Positions 1-64,000 of a stretch of DNA of 64,000 bases are shown here, piece by piece (the first letter of the stretch is position 1; every line of letters begins with the position of its first letter). A model generated the notes under the pieces. The model worked only from the letters and a program-made list of their open reading frames with translations. It made no database searches and was not told the origin of the DNA. Made by a program: the position numbers and the translations under genes. Source of the DNA: Moniliella sp. 'wahieum' (lineage: Eukaryota); the NCBI GenBank assembly GCA_003971905.1, contig RSEE01000003.1, forward strand, positions 434,001-498,000. The letters are read 5' to 3'.

Positions 1-1170
1 GCCTCAGGAACTGACACGAGCTCTCACGACTGCTCCTGCTGGGGCCTCAGTATCGAGCTCCTCATCGCTCGCTGGCATTAGCTCGTCTTCAAGAGTATCT
101 GGTTCTTCAAGCGAATATGGTTCTTCAAGCGGATCTAGTTCTTCCAGCGGATCTAGTTTTCCAGCGGATCTAGTTCTTCCAGCGGATCTAGTTCTTCCAG
201 CGGATCTAGTTCTTCCAGCGGATCTAGTTCTTCCGGCTGGTCTGGTTCGTCCTCTGGTTCGTCTGGTTCGTCCTTGGTTCGTCTCTGGTTCTTCCTCTGG
301 TTCTTCCTCTGGTTCTTCCTCTGGCCTCAACGTGGATAAGAATGGTCTGGCTTGGCCCAATGGACCGTGGGTTAAACATTCAGTCTTACAAAAGTCGATG
401 GGCTGGCTCTACTCGTGGGATGCCATCCGGCAACGGGGGATCCGAGGCGGCCACCTTCGTTCCTCTTCGATCAAGTTCTTCCCCATGTTGTGGGGGGGAC
501 TCTGGCTCGCGCATATCCGACTGGGAAAAATACGTGCTCAATAACCGTACCTCCCCTCAAAACAGTGCCAAAGTTGCCATGGGACCCAACGAGGTCAACC
601 AACACGGCCAGTCGAAAATGAGCGTGAGCGACACTTGCACACTTTTCCGTGACTACATTGTGCCCCTCAAGGATGAGGATGGCTGGTCTATCATCGGAGC
701 ATCGACTAACGGAGCCCCTAGTGGCATCACTGGATGAACAAGTTCAAATCAGAATGCAGCGATGTGTGGAACAAAGTATGCTCCCAATCACATTTCTCTA
801 GTTGTGTCACCAAAACGTTGATCTGACTTTTCTTCGGTCTCACTTTACAAGGTCGACGCTGGACAGCCTGCACTACTATGGAACCGACCCCAAAAAGGCG
901 ATTTCTTACTTTGAGAAGTGGTACGATACATTCAAGAAGCCCATCTTCATCACGGAGACGGCCTGTATGAATTACGATGGGTCGGCCCTCGCTTCGCTTG
1001 GTCAAGCGTACAGTATGTTAAAGAAGTCAACAGCTGGGCACACTCGACCACATACGTGAAAGGAATCGCATTTTACGGTATTATGAAAAACATCAATAAA
1101 CTGTGGACCGTCTTTCGACCGCAAGTGGCACTCCCACAGACCTGTTCAACTTTGGGTAAACAAACTCTTC
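1..1170 (+). CDS. GH128-family (Glyco_hydro_cc) beta-1,3-glucanase with Ser/Gly-rich N-terminal linker; 5' end outside window, frameshifted
   Basis: Across frames: KNGLAW, WLYSW, FFPMLWG, MGPNEVN (acid/base NE), SLHYYG, KPIFITE (nucleophile E). Intron gtatgc at 776 to aag at 851. End approximate. Confidence 0.85.
100..325 (+). repeat. 18-bp tandem repeat (TCTAGTTCTTCCAGCGGA)n plus degenerate TCTGGTTC units encoding a Ser/Gly linker
   Basis: About 6 near-perfect copies at ~125-235; reads SSSSSG on the + strand. Confidence 0.9.
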
Positions 1171-2029
1171 CTAATCATTCTATTTCTCGTTCATTCCCCT
1201 CCCTTTCGCGTTGATCACGAAGAGGGAAACACATTTTGGGGGGTATGCGGCTCTGTTGGTGCCTCTCCTCTCTCTTACTACACAGATATGACATCTGTTT
1301 ATCTCTACATAACGATTTATAAAACTTGTTTTTATTGTAGTGGTTGTTGAGAGGAGACGGATATGTGACAGGTAAAGGTGGGGGGGGGGGGGGGGGTTCC
1401 TTGACGGAGGGCCGGATGGGAGATGATGTACGGGCGTATGTACATCCTTTGACTGTAGTCGTGCCACAGAAGACTTATGTGTTTGTGTGCGATAGAGTAT
1501 AATCAACTCCATATTCGCAGCCACACACACTCTGTACGTGTGGTCGGAAGACACATCAGTTGAGAGATGTGAATGATGTTTTGGTGAATCATTTCCTCAT
1601 CGATGATGAGCCGAAGACCCCACAGCTAGTCTCGTTTAAATACCTTTCTACTCTGAGCCCACCCTTCCCGCCCCAACTCCCATAGATACATTAATGATCA
1701 TCGCAATCCACTATACTGTTCGAGCCCAATAAAAGTCAACATCGCGGGCGGCATGCTGTGGAAGCTCTCCACACAGTCGCAGTACTATTGTCGGGCAAAC
1801 CAATACATAGCCTGTTTCCGATCATCGATCATTGCAGATCACATGTCACACTAGCGCCGCGCGGGAAATCTCCCCCCCAAGAAGCAGGCGTGTGCATAAC
1901 GCACTGGGTCACTGTCCCTGTATTATGCCGTGGCATGGACATCCGAGATGCTTTTCTGTGAGACATCGGCGCTCCGCCAACGCCGAAAACACTGATGTTC
2001 ACCAGCTCCTCACCTAACTCTCCCTCTTC

Positions 2030-2090
2030 CTGCCACTACCACCTCCATCACATCCACCACCTCCACCACCTCCACCACCTCCACCACCTC
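2030..2090 (+). repeat. 9-bp tandem repeat (CCACCACCT)n
   Basis: Four consecutive copies visible at ~2054-2089. Confidence 0.85.
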
Positions 2091-2149
2091 CTGCTTCTGC
2101 CCCAAATATTCATCACCTTTAATACCCGTTTACCGATTCAACCTCATCA

Positions 2150-5100
2150 ACATGGCCAACTGGATTGCTCGGAACTCCGAAACTCCGCATCAAATTCAAG
2201 TCTGCTGCCTACGAAAAAGGGTTGTCCGCTCACACTTCCCAGCCTGCCGGTCAGCAAACAGTGAACCCATTTTCAACACGCAATGCGGCGTTGAAGCCGT
2301 CCATATCTGAGACTTTAACCAAGGCGCCCGTCGAATTCACGCACCACTTCTTGCGTCATTCTTCAAGCGTAGGGGGGGTTGCGCGCCTCGTCATCAGGCC
2401 TTGTACCCCTTTTCTGAACCGCTCACACCATGCTCGAGCACCAGGGAACAACAGCAATCCACCGGCTACCCATCACGCCCCTCCTCCAGTTCTTCTCATT
2501 CAATTGAGCATGGTTCCGATGCGCCCGAACCAACTCAAGAAATAACACCAAGAAGAGCACCAACAATGCCAGAGGAAGTGCCATCTTCAGCCCCTATTGA
2601 AACCGGCGCTTGCTCAATCTTCCCCCCACCCCATATTGTCAGCCATTTCGACCAAGGAGGACGGTTCACCTACCCAGAAGAGAATTTTCGACGGGAATGC
2701 TGATATGCCTACAGTTACAATGCTCTCTTCGGATGGAGGAGCCGTACACACCCATCCCACCCAGCAAAAGAGAGGACATTCTCCAATTTGGGTTTGGGGG
2801 AGCTCCGAAAGGATTGGCCTCAGGCCTTGTCGTCCCCTCAACGACTCTTCTTCCTGCAGTGTCGTCGTTTCATTCGGATCCGCCCCAATTGGGTGAGCTT
2901 CCTTCGGTTCGTCCTTTAACAACGGAAGACTGGATGTTGGGGCCAGACCAATTCTTTGCGTCATCAACAGCTCAGATGGTGTAGGGATACATTTCCAATT
3001 CACCCTCCTCTCACCCTCAATTTGACGCCTGCGCACATTCTCTCCGCGAGAGACCCCTCTTTCAAGCCGGTACAGCCCACTGTTTTCCCGGGCACACCCT
3101 TCACACCGCAGACGTCTCGCACTCTCGACTGCCCGAGTAGAAGAGGCAGCATTCATTTTCTCTCTCATCCTTTCTCGCCCTGGCACGTTTTCGCACCCGC
3201 GGCCTTTATTGCAGCCACAACACTTCTACAGCATTCACATCCGCTTAATCTTTTCAATGCAAACTCACGCGCCTCTCCATCCAACCAAGGGGATATTTTG
3301 TTCCGATGTCTCCTTTGGCTTTGCTTTCCGTGGTTACTTCCCCTCGTTTTTGCTCAACGTAAAAGAACCGTTTTTTGGTTGACTTGCCTCATTACGTTGC
3401 TACTACTATGGTATATAGCTCCGAGAGCCGCCTCATCACAAAAAGCATCGTCTTGGCACCAAGAGGGGCTACTACTGTGTATCCAGTTTTTTTAGATGAT
3501 GACAAAAGCACCACAGTCCGATGTCAGTACTACTACATATATCATCCCCGAAGGGATGGAGCAGCCACCAGGGATGGAATATAGAGCAAAGCATTCCGGG
3601 CTGCTTGGGCCATCTATGCTGCAATCCAAGGCCAACTGACTTTAGTAAACACTCGGCAGTCATCTTGATGCGTGCGGCCATTATGCATTACAGAAGAAGA
3701 GGGGCACCGCCGCACCCCCCGAGAATGGCATCGTGACCAGCAGGCATCCGTGCATTTGGGGCCGTGTGGGGTGCCTGAACATTTCAGTGCATCCTGTGCA
3801 GCCTTGCCCGTGGATGCGCCTTCAAGCTTCATGATTGCTGGTTCTCTGTCTCCTGCCACTTGCTACTTGTCCACCCACCCAGGCGAGTCCCCCTTTGCCC
3901 GCCTTGTCCAGGCAGTGCTTCCCCTGTCGATCGCACCCGCCTGGCTCCTCCACGCCGCGTTGGTAACCGCCTGACTGTTGGCCGACGAGGATGCTGGCTT
4001 CTCTCGACCCCGTACGCCCATGCCACCACGCTGCTGAGGCAGAGAACAGTGGAATTGGTCCACCATCACCAAGCGTCCCCACGTTCCCGACGACCACTGG
4101 GCGGCGCGTAGGGCCACCCGCGCTTTCTCTTTCCCGGCCTGGTGATTGCCATGGGTGTTTAACGGGTACCCATGTCCTCCGCCTGCTGCATCGAGTTTGC
4201 CCACCGCCTCGCAAACATGCAGTATCAAGGCGGCGGGGGAAAGCTGCCACGGCGCTCACCTACTATATCCTGCGTTTGGTTGGTCATCATCACCTTTCGC
4301 CAACAAGGCTCGCATCCTCCTCCGTACCCTTGGTGACGCCATGGGCGCCTTCTTTCGGGGAAAGAAGTAATCGCATTAACTTGCGATCCCGGGTGTGTAC
4401 GAATAGGAAGGCATGGCACCCATGTTCCCTTTAGGTGCTGCCCAAGTTTTTGCTTATGTACCCGCATCGATGGGGGGTCCATGCTCGACATGTTTACCTC
4501 ACCATGGGGTAATCTGGGCTGAGCGCTGAATGCATCACAGCTATTTGCGCCATTAGCCTCCTTGCGGGCAGAGCTACAGGTGGAGACATCCGAGACTATC
4601 AACCAATCAAAGATGCATACGCATGCCACCGACGCGGACGTCTACTCTTCGCATTCGGATCGTTTGATGACCTTTTTGACGTGATAGGGGTGTATGAGCA
4701 GTGCCGCAATGAGTCGTTGCGCCAGGCGGGCATTCGTTGCGCATACGACTTGGTCGTGGTGGTACGATAGTACTATACCAAGCACCAGTGGTTTGGTCCA
4801 TTCAACAAAAAGCTCTATCAGCTCGTTCGCTGGAACGTCGATGGGCCCGGCGGCAAAGCCTTTGCTCTGTATGTGGGAAAGGCCAATGACTTTGTTTGGG
4901 TGTCAGACCCAGACCTGTTGATGACGGGTACTAACTCATCGTAGCTCTCGGATGCATCCTTTATTACTCGGCCATGTGCGGATCCATTGACTCCGTTGTA
5001 AGAACACAGCACAACGCGGCATTCCCACCTTTGCCTCGATTGGCTCGACATAAACCAGGCCATGAAAACTCCCAAGTTTTTACAAGAAGGCTGGTGCTCA

Positions 5101-5630
5101 CCCAGGTGGTTGGCCCTTTAGTCCCCCTAGCAGGGTTACTGTTAGTGATACTACTGCCACGGCACGATTGCCGTCTCTCGTTTGCAAAACCCGGTACACT
5201 CCCGGGGTAGTGATGGACGTATCCACAACATCTTCTCCCTTCACTGCAAACACAGGGGGGGGGCTTTGCAAGCTACGAGTTGGGGCGGGTAGCTCACCAG
5301 TGAGTAGCTGAGGCCCCCAACCCGACCGAGGGGTTTGCTACCAGCATGATCGAGTACCCTTACGTCGAGTGGGGTTCAGCTCTCGTTTGAACGAGAGATT
5401 AAGGACGACTACCGTCACGAGGACAACGTCACTCACACGCCCGGCGGTCAAGTCGATCCTCATCCAGGAGCGAGACGATGGAAGGTGGTACGACTCCTGG
5501 GCTATTTGCATGAGATACTCCGCCATGACCTTCAACTGCCGTATCGATGGGAGTATCAGGTGGTTCAGACACCATGGGCAGTCACTAGTCATTGTGTGGT
5601 CACACCCGACTACACAAGCACGATTTAGTA
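2150..5630 (+). pseudogene. Uncharacterised, heavily interrupted gene (orphan, pseudogene or decayed mobile element)
   Basis: Successive protein-like + strand fragments, e.g. RGRLLFAFGSFDDLFDVIGVYEQC, YYTKHQWFGPFNKKLYQLVRW...ALYVGKANDF, RWKVVRLLGYLHEILRHDLQLPYRW. No family recognised. Confidence 0.3.
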
Positions 5631-5955
5631 GAGTCCATCCGTTGTACTGGCAAGCTCATCATGTCCCCCTAAACCAAGGGTAGTTAGTGCTTGGAAGCAA
5701 TAGTGTATGGAGGTCATCTGATCAAAAAGGCGTCACGTCTATGGGAATAAAATCCATCCCTAGTTGCATGGAGAACGAAGCTGATGCATTGCGCTCGTGG
5801 CACCTACTCTCCAGTTGAAGTCGCATGGCTCAGAGGTAGAAGGGAGATGCGGGTGCAATGCATCGGCTGGGCACGAGCACAAAGAATGGGGATGGATGTA
5901 TAGGAAGCAGAGCAAAGGGAAGGCGAAACAAGTGAGCATAAGGATTGGATGCGGG

Positions 5956-7250
5956 TCAACTCATATCGAAGGGTGTGGTACGATCCTCCTTTCTAGCCTT
6001 GGCTTTGAGTACGTTTTGTCGCCGCAGACGGTCACGCGCTTGCCGAGCCGTCCAAAACACTTCCTCCGCCTTATCTGGATCCTCGTTGAAGTTGCGTTCG
6101 TGGTCTCTGCGATTCACCGCTGAAATCTCGGCAGCTGCCAGGTCGACGCTAAAAAGCATATCACGTTCACCCTCGATGGAGATTGACGAACGGGGAAGGA
6201 GCTGGCCGCTCTTCGTGTCGTCCGAGGCCCAGAGCCCCACTTTTTGAGCATGAGAGCAGAGCTTTTTAAACAAAGCCGCATCCGACGTGATCTCCGACCG
6301 AGTCTCGACCAGCTCAAGCTGTCTTACCCCTTGCTGCTCAGTCCGTTGGCGCCGCAAGCCAACCGGCCGGGTTTGGTCCAGCGGCTGAATGCTCATCCGC
6401 TGTTGAAGGGGCTGGGATGCGGTTGGGGCTGACACCCACCTGTTGCATGGGAGCGGGCGGTAGGGCGCTAGAGTCCAATCCGAGTCAGCATCGTACCAGC
6501 AGAGTAGAGGGGGCACTTACCTCACGTTCCTTGGCCCAGGCCTTTTGGGTCTCCTTGGCCTTGGTGCGACTCAGGTCAGCCACAAAGTTAGCCACCTGAG
6601 CTTGAGCCTCCGGGTCACCCTCATGCGCCATCTCGAGCGTTTCAATAATCTGGAAAGAGGAGTAGATGGTCAGTTGGAAGTCCCGCTAGTAGAAATGGTG
6701 ACATACATTCATCGCCCGTTCCATCTGTGCAGCCACCACAGCAGGCGAGGTATTGCCACGGTGGTGTCGACCCCACTGGGCAATCCAAGGTGCAATGTTG
6801 GCGTAGTGGTGAGTTGGCACGACGGAAGGGGGAAGGGGCCGACGGGAAAGGCGGAGCAAATGACGATAGAGCACGTTGAAGTTCTTCTTGTGCTCAGGTC
6901 GACGGAAGAAAGGGATGGTCAAGCCGCGCTGGGGGGGGAGGAACAAGGAGGAGACCAACGCGGAAGACTCCTGGTCTGACAGAGAAGGAGTGACCTCCGC
7001 AATCGAGTTGGTGAGAGCCGAACCATCGTCTTGCAGTTCTTTGCCCGCCAGCCTCCTCCGGTAAGCGCACATGAGAGGTGGTGTGGAACCATCTACCCGA
7101 CCCATTTTTTCCCATTGATGCGGCGAACATTCGGCGAGGAGGGGAGGGAGCCGAACGGAGGGGAGTGCTGCTGAAGGCGAATGGAATGGTGGCGGTGGTG
7201 TATAGAGCTCGGGAGTAGTATAATCAACTGAATTTGTGGTGGGCTCCACG
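5956..7250 (-). CDS. LYR-motif (Complex1_LYR-like) domain protein segment; probably the C-terminal extension of the upstream Pol gamma
   Basis: IPFFRRPEHKKNFNVLYRHLLRLSRR...WIAQWGRHHRGNTSPAVVAAQMERA. Two canonical introns (6706-6650 gtatgt..cag; 6520-6468 gtaagt..tag) join in-frame coiled-coil-like exons ending at stop 5956. The ORF-track start at 7249 is GTG, not ATG. Confidence 0.6.
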
Positions 7251-7682
7251 CCTTTCCCACGGCCCTGTGCTCCGCTTTGGCGGTAGAATCCACCTTCCTT
7301 TTCGATGCCACCTTGCCCATGGGTTCCACCTTAACCTGGCGTCTCGTGGTACCGGAGTCTTTTGTAGCCCGCCTAGGTTGAAGTATGGCGACTGGCCAAG
7401 CTCCCGTGCCAGCTCCTTCCACCCCTCTTGAGCGTCTAGAGTAAGCTTGCCTTGTTAGAAGCAGCATCCAAGACCTTAATCTTACGGTCGAGTGCCGCTC
7501 TCTGCCCTCTTGGAGGTCGATTGGGCATAAAGGAAGCTCCTTCCCCGAACCCCTTCAGCTCGGTGGTGGGGATGGGTGAATAAATGCCGGGTAAGAGGGT
7601 GCCATCAACGCCTGAAACTCGGGCGTGTTGGTGTAAGGCGCAAACGCATGATCCGCAAGGGGGCTTTGCACGCCCCCTTCCT

Positions 7683-10600
7683 TCATCCCACAGGCATCCT
7701 TGGGGCGAGAATAGGCTGTCCCAGCCCCTCCGCCCCGGTCGCCTCAATCGTTTTCTCAATGGTCAGCGCCGATCCGGGGGGCACGGGCGTTGGGTGAGAT
7801 GGGGTCACACAAGGGTCTCCTGGCTCCTTGCGTAGCACCTTGTCCACATCCACTTGACTGAAGAAAGCGCATCCGAGCGGAAGGTCGTCCATTTCCAACA
7901 TGTAAGCAAACATGGACCGGGTCCACAAGTTGGCCACCTGCAGCGCCAACGCCGCCCGAGAAACATCCTCATCGCGCACAAGGTACCGCACATCATCGTG
8001 GAAAGAGAGGAGGAAGCGTGCCTCGATCCCATACGTTCGACAGAGGTGATCCATCGCAGTCAAGCAGGTGAAGGTAGTCCACGCCGCTAGACTGGACCAC
8101 CCAGTTGATCCGCGAAGGAAGGAAGGCCTCCTGCGCCGACCCGTCCGAGTTGGTCTTTGTGGGAAGGTATGCACGGCTCAAAGCGGTTGTGACTCCACAG
8201 CCCAAGACAGGTGTTCTAGGCCGATCCAAAACAGCGATAGACTCGAGCTTGTTGAACACAAAGCTCTCTGAGCCGCCATACCAGAAGCGGTGGCCAAAGA
8301 ACTTATTTCCCGGGGTGCGCTGTCCCTTGGTATGTTTGTACAGTTCCTTGGCACGTCTCATAGCTTCGTTGGGATCCATCGACGGGTCGGCCTTGAGCAG
8401 AAGTTGGGTCGCATGCTTCACCCCGGCCCCGTAGATACGCGAGTAATTGAACACCTTCGCCTCGTTACGAGATGTACCCAAAATCGAAGCCGTCTTCGAA
8501 TGCAGGTCAGTCCCAAGCGCCTTGGTGCCTTCGAGCGTCATCCACCCGATGGCTGTGCTGCCATGATGGCCAAATTGGGCATCACCAGGACTGAGCAAAT
8601 CCACAGCTCCTCCGAGTCCACATCGGCCCCAACAATCGACCACCCAGGAGGAGACTTAACCATTGTCTTGAGCTCACTGCCAACCCGAGTCTTCTTGGCG
8701 TTTGATGCAGTAAGCCAAGTCTGCTCGATCGCACGGCGCGTTACCGTTCCCATCTGGATCACCTGGGGTAGGATAAGACCCACATCGCCTGAGCCAGAAC
8801 TAGTTGCGCCCTCCGCCGCAGGTTCGCTCGTTTGGGAAGAGGGAATGGGTTAATCTGCACCCCTTCATGCCCATCCCATACCACCAGTTGGTTAAGCACG
8901 CGCTGTCGAGCCGAGATCCAGTACGAGCAGAACGCATTCAGGTCCAGTGCCGCCTTGGCAGTTGCGGGGGAATTGGCCGATGCGAGGACTCCCGTTTCAA
9001 ACGCATTGAGGAATGACTTACCAAAGGGATTTCCCACATTTGCATTTCCCCCATCCCCATGAGGAACCTTGAAAAACTCAGCCCCTGTATCCTCCTGGTC
9101 CATAAGGAGGGCAATGTCAGCACTGTTGGTGAAGAAAACTGGGGTGCCTCGGACGAAAGACCCCTCGCTTGCATCATCTGCTCCCTCCGCATCCGGTGTC
9201 GCATCTGCCGCTGTCGAGCCACCCGTGCCGGGTGCAGAGGTGCTGGCCTCACCCCAGCCCATTCGGAAAACCCACCCATGTTGACGAATAGAAGAGTGGC
9301 TTTTGGTGCCAGGTCATACTCATCAACAACGGAGCGGAACGGTTCCGCATCGACACCTTGACCTTGCCTCCGTCCTTGGCGAGATCCCAGTACCATTTGG
9401 GCCACCATTCTGCCCGGCGGGGGTCATCCTCAGCAAATTCATCAACGAGATCGTGAGCGGAAGACTGGGGCGTGGGGGCTGACGAGGACCGTGGTACCAG
9501 CGACCAATCCAGCTGACGAATGGGCAAGGGTAGCGTTTCAACAGAAGGAGTGAATGGTCCTCCGGGCAGTAGCCGCCTGCAAAAAGGGGTCAAGCAGGCT
9601 GCTGGCGAGTTGAGCAGTGTATGTTTTTGCCAGGGAGACATCCTTTTCCCGCAAGCGTCCAGCACTTTACCCCCCAAACCGAAGGTTCCACCGAGCCCAA
9701 ACCCTGGGGTCCGAGCTTTCTGGCAACTGAGACGGACAAAATGCTAGCGACGCCCGTGAGCTCATGCACAGGTTCCCCTAGCACCTCATCCGACCCAGGC
9801 ACAGGAGATACCGCCATAGCCTCGCAGGGTCGACCACCTTGGAGCACCGGTAAATCGCACGGCCGTTCCAGCTGGGCTGCACCAAGGCCATCGCAGAAGC
9901 GTTCGAGAGAGAGGTGACGGAAGGAACCTTGTCCGCCACACTTTCTCTCCCCTGGCGAGCACGAGATCGCGATACCATCGTGGCACATGGGTCTTCTGCC
10001 ACATCGCCAGCTTATTTGACTTGTTTTTGGGATTGGGTAGGCGGGGGCGTTTCGGGGACCAGTCTAGTTGCTTGAGCCAAGCATCTTGCGACCAAGGGGG
10101 CGACGCTTCCCCCATTGAAGGGGAGATGGAAAGGGGGTGCGATGGGAAATCGGGCTCGTCTTCCGCCTCTTCACCTCTGCTAAAGCGTGGTCAATGCTGG
10201 CTTGTTTCGCTGTGGCCCAGTCTTGCGCTTGCTGCATCGTGACACCCTGGGTGTACTGAACTCTGACCTGCTCCGCAAGGACGACAATTCATCGTCCAGC
10301 TGACTGCGGGCGCGCACATAATAGTCCTCAGCCCGACGGAGGTATTCCTCCCACTCTCGGTCGACAGGGAGACGAGTGGAGCCAAGTTGGAAGACACCAG
10401 CCAAGGTAGCCGGGTGGGGGCATGCATCATGACTAAAAGCAGGCCACACCTTGGCGTATACTTGGTGGGTAACCCACACATCCGACGCGCAGTAGTTCAA
10501 AAGAAATCCAACTGCTCCATGATCACGCTCTTGTTCTCCGCATCCATAAACACATTGCGTACTTCTTTGGGAAGAGTAATGTTGCAATGCAACTTGGCCA

Positions 10601-11876
10601 CCTCAGCGAGCGAATTGGAAGATGCGACATCTATCCAGTTGCGGCCTGCAAATCGGTCAAGAACGTCCATGTCGTGTGCAGCATCAATCGAAGCCTCCAT
10701 CTTCTCCTCCCAGGCGGCATCCACGGGGAAATCGGTCGTCGCAGCGAACTCCGCATCTCCTGCCCAAGGCAAACTGTGAGCGATCAAACTCGACGTCCTC
10801 CAGTGGTGCCAGCACATCTTCCTCATTTCGCAGCTGACGGGCTGTGGCAGCAGCTTGTTTCCGAGAGAGTCGCTTCTTGGTGATTTTTTTCCACGTCTGA
10901 CGCTGGGGGCTGGCTATACCCGCAGTAGCAGCATGAAGGCTCATGGTATCAAGCCACCGCGTAGGAGTGGGAGCAAGGGTGTACTCATCGCGGACCCTGA
11001 TGCGGTCATAGCCCACATTGTGTCCAACCACCAGACGGGCGACTTGGCGCCTTGGAGCGTCTGAACTCTGGCCAGGCCGCATTGGCTCCAGTTCTTCTGA
11101 ACCAAGAGGAATAAGTCGCATCGCATCTTTCTTTTCCTGCTCAGTGTAAGGGTGTTCTTTCCCCACATCCGAGCGTTCGGGTTCGAACAGCCATGGAGAA
11201 AGCCAAGAATAGAGCGCCTTGTCCGACAGGCAATGCCAGAACAGCAGGGAAGTTTGCCGCAGCCAACGTTTCGACGTCGAAAACAAGCGGACCGTCAGAT
11301 GCGGGGGGGTGGGGGACAGGTGAGCCAGGAGAGAGGTGGGTGATCTTGCCATCCGAGTCGCGCTGGATCTCGTACCGCGTCCATCCAGGCTTCCTCACCC
11401 ATTGAGGACGAGATGGAGAAGCTGGGTCTGTCGCGGAGGAGCAATAATGGGGGTTACACCCGTAGGAAACACGTTCGGGGAAGGAAAGGACGCATCCGCT
11501 AGCACGTTCGCCATGCCCAACCAAGGCTGGGCACTGGCGGCGCCGATGCGCCAGAAGTGCTCGGCCAGGTTTGCGCCTACAAGCGGAGGCATCATGGGGA
11601 ACTCGGGCTCAGGGAGAACAGAAGCAGCGTCAGGGGTGAGCCCATGCGACTTCAAGTGCGCCTGGGCGATCTTGAGGGCGTTGACATCAGGCGGGGCGAT
11701 AAAGTCGCTCGAGCCGGGGGGGAAGACGGTGGGGCGCAAGCGGCGGGGGAGGAGCTGGACTCCATGGGGGTTGCGTGGCGGGGGAAGGGCAGAGGTGTTG
11801 CGAGGGCCCTGCTGGGCGCCTTCAGCAGTGCGCGAGCCACAGCGGGCCTGGATCCGCGGGCCCACAGCGACAGCAT
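7683..11876 (-). CDS. MIP1: Mitochondrial DNA polymerase gamma (family A), multiple assembly frameshifts
   Basis: Presequence [19 protein letters not shown] from ATG 11876; ExoI VFDVET, Exo[11 protein letters not shown], Exo[32 protein letters not shown]; motif [12 protein letters not shown], motif [17 protein letters not shown], motif [22 protein letters not shown]. 3' end may extend to 5956. Confidence 0.97.
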
Positions 11877-12003
11877 TCCAGCCAGCTTGCGTTGGTTGCG
11901 CGCACTGGTGGTTTCGGGCCTGGCGAAGCGGAGGAAAAACGGACAGCGGAACGGGAGCACCCCTTCCGCTCCGCCGCCCACAGACTGCTAAATCAAGCGG
12001 GAG

Positions 12004-12047
12004 TCACTAGTCAAGCTTCAAGCTAGTCACATGTCACATGTCACATG
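12004..12047. repeat. 7-nt-period array TCA-CTAG-TCA-AGCT-TCA-AGCT-ag-TCA-CATG-TCA-CATG-TCA-CATG in the MIP1/RPL7 divergent promoter
   Basis: Read directly from the sequence. Confidence 0.85.
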
Positions 12048-12233
12048 CAGCTGCAGGCGCATGCCATCGACCATCGATCCCGATCATCTTTCAAGAGTTG
12101 TGCAATTGTGAAACAAACGAGACTTGCAGCTTGGAGCTTCGCACGTTCAACGTTTCAACGGTCGACTGAACGTTCATATCCGGCCCCATGTTTGCTCTTT
12201 CGCTTTCAACGATTGAGACCCGGGCGCAATAAA

Positions 12234-12262
12234 TTAACCCTAGCTGAATACGCCAGGGTTAA
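12234..12262. promoter_or_regulatory. Inverted telomere-like motif TTAACCCT-N13-AGGGTTAA upstream of RPL7 (candidate Tbf1/Myb-type site)
   Basis: 8-bp perfect inverted repeat about 130 bp upstream of the RPL7 ATG; function inferred. Confidence 0.4.
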
Positions 12263-12391
12263 ACGGAGGAGTGTGCCCCTATGCCCAGTTGACTCTCCAA
12301 GGCAGGCTTGAGGTGGGCATCGTCAAACCGGAAGAACGCTCGGCAGACAAGAGCAACCCTTGTCCCTCAACCTCCGACACACCCCGACAAG

Positions 12392-13398
12392 ATGGCCACG
12401 ACGGTTCCTTCTCACGAGTCCATCCTTCGCCCTGAGGCGATTGCCAAGCAGGCTGCCGCCCAGGACGCCGTCAAGGCTGAGCTCGCCGCCAAGGCCGCTG
12501 AGGCCAAGAAGGTAAGCCATGCTTCCTGCAATGTGGGACGGGCCCACGCACCCTTCATTTGACCATGATGGGCACACGGCAATGAAAGCCGGGGGCTATG
12601 ATGCATAACAACCACTTTGATGGCTAGCCTTATTTTGCGATGCTGCCTCAATATCATACCATCTTTCGGGTCTGAGCCACTTGCCCCCGGACGCACCGGT
12701 GCCTGTCCCATCCCTGACATTCTTGCGAGTATACATGGGATTGAGGCTGATGTGTTGATTCTTTTCAGGCTGCCAAGGAGACGCGCGAGAAGATCCTGAA
12801 GCGCAACGAGGCGTACATTGCCGAGTACGCTGCTGCGGATGCTGAGGAGATCAAGAACCGCCGCGTGGCAAAGGCTGCTGGCGACTTCTACGTCCCTGCC
12901 CAGCCCAAGGTGGTCTTCGTGGTCCGCCTTCGTGGTATCTGCAACATCCCCCCTAAGCCCCGCAAGATCATGCAGCTGCTCCCGCCTCATCCAAGTGAAC
13001 AACGGCGTGTTTATTAAGCTCACCAAGGCTACGGCCCAGATGCTGCAGCTGATCGAGCCCTACGTTACGTACGGCACTCCTTCGCTCGCCACCATTCGCT
13101 TGCTGCTCTACAAGCGTGGCTACGCCAAGATCAACGGCCAGCGCTTGCCTCTGTCGGACAACAAGCTGATCCAATCTCGCTTGAGCAAACTTGGCTTCCT
13201 CTCCGTGAGGACCTCGTCCATGAGATTTACACGGCTGGCCCCCACTTTAAGCAGGTCACGACCTTCCTCTGGCCCTTCAAGCTGTCCAACCCTACCGGTG
13301 GCTTCCGTGCCCGCAAGCTTAAGCACTTCGTTGAGAACAACGGTGACACTGGCGACCGCGAGCACTTCATGCCTGCCCTCATCAAGCGCATGGCTTGA
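12392..13398 (+). CDS. RPL7: 60S ribosomal protein L7 (uL30)
   Basis: [12 protein letters not shown]..., intron 12512-12768 (gtaagc..gctgat..cag), then [70 protein letters not shown] at 13396-13398. Small indels present. Confidence 0.97.
12594..12678 (+). ncRNA. Intronic box C/D snoRNA (snR39/snR39B family) guiding 2'-O-methylation of LSU rRNA
   Basis: Box C variant ATGATGC 12598-12604; box D CTGA 12672-12675; guide ACCATCTTTCGGGT 12658-12671 is complementary to conserved LSU rRNA ACCCGAAAGAUGGU; terminal stems GGC/GCC and CCGGGGGC (12589-12596)/GCCCCCGG (12683-12690). Confidence 0.9.
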
Positions 13399-14145
13399 TG
13401 CGTTTGGTTCATACTTACCATTGAATCCGCATCCTTCTACTGGCTAGTTTCTTGCCTTTGGGCGATACGCTTACCAGCCTCATCTGCCTCGTGACCGCGG
13501 TCCCGGGCCGCAGTCCAAAATATGCCTGGGTCAGGCCAGGCTGGGCAATCCATGTCCTCCGTTGTCATGCATTGCTATGATCCCCACGAGGAAGTTAAAC
13601 GCTGAGGTTAGCAAGTAGCATGGAATCAGGATTGAGTTGGAAATTACAAGAGAGGTATCACCGTCGCTTGAGAGTAGTCTTATGAGCTTCTCAAAACCAC
13701 CCACACTCAGAGTGAGCAGTCAGTCTCAACACCCTTCATATTTTCGGCCGCATGAGGGGCGTCTTGCTGCTGTTCTCGTATGCTGATTTGCTCACGAATG
13801 CCCTTGTCATACTCAAGATTCTCACCGTCGGCGAGGCCGCCAGATTTAATGAGAGTAGTCATGCTTGAGCACGAGGAAACGCGGGCGACGTAGAGCTGGT
13901 CATGGGTAGCCGGTAACCGGCAAACAGGGATGGAAGAGGTGATGTACCATTTGACTTGAACTGCTTCATTAGTGCAGGAGTACATTTTGATGCAGCATGC
14001 AAAAGTAGGCTACAATTTCAATTGCTCCACCGCCACATACAATGCCACTGCCAGACCAGGGAGGGGCCGCAAGACGCTCATCCCTGCGCACTGTTGGCGG
14101 CAGGGGCAACCGCCACCACCCATTGCCGGCATCTGGCATCACCAA

Positions 14146-16378
14146 TGGCTTCATTCATGCCCTCCGTACCTACCACACCTAGGACTAGAAGCGCATGTGA
14201 CGGTGCATGCGCCTCAGCTACCCTGTATGTCCGGATCTCCTCAAAAGTCTCTATTACTGCGTGGTATACGTCGTGTGGTTTTGTGCCATGGCAGAGTATG
14301 CATTGCTCGTCGGCAACAAACAAATCCGCTGACTGCAGTTTGCAGCTCGCTGGACACATCCCACTTGCCTAAGAATCAATCCCTAGTGGAATCTGCAGCT
14401 TTTCGTGGGCCCCAAGAATGGGCCAGACGTCGAACCCGGGTGACAACTTCGACCTGATGAGCAGTGCAAGTCACAAGCTCAGCAACACCACCTCCAGCAC
14501 TACTATCTCTTCCGCCATTCTGACTGATTATCTATACAGCATCAACTTTGACCCTTATTTTGGTCGAAGGGAAAACCAACGACAACAAAAACTCTTTCCT
14601 CTTCCCCACTGCCCCCTTGGAACCATGCATGCGACAGCGAGTCTGCCCTCCATGACCCCATTGGTGGGCAAGATGATGCACGATCCAAAGAGCAAACTGG
14701 TGGGGGCTCTGTTTCAACAATTACACGGTGTGGACAACTCATTCCACGAGACATCGGTACACCATCATCTACACCCGACGTGACCCCTACAAACTTGGCA
14801 ACTACATCCCTGGATGACCCTGTTCCAGGACGGCAAGCCTCATTGCTAGGCCATGATCAATTGTTGAATCAAACAGGCTTCCACCGGGACTCTCACACCT
14901 CCCCAGCTCAAACCCCTTCCCATTCACAAAACAGACCCAGTACTCTGGACTTACATTCTAGTCCACTAAGCTGGAAGGACGAGGGGTTGCAACAATGGAT
15001 GGGAAAACCGCCTTCACCGGAGGGTGGGGAAAAAGCTTTTATTCCTCCCCGAATCTTACAAATAGGGACTTCATCTCGTCCAAGGTACCTCAGCGCTTTC
15101 GCAGCCTTTATTGGCCACGACCTCTCAAGGACTTCCAATACGCCCCGAATTAAAGAAGCTGGGGAACAGAGTCAAAGGGTCAGATCGTCGGAGTCAGCGC
15201 CATCTCCTTCATCTTGCTCCCCCGCAACAAAGTGGTTAGACTGTAATCCACGACCAATTATGAAGGAGGGGGTAACACGCCCAGGTCATCAAACCTCTCA
15301 GGCCCAGGAAACCACTCCCCACTTCATGCTCCAACTTCTCTCCCTCTCCCTCGCCCTCTGCCCACTCCTCCTGACAATTCTCCAGCCCCAACTTACAAAG
15401 CCAAAGACCAATATCTCAGGAAAGCATGCACATCCACATAAGGCCAATCCGGGAGGACTTGAAGACCTTTTAGAGGTCGGCCCGAGTCTATCGAACCCTC
15501 CAAGTTTGATGATGAATTATCGCCCGCATAGGGGCGAGTGGCGCCCAACGGAGCTCCCTGAGTCCCTCATTCCGCCTCTTCCAGCGTCAGTCAGTATTGG
15601 ACAGACGGGTGGGGACGGTGCGCAGTGTGTGTCACCCCCCTTATCAGGTCCGCAAGCGGGCACAGAGCAGTAAAGATGGTAACCATCGCAGGAGTGGACG
15701 TACATCCTGAATGTTTGACCTGCTCAACATGCCGTTTGCCCATCGATGAAGCGCAATCATTCATTCGGGTTCCTAATGTGGGGATCACCTCGCTTTTCTC
15801 ATTCATTTTGTACTACGCCGGCTCAGAGGGGCATCCTACTTTCCCCACAGAGTTTCCCGATCAGCGTATACCCCTTCTTCTTTCCCATAGGGAGGGGCTT
15901 CCTTCCCTATCTTCTGGCACGCTGGCCGACCTGGCTTTAAATTGTCAGCCTGCCAATACCCCCATCCGTCAGTTTCATCCCACTGCTGGGGCTGCCCCAC
16001 CCATCCGTTCTGCACTTTTCGGGATGCGGGAAGAGACAGCGATTGATCACCATTCACTCCCACAGCCGATGCAAGTCCAATCCTACCATGGACATGTTAA
16101 GTTCTGACAAGGGCAGAAAAGTATATGGAGGGATGACCCCCTGCTTCCTGTGCCAGGGAATGCTCACTGGGTTGGAAGGTGTACCGGGCCCAAAGGGGAC
16201 ACGCTGTCACAAGGCATGCCTCGTTTGTTCGGGCACCTTGGTCACTGGCAAGCTCTGTTGCAAGCCTCTCGATTCGGGCGCAAAGCTCGACGCAGATGGC
16301 AAGGTTTTCTGTCGGGAGTGCTTCGACAGAGGCCAGCGGGCTATCCGGGCCACACGTAGTGCATCTGCTACATTCTAG
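14146..16378 (+). CDS. LIM zinc-finger domain protein with long Pro/Ser-rich disordered middle; start approximate
   Basis: C-terminal LIM signatures: C..TPL...TIAGVDVHPECLTCSTCRLPI and CFLCQGMLTGLEGVPGPKGTRCHKACLVC...CCKPLDSGA...VFCRECFD. Confidence 0.65.
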
Positions 16379-16561
16379 TCTCACATGTCGTAGTCTCTCC
16401 ATCGGTGGGTATACGCCCGGCTTTTGTGTACGCTGCTCTACTCTGGACGGTACTCTGTCCCATATGACCGAGCTGCGGCACGATAATCATCTTATCCCTC
16501 CACTGCCGGCCTGTCTACGGAAGCAGGGTATGTAACAAGTCATGAGGTCCGATCAGGCAGT

Positions 16562-17185
16562 TTACTTGGTGTGCACAATGCGCAGCTTGCCGGGCGAGTA
16601 GCTGTAGTTGGCTGCATAGCTCTTGGGCGGGATACGCGAGACGTGAGGCTCCTGGACAAAGAAGGGCCATCCTGATGGGGCACAGCCAAGTTAGTGAGAT
16701 ACTCCCCGCGGCTGTAGCTGCATTCCACGCGTCGAACAATAGAACGTACCTTGCTTTTCGCAGAAGTGGATGGCATCTTCCTTGGTCTTGAATTTCATGC
16801 TGGTACCTTGCATGTAATCAGCAGAGGAAGCCCAACCCATCAGCGGGTTCTCCCACCGCCCCGAGCCCTGGAGAATGTCCCAATCCACCCGCCAGGTCGC
16901 AGTGCCAGCTTTGCCGGACGTAGTGGCGGATTTGTTAGGGCGGAAGATGCGCACAGGGCGCTGCGCCAGCTCGGGGGGTGCATCGCTCACCATATCGGCA
17001 GTGTGAGCTTGGGCGAGGCGCGCCTCCTGCTCTGCAGCCAGGTCACGCTCACCGGTCTTGCCAGACACAGCGAGGGAGGTCTGGCCAGGACCAGCCTTGC
17101 CGATGAAAGAAGCACGAGCACTGGTACTGAGGCTGCGTGCCGAGGTGCGCGCTACCTGCATCCGCAGGGCCGAAGCAAAGAGCAT
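16562..17185 (-). CDS. NDUFS4: NADH:ubiquinone oxidoreductase 18-kDa subunit (NDUFS4)
   Basis: Presequence, then RPVRIFRPNKSATTSG, RWENPLMGWASSADYMQG, FKTKEDAIHFCEKQG; intron 16749-16672; last exon GWPFFVQEPHVSRIPPKSYAANYSYSPGKLRIVHTK*. Confidence 0.97.
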
Positions 17186-17410
17186 GGTGGGGTGGGGATG
17201 GCGCAGATGAAGGAGGCGCTGGTGGGGCTGCTAGAGCAAGCAGGGTGTGCGATGGGCCAGGTGCCGGCCACGGCTGCCCTGACTGTGGCCTGGTGCGCAG
17301 GTGCATTTCTAAGCTTTCTAACCTGCAGGTTGTCGGTGGGATGACGAAGTGGTGATACACCAATTCCGCCAACCGGAACCAACGGCTTTCTCATGCCAAC
17401 GCGAACACCC

Positions 17411-17445
17411 TGACGCATGATCTATGATCGATGATTGATGATCGG
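17411..17445. repeat. 7-nt-period array TGA-CGCA-TGA-TCTA-TGA-TCGA-TGA-TTGA-TGA-TCGG upstream of NDUFS4
   Basis: Five TGA triplets at exact 7-nt spacing. Confidence 0.8.
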
Positions 17446-18375
17446 CCTGATCGGCTTTGCTCCACAGGGGTTATTGCAGCCGGATATCGACCCCACAGTT
17501 GTGCGGTTGTAGCAGCAGCGAGTGTTCTTGCTGAGCTTCGCCAGGCCCCTGCCCCCCAGCTCTCTTGCTTCTAGTATCCCCTACGCACCTGGCTCTGGTC
17601 TATTCGGATCATTCTTGCTTCCCGCCAGCGGCCGTTGTTAGCGATGAGGACGTGCCCCGTTCGATTGGCAAAAATACTAAACGCGCACCCACATCGGCAA
17701 AAAAACTAGGTTTGTGCTCGTTTGCGTTCTCCCTGAACACTGAGAAGACAGAAACGGCTAGGAGGACAGAATTGAAGCCATGGTAGAGACTAAAACTCCA
17801 TTGGAGACCAAAGCTGTTTCTCTCGTCTCCAACTTGCCTCACGAGGAGAGAGAGGCATAGCGGGGTGGGTCTTGGTGCGTTGCCATGAATCGCAGTAATT
17901 CGCTGACACAGTATCTACAGCACAGCCAGTAGAGCACAGACAGCCAGCACTGAAGAAAGACCCTGCGAATTCCCGTTTGTTGGCCATGACTTCCAGTAGG
18001 AAGATATTTTACTCGCCACAGCACAAAGAGGGCCAGGACGTCAGTGAGATCCAAGCTCATGCCCTGGATCTTCCCTACATCGATAAATTGGTGCACGAGC
18101 ATGCCCGGCACCCCGCGGCCAGCATGGTCACAGAGTGCGGGACGAGAGCCGCGTGTATTGACTGACGATAGAGAGGAAGGAAAAAAGAGCCGAAAAGACC
18201 CACATTGGCGGCCTTAAGTACAAGATGGTCCCATTCGTGCGGTATGTGGTCAAGTAAACGTTAAACCGTGGGCAGGTACGCAGAAAGGAGTCTGAAGAAG
18301 AGAGCGCAGGGTGGCCACACGGGGCGCACACAAGCACAAATAAAAGCTTGCGGCATCGACATCCAGCATCCCCCA

Positions 18376-18535
18376 TGATGCATGATGCATGAACAACGCA
18401 TGATGCGAACAAAACCTGGGGGTCTATGCTTTGCTTTCCCATTGTGAAGCTTTCAGTGTGCGCAGTGCCTCATCGATCATCGATCATCGATCATCATACA
18501 TCACTTGCATCACGTGCAACGCATGTCACATGTCA
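18376..18535. repeat. Cluster of 7-nt-period palindromic arrays: (TGA-TGCA)n 18376-18392, (TCA-TCGA)x3 18470-18493, CATG-TCA-CATG-TCA 18522-18535
   Basis: Read directly from the sequence. Confidence 0.85.
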
Positions 18536-19309
18536 CACCTGGTCGCCAGAAGCCATATTTTCTCCGCCGGCTTCATCTCCACCTTGGGACATCTCCATAA
18601 AGTGACATCTCCGCTCTCCGCCCTCACCGATTCGATACTCCTCCATGATCTTTCCCCGTCGGTGAGGAGGTCCCATGCTCACCACACCGCTACCATCGGC
18701 ATCAGCGATTCATCCATCAATAATCATTCTGCGCCTAGCTTTTATTCGGCTTATTTATCGCGTTACGCGTTAATCGACCATCGACGTGCTGTGTCTACCG
18801 GCCCGGTCGATGCGGGTTGAAACGAAGCGGGAGGAGAGGGGCAAAAACAAGCTAGGAGATATATACAGAGAGCGGACAATCCCGGAACGTGACGTGTATT
18901 GTCACGCGTGATGCGTGATGAGTGATGCGTGATGCCATATGAAATCGAGCATTGGCGAACGGTGACCGGTGAGTATGTGCATGTGAGCCGAGTCAGAGCA
19001 CAGGAGACTGGCGCCGTGCGGCCGCGCTTGAAAGCTGGCGCTTGCATTCAAGCAGTGGAGTTAGCGAGCTTATTTACTCCGAGGTCGCATGGGGCCAGTC
19101 TTTACCCCGGGTGGCACCTGCGCCTCCCCCACAAGTAGGGGCGCGACGCATTATAGACCCAGCGCCTCATAACGGGCATCGTTTTCTCCGCCCCTCGCAC
19201 CACTCTTAAAGACCTGGCGCTCGTACCCTCGTGGGCTCCGCGCACATCGCATTCCTCGCCCCCCCCATTCCGACTGCACGGCCTGCACCAGCCCCACTCC
19301 CCGCCCCAA

Positions 19310-19612
19310 ATGTCCCTCCTCCGCTCGTCCCAATTCAAGACGGTGGCCACGCTTTTCCCCCTCCCGCAAGCCGTTGTCCGCGTCCGGCTCCCAGACCGTG
19401 GAGCGCAGTACTTCATCCAAAGCCGCGAGGACGCCGTAGAACGGGTGGCGCCATCCTTGGCAGGCATGGCTCTGCCGTTCGACGGCTCAGTTATGCCTCC
19501 TCTTACACCTCGGCCAACCAGCTCTCTCCCCATGCCTGAGCCCGAGCGATGTACCTATCTTCGCCAACCTCTCTCTCTCGCCCAGCTCCTAAGCGAGCAA
19601 CCTCAGAGCTGA
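19310..19612 (+). CDS. Small hypothetical protein (100 aa)
   Basis: Intact ATG-started ORF preceded by a pyrimidine/C-rich leader, isolated in a long intergenic region. No motif recognised. Confidence 0.35.
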   Translation: MSLLRSSQFKTVATLFPLPQAVVRVRLPDRGAQYFIQSREDAVERVAPSLAGMALPFDGSVMPPLTPRPTSSLPMPEPERCTYLRQPLSLAQLLSEQPQS

Positions 19613-20743
19613 TCGTTGAGCTCAACACCATCTAGCCAAATTTTTCATTTTCTCCTCCCCGCCCGTCCAACGTGATGGGGACGGGGTACGATCGTTGCAT
19701 TGCATCAAAAACGTACGCTTTTACGCGTCCCTGACGACTCACATTTTACTGTTCCCATCCGGCTCACGATTCGAGATGATCCTTGTCCTCATATTCCATC
19801 TCCCCGTCCAGTGCAGAGGTGGACCGTCCCCTTATTGGGGTCATGCTTGTTGATATATACCTGTCTTTGAGGTACGTTTGTTTGATCATACGGGCCTCTT
19901 TTGAATCAAAACTGGCATACTGACAGTCCAATAACCCTTTGTGCAGCTCCATTCACCGGCCGTTCACCCCCATTTGTGCCCTTTCTGTGTGCCAAAACCC
20001 TGCCATCTTTGCTTATGGTGGCTCTTGCGATTCAATCTCGCTCCATGTGTGTATTTCAATAAGGGGGGAGGGGAAGGAGCAGCGCGGTTTGTTATCTGTT
20101 GTGGCCCATCGTGTTCGCCAATGCCATTAACTGTGTATACTATTGGGGAGGTATCTCATATTCCAGAGGGGGGGTTATAGAGTGTAATGGACAAGTCAAG
20201 AAAGAGATGCAAGTTGGTGCTGCAGGAGGGCGCCGATTGGTTCATTTTGCCACCTTGTATTCAGAGCGTCAATCATGATGCATGACAACCACACGCAAAC
20301 GCTACCCACCTCCAGACGTTAGAGGCAAACTGACCTGATCGAAACGAGTAGTATATATGGTACCGAGTACGAACAAGTACTGGTGCTCAGTTCTTACCCC
20401 ACATGAACCCCTGTCGTAGAGTTAAAATGGTAATCTCGGATCCCACATATGTCATCTTTTCTTCTCTCTGGTTCACTGCATTATATCATTTGCAAAGCTT
20501 CAGACGCAGGGGTATAGAAACACTGCGCCTACCAAGTTCGGGCCTCATCGGCTCATCCTAAAGAAGCTCCGCCTGAGCACAATCATTAATCAGCGGGCTG
20601 ATCACCATCCCTTTTGATATTGTTTGCCCGACTGGGTAGTGCTTGTATCTGCCTGTTCTTCTATCTTACTACAACTAGTCGAGAAATATGGAGGATGCGT
20701 AAGGAAGAGTGACAATGTGGCGTAGGACATAGACAGACGGCAT

Positions 20744-22589
20744 CTACTGAACGGGGTAAAAGATGACGGCGCCGAAGTGCCGGACAGCGAACGCGAATAC
20801 ACTCCCGCAGCACTGGACCAGCATGAGGAGGAAAAACAGATCCTTTTCCCCGATCCATGGACCTACTACTTCCCCTTCCTTGACGGGGGAGAAAGGCGCC
20901 TTCTCCCCAGGCTGCACCATAGGGCCCTTCACTCCAGCGAAGACCAGGACCGCATTGATGATTGTGAGATTGGTCGTCCCCACCACTTGCCCTTGTGGGT
21001 TACGAAGCAGACGAACGAGTCTGAGACGTTCGCAAAGAGTAAGGAATAGGCTTGCTACCAAACCTGCATGGGTTTGGGGAAGCCACGCAACCGATGAAGG
21101 GAATACTCGAACCCTACCATCTTCGACGGATACCCTGGGCACACGATGACGTGGAATAGGCACGAGACCAAACAGCTGGGGGCAAGAGAACAGGAAGTTA
21201 AGACTTGAGGGATAAAAAAGAGAAGAAGAGTTTTGCTAAAGTGTCCCAGGATGCCAACCGAGGCCAAAACTTGGCCCGCAAAGTAGCAAATGTATCGCCA
21301 ACGAAGACGCGAGAAGGGTAGCTGGGGCATAGTCAGTACCAATGGAGGATCAGACCTAACGGTAGGGGGTGGAGACACACCGGTTGTAGTAGAGTAACGC
21401 GACGCATGTCCCCACGAAGGGGAGCAAAATGTAAAGGCTGAAGAGGTGACGCTGGACTAATTCGACACTGGATTTAGACCCACCCATCCCGGCGCGTGTG
21501 TCGAGGTAGAGCAAGTCGTTGGCACACACGCTTAGTGCAATCACCAATGCTTGTCCTACCTCGACTCCATTGATGCCGGCAAGAATGTTAATAGAGTTGG
21601 TACAGAAAATGGAGAGCATGGTGATGTACAGGTAGTACAGGACACCAAGATCGACAAGGGCCGCGCCGCTTTCTCCTGGGAAATAAGAACGGAGGCAGGA
21701 CGGAACGACAATGTGTGTACCACCCCCTCCCGCAAAGTAAACCATGAGCAAAGGGATGGAGGAGATCATGGGGATGGGGAGCTTGTGCCGCCAACGAATG
21801 TCGAACACGTCGTCCAAAAAGCCTAGCATAATGGCCGACAAGATGGATAGTAGAGCTGAAAGGAACGTGGCCAACTAGTTTGGGTGAGCGTAAGGCAGAG
21901 AGAGAGAAAAGAACGCACCTGATGATGTGGAAAATCTTGTCGGCCACTCATGCGGCCGCTCCATCCGCCATCAGGTTGCAGCCGGGTAAGCGATTCGAGC
22001 GCCTCAGATCCAACAGTGCGATTTTGATCCACTCATACAACTGCTCTTGATCTTGTGGGGCTAACCCCACTCCGAGGAGGCCACGTACAGCCTCTCTCTT
22101 AGACATGTGGCCAGCCCCCGGCGAGGCGACTGGGAACGTCTCTTCCACGTAACGGCATGGAATGAATATAAACAAAAGCAGCATGTATAGACACGCTGCA
22201 GGCAGACCCAGCATCTCGGGGCTAAGACGGTCAGTATCAACCTGCAATAGTGGCCGGTGAACAGAGTACATACATCTTTGTGGTTACCCCTGGCTTCAGC
22301 AAGTCCCGCCCAAAGAAGCCTCGTTCCAGAAAGTGCTCATCGTAGCACGGATCCCAACACCAACAATCCATGCCGCCACGATGGCCAGTCCAAATGAAGG
22401 CAGGAGCCCAGGAAGCTGGTTGTCTGTGCAATCCAGGGTTCCGCCGCTTCGAGCACCGAGGCAGGTAGTACCCGCCACACTGGCGAGCGCGACACAAGGG
22501 GAAGCGCGATCAGAGGCACAGCAAACGTCAGACTGAAGACAGCAAGAAAGAACAGTCCGAAGTTATGCGGCGTGGCCCTTCTCCTCCAT
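20744..22589 (-). CDS. ALG7: UDP-GlcNAc:dolichyl-phosphate GlcNAc-1-phosphate transferase (GPT/DPAGT1); introns and frameshifts, start approximate
   Basis: [87 protein letters not shown]. Confidence 0.96.
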
Positions 22590-22987
22590 TAGGTGGAGGC
22601 TCGGACGTTGGCGCCAGACGCCTGACCTCGGCGCTAGACATGGTGGTGGCATGCAGCAGTAACTACTCTGACTGACTTAAATTGGGGCAGCTTTCCCGCT
22701 GTCTGGCCACGTGGCGCGTGGCCGCATACGTAATCCAGCTGTTGCCTCTCTATTCCATTTCCGTTGCTGTTTCCTTCAATCTGCAGTCTACGCAATCCGG
22801 TGCCCAGGCTCACACTCGTTCTGCGCCTGAGGCTCAGGCCTGAGGTCAGGCCCACACGTTCGTCCTCGCAGGGGTCTGCAAACGAATGGATAGACATGTC
22901 GCACTGGGTAACAGCTCGTGCCCGCAGATATGGGCTGGCCACACAAACGGCGAGAGCAAGCAACTCATTAGCCAGCAGTAGCTGCAA

Positions 22988-24383
22988 CTAAGTGTTTTGC
23001 GGCGTAGCCGGCGCGGATGACAACGTTGTCACCGGGGCCGCCTCCATATCCGTCTTGCTCACAGGAGGAGACGCGTCCTTACGCGTGTCCTCTGTAGTAG
23101 CAGGGGATGAAATCTTCTTCTCCTCTTGGTCCATCGGCGAAGGCGAAGCAAGACTCGCGGGGGCAGGTTGGTGTACGGACTTGCTAAGCGATTCACGCCC
23201 CATAAGCTGAGCATACGTAAAGGGCCGCGCACGCATCCAGCGCATCCGCGGCCCCGACCGTGCCCACTCGGACACGCGGAACCCATAGATCCGGGGTTGG
23301 TACACCCGCCACGTAGGCACCCGTCGACAACAGACTCGGAGGCAAATCCAGATCTTCGTAGCGGCCATCGGGGAACCCACCGAGCTCCCCTAAAGCTGAC
23401 TCGTTCACCCCATCTTCCTCCTCCACATCACTGCCCCCGGGGAGCGTCTCAGGGTCGGAGTCGGTTGCACTGCCATCGTTCGCATACGACTCCTCCTCCG
23501 AGCTTCGTCTCCTCCGCCGCCTCCGCAGAGAGAGAGAGCGATGGGACTCGATGCAAGATCTTTACAGGCTTGTGATCAGGTGCGGGAAAGTAGTGCCAAA
23601 GTAAATCCTGTACACAGACGGTCAGTTATATTCCTGATGCCAAGGGGAAGTATGGTAACATACCATCAATGCCATGGAATCGTGACGAGGAAGGGGTATA
23701 GAGGTCCATGCAGTTGGGGCAGAAAAGCTTAACTGTGTCGATACCCGGAGTGTCAGACCGGCCGCAAGGAAGCACAGGTTGGTCATCACAGTAGACGCGT
23801 GGGCAGCAGCCAAACACCCCGTCTTCCAGCTTGGCCACCATCTGCTGCATTCCCGGCGCAGTCAGGATGTACCTCTGGTGGATCATTCCGTACAGCAGCT
23901 CCGCCGATGACTCAACAATTGAAATGTCAGGGATCTGAGGAGAATCTTCTTCTGCAGTTATTGGTTACGGGTTAGTAGCCCACATATGCAGGGGAGGAAG
24001 ACAACCTGGCTCAATGTCGAGGATCATCTCCATCGCCTCGGTAGTAAGGTACAACAGCATTCAGCCCTGTCATGTTGAAATCATCCTCGATAAACTCTTC
24101 CGCCACCTCGGCGAGAAACTCGTGGCCTGCCAGGGAACAAACCAGGAGATCCATGTTAGAGACTCGGTGCCCGAGTCGGTAAGGGAATATTCATCTGCAG
24201 GCGAATTGTCAGTTTCCATCCGAGTTTCAAAGGGGGCCGCCCCGGTTTTCAAAAGGAGAAGGCATACCTTCGAGTTCATCCTCTTCGAGTTCTTGGGAGT
24301 CCGAGTCGTGAGAACGCACTCTCGGGGAGCATAGCTGGGCGAGGGATGGCAGCAGCAGATTCCGCGGGGGGAGCTGGGGCCAT
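22988..24383 (-). CDS. CKB1: Casein kinase II regulatory (beta) subunit
   Basis: SLTWISWF, EEFIEDDFNMTGL, SAELLYGMIHQRYILT, FGCCPRVYC...LPCGRSD...VKLFCPNCMDLY (zinc ribbon), YQPRIYGFRVS; three introns. Confidence 0.95.
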
Positions 24384-25808
24384 GGCGTACCGGTCGTCGT
24401 GGTGCGGGGTAGGCAAACGGCGGGGGACAAGCTACAGTCGAGAAGGTGGTGGAGCGAAAAGTTGAGGCTGCGCGATACCCATTGCCGCTAGGTAATCCCT
24501 ACACAGCGCCAGGGTTCCGCGCCACCCCTTCATTATTCCGCCCCGAAGCTAGTGCACTCGGGGAAAAAAATATTGGGGCACAGGGTTGCGCGTACTCAGC
24601 GCGCTGCAGGGATATATATTTGGAGGTCCAGCCGAGCCCCGCAGTTCGATAGACACATGGCAGCCTCCATCTGTGTCCCGACCCATCTTCTGTGGTGGGA
24701 CTTGAACCTTGAACACTTCGCTCTGAGTATCCACGGAGTGTGCCTCTCAGGCCGCGAAGGGTACACTACTTATCGTGTCGGCTTCTCACAGGCAATACAG
24801 CTCCCCAGCGTTTGTTGTGTTTTCGGTTTGCCTCAAGTTTTGCAAATGCTATATGAGAGAATGCAGCTCTCTGACTCACACAACTCTCTGGCGGGGTGTA
24901 TTATGTAAGACCGGAGGAACCCAAGGGGTTGGGTGAAGAACCTCTGGAAGTGTAGAGCAATGCAATCGCGAGGGTGGTGGTTCCGGTCTAAGCCTTGTGC
25001 CACACCTAGAGGACAGGGGTTCAAACAAGCCTGAGTATACACGTGGAGGCTTCGGAGGACAAATCAGGGTGAAGGGTGATGAGGCGCCTTGGCCTAAGTA
25101 CGGGACCACGGGTCCCAATATATCTACGAATGGAAGACATGAGATGATGTTACTGCCAATGGAAGGATAATAACGGTGCACCAAATTGATCAAGGCACGG
25201 CGCGATCCATGTAAGGAATGCGCCTCTCTTTTGTTGGTGGATGAAAAGTGTCGCCAGCCGGTCAATACCATCTCTGGCTCAAGTCATTCGCGTCCAAGCC
25301 GCAGTAGTGCACGTGGAACGGATCGGGGGCTATAAGTTGTAACGCAGTCAAGACAAAACCCCCTGCTCCAAAGCGAACGAGAATGGAAACAGTCTATGAT
25401 GAGTCTGGTAGCAAAATAGCTGCTATCCTACTCTTCATCTCCCCCTTATTTGACTGTGGCCCGGGGAGATTAAACTTGTGTCAGCTCTCCTACCCCGCGA
25501 TGTATTGGCTTCTCTCACCGTAATAGTGGCCCCAAATGCACGGCAGTGTGCACACACTTATACAGAAGTACACTGAGACAGTACTAGTATTATGAGATTT
25601 GGAAAACCCGTAAAGACGACTTATCTGAAACCAGAGTCCACATAGTTCGACGGGGGCATCCACCCAGAAGGGGTGGGCGTTTGGGGCCAAAAAATTGAGA
25701 TAACACAAAACCACTGCGCGTGGTATATATATACGGGAGTTAAAAGGAAAACAGATAGAAAAGAAGACGAAAAAAGGAAATGGAGAGCTTGCAGCAAAGA
25801 ACGCGCAC

Positions 25809-27588
25809 CTAAGGCAACTTGAACAGCTCCTGCAAGTTAGGAAGGCCCAATCCGGACGCCACGTCCGCCCTTAGTGGCTGGGAAGTAGTAGTTCGAGCTG
25901 TCGTCACATCCTGCGGCCGACCCGATGTGACATCCGTCCAGGCCCGAGTTCTCGTAGAATGTCGGATTGGCAAAGCCGAGTTTGTCCTTGCCTTGCGAAG
26001 CACGGTAATTGTTCACCAGGGCCAGGACTGCACCCACAATAGGGGCCGAGGCAGAAGTGCCGCCCACCTGGCTCTCGCTTCCGCTGAGGATAGTGACGAA
26101 TTGCCAACCGCTGAGAGAAGTGGATCGAAGAGTGTTAGAAAGTAGTCTCAATGAGGAAAGAGAAATAACTTACTTGGCGCTCCGTCGGGGAAAGCCCGGC
26201 CATTGGCATTGTATAACCCTTTATTCTGGCTGGGGATGCTGGACTTGTACGCACTCACGGCACTTGCCTGATATTGGGGAACATCAAAGTACGTACTGTA
26301 CCCGCTGGAGCTGTAAAAGCCGGAACCATCAGGGTTGTTGGCCACCTTTGCAGGCTGAATCCACGGTAGCACCGACAGAGAGCACGTAGGGGCAACCACT
26401 AGGTAGGAAACACCGAATCCTTGGGAAGAGCAGACTGGCCCTCATCGTGGCCGCCTTCCAGACCAGCGTCGCCTGAGGCGAAGACCACCGTCACACCCTG
26501 TGCGGAGAGCTTCTTGGCAGCAGCGCAAAAGGCCTGCGCGTCTCCTGAGGAGACATCGGACTCCGACACACCGTAACTGACGGAGACGACTCCAGGAAGA
26601 GGAGAGTAGGTGTCGCCGATAGTGTTCAGACTATTGGTCATGTCGGTAGAGAAGTCCTGGTTATTGCCATTGGCAAGGTAGTACCCGATCTTAAGGGGAG
26701 CAGCCAGCACCGCCGATTGCACATCCAGGTTGCTTTCCTGGTCTGGGTTCGACTGGTCATTACTCCCGGCCCCCGGGCCTGACTTGATCGTGAGCTTCTG
26801 TCCAGCAACCGACGGACGAACTCAGAGATGAACTGAAAGTCAGACGTGCTCACGCTGGTGCCACCGGAATAGGCCATGAGCACAATGTCCTCTCCACCTG
26901 AAGAGCTGGAGGTGGGAGTGTAGAATCCGCACCGTACTGTTGCATCAAACAAGCGAGTGTCACATACTCGCTGTTGCAGCTTGCCCGCTCGCCAAAGTCG
27001 AGTTAAAGCCGCGAGCCAACAAGGCGTTCTCGTTCTTGCCAACATCGCGGGGTGTTGGAAGGAATTGACGCGGACGGTCAAATGAAGTAAAGGGTGTACG
27101 GCCACCACAAAGTCCTCGAGCTCATTGGGAATGGTGTACGAGGGTGCACGGAGGTAAACCGACTGGTCCGAAGTCCCATAGTGCTTGAGTGTTGTTCCCC
27201 AAGCCTTGTTGGCTTGAGCAACGGTGCTTTTGACTTGAATCCGGTCACCAAATTTGCTAGTGGAGATGGCCTCTTCGGGCACACCGACAGAGGCAAGGTG
27301 GGCCTTGATGGCGGCGATGTGTTCGGGGGTTGGAGAGATATAGGCCCAACTCTTCCTCCGATAGCCACTTGCCGCCTGAAATGGATATGTTGTACAGCTT
27401 GTCGTCAAGCTCATGCTCTTGCTCGCCCTTGACAGTGATTGTGTAAGAGAAACGGGTGGCGTCGGGAGCAGCACCAATTTCACTGTAGGCTTCGGAACGC
27501 GGCCGGTGGCATGGGTTGTAGCCGCGCTGGCGACACCGCTGAAAGCCAGCGCTGCGGCCACGAGGGAGACGAAGGACTTGGAGAACAT
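25809..27588 (-). CDS. Secreted S53 sedolisin / tripeptidyl-peptidase I-like protease with prodomain
   Basis: Signal peptide MFSKSFVSLVAAALAFSGVASA; catalytic ESNLD (ExxxD), SVSYG, FASGDAG, GRAFPD, GGTSASAP, LGFANPTFY, DVASGLGLPN. Confidence 0.93.
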
Positions 27589-28553
27589 GGTGTGGTGGTG
27601 GGAGGAGGGGTGGGTTGGCTTCTGAAGACTAAAGAGGCTGAGGATGGCTGGCTTTATACTGTTTAGAAATGTGGGTGTTGCATGCACCTATACTGTATCG
27701 ATAGGTTGCGTTACGCACCCACACACACAGATGTTGCAGTGGTGGTGGTTGCTAGTAGCGATACAACCAGAAACGCATACCATACTGGCCCTATGCGGCA
27801 CTGCTATAGTGAAGCAGTGTGTGCCGTGTAAGATATATACTTTGTACCACAGGTTGTACCTGGTGTATACCGCACAGACTTTTCTGTTGAGTGTGCTTAA
27901 CATCATGTTGCAGCGGCGGTCTCGAGGCCTCAGGGAAGGAGTGCCCCGTCTCACCACAGAGTTCTCAACGAAAATGATTCACGTTAAGTAACGAGCTGCG
28001 ACCGTGGGCAACGAGTAACGGACGCACCAACAGGTCTTAGGCCACAAAAAGCATATGCCAGTGAAGCAAGGGATGATCGAGATCAAACACAGCTATGTGG
28101 TGCTTCCCCCGTCCTATAATGTTGCGGACATCCGAGGTACCGTCAGCCTCTTATTGGTGTACAAAGTGTAGGTCGAACGTGCTGAGCATTGATCGGCAAC
28201 CATGTGAAAAGATCTTCTAACAGAAGATGAGATGAATACATCGCTTGTTGTGTGGTCTTGATTTTCATAGTGAAAGCCGCATGGTATCGAATATACCGCG
28301 GGGACTATCGATTACATGTTACACCCCCCAACGATTATCATTCTGGTGATTATAATGCGTAATTGCCATACTGATGGAGGTTGATCGTGTGCCAGTGATG
28401 CTGATGTTTGTTTTGACCTAAACACTCAACGTACTCTACCAACCTTGTTCGCACGTCGCGAGTATCTTACGGTCGGCGTATCACACACAACTCGGCGAGC
28501 GAGACACATCCCAGATCAGAGTTAGGGTTGGCGCCTAGCAGCGCTCAAGTGCC

Positions 28554-28670
28554 TGAGGCCTGACACTAGTCAGGGCCATGTCACAGATCTCTCAGGTACA
28601 AAGGCGCGCATGCCGATCTTAGATCTTACGCACAATGCATGATGCATGATACGTAGCGGATGATCGATGA
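28554..28670. repeat. Cluster of 7-nt-period palindromic units: TGA-GGCC-TGA, GATC-TTA-GATC-TTA, TGCA-TGA-TGCA-TGA, TGA-TCGA-TGA
   Basis: Read directly from the sequence. Confidence 0.8.
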
Positions 28671-30569
28671 CGCAGATGGTGCCTATCGCGCCTATCGACT
28701 ATCGACTAATATCTCTGACACAGTCATATAACAGTTACACAGTCATCTATACCAGTTGCAGTTACACTTGCAGTCAGCTAGTCATAGAACAGGTTAGAAC
28801 GCGTATATGCGTTGTCCATCGGCCACCCTTTCCCGTGGCTTGTCTTGGAAGCGAAGGCCAATATGCGAAAGCACATCTATTCGGATTTCCGAAAGGATTT
28901 CCCATCATGTTGTGACATGTGAGTTCGCTATCACCATATGGCAATGCGGATGTGATACGCCTATATATGCAACAAGGCAATCGCTGCACCAAAAGGCCTA
29001 TACAGTCCAAGGCCTAAGGGCCCGTGGGCGTTTCTTTGTGATCCTTTTGCATAAGCTATAAGCTTTGCTGATGACATTTTGATGGACATACTATGGATCC
29101 GCGGCTAGCGGCTCGCGAGCGATAGAAAATGGGAATGAGATGCATATGAGATTGGGGAGCTATATACTGATGGCTAGGCCTCTGCCTGACCATCTGAGAC
29201 GCAGGGGGATTGATTGTTATTGGAGAGAGCAAAAGGCACGTACAGTAGGTTGTGCGATGACGTGCAGCGTGCCGCACTTAACCCCCGACCACGCGGTACA
29301 GACGGTAGATGGGTTCTGGACCACCGATGGCCCCAACACAGTCATTGTGCTTTGGATAGATGAACGTTTACATAGCGCTAGAAAGACACTATAGAGCAGG
29401 CCGTACTTAGGCAATCTCCATATCACGGTAGAAAAGAATATGCAATCCGTGGAGCGCACTCTTCTTCCATATGCCCTGTCCCAGCCTTCAGCTTTGTCAA
29501 AGACATGGATACATAGGAGTCCAGGTCTATTATAACATTTTTTGCAAATTGAAGCTTATCGCCCTGTGGTCGACTTCCCGCTCCTCATCGGTTCTTGTCT
29601 ATAGGCATACTTTCGGCGGGGGGCTGTTAGGTGGTCATATACAGCTTCCCCAACAGAGAGACTTTGTGAAGCTGGCATTAAGGTTACGGTCATCTGTTCT
29701 CGCGCCCGGGCCTATTCCTTTGTGTGTTTTGCTGTCTTTTCGCTTCCCCTCCTGCTTTTCTCCATCGTGCACCACGACCGAACTTTTGCTTCCACTTACG
29801 AGTCCATATTCGTTCACCCTCTTCGGTGCTTCTCTCGGCGATCTGATTGCCGCAGCCAGTTGGCCACTATGGTGCAACCAGACAGGGGAATTAAAATCAC
29901 TGGTCCCCGATGACCAGACCTAACAACCGTGGGGAGAGTGCCTGCTGCGCCCACAGGATGTCCCCCCCGCACCAGCATTGTATGGGCTTCAAACGCTTCA
30001 TGCGTGTGATTCCAATGTTAAGCTTTAAGTCAGACACTACAGTAATGACGAATAGCCATCGATTACCGCGGCCTTACTGTTGGCAGTTACTAGTTACTAG
30101 TTGCTGCTGCTAAGCGGTAAGCGCCAGCAGGTCATAACCTTGTTTCTCTCGCCACTCGGTTCCAAAGAAGCGCCAGTGGATGCGGCTGAGGGTGGTGGAC
30201 ACGCGAAGGGGGAGCTTCAGTCTCCTTTCCTTTTCATGGCAGCTAGGTTCCTTTATCGACTTTATCGTGGGAAACATGAGCATCCTCAACTGCACGGTGG
30301 AGTAACCACGTGTTGGGAAAAGGCTAATAGTACAGCCCGTTGGCGCAGCACATGCTTCCCCACAATCTCTATTCCATAGTAACCTTATCATTGACAGAGC
30401 TTAACTGACTGGGACAAAGAAAGGCGGCGCCTAAACCTACCCGTTCATCCGGCGTGTGTGTTTCTTGTTAGCGCCATCCTGCAATCCCGCTCAAGGTTCT
30501 AGGGAATCGACAGGAGATCAGGTCCCTCTGGTGCCCGTCATCTGAACGACGGTGAACCATCTCCATTGA

Positions 30570-31250
30570 GATTCAGTAATAGTTAATTTCTTCCAGTTCC
30601 CACAGACATGTCTTGCCCACCGTCTTGGTGGCATAGTATCCTCGCGTCGTCAAAACCAAAGGGAAAAAGGGTTCTTGGGTTCGGCTTCTCTGGTACTTGG
30701 CGTTTTTGTCGCATTCTGCTTGTTCCAGCAGCCGACGCAGGCCCTTCATCCGTCGGCACTTCAAAGGCGGAGCAGTGTTCTCATGTATACCACCTTCCGG
30801 TACGCAGCCAATGTCATGGTTTGGCTGATCTCGCTCCCATTTCCAATTTCTTCGTCTCGAGCGTCTCGCTCCTTCCCTGTTTTTTCCACTTCGCACCACT
30901 GTGTCCTCTGTTCTTGCTTCTTACCCACGAACGATTGCTACACCCCTTGGCCTAGTCCTATTCTGGTCTCCCTCGCCTTAGCCCCCGACTGTGACAGCCA
31001 ACCCCTCCTACGTTCCCGACTCGCGGAGCGTGTCGCCCACGTCCATTTTTGATCCTGATCCAATTGCTCCAGGACACATCATTCGGTAGTTAGTGCGCAT
31101 TTTGTTTTCCTGCCACGCTCGTTCCGTCTTCCTACTCCAAAGTTGTGCATGGCTCGTTATGGATGTGGGTGGCGGGGTTTTAGTGCAACACATCCTTCAT
31201 GGCTAATCGAAAATGCTGGTAACAAGGTTCCGGATAGATATGTGAGGACT
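30570..31250 (-). mobile_element. Decayed 3' fragment of an RLE-encoding (CRE/Cnl1/MoTeR-like) non-LTR retrotransposon
   Basis: Ordered degenerate motifs across frames: SHEGC (knuckle remnant), ITSHAQL (~RHx), MRTNYRMMCPGAIGSGSKMDV (~RxD...D), ECDKNAKYQ...PFFPLVLTTRGYYATKT...LW (K..KY / FxPxVxSxxG). No RT domain seen. Confidence 0.45.
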
Positions 31251-31442
31251 ACGTACAAAATTCAAGGTGGGCAAGGCTGTGCAAGATTGTGCGCAAGAAA
31301 TTTCGATTAGCCATGTTGTTACAATGACCTAAGGAAGACGAAAGAGCTGGCTAAGGGTTTCGTTGACACACTACAGAAGATGGGTTCGCACGCGGTCAAC
31401 AGCTGGGAGGAGGAACGTAGTGCATAGTATAGTGTTTAACGT

Positions 31443-33016
31443 TCAGGCCTCTGTCGCCTCAGTGGCAACTGGGGCAGCCTCAGTTTCCTTCTCCGGCGCA
31501 GGAGAAGTACCGTTCGTCTTACTGTGGGCCTTGGCAATCAACTTCTCCACATTAGCCTTGTTGATCTCAGTCTGGTGCTGCTGGTTGGCAACGAAGTACT
31601 GCCGCTTCAGCTGCAAATTCTCCACCACCCGCTGTACATCCGCCGCGGAAGATGGCGGGGGGATAGACAAGGAAAGGAGAACCGAGAGGGTGCCAATCGG
31701 GACATGCAGCTTGTCACTTTGGCTGGGTGTGGTCGATCCCGACCCCTCCCCATCTTCGGTGGCGGAAGCGGCGGGCTTCTTTCCCTTCTTCTTGTTCTTG
31801 TTCTTCTTAGGTGCTTTCGCAACAAAGAAGGCGTCTTCCTCCTTGCCTTTGGTCAAGACTCGGGCACCAGTGGGGGCGTCCGTGTCCTCCACCGTACGCG
31901 CCTGCTTTTCTTTTCCCAGCACTGGCGCGGCCTCTTGGGCCACTTGGACTGGAGCAGCCTTGTGCTTGCCCCCAGAGAAGTAGTTAATGAGGACGTCGCA
32001 GTCTTCAATCTCCTTGGTGAAGGCTGGAATGGCCGCTTGCTCACGGAGTTCGGCCTCTTTGGCTTGGCGCTGGGACTCTTCACGCGCCTTGCGTTCTTGC
32101 TTCTCCTGCTCAATGCGCTTGCGCCGCTCGTCGTCACGCTTCTTGTCAAAGGCATCCCGAGCGTTGCTGAAGGCGCTGTAGCGAGCCCGCTTGCGATCGA
32201 AGAGAGCGTCCAATTTCTTCTGGAGCGTGTTCTGCTGCGCCACCAACTTGGACCGGTCCTTAGCAGACTCGGCAAAGCGAGCCTGGATCTGGTCCAGCTC
32301 CGCCTTAATCTTGCTGTACTTGTCGGAGGCTGCCTTAACGGTCGGGTCCGCTTCGAGGGTCTTGAGCTCCTCGCGCAGCTTGTCCAGGACGGACTTGCGC
32401 TCGTCCACGGCAGCCTGCCGGGCGTCCAGTGTGACAACTTGCTTACGGGTCTTCCTAAGCGTCGTAATACGGGCAAGAGATTGCCGTTCCTCCACAATGC
32501 GAAGCGTGCCGGATTCAATCAACTTTTCTTGCCGCTTGATCTCCTCATCCACCTGAGCAAGGCTGGAGAAGGAGAGTTTCTTAGTCTCGGCACGGAGTTC
32601 GTTGATGGCTTTGGTAACTTCCTCTGGATTGCCTTGATCTCATCCAGCACCTTCAGGCGGCTTCCCTTGGACCCAGCTTGTTCGGAACGGAGCGAGTCGA
32701 GCTGCTTGCGCAGCTCGGCACGCCGCTTGCCATCAGGGGTTTTCGGCCGGACCGGACCCAGTGAGCAAGGCACGGATAGCACTCTTTTTATATGTTAGTA
32801 AAACATCTGTGGAACGGGAAGGAAGGAGACATACAGCTTCGGTCTTGAGCTTGGCAATGTCTGCGTCAATCTCATCCATCACGGCCTTGTGTGCGTCGAA
32901 GTCGGGTCTCCCGCCCGCCAGGAGCTTGATCTTCTCCTCTGCGGGAGCGGCGTCGGGGGCAGCGCTTTCCTCGGCTTAGCCGTGCTGCTGGGCTTGACCG
33001 TGTCCTTGGGTGCCAT
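31443..33016 (-). CDS. BFR1: Bfr1-like nuclear segregation / ER-polysome coiled-coil protein
   Basis: GGRPDFDAHKAVMDEIDA, IESGTLRIVEERQSLARITTLRK, AAIPAFTKEIEDCDVLINYF, LLSLSIPPP...KRQYF; one intron at ~32773-32834. Confidence 0.85.
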
Positions 33017-33669
33017 GTTGGTGGGTGGTGTTCAGAAAGGGGAGATGGGGGAGAGAGGGGTGCCGCCGCCTTTATTCTAACCACGCGGGCTGCTGGAGCT
33101 TCCTTCGCGCGCTCCACGTCGCCGCTTACCTAACGTGCTGCTCCGAAGGATGGTGTGTTGCCAAGGCTGCGGTGGGCCTATCCAGTCAGTAGCAGCGCTG
33201 CGGGCAGGCACTGGCTCCGTGCACTCCGCCCAATATCACTTTCACATTTCAGTTTCGCCCTCGCCCGCGCCCACGCCAGTCGTCCTTTGCGCTTGTGATA
33301 TGTGACGACGATGGTCGATGATCGACATGCAGCTAGTTAGCCCAACGCACTCACTCACGCCGAACTCCACGCTCACCGACAGACGTCCTTTGGCCTTCCA
33401 CGGGCTCAGGACACTCAGTACGCACATTGTCAAAACATGGTCATACACAGAAGAGGATTAGGAAGGACAAGAGGGCCCGCCCCCTGACTACCAGGTGCGG
33501 TCATAAACAGGGAAATAGGTGGATAGACAGGAGGTAATGTGAGTGGAACCGCCTCCACACTGTAGCGTCGCAACTGACAAGGTCTCAGGATGGAGCGCCG
33601 GATGTGGTGCCAACCGTCACGTCGCTTGCAGCATCGTCACTCGCATCATCTCGGACCGTGGATGCCCCC

Positions 33670-35067
33670 TCAGAAACGGTATCTGGGATAGGTTCTTCGC
33701 CCCCCTGGACAAGAGATGGGTGGAACCTTCTCCTTTCCCTTCAGGACACTCCTCGCCTCGCCTGACCCTTCGGCCACTACTGAGGGAGACCCAGGTGATT
33801 TACCCACACTCGTATCTTCTTCATCACTGAGGGGTACTCCAGCTTCTTCCTTGATCCTGCCGAGTCGTTCCTGGGGCGGGGGACCCAGGGTAGACGGCCT
33901 AGGCTCCGCAGCAGTACTTTTTCCCGTCTTGATAGAGGACACGAGTGATGGCTCGACGGAAATGGCTGGAGGGCGGGCTGCAGGCTTGGTAAGGATCGCA
34001 TAGTCCCCCTCAGCCCGGCTGTCTTCTGAGTCCGACGGTTCGAACAGCGCCTCGTCCCTGAGTCGGGGACTGCTGCTTTCACCACGCGTGGGTGTGAAAG
34101 CTTGCCCTCCCATCCGCCGTTTGGCATCGCTCGTGATCGAAGGAGTTGGCGCACTAGACGACCCGCTTGGTGCCGTGCGGGGCTGATAGGAGGAAAGTAG
34201 GCTTGAGGGGGGGATAATACTGAGGATCTGACCTTCGCTTGGGGGGGCGCCATATGAGTCGAATGGATCTGGGATAGTGCCAAGCATTTGTTCCAACACC
34301 ACATCTGAGTTTGCTTTCGAAGATAACCGTTCCCACATCTCCACCTCAGAGCGAGTCAACAGCGATACCTAATCCGCGTTAATACAGGGCAAGCAAACAG
34401 AGGGAAAAGGACTAACCTTGCTTTGGATAAATCCCCAGATCTCCTCTTCACCATTTAGAACTTCATGGTAGTAGTCTGACTTGCTCTGGTCAATCTCCGT
34501 TACCTTCTGCTGCATCTCCCCTAGCAGCAGCTTGAATGATGCCAGGTCCCTCCCGGGACCTCTCCGACCAAGGCCATTGCGAATATTGCGGGCCTCAATT
34601 TCCTTGAGTGCACGCGATTTATCCGCCAAGTCCTTCTCGTGAGACAGTTGACGCTCATTGCAGGATGTGCAATACGTATCGAAGGCACTGAGGAGGGGGA
34701 TCTGGAAGTCCTTCCAAAACGAATCGGCAAGGACTTGGGCCCAATTGCTGGTGAGGAAATGGAGGCCAGCACAGGCTTGAAACGTCTCCGCCTGAATGTG
34801 AGCCCCTTTAGTTATGCTGCAGACCTCAAATGAAGAAGCCAGGTCGGCCGCTGCCCGACTGAGAACCAACATAGCGTTGGTGAATGCCTTGCCGGCGCCC
34901 AGCAGTTGCTCGTATGCCGCTACGCTGGAGCGCAGGTCGGCGCGTGTGACCAAGACTTCGGGGCGGTTGGGGAAGTCAATTGATGCGCGCGTAGTGGCCA
35001 TCGACCCAGCCGGACTGGACATGCCGAACGACGGGGCCGCCGAATGCAACGAGCGGCTGGGCGGCAT
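33670..35067 (-). CDS. Ivy1-like I-BAR/IMD phospholipid-binding protein; 3' end approximate
   Basis: LVTRADLRSSVAAYEQLL, CSITKGA...FQACAGLHFLTSNWAQVLADSFWKDFQIPLL, RDLASFK; intron near 34417-34371; disordered C-terminus. Confidence 0.75.
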
Positions 35068-35449
35068 GGCTGATGGCAGTGTTGGGTGGAAAGCAGGACA
35101 ACGCGTGGCTGCGAGCTGTCGGGCCGCTTGGCTCGAAACAGAGCCCCGCGAGACGGAGAGCTTAGCTTACATAATGCATCACTCGAATCTGGGGGGTTCA
35201 TTAATCGTTTGAACCGCACGTGGCTGATGGACGACTTGCATCGCTACGTATCCAGCTGCCAGCTAGTATTTCACCACGGCCACCCCGAGGAATTGCCGCC
35301 AGCCCGACACCTCCCAGCCAGTCGTTGGAACATGTGGATACAGATGCAGTGGGTCGGCGGAACGCAGGCCTCTGTGGCTGGCCTTCATTTGAGTCTTCCA
35401 AGGGAGTCGAGAGCTGAGCAGATTGAACCTCCGCCACAGCGGCAGTAGA

Positions 35450-35933
35450 CTAGAAGAAACTAGACGCGTCGCTCTCGCGGCTTCTTGACGATACGAGGGA
35501 CGTATCTGGCGAGTAGCCCGGGGCGTCGCGTGTGGGTTTGAACTTGCCCTGGCCTACATACGTGTAATAGCCTTCACCGTAGCGCACATACGCCGCATTT
35601 TCCCTTAAGCAAAACAACTGTCGTCAGTACTGCATAGGTCATCCGGTCATATATACCAACAATAGCCCCGGGAAGGGAGTATACACAAGAAGTACATACT
35701 GGTACAAGAGCCACCAGGCATGAATCCAGCCTGGTACCAAGCCCAAAATGGTCAACACTAAATTGATCCCAACGTCGTTGCAACATCCGATAGTGAGCCT
35801 GGGCTGTATATCAGCGTTTAATGCCTTTTGTCGCTTCCTTTTCCCCTGAATGAGTGGGAATACAACGTACAGCGACCGCCAAAGGTGGGCAAAAGATGGA
35901 GATAGCAAAGACGACGGTCAATCCCAGGCCCAT
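35450..35933 (-). CDS. PMP3: Pmp3/UPF0057 plasma-membrane proteolipid
   Basis: AISIFCPPLAVA | ..GCCNDVGINLVLTILGLVPGWIHAWWLLY; two introns (35870-35804; 35699 to ~35605). Confidence 0.88.
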
Positions 35934-36443
35934 ATTTTGGTGAAGGTTATAGGTGGTGGGCCAGGTGGTGGTGGGAGAGTGAGCCGGGGTAGGCGCACAA
36001 GATACTCTCAAGACCACTGTTTGCTGCGGTTTGTCCAGCGTGAGTTTAATGGCCAGAACATATGCTGGCGACTCCACTGTGGTCTCCTGGATTATTTATG
36101 GGTTGAGCGCAAATAAGCAGCACACCCGGATGAGCGAGCCGGTTAACCGCAGCCCTCTTTGCTCCAGCCTTAAGCTCTGTAAACCGCATGAATGCTGCAG
36201 GAGAAGGGTGTGAGGTCTTCCCTTGACCTTGAGGCCTGAGGCTGCCTGACCGTCTGACCCCCCTGAGAGCCTGGCCGAAGAGACTCTGTAAGTTTGTACG
36301 AACCGCGGATGGTTGAAGTAGCGACACTGATTAGGTAATACACACTGCTACGTGGACACGGCCCCCCTGCGCTGCGGCATAGATGATTTTCGCCGGTTGG
36401 TTGCTTGCCGGACTGCCAATCGCCCAACTACCACCATCACAGG

Positions 36444-37180
36444 ATGCGGCTGATCCTCTCTGTCCTGGGTCTGTTCAGCCTCCTGGTTGTACTGCTCAGC
36501 TCCCCCGCCAAGGGGCCGCTTTGACCACCAAAATTGACTCGCACGAAAAGTCATGCTATTACGCTTGGGTTGACCAGGTGGGGGAGAAAGTGGGCTTCTA
36601 CTATGCTGTCCAGTCTGGAGGGGACTTTCGAGTCGCTTATTCGATCCACGACCCCAACGACGAGTCCATTCTGGAGGAACCTTCGGCGCGTCAGCTCGAC
36701 GTGATCTTCACCGGCAACACGGTGGGCGAATATGTGTTTTGCTTCTACAATGGCCCTGATGACAAGATGGTATGTGCATTCTCGTCCGAAAGGGAAGACA
36801 CTGACATGGCCTCTAGATCGACTTTGACATCACGGTTGAGTCTGAGCCTCGTCTCGAGCTGCCCATTTCTGAGGGACATGTCGTTTCGGACCACACAGCA
36901 CCGTTGGAAGAAAGCCTGTCCTCACTTTGGGGCGAACTGACGGCAATTGAGAGGACCCAGCGCTTCTTCCGCACGAGGGAGAAGAGAAATTACGATACGG
37001 TCAAGAATACCCAGTATGTTCTCCTTTTCCCTCCATTTTCCAGCAATTAACAAGCGCAGGTCCCGCATTTTCTGGTACTCCCTCTTCGAGTCGGCCGTCA
37101 TTATCAGCATGTCGCTCGCCCAGGTCGGGGTGGTACGTTTCCTCTTCAATCGCAACGACACGAAACGCTTCCGCGTATAA
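36444..37180 (+). CDS. p24/emp24/gp25L family cargo receptor (GOLD domain)
   Basis: Signal peptide; HEKSCYYAWVDQVGEKVGFYYAVQSGGDF, GEYVFCF, FFRTREKRNYDTVKNT, RIFWYSLFES..QVGVVRFLF; introns 36770-36816 and 37014-37059. Confidence 0.93.
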
Positions 37181-37358
37181 ACCATCCCCCTGGCCACCAC
37201 CCTGCTACTTCGCTTTGGCAATGTGGGGTCAAAAACTGATACGAACCTGCACTCTTATTTGATCTGGGATTGATTGATACATTGGTAGGCGAGGCGGGTC
37301 TCACCTAACCTCTGGAATGAAGGAGAAACGGGAGCAACAAATTTGTAGAAAGAGGTAG

Positions 37359-37777
37359 TTACTCGCCAAAGAGCTGCAAGGGGAGATGGGTTAGGTTTCA
37401 GCCCCGTGATCGTGAGGGCCTACACACCTTTTGCACGCGACGCAGGACCGAATCTTTCGAGGGGTCATAGGGGTGATCCTTCGACGGAATCTCCAAGAGT
37501 GCAGGGAAGGCCTGGGTGTACTTGTCAACGAGGGGGCGGATACGTTCGGCAATGTGCTGGTTGATCAACACAATCGCAATGTCGTTCCTCTGCCGTGTAC
37601 TCGTGGAAAGCAGCTTCGATGTCTGCCGTAGCGGTGGGGCTCGACAATGAAAAAGTTCTTGCTGCCGTCGTCGTCAATGTTGCCCACGCCTGCCAACAGA
37701 AGTCCGGTCGTACTGTCCTCATCTGTGATGAGCGCGAGTAGGGTGCGGTCGGCAGCGCCGGAGGGGGCGTGCGACAT
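37359..37777 (-). CDS. VMA7: V-type ATPase subunit F
   Basis: [66 protein letters not shown]; short 3' intron, then LFGE*. Confidence 0.96.
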
Positions 37778-38061
37778 GGTACTCCTGAGCCCCGTCTAGT
37801 TGGGTGGATGGAGAGGGGGATGCGGAGACAGTGGGCAGCGGCCCATGTCTACAGTTCGACTGCAGGCGGGCCAGGGCACAGCATACGTAATCCAACGCGT
37901 ATTCCGCCGGGGCAGCTGAATGCTTGTTTCGGACCAGCAATTCGTTCCGCCACCTGGAAACCTCCCGCCGTCCCAGGCTTGATACAGGCGAAACCGCGGG
38001 CATCCACCATCAACCGTCGGCCAGCCTCCGTTCCCGGCGCACCCTCACGTTCATCGCCGCC

Positions 38062-40112
38062 ATGTCGGGCACTTTCTTGCCCCCCAACCCGCAGCTACGG
38101 CGCACACATCCACCATCTTTGATCCACCGACGTATATGTCCTCGGGGCTGCTCCAGCCGCTGCCCCAGCGGCGTGACGAAGCGGGCGCGCGACCCTCGCG
38201 TCTGCTACTTCTTTGATACGGACATTGGCAATTTCCACTACGGCACCGGCCATCCCATGAAGCCCACCCGCATCCGTATGGCCCATTCCCTCGTGATGAA
38301 TTATGGGCTGTACAAGCACATGGAGATCTTTGTACGTCCTTTCCCCCCAACCGCCACCCTCGTGTGACGGAAGAATGCTAAGACGGACCCGCTAGCGCGC
38401 AAAACCGGCGACCAAGCGTGAAATGTCCCAGTTCCACACGGACGAGTATGTCGAGTTTTTGTACCGCGTCACGCCCAACCTGGTGAGCAACTACGGGAAG
38501 GAAGTCAACAAGTACAATATTGGCGATGACTGCCCCTCTTTGACGGCCTATTGACTACTGCTCCATCTCGGCTGGCGGCTCGATGGAGGGCGCTGCCCGG
38601 CTGTCTAGGGACAAGTGCGACATTGCCGTCAACTGGGCTGGCGGACTGCATCACGCTAAGAAATGTGAAGCCAGCGGATTCTGCTATGTCAACGACATTG
38701 TACTCGGCATCCTTGAGCTGCTTCGGTACCATCAACGTGTCCTTTACATCGACATTGATGTCCACCATGGTGACGGTGTGGAAGAGGCGTTCCTTACTAC
38801 CGATCGGGTGATGACCTGCTCTTTCCACAAGTACGGTGAGTTCTTCCCCGGCACAGGCGACATTTCGGATGTGGGGTGGGCAAGGGCAAGTACTATGCTG
38901 TCAACTTCCCTCTCCGGGATGGCATTACGGATGCCAATTACCAGACGGTGTTCGAACCAACCATTGCTCGAATTATGGAGACGTACGCTCCCGGGCGGTG
39001 GTGCTGCAATGCGGCTCGGACTCGTTGGCGGGCGACCGAATTGGGCCGTTTAACCTCTCGATGCACGGGCACGCGAACTGCGTCAAGTTTGTCAAATCAT
39101 TTGGCCTACCCACTCTCATGGTCGGAGGCGGTGGATACACCATCCGCAACGTCTCCCGCACCTGGGCATACGAACCGGGATCGCAGCTGGCCAAGAAATG
39201 TCGCCCCAAATCCCGGTGAGCGAGTATTACGAGTACTTTGGCCCGGACTACCAGCTGGATGTGCTGGCCAACAACATGCCCAATCGGAACACGCCAGCGT
39301 CATTGCAACGGACCAAAGAGATCGTTTTCCGTCACTTGAGCGAGCTTCCACCTGTACCTAGTGTCCAGATGCACCATCCCCCTGACCGTTTCCATCTCAA
39401 TGACGACGGGGAAGAGGTTAGTCTGGATGAACGGGACCAAATTGATCGCGAAATGGCCGAGGATCGGGCGGCGCATGGACGACGGTATCTCGTCGCCCGC
39501 TCATGCGAGACGGGAACGAGGGCACTCGTCCTCTCGATGAATCCGATGAGGATGACCTTCGCGGCGATCCAGGCCGGCGCAACCGTACCGACCCTACTGT
39601 AGAAGCAGAGGAGGCGCAACCGTCACCGCAATTGCCATCGCACACGGATGCGGAAGCGCAACCGCAACCGGGCACGGAAGCGCAACCGGCCATGGAAGCG
39701 CAACCCATGTGGAAGCGCAACCCCATGTGGAAGCGCAACCGGACACGGAAGCGCAACCCCATGTGGAAGCGCAACCGGACACGGAAGTGCAACCGCACGT
39801 GGAAGCGCAACCGCTCACGGAAGCGCAGCGCAACCACACACGGAAGCGCAACCGCAGTGGAACCCAGTCAACCGCAACGCTCCCGCCATGCCACTGGAAC
39901 CGCAACCGGAACCACCAACCGCAGCTCTCCAATGCGGTCACTCAACTGAAGAGCAAGACCCTGTTGCAACAACTCAAGCCAACGGTGCGATGGACGCAGC
40001 AACTCCTTCTCAGCCTAATGGGACAAGTAGCGTCGACGAAGGCCCGGTCCCAAATGGAGTAGTCCCCAACGGAACGGTGATCGATGAAGACGTCGAGATG
40101 GCCGACGCTTGA
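38062..40112 (+). CDS. RPD3: Class I histone deacetylase (Rpd3/Clr6 type) with repetitive acidic C-terminus
   Basis: [91 protein letters not shown]; intron at ~38332-38395. Confidence 0.96.
39643..39860 (+). repeat. 18-bp coding tandem repeat (xxGGAAGCGCAACCxxxx) encoding (T/V/M)EAQP(H/D/x)
   Basis: About 11 imperfect copies visible. Confidence 0.9.
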
Positions 40113-40449
40113 CCCTCGCTTCAACGAGCCATGCGTCTGCTGTCCTAGTTTTTGTGCTCTGTTTAACAAAGGCCACTCTGTGCTTGTTTATGCCAGTCGG
40201 TCTATAAGATGATGAGGTATACATTGAAAGATCTGGATAGCATGGCGGGCGGAGCTATTCCATAGACAAATGCGAAGCAGTGGGCAGGCACTTACTTGTT
40301 CGTCCGATGCACGCTCACGATCATACATTCGGACAAACGGCTTCCACTTTGCGGAACAACGGATAAACCTGACAAAAGTTTCCACATCTTGGATGTTGTC
40401 GTTGTCGATGGTGCAGAACAAAAGCTGTCTATCTCTCTCGTTTGCGTCG

Positions 40450-40534
40450 TCTCCGATAGTTTAGTGGCTATGACACGTCCCTGTCATTTTAAGGGCGTTC
40501 GGACGAGACCCGGGTTCGATTCCCGGTCGGAGAG
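40450..40534 (+). tRNA. tRNA-Asp(GTC) with 13-nt intron (40487-40499)
   Basis: Acceptor TCTCCGA/TCGGAGA plus discriminator G; D-loop TAGTGG; anticodon stem CGTCC/GGACG with GTC at 40483-40485; T-arm CCGGG-TTCGATT-CCCGG; T6 Pol III terminator at 40539-40544. Confidence 0.95.
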
Positions 40535-40741
40535 ACTATTTTTTCCCATTTAAACAACAGTGCTCGGCGTGGGCATAGGCAATTGATGGCGCACAGACCA
40601 GCAAACTCTAGTCCAGAAGAGTTGCTGTGTTACATGTTACGCTAGATACGAGTTACCAGTTACCATAGTTACCACCATCTCCCTCCGCGCCTCAACAACA
40701 ATGGAATTCCTCCACATACATAATTGTCCGCTTCCATCGAT

Positions 40742-42633
40742 CTACCACTGCAGCGAACCATCAAAGCGGCGGCACGTCCCCCGCACTGAGAGAGCAAAGT
40801 GGACCTTCTCTACAGCCGCGCTCACAGCCGCGACCCGAGCGTCCCACATGGCCACGGCTGCTGTTGCGCCCTGAGCAGTTTGCTCCGAGACGGGGACAAA
40901 AGAGGTCCCCTGATGGGCTGCGGCATGATCTGCCACCACCTTTCGTAGGTTGAGCGGCGGGACCAGTTCAGTGCGCCCTTCGGCTGACGACTCGACTGCA
41001 ACTGTGCCTGGCGCAGCAACGGCATCGTCCTTCTCCACTTGGGTCCCAACTGACTCACGCCCGGGCGGGGCAAAGGTGACCGTGCCGGCCTTTTGGTCAA
41101 TCGAAGCAGAGATGCGTTGTTCTCGGCCGAGCGAGCGGACCAGAGCTTCGGTGCCCACCGTGCTCAGGCCGACCAGCTCACCCAAACGGGCGAGCGAAAT
41201 GCGCGAGTAAATTCTTCCTGCGACACGCACATTGTGGGTGGCCAAGGCATATTCGAGTGCCGTTTGAACGGCATGCGGGCGTGCGTCTGGCCCTAAGGCG
41301 AAGTGGCAAAGAGCGCTTTGTCATTGGCCGATAGCGCCACGGGCCGCTGGCCCGCCGCCCCCACATAGGCACGTAGAGTGTCTTGAGCTTCGGCCCCCAA
41401 TGGTCGTCCCGCCGCTGCTGCATGGACGAGGGGGGCAATCGGCCCGGTTAAACGGGCATCCGAAGCCAGTGTGTCCAGTACACGGTCCCGCGCTGCGCTA
41501 GCCGGGGCTAAAAGAATGGCAATCGAAGCAAGGTGTCTGTCATAGTTGTCTGGTTAGTACCACAATTGCACAGATGTCGAGAGGTCCACATACAAACAGT
41601 AGGGAATCCGCGTGGGGTCAGCCTTGTTGCCTTTGACCAACTGTACTGCACCCTGGGCCGCGTCAAACGCACGCCAGTGAGAATGTAAAGACAACCTGAA
41701 CCTCTTGTTGCTGCGGCGGCCCGGACCTCAATGTCGCTGGTAAAAAGCGCAACGCGCTCCTCCTCTTGGGGGTTAGAAGACCCCGCCTCCTGCAGCGCAC
41801 TGGCCGCAGCGGAAGCCATGTCCTTCGCAGCGGACCGGGCAGCCAGGAGGACGTTGAACCATGCCTCTCCCCTGGCAATCGCCTGCTCGCCTCGTCGGTA
41901 GGAGGCACAGCGAGGAAGAGGAGGAAATGTGGGTGAGATGCGCAAGGGGGAAGACGACTTGCCAGGGCTCAGCGGGCGGCGGGCCGGGATCGAAGAGTGC
42001 ATCCAGCCCGCGTCCCGGGAGCTGGCCAGGGCGGGGGAAGGCGAGGTCGGTGCCAATGGTGGTGCGTGATTGGTACCGACGATGGCATAGACGTCCGCCT
42101 CAAAGGCACCCTTGACGTTGCCAGCAAGAAACTGAGCGTTGGCATGCGCCATGCGGAGTCCCAGCAGCGCTGCGCCGCGGCGGGTGCCAACTTGACAGCA
42201 TCGGTGGCTTATCGAGCACCGCAGCGGCCGCCTCAGCTCGCAGAGCCAGGTCGGTGACCAAGGCAGGGCCATCGGAGGGCGGGGTGGGCAGCAGTGGGGA
42301 GCGGGGGGGCAGGAGGAAAGGCAGGGGCTCGGTGGGAGCGGGGCGTGGCCAAGAAGGCGGCGGGGTCGTAGAAGAGCTGGGTGGCGGCGAGGAGGGGGAG
42401 AAGGCTTGGCCGAGGGGCTCGTCGGGCTGCTGAGCAGGGCGAGGGCGAGGGGCGGGTGTAGGGGTCGGGGACGGAGGAGCTGCGAGGGCGCGCAGAGGGG
42501 GGTGAGGGGGGCGGAGAGGGTGGAGAGAGGCGGCGAAGGCGGTGGTGGCCCACTCGAGCAGGGCGGGGACGAGGGCGGGGGCGGGGAGCGCGGCGGCGGC
42601 GCGCAGGCGCTCGACGGAGTCTGTGTCGGCCAT
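40742..42633 (-). CDS. CSN4: PCI-domain protein, most like COP9 signalosome subunit 4 (strongly diverged)
   Basis: ALATHNVRVAGRIYSRISLARLGELVGLS...RISASIDQKAGTVTF...WDARVAAVSAAVE matches the CSN4 winged helix and terminal helix pattern. N-terminal half GC-rich and frameshifted. Confidence 0.65.
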
Positions 42634-42967
42634 GGGGGCGGGTGGGTGGGGGTGGGCGGGCAGGCTGGATGCGGCTGCGGCGCCTCTTGGGGGCTGCGGT
42701 GGGCAGGCTGACGTAAAAGACTGCGGGGGCGGGTGCTCGTGACTAGTGCCAGGGCTGGACACTGCTGGGGTGCGGGCCAGTGCGCCCGCCTGGCAGCATC
42801 CAAAGCACAGACCGCGGCGTGCGATGGCGAGCGCTTCGGCGGCGCTTCCCCTGCCGGCCGCCAGCTGAGCCCGCCAGCTGAGCCCCCGGCCCAGCCCACC
42901 ACCGCCGCCATCGCCACCACCGCCACCATCATCGCCATCGCCACCCCGCCACCATCCTCCCCCCGCC

Positions 42968-45900
42968 ATGTCCCGTGTCACCGGCCTGGCGCAGCACCCC
43001 GCCTCCCGCCGCCACCCCGCACGCCGCCCCTGCCTCGCCCCACATCGCCTGGACCACCACGCTCAACCCTAGTCACTCCCCCCCCGCCAGTGCTGCTCCT
43101 GTCTCTGCCGAGCCAGATGGGGACGATGAGGACGATGATGACGACGACGACGACGACGACGACGATGAGGATGAGCGTCCCTCACGCACATACGCCACCG
43201 CCCGGCCATGTCACCGCCATCTTCCGCGGTAGCGCCGACATCTTACTCATACCACGGCCGTCCCCCAGCCCGCGAGGACGCTTCCGGTCGCGTCTCCCGC
43301 ATGTCCCGGCGCCGTCCAACTCTTCCGCTGGTGCCTCCGAGTGGGGGGGTCTCACTAGTCGCCTCGCTGCTCTGCGCATGTCGGCTGGGAGCGCTGTCCA
43401 GCGTCTGCTCAGCCCGCACTTCCGTCTCCGAGGCAAGACATCCCCCCTCCTCAACGACGGGCCTGGTTCTAGCGACGGAGTGCCATCTCCCCCGCGATCC
43501 CCCCATGCTGGCCCCACCTCTCTTGCCCACCCCCCCGTCTCTGCTACACCGACATCGCCCGATGTACACACCCTTTCGCTCTCCCCCACCTATGAAGATA
43601 CGGCACGGAGAATGACCCATCCCCGCGACGAACGTACCAGTTAGAGCTGCAGCAGACCCACCCCCCCTCACATTCCGCTACGACGCTGTCGTTGCGCACG
43701 CACCTCCGTTGGGATCCCTCGAAGTGGGCGCCACATCTCCCTTGTCTCCTTCTACTGATGCACACCCGAACACCCTGGGCCTTATCGTCCGCTCCAATCA
43801 CGTATGGACAACCAGCACCATCGCCGCGACCCTTCTTCCTCCCATAAGCATCATCACCATCACTCCTCAGCCGTTACACCCAGCTCTCAGTTTCTCGGCC
43901 AGCAGCCCCCAACCCCGGCGCTCGCCCTACCAGCCCAGCGCCAATGGGCTAACTGTTCCTCCTGGCCGTACTGCCTCCAGGGGAATGGGTACCCTTCCCC
44001 TCTGGGCCCAGGTTCATCTACTGGGTTCCGCCGAATACTAGTGGGACGAACTCAGGCCCGATACCGCGCCAGCATCGTCGGGAACCCATCGTCTTTTGGA
44101 TCCCAACCCGCCGAGCGCATTCAGCACCTCTACCGTTCCCGACCATTCTCCCCTCGCAGGAAGCGAGTTCATTTCCCCCCTCAAGGCCCTCTCGACGTAT
44201 TTGCATCACACTTACCATCTGATCAACCCTGACGACTTTCTCTACGACCTTCCATTTGCGCCACGCAAATTTACACCAAACCCGGCGAGCCAAGGCACAA
44301 CTTGGGGCGGGACAACCAAACCCATGACCTGATTCTCTGGCAGCATGGGTGCATTCAAGCTGATGGTGTAGCTCAGGATACCCAACCAGGTGCGATTGAC
44401 GACCCCGCGTCAATGGCAGCGTCAGTGGCAGCTCAAGACGAGGAAGGCGAGGAAGGCGCTTTGCCCAATCGAAAGTACCTGATCTTGTCGTTGCTAGGAC
44501 GTGGCACGTTTGGTCAAGTGGTCAAGGCCCAGGAGATACACACCAAGGAGGTGGTGGCAGTCAAAGTAATCAAGAACCGACCTGCATACCGGTCACAATC
44601 TGCCAGGAGGTGCGACTTCTGTGTGTTGAATCAGGTTGGGACGTGGACAACTCGCACCATATTCTCCGGCTGCGTCCACCTTATCCTGGCCGCGATGGAG
44701 GCGGGTTTACTTCGGCAAACCATTTGTGCATTGCAACCGAATTGCTGAGCCTGAACCTTTACGAGATCATTCGCCAGAACAACTTCAAGGGTTTATCAAC
44801 GGGGCTGACGCGGGTGTTGACTCTGCAACTGCTCGATGCACTTGTTGTACTTAAAAAGGCACAGATCATTCATTGCGACATCAAGCCAGAGAACATTTTG
44901 CTCGAGCGGCTGCAACCACCCAAGATCAAACTAGTTGATTTCGGTTCGGCCTGCTTTGAAAACCGGACAGTGTACACTACATCAATCGCGCCACTATCGT
45001 GCGCCCGAAGTCTTACTTGGCACCCCTATACCTCGGCGATTGACATGTGGAGTTTGGGGTGTGTTGTCGCCGAGCTCTTCTTGGTCTGCCAATTTTCCTG
45101 GCTCTTCCGAGTTCAACCAAGTGACCCGGATTGCGAGATGTTGGGCAACCCCCCCGAGTATATGCTGGAGCGTGGCCAGCAGACCCATGAATACTTCAAC
45201 GTTTTACTGACCGTACCGGGAGACGAGCACATCGGATTAAATCGTTGGAGGAGTGGATCGAGCAACATCCGGACCAACACCCTCGCGAACGGCCTTCGCA
45301 TCGGTACTTTGCCGCGACCGAGTTGACCGAGTTGATTCGGACCTATCCGATGGCCCCACGGGGCGGACGAGCAGTGAATGTGGAGAGTGGTACGTTTCCC
45401 TGCTCACCAGTGCGAGTTAGGATTCTGCGCTAACTAATGCGACAATTCAGAGCTCCACAATCGGGAATGCTTTACCGACTTTCTCGAGGGGCTATTGCAG
45501 CTGGATCCATTTGAGCGCTGGACCCCTTCTCAAGCTCAACAACACCCGTTTATCACCGGAAAGCCTTGGACAGTCCGTTTGCGCCAATGCCCGAGACAGG
45601 GTTGACGGGGGGAGCGAGTGATTCTGCTGCCACTGCTGCAGCTGCGGGGCCGCGGCTTGGCCCCAGGCACGGAGGATCAGGCTCAAACAATCGCCCAACG
45701 GGCTCAGCTCCATGCCCAACAGACCCTAGCCCAGGCTCAAGCGCAAGCGCAAGCTCAGGCTATGGCGCAAGCTCAAGCCCAAGCCCAAGCCAGCCCAAGC
45801 AGCAGAGACGCAGGCGCAGGCTCAGGCTCAGGCGCAAGCACAAGCCTCTTTGCCCAGGCTGCCGTGAAGCCCAACGTCAAGCTGAGGTCCAGAGGCAAGT

Positions 45901-46864
45901 GCAACTTCAAGTGCAGCAGATGGAACTGCAGCGCCGGGCCCGGCAGAAGCTGAGATGGCCAACTCTACCTCGGGCTCACGGGACTTGTCCAACAATCCGT
46001 ATCATGCTATGCTCGGTCGCCGCCGTGCGCTTGAGGCAGCAGTAGCAGCAGCTGGTACCGATTCTCCTTGTCGTCCCCTTCACGTTCTATGGGACACCGT
46101 TCCGCAGAGTCCAACGTCTCATCCCCACTTGCCTCGGAAGCAACATCCCCCAATGCCCCCACTCCCGGAGGCGGTTTGCGGGGGATTCCCGGACGGCTCG
46201 TCGCGCCGCAAGGGAAGCTCGTTCAGCCGCGACGGCCTTGACGGAGAACAATGCCGAGCTTGCACTTTTGATGCGCAATACCCCCTATGGTCTGATCGAG
46301 GAAGAAACCTCGTCAGCTGAAGACAGCACCGATTCCCGCTCCCTCCAAGATTCCGATTCTTATTCGGACGAATCCGACGATCGCTCTTCAGGGTCAAGAT
46401 CAGGCTCTTCGTCTGGGTCGCTGTCTCCGGATCCGAGTCCGGATCTTCCTCCTACTCTCCTGGTCCAAGGCAAGCCGCTCCTTCTACCGCATGGAGGCGG
46501 TCTGGTGCCGAAAGTGCTACTGCTCAACCAGGCAGGAGTACGCCCCCCCTTCGGCCGAGGAGGCACGTGCGGCTACGCCAACTTTGTCTCCTGCTCCTTC
46601 CTCTCTTTTGGGTTCCACGGTAGACGGGAACTACCCGTACGGCGCGTATCGACGCCCTTACGACTCCCCTACGGGTCCAGAAGGGGAGTAGAAGATGAAT
46701 ACGAAGAGGGTGTGACCTCTCCGCCCAGGGTACGTCTCACTCTCGTCCAGACCCCCTCGCCACCACCTCATCGCCAATCTTGGGCCCAAGCTGCAGCTCA
46801 TGCCCGTCACTTTTCCTTGGCGGATGCCTTACCCTGGGGCCGTTCGCGACACTCACGTGGCTAG
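42968..46864 (+). CDS. YAK1: Yak1-like DYRK family protein kinase
   Basis: LSTYLHHTYHLINP..DNQTHDLIL, LGRGTFGQVVK, VAVKVIKNRPAY, ELLSLNLYE..NNFKGLS, IIHCDIKPENILL, DFGSAC, QSRHYRAPEV, IDMWSLGC; N-terminal poly-Asp and C-terminal QA-rich tracts. Ends approximate. Confidence 0.93.
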
Positions 46865-47202
46865 GTTGACCCCCTTCCCCCCCCTCTCCCCACACACACC
46901 GTCTCCCCAGATTTTTGGGGCAATGTGCTTCGTCTCTTTCATGTGCCGTCTTGCTGGCGTTGGTTCTGATTTATGTATTTTCACTGCTGGCCCACTGGGA
47001 CCTTAGCGGGTTGCCTCACCAACTGCACCAATTCACCCCATTCTGTACGATCATATGTAGTAGTTGATGCGATTAACTGTTCGACTTTGATTAAGGAAAA
47101 AGTAACGTAGTGGTAATAGAACGTTGAGGAATCCGTAACAACCGTAACAATGCAAACGTAGATACCGTGTCATACTGATGCAGACTGGAAGGTAACGACT
47201 TT

Positions 47203-48193
47203 TTAGCGGCCAGCGCGACGATGGAGACGCATCAGATATGTTCCGTTTCGACGATACCTCTCTGTCCGCTCGGGCTCGTCGTCCGTCACATGGACAACAT
47301 CGAATTTTTTCTTGAGCAGGGCGAAGAAACGCTTGTCGGCCTTTCTGCGCTTTTGGTAGCAAAACAAAATCTCCTGCGCCGGGCCCTCACCGCGCGGGCG
47401 CGTCAGGGCATAAAGCGTGTCGACCAAAGGTTGGAACGCAATTTCGCATAGACACAGTCGGCCAGAAGGAGCACATCAGGCTTGGCAGGTCCCGGATGGA
47501 ATGAGTTCGCCCACACCAGCTCGCTCACGTGCATCGGATCTCGTCCGCCTTGGTTCAACGTCACGTTTTCTTGCATCAGGGCCATCATGGCGCTAGTACC
47601 CCAGATTTGGTCAGTACACTTGTTCTCTCCACCCCAATCGCTACGACCCACCTCGGGGTCCAGATGCGCATTAACACACTGCATGTCCGTCACCCATATT
47701 TCGGCCCCCAACTGCAATCGCGCCGCCAGCAGGCCCAGCAGGCCCGTGCCAGCTCCCAGCTCAACAACCGTTTTGTTTCCCAGTCAGCTGGTCTTTGCGC
47801 GAAGCGAGGTAGGCCCCAAGCCGCTCCGCCGCGGGCCAGATACGGCCCCCACAGCCACGACTCACATCGCGCTTGAGCAGCACATCAAACGAGGGGAGGG
47901 CACTCTACCGCTTGGTCCTCGGCCGGCGGCGTGGGCGGTGACACGGGTGACACCAGCCCCTTGGTATCCGCTAAGGTGAGGGGGGCGATCGGTACGGCAT
48001 CAAACAGCTGGGGCGTCGAGGCGGGGTCGGAAAAGTAGCGGACCACGGCACGGCGATCAATAATGGACTTGCGCTGGTTCGGTACCAACCCGGCAGGGCT
48101 ACCGACGGAGCAGGCCGAGTCAGCGTCAGCGTCAGCGTCAGCGTCAGCGTCCGTCAGCGTCCCGCTGGGCACCGGCTCGCGCTCCTCGGCCAT
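47203..48193 (-). CDS. EFM6: Family-16 (METTL21-like) protein-lysine methyltransferase, Efm6-like
   Basis: VVELGAGTGLLGL (SAM motif I), IWVTD, DVLLLADCVY, FCYQKRRKADKRFFALLKKKF; (GCGTCA)n encodes DADADA near the N-terminus. Confidence 0.85.
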
Positions 48194-48391
48194 GTCGACG
48201 CCCACCGGGCGCGCAATGAGACGCAGGCCAAAAGCCGTGTCCATGATGCGGAGAAAGAAGGCGTGCGGCCAAGAAGGAAGGCCGCAGAGCCTGGTGGGGT
48301 TTGCTGGCGGCTGGCGGCTGGAAGCTGTGGAAGGTATTTAGACCAGAAGCAAGCGAAGGAGAGCAAACCGGGCCGGGGGGGGGGCCTGGTG

Positions 48392-48417
48392 TGACATGTG
48401 ACACACGTCACATGTGA
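48392..48417. repeat. TGA-CATG-TGA and TCA-CATG-TGA palindromic units upstream of EFM6
   Basis: Read directly from the sequence. Confidence 0.75.
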
Positions 48418-48735
48418 TGCGCATGGGACTGGATCCGCCATCACATACACATCACTTTAAATTGCAATTCTTCCGGTCCCAGGCACACCGCATGTCCCAG
48501 GTACAGCGCCAGCGCCAGCACTTCGCTCAATATAATCCGCGGTCCTTTGCAGGGGCGTGCTACACGCTTCTCATCGTTCCCACAGCAGTCCATCCACGTT
48601 CAACCTAAGTTGGCCTAAAGCTACAATAGCTTCCATCCATCATCGCTCATCCACCACCTGATAACATAGATTGGAAGAACGCATGAGTGGCAGTGATATG
48701 AAGAATGGAAGGAGGCATTGCCGAATCCATCCAAC

Positions 48736-50082
<1,347 letters not shown>

Positions 50083-50447
50083 GCGTTGGACAAGAGCGAA
50101 CACGTGGACAGCGCCCGCACGCCACAGGCCAGTCTTCTCCTAATCGACCTAAGGCTTAATCGACTAATCCCAGATCCCAGAGCCCATGCGGCTGCCCAGG
50201 CACTGTCCAGGCTGAGTCAGCAGCCGCACTCGTCGGCAGCCTTCAGCAGGACCACGTGACCAGGCCCATTTTGAAACCCGAAATTCCGCTGTCGCACATG
50301 TGATGTGGACAGTACAGCTCCCCTCCCAGCACGGAGCCAGTGTGCGTGATCTGCCGCCCCGCCGGAATTTTCGGCCACCTTCCAAGGCGCGCACTCGCCG
50401 TTAGCCGCAGCGCCCCCACCCCCACCACCACCCCGTACTCGGCCCCG

Positions 50448-53400
50448 ATGGCACCTGCCCCCCACCGCTGCCGGTGCCGCTCCCGCCGGCGCCGCGCCCT
50501 CCAGCGGCCCCATCCAGCTGGAGAATACGACGAAACGCGACTACCTTGTCGGTCTCCAGAAGAAGTACCAGGCCAAGTGGGCCGCCGAGCGTGCGTTTGA
50601 GATCAACTCGCCCATGCTGCAGACCCCCGACGAGAGCACGCCCCGTGCGCCTGGCGAGTCCTTGCTTACCGCCGACCAGATCTCATATGAGTCCCGAGGA
50701 GGTCCGCCAGCACTACCCCAAGTGGCTCGGCACCTTCCCGTACCCGTACATGAATGGCTCTCTCCACATGGGCCACGCCTTCTCCCTGTCCAAGCTCGAG
50801 TTTGCCACGGGCTTTGAGCGTATGCTCGGCAAGAAGGCTCTTCCCCTTCGGTTTCCACGCCACCGGCATGCCCATTCGTGTACGTACCCCCGTTCTCCTC
50901 ATCCTCCCCCTCCCCGGAGTATCGGTCCAACTAACGCATATTTGTCTGGCTAGGCCGCCACCGACAAGCTCATTCGTGAGATTGAGATGTTTGGGGAGGA
51001 CCTGTCTGGCTACAAGGAGGACGAGCCGGAGGTAGAGGTTGTCGCGGCGGACCCCAAGGATCCTTCGTCTCGCGACCCGGCCAAGGCGACTAAGGGCAAG
51101 CTCAACGCCAAGTCGACCGGGCTCAAGTACCAGTTCCAGATTTTGGAGAGCATTGGTGTACCCCGCTCTGAGATCCACAAGTTCCGTGACACGGACTACT
51201 GGCTCAAGTACTTCCCTCCTATTGCCCACGAGGACCTGGATGCGCTTGGTGCCCGGATTGACTGGCGGCGGTCGTTCATCACTACCGACTACAACCCGTA
51301 CTACGATTCGTTCGTCCGCTGGCAGGTCAACAAGCTTCGTTCCCTGGACAAGATCAAGTTTGGCGAACGCTACACCATCTTTTCTCCTAAGGACAACCAG
51401 CCTTGCATGGACCATGACCGGTCCGAAGGGGAGGCACTTAACCCTCAGGAGTACACTGCGCTCAAGATGGAAGTCGTCCAATGGGCTACCAAGGCGGCAC
51501 CTCAGGTAGATGCTCTCACTACTGCCAAGGGCCTCAAGGTCTTCTTGTTGCTGCCACGCTGCGTCCGGAGACGATGTACGGCCAGACCAACTGCTTTGTC
51601 GGTCCCAAGATTGACTATGGCTTGTTTGAGTGCCCGGGCGGGGAGGTGTACGTGTGCACGGACCGCGCGGCGCGCAACATGGCCTTCCAGGGCATCTTTG
51701 CTGAGCGGGGCCAGGTCAAGAAGCTGGCAACCATCAAGGGCGCTGATTTGGGGTTCGCTCATCAAGGCTCCCTTTGGTACCAAGTACCCTGAAATTCGTG
51801 TTTTGCCCATGGAGACTGTGCTGGCCACCAAGGGTACGGGTGTGGTGACCTCGGTCCCCTCTGACTCGCCCGATGACTACACTACCCTTCGTGACCTGCA
51901 GAAGAAGGCCGAGTTTTACGGAATTGACCCGGCTTGGGTCAAGGACCTGGAGCCGGTGCCTGTGCTCGAGACGCCGACCTACGGCAACCTGGTCGCGCCC
52001 ACGCTGGTTCAGAAGCTAAAGATTCAGTCCCCTAAGGACACCAAGGCGCTTGCCGAGGCCAAAGAAATCGCCTACAAGGAAGGATTCTACTCGGGTAAGC
52101 TCATTGTCGGCGAGTTTGCTGGGGAGGAGGTGCAAGTCGCCAAGCCCAAGGTGCGCGACGCGATGATCCGTGCTGGCTGGCGTTTGCCTACGCTGAACCT
52201 GAGGGTCGGGTTGTGTCCCGCTCTGGGGATGAGTGCGTTGTGGCGCTGATGGACCAGTGGTACCTCGACTATGGCGAGGAAAACTGGCAGGCCAAGGCTC
52301 TCAAGGAGGTCAGCATGCTCAACACTTACACTCCGGACGTCAAAAACGCATTTGAAGCTGTTATTGGCTGGCTGCATCAGTGGGCGTGTGCGCGTGGCTA
52401 CGGGTTGGGCACCAAGCTTCCGTGGGACCACAACTTCCTTGTCGAGTCGCTGTCCGACTCGACGATCTACATGGCGTACTACACGGTCGCTCACCTGATT
52501 CAAGGCGGGGGCATCAAGGGTTCCGAGCCTGGTTTGCTTGGCATCACGGTGGAGCAGATGACTGACCCCGTGTGGGATTACATTTTCGGTACCATCACCT
52601 ATGCCGAGACCGAGCAGACTGCCGTTTCGCAGGACAAGCTCGACATTCTCCGGCGCGAGTTCCGCTACTTTACCCCATGGACCTGCGCACCAGTGGCAAG
52701 GACTTGATCCCAACCACCTTACCTTCTGCATCTACAACCACACTGCCCTCTTTGGCGAGGAGCACTGGCCCAAGTCCATCCGCGCCAACGGGCACCTGAT
52801 GCTCAATGGCGAGAAGATGTCCAAGTCTAAGGGCAACTCGCTCACGCTCCGCGACGGTGTGGAGAAGTTTGGAGCGGACGCGATGCGCGTCTCGCTGGCC
52901 GATGCTGGGGATGGGATTGAAGATGCCAACTTGGAGGAGAAAGGTGCCAACTCGAACATTCTGCGTATCTACACGTTGCTCGAATGGGCTACCGAGATGG
53001 TCAAGGCGGCCAAGGCTGGCGAACTGCGCACGGGACCGAAAGATTCGTTCTGGGACGCTAGCTTTGAAAACGAAACCAACCTGGCCATTGTTAAGACCAA
53101 GGCGGACTATGAGCAAACGTGTACAAGGAGGTGACCCGCGACGGATTTTACGAGTTGATCATGGCGCGCGACTTGTACCGTGACGCGACGCAGGACATCA
53201 AGATGCATGCCGATCTGGTGCTATACTGGATCAAGACGATCGCGCTGCTCATGTGCCCCATTGCGCCCCACATGGCCGAAATCTCTGGACTGGGATCCTG
53301 GAGCAGCCGCGTAGCATCCAATTTGCTCTTTGGCCTGAGCCAAGCAAGCCGGTGGACCAAAAGTCGTGCGGCGACCGATTATGCGCGGGCCACCACCAAG

Positions 53401-53963
53401 CGCATTCGCGACCAGGAGATTGCTTTGCTGCAGGCGGGCAAGTCGGGCAAAAAGGGTGGCAAGAAGAATGCCAATGTGGGTTGGATGCCAGAGACGTACA
53501 AGGAGAAGGAGCCCAAGGAGCTGCGCATCTTTGTCGCCAAGTCGTTCCCGCAATGGCAGCAGAAGGTTGCCGCCATGCTGGACAAGTTGACCAACGCCGA
53601 GGGTGTGACGGACGATGTGGCGCTGCGCAAGGAGCTGGCGACAGCTGGCCTCTTGAAGGACAAGAAGGTGATGCCGTTTGTGGTGAGCCTCAAAGACCGC
53701 CTCAAGACGTTTGACCGCGAAACGGCCTTTACCCGCACCTTGCCCTTTGACGAGTTGGCCACCCTGACCAGCATCCGCGGCTATCTCGGCCGCACCATGC
53801 AGTTTGTCAAGGTCACTGTCGAGTCGGCCGAGGATTGATTGCGGCGTTGCCCCCCGCACCCGAGGACGCCACCGCGTTCCCCGACCGCAAGACCCTCGAG
53901 CTGGCCGAACCGGGACGGCCCTCGTTTGTCTTCTACAACCAGGGCACTGCGCCGTCGGCCTAA
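50448..53963 (+). CDS. CDC60: Cytosolic leucyl-tRNA synthetase
   Basis: [14 protein letters not shown] (HIGH), [51 protein letters not shown] (CP1 editing), [19 protein letters not shown]; intron 50880-50953. Confidence 0.98.
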
Positions 53964-54040
53964 AAGTGTCCCCTCCTGCCCCCCATTCGATGCTTCATTC
54001 CGTCCCATGCCTCACCAGCCCCAGTCTAGCGATTTTAGCG

Positions 54041-54305
54041 ACTAGTGAGTGACCAAGTGACTAGTACTAGAGGGTGTGTCCAAGTGGTATAATCCAGTAG
54101 GTCTTTTGGGGCCTGGGCTCCGTATGGCTCCTAGTACAGTAGCGGCCATGGGACCGAGGGAACCAAGAGTAAATTGTCTGTCCCGAGAACCGAGAGTGCA
54201 ACAAAAATGGAGGACAGATGAGATGCGACATGTGACATCCATCACATCACATGTGACAATGGAGTACATGTGGCAGATAATCGATGATAGATGATCGATG
54301 ACATG
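54041..54305. repeat. Cluster of 7-nt-period palindromic units (CTAG-TGA, TCA-CATG-TGA, TAA-TCGA-TGA-TAGA-TGA-TCGA-TGA-CATG) between convergent genes
   Basis: Read directly from the sequence. Confidence 0.8.
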
Positions 54306-54429
54306 CGACAGATGGTACAAGGCCAAGACAAGACCATAACCATCCCGCGCAGCCTCGGGCGTGCTCGGCCTTGCGCGGCGAGAGTCATAGTCCGGCCAAG
54401 GAATCAAGGGAATCAAGGGGTAAGCTGTG

Positions 54430-57400
54430 AGGTTAGGCCGAGACGAGCTGTTGGCCTCGCGCTTGGGGGTCGCGCTGCTGAGCCCGAGCCCGGGGCCGAG
54501 AGGGAGTGGGAGTGGGGCAGAGCCGAAGCAGGGTTGGGACCCGGTGGCAGCGCCGACGAGGAAGAAGACAAACAAGGGGCCCGGGTGGTGGAGCGCCCAC
54601 GGGCGAAGGCTCCGCGCCGGACCCCGAGCTTCCCGATGCGGGTCCTGGTCCTGGTTCGGGCTTCGGTTCCGACTGGGGGTCCGGAACCACCGGCGCCGAA
54701 AAGTCAAATAGCATGTTGGACCACCACGCACACTTTCCGATGTGGGCTGCGTCGCGTCCGGGGCGGACAGATCGTTGGCGTTGAGCGCGCCCAGACGGGT
54801 GAGTCGTTCCAATGGCTCGTAGGCACTGCCTGCCTGCGGGTGGAGGCGGTCAAGGCATGAGGCCAGTAAGGCGCTTGGCCATAGTACCCTTCCAACATGG
54901 TGTCCAGGTTGCCCTCCAGCGCCTCGGCAGCCGCAACGGCAATGTCCCCACCCAACGGAAAGTCCGGCACAGACATCCCGACCGACGGATCAGGTACCGT
55001 GCTAAGCGGGATGATGGGCATGCCCAAGTCCAACACCCCAGGCCCGGCAGAGGCAGAGCTGGTGCGCGCACCGGCGGGTACAGGCATAGCATCGGCCCCT
55101 TGCGCACCTACCGTCGACGTCGACGTTGGTTCCGTCGACGCGGCAGCCGCTCTTCCGTCGTCCGCGTCTTGGTCACCATTGGTGAGGGGGAGCGCGCTGT
55201 GAGCGCGCTGCGCAGACTCGACCTGGTTGGCAGTCAAGCTGGCCAAGACGCGGAGCGCGTGCCGCATCTTTGGTAACTCTTTCCACCGTGTTGGTGCCTT
55301 GTCGACAGCACTGCAAAGATCGTTGATAGAGATCAAGTTGTGTTGCGCCACTAGGTCCGTCGGCCACAAGAGGGTATAAACGCGGCGGTCACACCGGCGT
55401 GGAAGCAAAGATAGAGCGTACGCCACATGGAGAAGGAACGCAAGTGACCCAAGTGGGCGTTCATCAGGTACAGCGCCGAGCGCATGACGGCAATGCTCAA
55501 TGTGCACACCGCCTTAGGACTGCGCAACCAAGCTTCCTTCTCGTCCACCTTCTCCCCCTTCTCCCCCCCTTCAGGAGCGGGTGCCGACGAGGAAGACCCT
55601 CGCTTTCCATCTGTCTTGCCATTGGTGCTGGGTTGTCGGGCGCGTTGCTCGGCCAGGGATCGTTCCCGTGCCAGATGACCACGGAGTAAACATCAATACG
55701 GCAAACACATCCATCGCCAGGTCGCAGGCTTGTTGAATGTCCTTCAGACCACGGTAGGCAGACGAATTCGACCACTCCCGCCCGCCAGCGGCAGCCACTT
55801 CCTTGACCAGCCAAGCGGGTGGGTGGAAGGATGGATCGTGGAGTTGGGAGGTATCGGTAATGTCAAGCCGAAGGGCAGGGGGAGGGTGAGGTACCAAGCG
55901 AGACCATCCTTGGTCCATTGGGCCAACTGAGCCACATCCCAATCGATTGCCTGACTGGGGTCCAACAGACGCTGGCGCATGAGCATCGCCAGCCCACACT
56001 GAGCTTCATGGTACGTTGTCGGTGGTCCTTCTGACGACGGCGGCATCAGAACAGCGGCCGCCGACGATGAAGGACCCCCGGTTGGATGGTTTGGGGGTGT
56101 GGAGGCGCCCCCGGGGGATTGGTCATCCGGGTGGTAAACCACGCAATGGCCAGTGGCCGGCCATAAATCGCCGACAGTTGAGCATCTTGCAATACAATCG
56201 CCCACCACAACGTGCGGCGGTTGACTGCGTCGAGTTGGCTCGGTTGAGGGCGGAGGCGAACGGGGTCAATGTGAAGGCCAATGGCTTGGGCTTGCCGTGT
56301 GATGGACCCGAGTAAAGGCCAAAAGAAGCGGTACGATCCGTGTTCCGTAAATAGAGGCCGACAAGTAACTGCGCATGAATGGTCTGCAATGTAGGAGCAG
56401 ATAGGAAGGAACAGAGACGCAGAGCTTGGTACGTGGCGGTGAGGAAACGGTCGGTGACAAAGTAAGGCGAGCGAGTGCGCACCGCCTCCGATCCGTGGGC
56501 ATTGCATGCATATCGGGCCCAAGGGCACCGTGGGCTGTGTTACTGCCTGATCCGGTCCCCACTCGGCCGACGCAGACGGATCGGCATCCACTCCAACGCC
56601 AGCACCCTCGCGCCACCATCCCCATGCGATGATTGAGAGGCACGTTGGTTCGGTGGCCAATAGCCTTGGAACGCACCTAGTTTGGGCGACTCCAAATTCC
56701 CGTTGCGGCCCAGAGCAAAAACCATAAGATAAAGCGCCATGTCTGGCAGGGAAGTCGTACGCTTTTCCTCGGCGGGCAAGTCGATAAAGGTCTGGACCCC
56801 ACGCAAAAGAGAGGGCCCTGCCAAGCCCGGCCACTTGGGAGCAAAGAACTGAGAAAAGGAGTTCAGGTCGTCGGTCAGCTCGTCGGTCTGTTCCCAGAGC
56901 GAGCTGACCTCGTGACGGAAAACCTCGGGGTCGGGCGACCAAATCGTAGAAAAGGGGTACGAGTCGTTCTCATTAAAGAGGAATCCGTCCATAGCGTCGC
57001 GCAAATTACGACGCAGTTGCGATCCACCGGATGAGCTCCTGTTGTTCCCGGCCGACTGGGGCCGACCTATCGAAGCTCCCGCCGCGTTGCCGTTGGCCGA
57101 GCCGCCTCCGACGGTGCCTGCCGCACTAACGCCACCATCACTCCGGAGCGGGAGGAGCGCGTCTCTACCGTGGTATCGTACCGCGACGAATGCATGGGAC
57201 CAGAAGTGGAGCCACCGCGGGCTAGAGAGCTGGGCCAGGGAGGATACGCGTCACGTGGGACCACCTCCATACCCATCCGGGCATCCCCTCGGGCCTGGGC
57301 CCCGGCACGACGGTCGCGTTCCACCGCTTTGTCGGCCACGTCGTTCATGCTGATGGACGAAACGTAGTACATGCCAGCTCCATTGACGTTGGTAACATTA

Positions 57401-58411
57401 TGGGCGGTAGCGGTACGACCACGGTCCAGCGGGGGGTAGGGTGGGCCCATGTGGCGGATAGAATGGCCACGTGGGCTGGTGGTTGTACTGGGAGCAGCCG
57501 AGCGAGCACGGTCGTCGTCATAAGCCCAGTAGGACCTAGGTGCGAGAGGGGAGTAGGGAGAGCCCGAGTCCTGGCCCAGCGCGGAAAGTGCCTCGACGGC
57601 CATCGCGAGGCTGTCCTTGCCGTCGGCAGGGGGTTGGGCAGCGACGTAGGATAGTAGGCACCCTCCACGGGGGGCATGCCACGAGAGCGCCAGCTGTCGC
57701 TGAATTACAGGGTCAGTTATCGGAGAGCAGGCAGGTACGGGGACAAGACGAGGTACACGTACGTAGCTGCACGGTCGTCGAGGCGCGGCCGTTTGTGGCG
57801 GTGCAGGCCGGGTGGCGACGGGTACTGACGCGGGGCAGGCTGCCAGGCGTCGGGGCCAAGGGAGGACGGGGAAGAGGAGCACCCCATGGGGCGGGGGTGG
57901 CCAGTCTCGGTTGCCGGCTACCGGGCAGCGAGGAGGCGACGGGCGAGGGCAAACGATGGCGGCGGGCGTGCGCATGGCCGGCCTGCGAACGCGGGTTTCC
58001 GCGCGCGCCACTGCGGCGACGGGAGGGGCGGCGTATCAGTCGAGGCAGGGGCGTGCACGGGCAACGGCCGACACCCTGTCCGCCACGGGCGACGGCGGCG
58101 CAGCAGCAGCGAAGGTGGCAGCGTGGGACGAGTGTTGGGCGGTGGGGTGTGGGAGGGGCGGGCCGTCGGGAACGGGAGCGGGAGGGGGACCGAGAGGCGG
58201 CAGGGGGCCGAAGAAGACGCAGCCGACGAGGGAGGGCCGCGGGGGAGGCAGCGCGGGTGCCGAGGCGCGGGTCGTACTCGCACACCAGGTGGGTTGGGCG
58301 CTACAGCGGGAACACTGCGGCTGGGCACGGTCGCACTTGCGCTTGGCCGACAGACAGGGCAGACACGACTTGGGGATGCGCACACGCGGCGGACGGGACG
58401 GCGGGAGACAT
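54430..58411 (-). CDS. Zn(II)2Cys6 fungal transcription factor with Fungal_trans middle domain; ends approximate
   Basis: RIPKSCLPCLSAKRKCDRAQPQCSRCSAQPTWC binuclear cluster; FLSAPTLQTIHAQLL, AQAIGLHIDP, RRTLWWAIVLQDAQLSAIYGRP. Confidence 0.92.
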
Positions 58412-59499
58412 GCTCGCCGTCGTGGTCGCCGTCGTGGTCGTGGTCATCGCATGGTCGTCGTGGTCGTCGTGCTCGTGTCGTGGTAGTGGTGTGTAGTCTC
58501 GTTGTGGGAGAGGGCGTGGGGGTGGGGTGCTCGGGGGGGGAGGAGCGGAGGCGGAGGCGGCAAGCGCGGTGCCTGGCGCAGGCATGGTGGATGGGCGGGG
58601 TGGGAGGGGGGGGCGGGGGCGAGGCGGTGAGGATGGGCGGTCGAAGCGAGGTGTGGTCGGAGTGAGGAGGGGGTGGAGTTGGGAAAGGGGGGCGCAGCCG
58701 TGGGCTGAGTACGTGAGCGGCGGCGGAGGCTGGCGCCGTGCCGGGCGGAGGCAGGCAGGCAGCGGCGGTGGCAAGGCCGCGGCTGCTGAGCTGCGCTCGC
58801 TTGGGTTGCCTGCTGCGGGCTGCATGCAGGCGGCTGCATGGGGCTGCTGCAGGGGGTGTGCATGCATGCCTGCGCCGGCGCGGTTTTTACCGGCAGTGGC
58901 AGCCGCCGGCAGCGCCCGCCCGTCAGCCCGCCGACTGTCGGGGGGGCGGCGTCTGCGTCCCACGCCCTCCCAGCGCTCCCACGCCGCGTCCTTCCGCCCC
59001 CAGCCCAACCGCCCGCCCAGAGCCCCGCCACGCCCCGCCCAGCGCCTGCGCGCAGATAACCCGGCTGCGCCCGGCATGCACCGCGCCAGTCTCCCGCCCC
59101 GGCTGCCCCCCGGCGGCACCGCCGCCCTCCAGCGCCCCCACGCCTGTCTCCGCTCCCCCACACAAACGCACACTGCCCAGCTGCCGCCCTGCTGTGCGAT
59201 CGGCCCATTTACGGCCTTAACTGCGAAAAACGCACATCAGCTCCTCTTATTTCCCCCACCCCCTCCCGCCGCCGCTCCGCCCCCGACCGCTGACCGTCAC
59301 CGGTGAACATCGGTGCTGGCCCAGCCGCCTCAGCCTCAGCTGAGCTCAGCGCCCATGACATCCCCAGCCCTCCTGGTTCAACTTGAACGTTTCATATCCA
59401 TTCCGCCAACCACCACGCTTCCTTCTCAGTGCAATTCCGACTTTCAACACTTCCGCACGTAGTTGCTGCAATTTCCCATTCTACATTTCACCGGGCATG

Positions 59500-60411
59500 G
59501 CTCCACCTCGTTTTCCGCCGCGCTTTTTCCTGTGCACGCCCTCGTCCGCTCCTCCCTCCAGACGTTGAGCAAGCAAGGCAGATTTATGCTGATCGTACAA
59601 CCTTCCTTCTTTCCAGCAGTAGCCTAGATGAGAGCCAAGGGCCTCTTCTTGTTCGCACTCCCCTCCTCCCTTTGGTCATTGGGGGGAGGGGTGCAAGATT
59701 CCAAGCTATCCTTTCTGTATTAGGCGCCATATATGCATCATGACACACGAATAGGTATATAGTCCGCCGCAGTATCACCAACGGAGGCCTGGTTTCAGAT
59801 CCTCATATTCGTCGGGGGAGAAAAGCCTTCCTGGCCTCCCTTGATGCGGTATTGCGGACTCTATCCGCTAACGCCAAGGTATCCCAACAACTTATTAGCA
59901 TTTTGGTGCGATCGTTATGGCCACCATATAACAAACAAGGCTCTTTCTCTTCCCCAAACTGTCACGGAGGGAAAGACGGCCCTGCGAGCAGCTGTGGCAG
60001 ATCCTATACATGCTTTCTCCTCCGTGCTTACCTCGAGACAAACGCCGTGCTCTCTCCCGCGCAAGAGGGATTTTTGGCCCGTATTTGCGCCGACCGTAGT
60101 ACACGTCCTCCCCCCCGCCTAGCGATACATGTGGGTCAGCCGATACAATGACGAATCTCATCTCCTCCTCGATGGAGTAGAGATGAAGAGAAGCCGTGCA
60201 AGAATTAACAAGGCTTGAGGATACATTTTTTGTGAAGGGAAGCGTGAATTGCGAGCCACTTCCGTGTGGATATGTTGATATGACCTATGGCCCAATACTC
60301 TTAACAGACCTCCGACGCTCCCAACTCCAAAACCAAAAAGTTATGACCATGAGAGGTCGAACTATATTTAGTGCGCCGAGCTGCCATCGACCGACATATC
60401 CTGTACAATAG
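59500..60411 (+). other. Possible interrupted hypothetical gene
   Basis: Several protein-like + strand fragments in successive frames; no motif recognised. Confidence 0.2.
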
Positions 60412-61785
60412 TCGCTCTTGCTGTTTCTTTCTCTGTTCTTATCACCCCCGTTTCGTCCTCGACGAGAACGGAGCGCAGCGAGTCCTTGTACGGGGTTGCT
60501 GACTTCCCAGGCGGAGGCCTTATTCCCTGCCCATCGGAGACAAGACTCACGGTGGAGGGCTGTGTGTTGTACCTTTGGACCATACTATCGGCACAATTGG
60601 ATCTAAGAACAGACAAACAGGTGTTATAGAAGAGAATGGAGACAAAAGAAAATGCCAGCAGGTCTACAGCGAAAAGGGGAAACGAGCCAAGGGGGGAGAA
60701 GTGAGAGCCAATAACGAATAAAGGCACGGAATGACAGACGAGGCGAGAGTTAAGGGCAAAACGGAACCGAGAGGATAAACGAAAGGCTATAGAAACCGAG
60801 TCGAAATCATCTGTAGTGTTTTGAATTTTAGACGAGTGCGAGCGGGAGAAGAGACGATTGTTGCAGGCTTGTTAGGGCAGCATTGTAGTCATTCGCTGCC
60901 TCTTTCCCTCCGTCCCCGAGTACAAACAGCTTCAGCTAGGCACACGTCCTTACTGTCCGAGCCGATGACTACGCATCCTTGCGACCCAAGCTACCGCCTT
61001 GCAATACTTCGAAAGGCCTCTCTCCACCCTTCCCCAAGGCCCGGTCGGATCTCCACCAAAAAGCCCAAGTGGCACGCCACCAGCGACCTCTACATAGGGT
61101 GTACAAACCCCCCCGGGTGGGATACCATGGCCGGGCCCCGGCCATGGCACACTCGTCTGTACCGATGACAAGTGTTAAACTCAGATACCGGGCCTATTCT
61201 ATACATATTGGAACTTACGACCTCCAACAATCGCCGTCCCATCGATCTACGACGGACGCCGGCTCAGCATTTCTGATGTTTCACCTTACTCGAGGGATAT
61301 CTCCCTTTGTCTCCTCCCATCTCTGGCACATCCTTCGAAACCCTCATCGTGACCCCCGCGGCGTATCTTCAGTCGGCACTTGGCTTTCCTCTGCCATTCA
61401 TGTCGAACAACCACAGAGGCTACGACCTATCGTGTGGGTATTATTGTCTAGTATTCCCCCTCTCCCTTCGTGGGGGAACAGCAGGTGCTCTCCACAGAGT
61501 ATACATGTTGGTGTTTTATAATAGAGGATGGGACAATTGAGAAAGAGCCATTAGTGAGGGAGGAGAGAGGAGATAGGAGCGAAACGAAATATATGATGAG
61601 TACTGAGTTCCAAACAGGGGAGCCAGATAGTTGATAAGGTGGGATGACAGGAAAGGAGTTTCGCCTCATAATGGGTCACACACAGATACGCACCGGCTGC
61701 GCGTGTATGACCCTGTTCAAGATCTTCCTTGACTGGTGACCCCTAGCTTGACCCTTTTGTGTTTGTGTCTCTCATTACTCATTAT

Positions 61786-62640
61786 TTACTGTGTGATTAA
61801 TGATTGCTTCTCCTTTTCTCTGGTATAAGGCATCATTGCATATGCAGCTGAATATCCTGAATGAATACCATGTGGTTTATCGGAATCCAAAGCAACCCCT
61901 TCCTTCACCTCTCGCTTACTAGAAAAAATGGCATGCATCTCAGTGTGAGAGACAAGTTGTAGCTGGTTAGTTTCCTCCATCAGTGGAAGGGGGGGCGCAG
62001 CTCATAGTTCTTCTTTGCCCAATGGTCTGCTGAAGCCGACTTAACCGTATACTGCTCTCATTCTCCTGTTGTCCTTCCCCCCCTCCCTCTGGCAGAAGAG
62101 ATAATGGTATCTCATCCGTATAGACTGTGGGGGCGAAGTTTCCACCCCGTCGTTATCCACCTTAATCCACCTTGGCATATATTCAGTACTATACGAGTGA
62201 ATCAGTTGACACCACGCATTACGGTGAGATATGTGTACTTCTGCCTTCGTTTTGTGGTTTAGCGTCAGTTTCGCCACGGTGCACAAACACCTCGTTCACT
62301 CTGTTGTTCTGTCTTACCACTGGTCCCCGCGAATGTGTGCTAAGCCGATGCTAGGCGTGTGGTTGACGTACTTTACTTGATGAGCCTGCGCGAGTCCCAC
62401 CCGTGCTATATTGACAGCAACCTGAAGCAGCCGAAGAAAAAGCCGAGCCGAGAAGACACGGCCCGGCGGCATATCACGTAGAGCTGACACGGAAGGCAAC
62501 CTCCAGTGTTTTACTAACGATGATCGATTATCGATGAACGATGGCAATTCTCCGGCACATTCATGTATATTGTCCCACACTTGTACCTCTCCGAACTCAG
62601 CTCTCGGCCTCTTTGTCCTTTTTTTGTCTCGTGTCAACAT
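61786..62640 (-). other. Possible interrupted hypothetical gene
   Basis: Fragments MLTRDKKRTKRPRAEF...HIRGDQW (followed by a gtaag donor), PRWIKVD...YHYLFC and a terminal fragment; no family recognised. Confidence 0.25.
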
Positions 62641-62766
62641 GTCAATAACTGTAAGGCGCACCGACGTCCAATGATTAATGTTCCCTACGAACGAACCGCC
62701 TGTGTGCAAGAAAGCCGAGTTTCTGAGCGACTCTCAGATCTCAGCTGGTCTTGGCCCCGACCCGAG

Positions 62767-62879
62767 TGACTAGTGATACTAGTGACTAGTGAGCCGCTGA
62801 GCTCAGGCATCGGTGTATTCATATCCGTTTCAAGCGTCAAGCTCACTCATCGATCATCGATAACCTCGATAACCGGTAA
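62767..62879. repeat. 7-nt-period arrays (TGA-CTAG)n 62767-62792 and TCA-TCGA-TCA-TCGA-TAA..TCGA-TAA-CCGG-TAA 62847-62879
   Basis: Read directly from the sequence. Confidence 0.85.
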
Positions 62880-64000
62880 CCTGCCGCCGTTGTGGTATCC
62901 TACTCAGTTCCAGTAGGGTTTATAATTCGGAACAAAAGTCTGGTATTAAGCGGCTGAGAGAAATTAGTTGCACAGCCGATGTTCGTGCCTCTAATGTACT
63001 GTGGTGAGACCCTCAGGCCTCACATCTGAGATCTGGAGAGTCTGAGATACGAGAACCGGCAGTCAGATCCCTCTAGCACTATAGTAGCCACTTAAAATGT
63101 AGTCTTGAAGCAAGCTTCAAGTCATCAAGGGGGTGTCTTGGTGTCTGCACTCTTCTGTGTTCCCTACTATGAGGCTAAGTATACCACACAAGCAAGACAC
63201 ATAATGTTATGCTTGTTGCATGATGCATATGATGCTGTTCGACCGGGTGAACCGTCGGTACTGAACTATATACAAAGGGATACATCCCAGGGTGTGTTAT
63301 TGTACACCAAAGAAGAAACAATCCTCCAACCTATTGGTATTTGATCAGCTTTTGAGCTCGTCCACCGCCCCCCAATCCGACGACATCTGCTTTATTCATG
63401 TATATAGGGATCTACAGCTAAGAGGGACCGAGGCGGCAGCTAAGAAGTAGAAGAGGGGGGAAGGACACTCCTATGTGAGAGAGAAGTGAAGCCACACAAG
63501 CGTTAGTCGCTGACAAAAAAAGGACCAAAAAAGACGGAGGAGTCTTGGGCGGCAAAAGACGAAGAGATGAGAGGAAGAGAGCAATGACGCGCATTAGAGT
63601 GCCCGTCTCGTCTGTTCTAAACCTTCTGTCCAACAACCGTAAAATTCGAGCAGCGCAACTCCCCCTATAGAGAGCTCCAATGGAACTATTACATACGCCA
63701 TGCACTGTTGTCAGGGAGCGTTTGGACCCGACAACGCCTAGTGTGGCATCTCATACCAGGCCTCAGGCCTCAGTCATTTCTTACGCAGGTCCTCATTAGC
63801 CAAGGTGACGCTAGGATATTGGGTTCAATGTTGGCGACAACAGCTTTCTTTTTGGTTTTTTGTGCTGAAGAAGGAGAGAATGGAGGAGGATGCGGTTTTG
63901 TATCAAAACCGCTGGAACTAAGACAAAAACTGAAAATACAAAGAGAAGAAGAGAGAATGTCTTTTTACCTGCTCCACGTACACTCTTGGATCATTGCAAG

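Follow-up and report, generated by a model that had tools for sequence, protein, structure and literature searches.

Intergenic heptamer arrays of Moniliella sp. 'wahieum' as probable excision footprints of DNA transposons with a 7-bp target

We propose that the short heptamer arrays between the genes of Moniliella sp. 'wahieum' are footprints left by repeated excision of cut-and-paste DNA transposons whose 7-bp insertion stagger has T-N-A at its centre, and we place the probability of this reading at about 85%. An earlier note on this DNA had described a T-N-A triplet alternating with a 4-bp palindrome, and had offered three origins: template switching or hairpin opening about two symmetry axes, footprints of a T-N-A-targeting transposon, or a regulatory or DNA-shape code. 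The footprints and the hairpin opening are supported by mirrored junctions, rule-fitting allelic indels, 7-bp nnTNAnn target duplications and one pair of alleles with an element and a scar at the same site; template switching and the code are not.

Abundance, geometry and position of the arrays

The window, meaning the whole 64-kb stretch of DNA analysed, comes from a smut-related fungus and contains 171 T-N-A-N4-T-N-A 10-mers, of which 59 have a palindromic core. The expectation for TNA-[4-bp palindrome]-TNA was 8.3±2.7 from 60 local dinucleotide shuffles, and 6.8 and 11.4 from shuffles preserving 4-mers and 6-mers, respectively. Across a grid of 60 geometries (flank base T, A, G or C; spacer 1–3; core 0–8), the sole standout was T/1/4 with a ratio of 7.1; the runners-up reached 2.7 on counts of six or fewer, and no alternative geometry or triplet was found to carry the signal. 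The 7-nt-periodic arrays of the earlier note are real, with all 26 of the positions cited for them showing the motif in place or at most four bases away. Genome-wide, a 17-mer array occurs 666 times compared with 7 for its reversed control, and all 16 palindromic cores are represented among 263 hits in 264 kb.

The scars in the window are listed in Table 1. Their density is ∼0.7–0.8 centres/kb, both here (42 in 64 kb) and in C21 (206 in about 251 kb). None of the 42 distinct centres falls within the 11,546 bp of coding frames that we picked by hand, where 7.6 were expected (P = 0.034 when the centres are grouped into 17 clusters), bearing out the earlier impression that exons lack the arrays; selection against frameshifts may explain this.

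Table 1. Scars in the window, with positions counted from its first letter.
Position	Strand	Feature	Details
1820..1850		two 5+2 scars	cores TCGA and CATG
3679..5591		four single scars	3679-3690 TGCA, 3820-3831 AGCT, 4518-4529 GCGC, 5580-5591 CTAG
12002..12045		mixed array of iterated scars	CTAG, AGCT, CATG x2; between divergent mitochondrial DNA polymerase and ribosomal L7-type genes
12146..12159	+	8-nt class scar	6-bp duplication and 2 palindromic bases
18255..18972		densest cluster, 9 scar centres	ACGT, TGCA, TCGA array 18470-18495, CATG, CGCG, CCGG
20274..20592		two single scars	TGCA 20274-20285, TTAA 20581-20592
28312..28922		6 clustered scar centres	CATG, GGCC, GATC, TGCA, TCGA, CATG
30018..30098		scars AGCT and CTAG	CTAG scar extended on both sides
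30251..30266	+	9-nt class scar	whole 7-bp site twice, copies separated by 2 palindromic bases
35637..35650	-	8-nt class scar	
36230..36241	+	GGCC-core scar	upstream of p24/EMP24 frame
40628..40639	-	CATG-core scar	
48390..48417		CATG scar, then flipped 10-mer	flipped 10-mer at 48408
54247..54301		flipped 10-mer and TCGA scars	flipped 10-mer at 54247; 3' of leucyl-tRNA synthetase gene
61597..61805	+	GTAC and TTAA scars	
62632..63022		cluster	8-nt scar 62632, GATC, CTAG x2, TCGA, 9-nt scar 62859-62874, CCGG, GGCC
63761..63772	-	GGCC-core scar	

A junction rule set by the flanks

Each unit consists of the site yz-TNA-wx twice, and the four bases at the junction are either wx followed by its reverse complement, or the reverse complement of yz followed by yz. 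The rule is strand-symmetric, and the palindromic core is not free, as had been supposed, since two flanking bases fix it. At 395 informative sites, 79 junctions are fully left-mirrored and 79 fully right-mirrored, compared with 0–4 and 1–8 for control triplets. A plain 7-bp duplication is found at 13 of these 395 sites, against 29/274, 43/710 and 44/584 at control triplets; a slippage microsatellite was rejected because plain tandem duplication is no commoner at T-N-A than at the controls. In 584 kb there are 616 scars of 7 nt, 68 of 8 nt, 46 of 9 nt and none of 10 nt, a class that would demand an 8-bp duplication, while the control triplets gave 5, 11 (G-N-C) and 21 (C-N-G) scars. The duplicated target has a length of 7 bp (nnTNAnn) and not of 3 bp. 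Duplications of 3 or 5 bp combined with a fixed element remnant fail to explain a core that follows the flank, or 8- and 9-nt scars that reach exactly 7 bp, and were rejected. In 80 metagenomic loci of other fungi (739 kb; best segments 24–44% identical, with no close relative among them), we counted 9 scars compared with 6, 19 and 16 for control triplets.

A polymerase that switched template or folded back during replication or repair, with no transposon at work, would account for the inserted bases all being direct or inverted copies of adjoining sequence. This reading predicts a complemented middle base and no T-N-A bias, whereas the two middle bases are the same in 416 of 516 pairs, flipped in 42 and unrelated in 58. 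The flipped perfect 10-mers that had been offered as support (7 of 59 in the window) are a minority without excess over the mismatched pairs, ruling them out as the primary event. The preference for T-N-A over C-N-G and G-N-C, the sharp 7-bp limit and the agreement with a transposon target duplication are also left unexplained. Template switching is very improbable, and the same-base and triplet tests go most of the way to refuting it.

The junction rule also describes differences between alleles. Clean 7-nt indels are in excess between two allelic contigs: there are 59, compared with 37 at a length of 6 nt and 25 at 8 nt. Of the 7-nt indels, which are unpolarised, 29 of the 59 obey the rule at T-N-A and 27 break it; 3 of 32 that fit the rule lie off T-N-A, a point in favour of template switching. 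The longer classes are fitted by 5/25 8-nt and 5/23 9-nt indels, all in the nnTNAnn register. Allele-specific scars thus number ∼29 per 9,842 T-N-A sites, or about one new scar per 270 substitutions (29 compared with 7,745, the indels being unpolarised). About 32 larger insertions between allelic contigs yielded Helitron-like, solo-LTR-like and MITE-like elements, and one 802-bp insertion has a 7–8-bp duplication compatible with nnTNAnn and no visible terminal inverted repeat (TIR).

In C21, 113 of 206 scars are common to the ∼3%-diverged allele at the aligned place and 93 are unmatched. A cis-regulatory or DNA-shape code under selection, recognised by a dimeric and spacer-tolerant protein, would fit the shared scars, as well as the intergenic clustering outside coding frames and the array in a divergent promoter region. 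However, it leaves unexplained why the flank on one side only dictates the core, why all 16 cores are present, why so many scars lack an allelic match and why 29 allelic indels abide by the rule, and frameshift selection accounts for the absence from exons; we regard such a code as more improbable still than template switching. Single scars may later have been co-opted for regulation. A long-read basecalling or assembly artefact has next to no credibility: 1–2-nt indels are indeed numerous in the assembly, break housekeeping frames and dominate the allele comparison, but the shared C21 scars recur in a separately assembled allele, and the scars avoid coding frames, follow a strand-symmetric rule and match a transposon duplication.

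A 4.9-kb element with the same target

Elsewhere in the genome we found a young 4.9-kb element with ∼80-bp TIRs, represented by five full copies and 19 ends. All 19 ends begin CTCACTG, with CACTG starting at base 3. Four of the five full copies and one 378-bp derivative are flanked by perfect 7-bp nnTNAnn target duplications, and nnTNAnn immediately precedes 18/19 ends (16/17 when the two ends that defined the family are left out). For the C35 insertion, the C46 allele is an empty site with a single 7-mer. C29 reads GTTGATG[element]GTTGATG, and its C53 allele reads GT-TGA-TG-CA-TGA-TG, exactly the predicted scar, which might instead have arisen independently at a hot spot. These are the one empty site and the one exact scar among seven homologous sites read, the other five being atypical or uninformative; the allele of the C34 copy and the far end of a diverged C66 copy were not found. 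Within the 64-kb window we found no ends of this family, and a TIR-plus-duplication scan of 864 kb returned no TIR element with an nnTNAnn duplication, only arrays. A pattern search also gave two end pairs, of which C16:880656/884850 is a chance pair and that in C11 is an element.

The targets of this family favour wx = TG, AC, TC or AG, and scars with CT, CG, CA, CC, GT and GG occur frequently as well. The footprint reading thus has to invoke additional or older families, of which we found none. The broader scar spectrum also suits an alternative without a resident element. In it, 7-bp staggered breaks would be made at nnTNAnn by the same transposase, or by a domesticated relative lacking TIRs, and would then be filled in, closed into hairpins and rejoined, such that most scars never housed a transposon. 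The scar density set against so few copies and ends points the same way, as do two genes in the genome with PF02992 (EnSpm Tnp2), one with an allelic copy, around which no TIRs are detectable. On the other hand, the C53 scar lies exactly where the other allele has the element, and a few copies hopping non-replicatively, with one scar for each hop, would suffice without a second mechanism. Breaks of this kind appear distinctly unlikely to be the main source of the scars. Rather unlikely, though a little less so, is a broader proposal in which an undescribed CMCT-related transposase cutting 2 nt outward acts as a standing genome-writing mutator, which cuts, hairpins and reseals T-N-A sites, often without leaving or placing an element. 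It would be encoded by the handful of copies or by a TIR-less domesticated gene, would have written 45,000–57,000 scars (by extrapolation), and would be a main origin of new heptamer repeats and promoter-region sequence in this lineage.

The element's frames are interrupted, with in-frame stops common to all five copies, and none of its 12 frames has a Pfam hit. One frame matches a frame of a C34 gene (pairwise E 3e-6), the adjacent C34 frame hits PF02992 below the cut-off, and a bridge protein, P0056, matches both the element frame and the C34 gene. The motifs CRPC and HNTLH lie in separate interrupted frames and are followed by a W..W....E stretch; catalytic D residues were not located. The putative transposase appears weakly EnSpm/CMCT-like. 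Homologue searches with P0056 and the C17 transposase added nothing, and P0057 matched only unnamed eukaryotic clusters in the Atlas.

The CMCT clade comprises EnSpm/CACTA, Mirage, Chapaev, Transib, Plavaka and ESTA, with target duplications of 2–5 bp, 5'-CA..TG-3' termini in most members, and C(2)C and H(3-4)H motifs ahead of the last catalytic E in CMCT/EnSpm transposases (PMC12730594); fungal members include CNIRT6 and CNEST (PMC12810828). The element resembles the clade in its TIRs with subterminal repeats, CACTG inside the terminus, candidate CxxC and HxxxH motifs, and a weak match to a PF02992-bearing gene in the same genome. It differs in its 7-bp duplication, fixed by the empty allele, and in its CT-CACTG termini, two features that would fit cut sites moved 2 nt outward relative to CMCT. 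A 7-bp duplication is also found in hAT7 of rust fungi (PMC12730594). The element weakly resembles EnSpm-type proteins and its frames gave no hAT Pfam hit; PF05699, the hAT dimerisation domain, had no match in the genome, the same search being silent in every control genome too. PIF/Harbinger (TNA or TWA target, 3-bp duplication, DDE_Tnp_4) was rejected on the 7-bp duplication and the lack of a PF13359 match.

A proposed route from excision to arrays

The scar product is read directly, and from its form we infer the hairpin chemistry. Insertion of the 4.9-kb element duplicates exactly 7 bp, yz-TNA-wx. At excision, the transposase would seal each flank into a blunt hairpin where the duplication ends, like RAG/Transib, and a host nuclease would open these hairpins mostly 2 nt past the tip, leaving 3' overhangs of 4 nt (wx x'w' and z'y' yz). 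End joining would retain one overhang and lose the other, via trimming or a resolved 4-nt heteroduplex, yielding the products seen, yzTNA-wx x'w'-TNAwx or yzTNA-z'y'yz-TNAwx, so that 7 nt are added overall; where less is trimmed, the less frequent scars of 8 and 9 nt would result. Because each scar would contain two new nnTNAnn sites, of which one is palindromic, further visits could produce heptamer arrays, either perfect or mixed, that slippage might lengthen.

Artemis:DNA-PKcs opens the blunt flank hairpins known from V(D)J coding joints and from Transib (PMC2175297; PMC5499845), and Artemis acts mainly at +2 (PMC2175297). The DRMBL family has one match in the fungal genome. The scars share with these joints an even palindrome whose centre falls exactly at the flank end, a dominance of two palindromic bases and, on the proposed route, end joining with trimming, but are far more uniform, lie on a 7-bp target duplication and are spread genome-wide. 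Excision footprints of Ac/Ds (hAT), described in part of PMC5873905 from plants, budding yeast and Candida albicans, likewise combine a target duplication with P nucleotides from flank hairpins. In the description given there, the centre of an Ac palindrome is the complement of the element-adjacent base, whereas the axis of the fungal scars lies between bases and no base is lost. The '10-bp repeats' of Ustilago maydis have been suggested to be transposon footprints (PMC4081816, citing Laurie 2012): by description, these too are many short intergenic repeats in a smut fungus that are read as footprints, and the passages of PMC4081816 concerning them give no rule, mechanism or element. The literature searched, which covered few subscription papers, contained no description of a genome-wide pattern of such scars.

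The scars constitute a genome-wide mutational signature that is still segregating, and they trace a route by which tandem repeats may be born without initial slippage. Excision footprints normally come from a few hundred assay clones; the present scars would provide a very large natural sample of fungal hairpin-end opening and joining. The sequence evidence suggests that an EnSpm/CMCT-like element, with a 7-bp target outside the range stated for its clade, may excise via blunt flank hairpins as RAG/Transib does, and the proposed route offers a testable candidate explanation for the Ustilago maydis '10-bp repeats'.

A rule-bound pattern of probable footprints in non-coding DNA

The alternation of T-N-A triplets with 4-bp palindromes at a 7-nt period, which the earlier note had described for the window, is real. 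A palindromic core is present in 59 of the 171 T-N-A-N4-T-N-A 10-mers. The expectation is 8.3 ± 2.7 when dinucleotides are shuffled locally and 11.4 with all 6-mers preserved, and this geometry alone stands out among 60 that varied flank base, spacer and core length. All 16 palindromic cores are represented, and the genome contains 666 occurrences of one 17-mer array against seven of its control. Across 80 loci (739 kb) of distant fungi, it is no commoner than its controls (9 hits, with control triplets at 6, 19 and 16), while the same count in the window gave 49 against 0, 0 and 1 for this pattern.

We define a scar as a target yz-TNA-wx written twice, with a junction that mirrors one flank (wx followed by x'w', or z'y' followed by yz, primes denoting complements). 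In line with the earlier note, scars avoid coding sequence: none of 42 scar centres fell within 11.5 kb of hand-picked coding frames, where 7.6 were expected (P = 0.034 with the centres grouped as 17 clusters). Middle bases and extensions were counted over 464 kb, allelic stretches included and therefore partly double-counted. Here, the two middle bases were the same in 416 of 516 hits, complementary in 42 and otherwise different in 58. By our own arithmetic, given base frequencies, the complementary class, to which the flipped 10-mers singled out earlier belong, does not exceed the mismatched class. The largest class of period-7 match had exactly two extra bases, on one side only (109/416).

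Scar classes were counted over 584 kb, on both strands and with the duplicate allele left out. The form TNAwx-x'w'-TNAwx occurs 616 times, against 5, 11 and 21 for control triplets. Duplications longer by one, two and three bases number 68, 46 and 0, so the duplicated unit stops at 7 bp, centred on N. At the 395 sites where left and right mirrors are distinguishable, the four junction bases are entirely left-mirrored in 79 and entirely right-mirrored in 79; plain duplication (13) is not above control triplets. Duplications of all 7 bp that also carry one or two mirrored bases, on either side, number 24, 24, 18 and 13.

The region exists in three versions (see table). Those on contigs C21 and C36 are ∼94% identical, with ∼3% substitutions, and were treated as alleles; either is ∼78% identical to the window in conserved stretches. 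The scar-forming process is recent. Across 246,776 aligned columns with 7,745 substitutions, clean indels of 5, 6, 7, 8, 9 and 10 nt number 33, 37, 59, 25, 23 and 6. Of the 7-nt indels, 32 combine a duplicated 5 bp with two mirrored bases (29 at TNA) and 27 fail this rule; the longer scar classes fit 5/25 8-nt and 5/23 9-nt indels, all in nnTNAnn register. From their scar structure, the rule-fitting indels are presumably gains. Small indels that interrupt two housekeeping frames in the window are most likely assembly errors, and the sequence is therefore error-prone; 113 of the 206 scars on C21 have a counterpart at the aligned C36 position, which argues against basecalling error as their source.

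Locations of features discussed in the text
Feature	Location	Detail
Mixed array	window 12002-12045	
Mitochondrial DNA polymerase	window 6700-12000	frame interrupted by small indels
Leucyl-tRNA synthetase	window 50300-53840	frame interrupted by small indels
Ribosomal L7-type gene	window 12380-13450	assembly has seven or more similar copies; three expected from contig sets
Second version of the region	C21:440-720 kb	
Third version of the region	C36:40-320 kb	
Allele-specific insertion	C36, reverse, 100853-101656	802 bp; 7-8-bp flanking duplication fitting nnTNAnn
First element copy	C11:228241-233089 (L183)	4,849 bp
Allelic element ends	L195:1480-1520 (C8), against L197 (C23)	differ by CT between target site and terminus
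Dispersed repeat	L101:3116-3555	∼440 bp; several hundred candidate genome copies
EnSpm-type PF02992 gene	L101:4100-7300 (C17)	allele on C62; scar arrays upstream
EnSpm-type PF02992 gene	L102:3200-6900 (C34)	

A 4.9-kb transposon and the alleles of its insertions

A search with the pattern yielded two candidate end pairs, one of which belongs to a 4.9-kb transposon with CTCACTG ends. The first copy has inverted ends of 83 bp, 93% identical, and subterminal repeats. The 19 genome matches to its end comprise five full copies (4.85–4.97 kb), one 378-bp derivative and single ends; none of the family's ends was found in the window. The full copies are 4–16 substitutions apart over 3.6 kb, suggesting recent movement rather than long decay. 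In-frame stops are common to all five, some of which may be introns.

Perfect 7-bp duplications (GTTGATG twice, CATCAAC, GATCATG and GATGATG) flank four full copies and the derivative. The fifth, on C11, has unlike flanks, both in nnTNAnn register, and stands in place of 67 bp kept in its allele (C54, L212), which looks like a transposon-adjacent deletion. An nnTNAnn directly precedes 18 of the 19 ends, with two extra bases intervening at the other; beyond C11 the ends sample 10 distinct sites, each with a ∼4% probability of such a match by chance. The CT by which C8 and C23 differ may stem from palindromic bases joined back onto the end or from a 2-base stutter.

Opposite the C35 copy, the C46 allele carries only one CATCAAC, setting the target duplication at 7 bp. 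On C29 the element lies between two copies of GTTGATG, and the C53 allele reads GT-TGA-TG-CA-TGA-TG and then the right flank, an exact match to the predicted scar at the position where C29 has the element. Insertion into a pre-existing scar would leave a remnant in C29, and none is present. Independent events would be expected at ∼29 per 9,842 TNA sites, or ∼2% over the seven homologous sites read, which hot spots would raise. C29/C53 is the one site of these seven with an exact scar. Elsewhere, the alleles differ by a replaced segment (C23/C8), show one 7-mer copy preceded by 13 extra bases (C20/C22), carry a short palindrome outside the scar rule (C149/C49), or have neither element nor scar (C54, opposite C11); the C38 homologues lack the site, and no allele of the C34 copy was found.

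Affinities of the element and its host

A Pfam search of the element's frames gave no hit. One frame contains HNTLH ahead of a W..W....E stretch; CRPC lies in another. The HNTLH frame matched a frame of a C34 gene (E 3e-6 in a single comparison), next to which a second frame has a weak PF02992 hit, and one further protein matches both. In CMCT elements, which share these motifs, the ends are mostly CA..TG and the duplications 2–5 bp long; the duplications are 7 bp for hAT7 elements of rusts (PMC12730594), 3 bp for CNIRT6 and 2 bp for CNEST (PMC12810828). The element resembles CMCT in its working and departs from it in two defining features, ends and duplication length, so we do not file it there. 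Speculatively, cuts shifted 2 nt outward might yield both CT-CACTG ends and a 2+3+2 target. Two EnSpm-type PF02992 genes lack detectable terminal repeats, that on C17 having an allelic copy; each is either decayed or domesticated.

At this family's sites wx is preferentially TG, AC, TC or AG. Per 1,000 sites, scars are most frequent at AG (32), TG (23), CT (22) and TC (21), with CG, CA, CC, GT, GG and AC at 10–15. This spectrum is wider than the family's targets, and further families are needed; we found none. Allele-specific insertions between C21 and C36 include Helitron-like elements between A and T that end in CTCCTCG, a 117-bp MITE (CATAG ends, 2 bp duplicated) and solo-LTR-like pieces (5 bp duplicated). 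Inverted ends are not visible in the 802-bp insertion, whose terminal motif is common to other repeats.

The window's content is fungal: besides the DNA polymerase and tRNA synthetase in the table, it encodes a ribosomal L30/L7-type protein, a histone deacetylase, a kinase and a fungal transcription factor domain. Its BFR1-like protein has its best named matches in smut fungi (39–44% identity), and the host is likely a divergent member of the Ustilaginomycotina. The assembly comprises 69.5 Mb in 223 contigs, and the threefold presence of the region suggests a hybrid, a polyploid or a mixed assembly.

A proposed route: excision, hairpins and iterated scars

The 7-bp duplication at insertion, both mirror-image products and one element/scar pair were observed. 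Footprints with P nucleotides are already known as such; in the literature searched, which covered few subscription journals, no account turned up of a footprint signature this dense that spans a genome and follows an exact rule. The nearest report suggests that numerous 10-bp repeats of U. maydis are footprints (PMC4081816).

Excision would leave blunt hairpins on both flanks, given an even palindrome whose centre is the duplication edge. Hairpins on the flanks have been documented for hAT, Transib, RAG and Muta1 (PMC5499845). In Ac, the palindrome has its centre at the complement of the adjoining base (PMC5873905), a feature not seen in the scars here. Artemis cuts hairpins open mostly at +2, leaving 4-nt overhangs (PMC2175297); the genome has one DRMBL-family match, a candidate opener. 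Retaining one overhang and dropping the other would yield the 7-nt class; scars of 8 and 9 nt would follow where trimming was partial. Every scar would in turn provide new target sites for later events, which would explain mixed arrays such as that listed in the table.

What the first reader, a model, noticed from the sequence alone, without database searches (positions are those of the whole stretch)
5956..7760. Mitochondrial DNA polymerase gamma appears fused to a C-terminal LYR-motif domain
Seen in sequence: after the Pol gamma C-terminal motif (VDKVLRKE...P), overlapping - strand reading frames (7436-7759, 7093-7467, 6686-7249) continue without any evident promoter or terminator gap into IPFFRRPEH...VLYRHLLRLSRR...WIAQWGRHH..NTSP, then two clean introns and a coiled-coil tail to 5956. 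Given the indel rate elsewhere, the stops between these frames may be assembly errors. Established: LYR proteins bind acylated mitochondrial acyl-carrier protein and act as assembly factors; yeast and human Pol gamma have no such domain. Inference: a Pol gamma-LYR fusion could couple mtDNA replication to mitochondrial fatty-acid synthesis status.
Basis: partly seen in the sequence, partly recalled or inferred. Interest (0 to 1): 0.72.

Follow-up and report, generated by a model that had tools for sequence, protein, structure and literature searches.

The report
Mitochondrial polymerase–LYR protein tandem precursor
In smut fungi and their relatives, the gene for the mitochondrial DNA polymerase runs in frame into a second mitochondrial protein that is separate in other fungi, and a conserved import-peptidase-like cut site between them suggests one precursor that is split into two proteins inside mitochondria.

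Summary
The fusion is real at gene level. The window's stops are indel errors: frameshifts occur about every 250 bases, also inside the catalytic core. The closest relative encodes Pol gamma through the LYR motif in one open frame. 40 of 122 fetched Pol gamma homologs carry the same ~300-residue tail, and these form one clade of smut fungi and relatives. The tail is a whole protein (LYR helices plus a conserved C-module), standalone in mushrooms, jelly fungi and rusts, and probably Rrg1/Cup1-like.

A profile trained only on unfused polymerases' N-termini ranks it 1 of 3,558. Such a site lies where the standalone proteins begin in 25 of 26 lineages.

Best reading: a tandem precursor like Arg5,6 or Atp25, cut after import (0.65). 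The LYR phenylalanine is Gly here, and two relatives lack the LYR helices altogether, which argues against obligatory acyl-ACP control of replication. Cleavage is inferred, not shown.

The parts
11790..11876 (-). Start codon (11876) and N-terminal mitochondrial presequence-like segment of the precursor
   Evidence: Sequence read directly: Arg/Ala/Leu-rich, no acidic residue; one more shift near 11783 joins it to the polymerase frame (inferred by eye from the frames)
7830..11790 (-). Pol gamma (Mip1) exonuclease, spacer and polymerase domains, broken by about 15 indel errors
   Evidence: PF18136 E 5.9e-31 and PF00476 E 1.5e-4 on single frames; collinear with P0003; only locus found for P0003 in the genome, 3 candidates scored
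7400..7830 (-). Ordinary basidiomycete C-terminal extension (..HR.EG.RG..FLYAQ..ELAR); unfused Pol gamma end about here
   Evidence: the median tail after D.DK.LRKE is 149.5 aa in 82 unfused and 512.5 aa in 40 fused proteins
7089..7400 (-). Basic, poorly conserved linker; its last ~25 residues are presequence-like (internal MTS-like segment)
   Evidence: Median linker identity 17% against 74% for the core among 26 representatives; the 25 aa before the site have mean net charge +4.5 and 0.6 D/E, against 2.7 D/E after it; two shifts here (~7387, ~7155) are uncertain
7065..7094 (-). Predicted MPP site with Oct1-type octapeptide, R-W|F-H-T-T-S-H-V-R (cut before 7088)
   Evidence: Fits RX|(F/L/I)XX(T/S/G)XXXX| (PMC3128517); rank 1 of 3,558 positions with a profile from unfused Pol gamma N-termini
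6707..7064 (-). N-terminal part of the appended protein, with PFF..H and LYR helices 1-2 and the start of helix 3 (L-Y-R at 6871-6863; Gly at the conserved Phe position)
   Evidence: Standalone-only HMM E 2.7e-7; column counts; three helices predicted; one shift near 7004
6650..6706 (-). Intron 1 (57 nt, GTATGT..CTGAC..CAG)
   Evidence: splicing keeps the frame and the alignment to homologs
6521..6649 (-). Exon 2: end of LYR helix 3, conserved GD turn and following helix
   Evidence: HMM positions 92-133, E 0.66 on its own; aligned
6468..6520 (-). Intron 2 (53 nt, GTAAGT..CTGAC..TAG)
5956..6467 (-). Exon 3: C-module (TGG..QP..RR, degenerate here) and long helices, to the stop at 5958-5956
   Evidence: HMM positions 153-282, E 0.0055; needs one shift near 6433-6458

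Best explanation
One nuclear gene encodes a ~1,940-residue mitochondrial tandem precursor: presequence - Pol gamma - internal presequence-like linker - LYR/Rrg1-like protein. The two genes fused once in the ancestor of Ustilaginomycotina. After import through the N-terminal presequence, the matrix processing peptidase cuts at the internal R-x|(F/Y/L)-(S/H)-T site, with Icp55 or Oct1 trimming. That releases a ~1,600-residue polymerase and a ~340-residue protein of the same size and N-terminal position as the standalone orthologs. What is coupled is synthesis and import at a 1:1 ratio, not the folded activities. The released protein most likely works in mitochondrial gene expression or nucleoid upkeep, as yeast Rrg1 does. 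SHOWN by sequence: the in-frame fusion in relatives, its clade distribution, homology of the tail to standalone proteins, the LYR motif, and conservation and position of the site. INFERRED: base-level continuity in this genome, one mRNA, cleavage, Rrg1 kinship and function.
For: Open frame in relatives: 40 of 122 Pol gamma homologs carry the tail (39 at E<1e-3, one at 0.02), including named Ustilago, Sporisorium, Moesziomyces, Thecaphora, Tilletia, Violaceomyces, Acaromyces and Jaminaea proteins. One clade: 38 of 39 rows under a branch with SH-aLRT 98, and none of the other 74 rows is fused (quick tree, 113 of 122 rows long enough). Standalone orthologs in agarics, Calocera, Clavulina, Kwoniella and rusts; none of 11 metagenome loci has Pol gamma in its flanks (contigs 1.3-12.9 kb). 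Site: [FYLM][SHCG]T 35-90 aa before LYR in 25 of 26 hand-thinned representatives against 2.0 expected from shuffles (pattern and window chosen after seeing the data). A literature-style R.[FLY][AKLSH][HSTQ] occurs in 12 of 26 against 1.6 expected, in 11 of 527 core windows and in 17 of 64 Pol gamma N-termini. A profile trained on 16 N-terminal sites of unfused proteins has its top peak in that window in 15 of 26 and a top-3 peak in 24 of 26 (about 1 expected for rank 1); the window's site ranks 1 of 3,558. Site-to-LYR median is 53.5 aa (22 proteins) against Met-to-LYR median 48 aa in standalones (47 of 51). No conserved internal Met (5 of 25; 9 of 26 at scattered positions). Precedent: Arg5,6, Atp25, Rsm22-Cox11 and Etp1 are cut by, or carry sites for, MPP at such internal segments (PMC8734313, PMC5063612; passages). 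Rrg1 link: ESM Atlas 0.95 to a basidiomycete cluster (24% PF28561 RRG1_C) and 0.92 to an ascomycete cluster (81% RRG1_C).
Against: No reads, RNA or proteomics were available. Arg at -2 is present in only 13 of 25 sites and the full Oct1 motif in 5 of 25; Ustilaginaceae mostly have Lys at -3 and Tilletia has no nearby Arg. Part of the profile score is plain S/R/A-rich composition, and in several representatives the best peak in the window is not the F/Y-S-T site itself; Violaceomyces ranks only 20th. Three of the 16 training sites are probably mature sequence. Standalone orthologs show the R-2 pattern in only 2 of 51 N-termini, so the site was not simply inherited from their presequence. The Rrg1 link rests on one feature search whose recognition value (1987) is below the tool's 2300 mark, with no alignment. 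The window's C-module is degenerate. The representatives are related, so the counts are not independent events.
Confidence: 0.65

Rival explanations
1. Permanent or partly cleaved fusion: the LYR/Rrg1-like module stays on the polymerase and lets acyl-ACP or RNA-processing state regulate mtDNA replication.
For: The fusion is kept across the whole clade. L-Y-R is intact: L 23, Y 24 and R 25 of 25 fused copies. Half of the sites lack Arg at -2. Yeast rrg1 deletion loses functional mtDNA, with altered nucleoids and no translation (PMC2768984, passages), so the partners act in the same place.
Against: The F/Y-S/H-T site is conserved in a linker otherwise 17% identical and at the position of the standalone N-terminus. 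The LYR-F residue, said to be required for acyl-ACP binding (PMC11293456), is F/W in 49 of 50 standalones but F in 10 of 25 fused copies and Gly in the window. P0022 and P0033 lack the LYR helices.
Confidence: 0.17
2. In-frame gene pair with two products: the tail is made mainly from its own internal promoter or start codon or by alternative splicing, and the presequence-like linker is its own targeting signal.
For: The linker looks like a working presequence. The window has two ATGs 9 and 14 codons before the site. P0236 (310 aa) looks standalone yet groups with Jaminaea-like fused tails (SH 90). Atp25's internal MTS can drive import alone (PMC5063612).
Against: A Met lies 10-60 aa before the site in only 5 of 25 proteins. 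Linkers of 82-234 aa stay open and in frame in all 26 representatives despite 17% identity, which is what selection on read-through gives.
Confidence: 0.13
3. Two separate neighbouring genes in this genome, joined only in appearance by indel errors.
For: The assembly as given has stops in the linker and no reads could be laid. Two linker shifts are poorly placed. A secondary split in this lineage cannot be excluded at base level.
Against: The closest relative is open through the whole linker and aligns along it. The shift rate in the linker matches that in the catalytic core. There is no drop in GC like those at 5600-5800 and 12000-12200.
Confidence: 0.05

Closest known systems
Mitochondrial tandem precursors cut by MPP: S. 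cerevisiae Arg5,6 and Atp25; S. pombe Rsm22-Cox11 and Etp1 (PMC8734313, PMC5063612; passages read)
   Same: N-terminal presequence, two otherwise separate matrix proteins in one frame, an internal MTS-like segment with an R-2/aromatic site at the junction, conserved across a lineage
   Different: The first partner is the replicative mtDNA polymerase and the precursor is about 1,900 aa; Arg at -2 is missing in about half of the lineages; cleavage is not shown; 'polymerase', 'Ustilago' and 'LYR' do not occur in the main text of PMC8734313
Fungal Pol gamma (Mip1) with C-terminal extension; yeast CTE of 279 aa (PMC3303844, search listing only)
   Same: Exonuclease (PF18136) and PolA (PF00476) domains and a basidiomycete-type conserved extension
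   Different: A further ~360 aa: linker plus a whole second protein with standalone orthologs
LYRM superfamily (ISD11/LYRM4, AltMIEF1/L0R8F8, NDUFA6, NDUFB9)
   Same: L-Y-R motif and three-helix arrangement; the family profile matches ISD11 at E 7.6e-5 and AltMIEF1 at 0.002
   Different: About 340 aa with a long C-module; the downstream Phe is replaced in 15 of 25 fused copies; LYR helices are absent in two; no clear assignment to one of the 12 described subfamilies
S. cerevisiae Rrg1 (YDR065W) and S. pombe Cup1
   Same: Mitochondrial; the standalone ortholog falls next to RRG1_C and Cup1-like clusters by language-model features; Cup1 is an essential mitochondrial LYR protein (PMC12811382); Rrg1 is needed for mtDNA maintenance and translation and is listed as possibly needed for 5' processing of mitochondrial tRNAs (PMC10903034, table row)
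   Different: Neither is reported as fused in the passages read; orthology was not confirmed by alignment (PF28561 is not in the local library)

Membership tests
Pol gamma (family A mitochondrial DNA polymerase) | Exonuclease and PolA domains in order, orthology to Mip1 | tested here: met
LYRM superfamily | L-Y-R motif at the start of helix 1 | tested here: met
   Window L-Y-R at 6871-6863; L 23, Y 24, R 25 of 25 fused copies
LYRM superfamily | Profile-level homology to LYRMs | tested here: met
   Family profile against PDB: ISD11 E 7.6e-5. PF05347 in 28 of 34 standalones at E<=0.05 and above its cut-off in fused P0016. The window's own frames give no direct Pfam hit; they link through the standalone HMM
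LYRM superfamily | Conserved downstream Phe (LYR-F) | tested here: not met
   Gly in the window, Ala in P0003; F in 10 of 25 fused, F/W in 49 of 50 standalone. FMC1 is a known LYRM without it
LYRM superfamily | Three-helix LYR fold | tested here: inconclusive
   Standalone model matches NDUFA6-type chains (Z 7.6, rmsd 2.8, 79 aligned; Z 7.7, rmsd 3.4, 78 aligned) and ISD11 (prob 0.90, rmsd 2.1, E 1.8). The model of the window's exon-1 piece has three helices, but no LYRM stands out (best Z 5.6 to unrelated chains; ISD11 only at E 8.2); that piece lacks the end of helix 3
LYRM superfamily | Binds acylated mitochondrial ACP | not testable with these tools
MPP-cleaved mitochondrial tandem precursors | Two proteins that are separate elsewhere, in one open frame | tested here: met
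MPP-cleaved mitochondrial tandem precursors | N-terminal presequence | tested here: inconclusive
   Presequence-like by composition at 11876-11790; no targeting predictor available
MPP-cleaved mitochondrial tandem precursors | Internal MTS-like segment with MPP motif at the junction | tested here: met
   Window site fits R-2 and the Oct1 motif; clade-wide F/Y-S/H-T in 25 of 26, R-2 in 13 of 25; home-made scores, not TargetP or MitoFates
MPP-cleaved mitochondrial tandem precursors | Cleavage after import | not testable with these tools
   Needs an import or MPP assay, or N-terminomics
Rrg1/Cup1-like proteins | RRG1_C (PF28561) domain after an LYR-like N-terminus | tested here: inconclusive
   Feature similarity 0.92-0.95 for a standalone ortholog; the model is not in the local Pfam; no yeast sequence was fetched

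The most novel reading that the evidence does not exclude
In some or all Ustilaginomycotina the precursor is cut incompletely or under regulation, or the products stay bound, so the mtDNA replicase carries an LYR/Rrg1-like module. That would physically tie replication to acyl-ACP status and mitochondrial RNA processing, and the fusion would be a Rosetta-stone pointer that the uncharacterised Rrg1/Cup1 family acts at the nucleoid.
Probability: 0.17. Interest if true: 0.85.

Novelty: new variant of a known kind. Interest (0 to 1): 0.62.

Why it matters
It would add the replicative mtDNA polymerase to the short list of mitochondrial polyproteins, fixed across a fungal subphylum (smuts, Tilletia, Malassezia-like yeasts). 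It means that public ~1,900-aa 'MIP1' annotations in this group hide a second, probably essential, gene: a MIP1 knock-out or C-terminal tag there would hit two functions. It also ties a poorly understood family (Rrg1/Cup1-like LYR proteins, needed for mtDNA maintenance and translation in yeast) to the replicase. One tagged strain and one MPP assay would test whether the tie is only co-expression or physical. The fusion is also a candidate shared derived character for the subphylum. I found no paper describing it (searches; passage searches of two LYRM surveys), but the library lacks most subscription journals, and the fusion table S3 of PMC11293456 could not be read and may list it.

Tried and rejected
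No sequencing run was listed for 5800-9000, which is no evidence either way. The word-index search with the window's 96-aa LYR piece among longer proteins found nothing (153 candidates); the window's copy is too diverged. Pfam on 14 window frames gave no LYR hit. ESM Atlas on the window's piece gave LYR clusters at only 0.85, a lead. Fold searches with the window's exon-1 model did not single out LYRMs. A standalone copy elsewhere in the genome was not found with P0127 or P0001 as query, which does not show absence. The bacterial promoter/terminator scan says nothing for a fungus. An intron-like signal at 7485-7436 was rejected as a constitutive intron, because the stretch is 12 of 18 residues identical to coding sequence in P0003. 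Assignment to AltMIEF1 was dropped: it was the top PDB hit with the small profile (E 0.09), but ISD11 was better with the larger one. P0100 (Phaffia) and P0111 (Gymnopus) have long tails without the module, and P0177 and P0235 are single long models not followed up. P0028 (U. loliicola) lacks the tail but ends abruptly 154 aa after the motif and sits next to fused near-identical relatives, so it is probably a truncated model. The LYR-ACP complex prediction could not be run.
Full report
Observation. The minus strand of 11876-5956 holds a fungal mitochondrial DNA polymerase gamma gene (PF18136 and PF00476 on single frames) in an indel-ridden assembly of 69.5 Mb in 223 contigs. The closest homolog, P0003 (1,756 aa, unnamed, one open frame), aligns collinearly from the polymerase domain to the LYR motif with no stop needed. 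Shifts fall near 8844, 8587, 8064, 7705, 7581, 7499, 7440 and 7004, with two poorly placed ones near 7387 and 7155 (an eleventh flagged shift lies in intron 1 and was ignored). Twelve more lie in 11800-8800. Because shifts interrupt highly conserved catalytic blocks and only one Pol gamma locus was found in the genome (3 candidates scored), they are best read as sequencing errors. The TGA at 7685-7683 is out of frame. No reads were listed, so this rests on comparison. The introns are 6706-6650 and 6520-6468.

The fusion is a lineage character. Among the best 120 of 1,124 Pol gamma homologs plus two added later (P0220, P0281), the tail after D.DK.LRKE has a median of 149.5 aa in 82 proteins and 512.5 aa in 40. 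An HMM made only from 51 standalone proteins hits 39 of 122 at E<1e-3 and a fortieth at 0.02. In a quick tree of the polymerase domain (113 of 122 rows long enough), all 38 fused rows fall under one branch with SH-aLRT 98. That branch holds one unfused row, probably a truncated U. loliicola model, and none of the other 74 rows is fused. Named members are Ustilago, Sporisorium, Moesziomyces, Pseudozyma, Thecaphora, Tilletia, Violaceomyces, Acaromyces and Jaminaea, that is Ustilaginomycotina; calling the P0012/P0016/P0022 group Malassezia-like is my recollection and comes from no call. Sampling outside is mostly Agaricomycotina; no rust or ascomycete Pol gamma was among the rows.

The tail is a whole protein. 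Standalone homologs of about 290-420 aa occur in agarics, Auricularia, Calocera, Clavulina, Kwoniella, Cronartium and Puccinia (735 representatives at E<=0.001, best 150 seen). None of 11 metagenome loci had Pol gamma beside it (several contigs are short). The family has PFF..H, L-Y-R, three helices, a GD turn and a C-module (G..L.P..N.PLPR.KPQP..MI..RR). Its profile matches ISD11 at E 7.6e-5 and AltMIEF1 at 0.002; PF05347 scores in 28 of 34 standalones at E<=0.05. A model of a standalone matches NDUFA6-type chains (Z 7.6-8.2) and ISD11 (rmsd 2.1), scores that are modest for helical bundles. The standalone HMM finds the window's three exons in order. The window's own exon-1 model has three helices, but its fold searches were inconclusive. 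ESM Atlas places a standalone ortholog at 0.95 with a basidiomycete cluster (24% RRG1_C), at 0.92 with an ascomycete cluster (81% RRG1_C), and near Cup1-like clusters; the tool's recognition value was low, so this is a lead. Yeast rrg1 deletion lacks functional mtDNA, with altered nucleoids and no translation (PMC2768984, passages). Rrg1 is listed as possibly needed for 5' processing of mitochondrial tRNAs (PMC10903034, table row). Cup1 is an essential mitochondrial LYR protein (PMC12811382, passages). That yeast mitochondrial fatty-acid synthesis is needed for RNase P processing is recalled and comes from no call.

Just upstream of the LYR protein, in a linker only 17% identical between lineages (core 74%), there is a basic, acid-free stretch ending in (F/Y/L)-(S/H/C)-T. 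In the window it reads R-W|F-H-T-T-S-H-V-R at 7094-7065, an exact fit to the MPP/Oct1 motif RX|(F/L/I)XX(T/S/G)XXXX| (PMC3128517, passages). Among 26 representatives picked by hand from the 40, 25 have the pattern 35-90 aa before LYR, against 2.0 expected from shuffles; that pattern was chosen after seeing the data. A literature-style R-2 pattern occurs in 12 of 26 (1.6 expected), against 11 of 527 core windows, 6 of 81 unfused C-termini and 17 of 64 Pol gamma N-termini. The 25 residues before the site average net +4.5 with 0.6 D/E; residues 9-33 after it have 2.7 D/E. As a less circular test, I trained a profile on 16 N-terminal sites from 28 unfused proteins. It ranked the window's site first of 3,558 positions in all three minus-strand frames of the gene. 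It put the top internal peak in that window in 15 of 26 fused proteins and a top-3 peak in 24 of 26, with about 1 expected at rank 1. The site lies a median 53.5 aa before LYR, close to the 48 aa between start Met and LYR in standalones. No internal Met is conserved.

Mechanism. This anatomy matches MPP-cut tandem precursors such as Arg5,6, Atp25, Rsm22-Cox11 and Etp1, where an internal MTS-like segment with an R-2 site marks the junction and a strong N-terminal presequence is needed (PMC8734313 and PMC5063612, passages). An LYRM review already notes that fused LYRMs may be cleaved tandems (PMC4381221, passages). The window's gene starts at 11876 with a presequence-like segment. I therefore favour one precursor of about 1,940 aa, imported once and cut into a ~1,600-aa polymerase and a ~340-aa LYR/Rrg1-like protein (0.65). 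The fusion, its distribution, the homology and the site are shown by sequence; the single mRNA, the cut and the function are inferred.

Against this reading: Arg at -2 is present in only 13 of 25 sites and the full Oct1 motif in 5 of 25. The profile partly scores composition, and Violaceomyces ranks 20th. Standalones rarely show the motif (2 of 51). The representatives are related. A separately initiated downstream product (0.13) is not excluded; P0236 may be a secondary split. Two separate genes in this genome is unlikely (0.05).

Novelty. Paper searches for this fusion returned nothing relevant, and 'polymerase' does not occur in the main text of two LYRM surveys or the tandem-precursor paper. 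The fusion table S3 of PMC11293456 could not be read and most subscription papers are not held. The long proteins sit in public annotations simply as MIP1. It works like a known tandem precursor with new partners; membership awaits proof of cleavage. Verdict: real, conserved, new variant of a known kind; interest 0.62.

Noticed in passing
window 12366-13447 (+): A 60S ribosomal protein L7-like gene (PF08079 E 3.2e-13, PF00327) lies divergent from the Pol gamma gene, also frameshifted, which confirms the general error rate.
   Followed up: partly
window 7485-7436 (-): GTAAGA..CTAAC..TAG, a 50-nt intron-like signal inside a stretch that is conserved coding sequence in P0003; removing it would also restore the frame as assembled, so a minor alternative splice is not excluded.
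   Followed up: partly
proteins P0022 and P0033: Fused relatives with the LYR helices missing in frame but the cleavage-like site and C-module kept.
   Followed up: partly
protein P0236: A 310-aa standalone-looking protein that groups with Jaminaea-like fused tails (SH 90): secondary fission or a truncated gene call.
   Followed up: partly
L017, L018, L019 (own genome, contigs C8, C23, C32): Three similar mitochondrial-ACP-like loci whose presequence ends R-M-Y-S-S, the same site type as the internal one; three copies on three contigs against one Pol gamma locus may mean paralogs or a mixed assembly.
   Followed up: no
window 6467-6380 (-): The family's most conserved motif (N.PLPR.KPQP) is degenerate here and parts of it appear in different frames, so more indel errors or real divergence cannot be told apart.
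   Followed up: partly
window 4513-4944 (+): Protein-like open frames converge on the 3' end of the fused gene; no Pfam hit at E<=0.05.
   Followed up: partly
proteins P0177 (Hericium) and P0235 (Austropuccinia): Single long models with extra N-terminal sequence before the LYR module (F-box-labelled in P0177); probably merged gene models.
   Followed up: no
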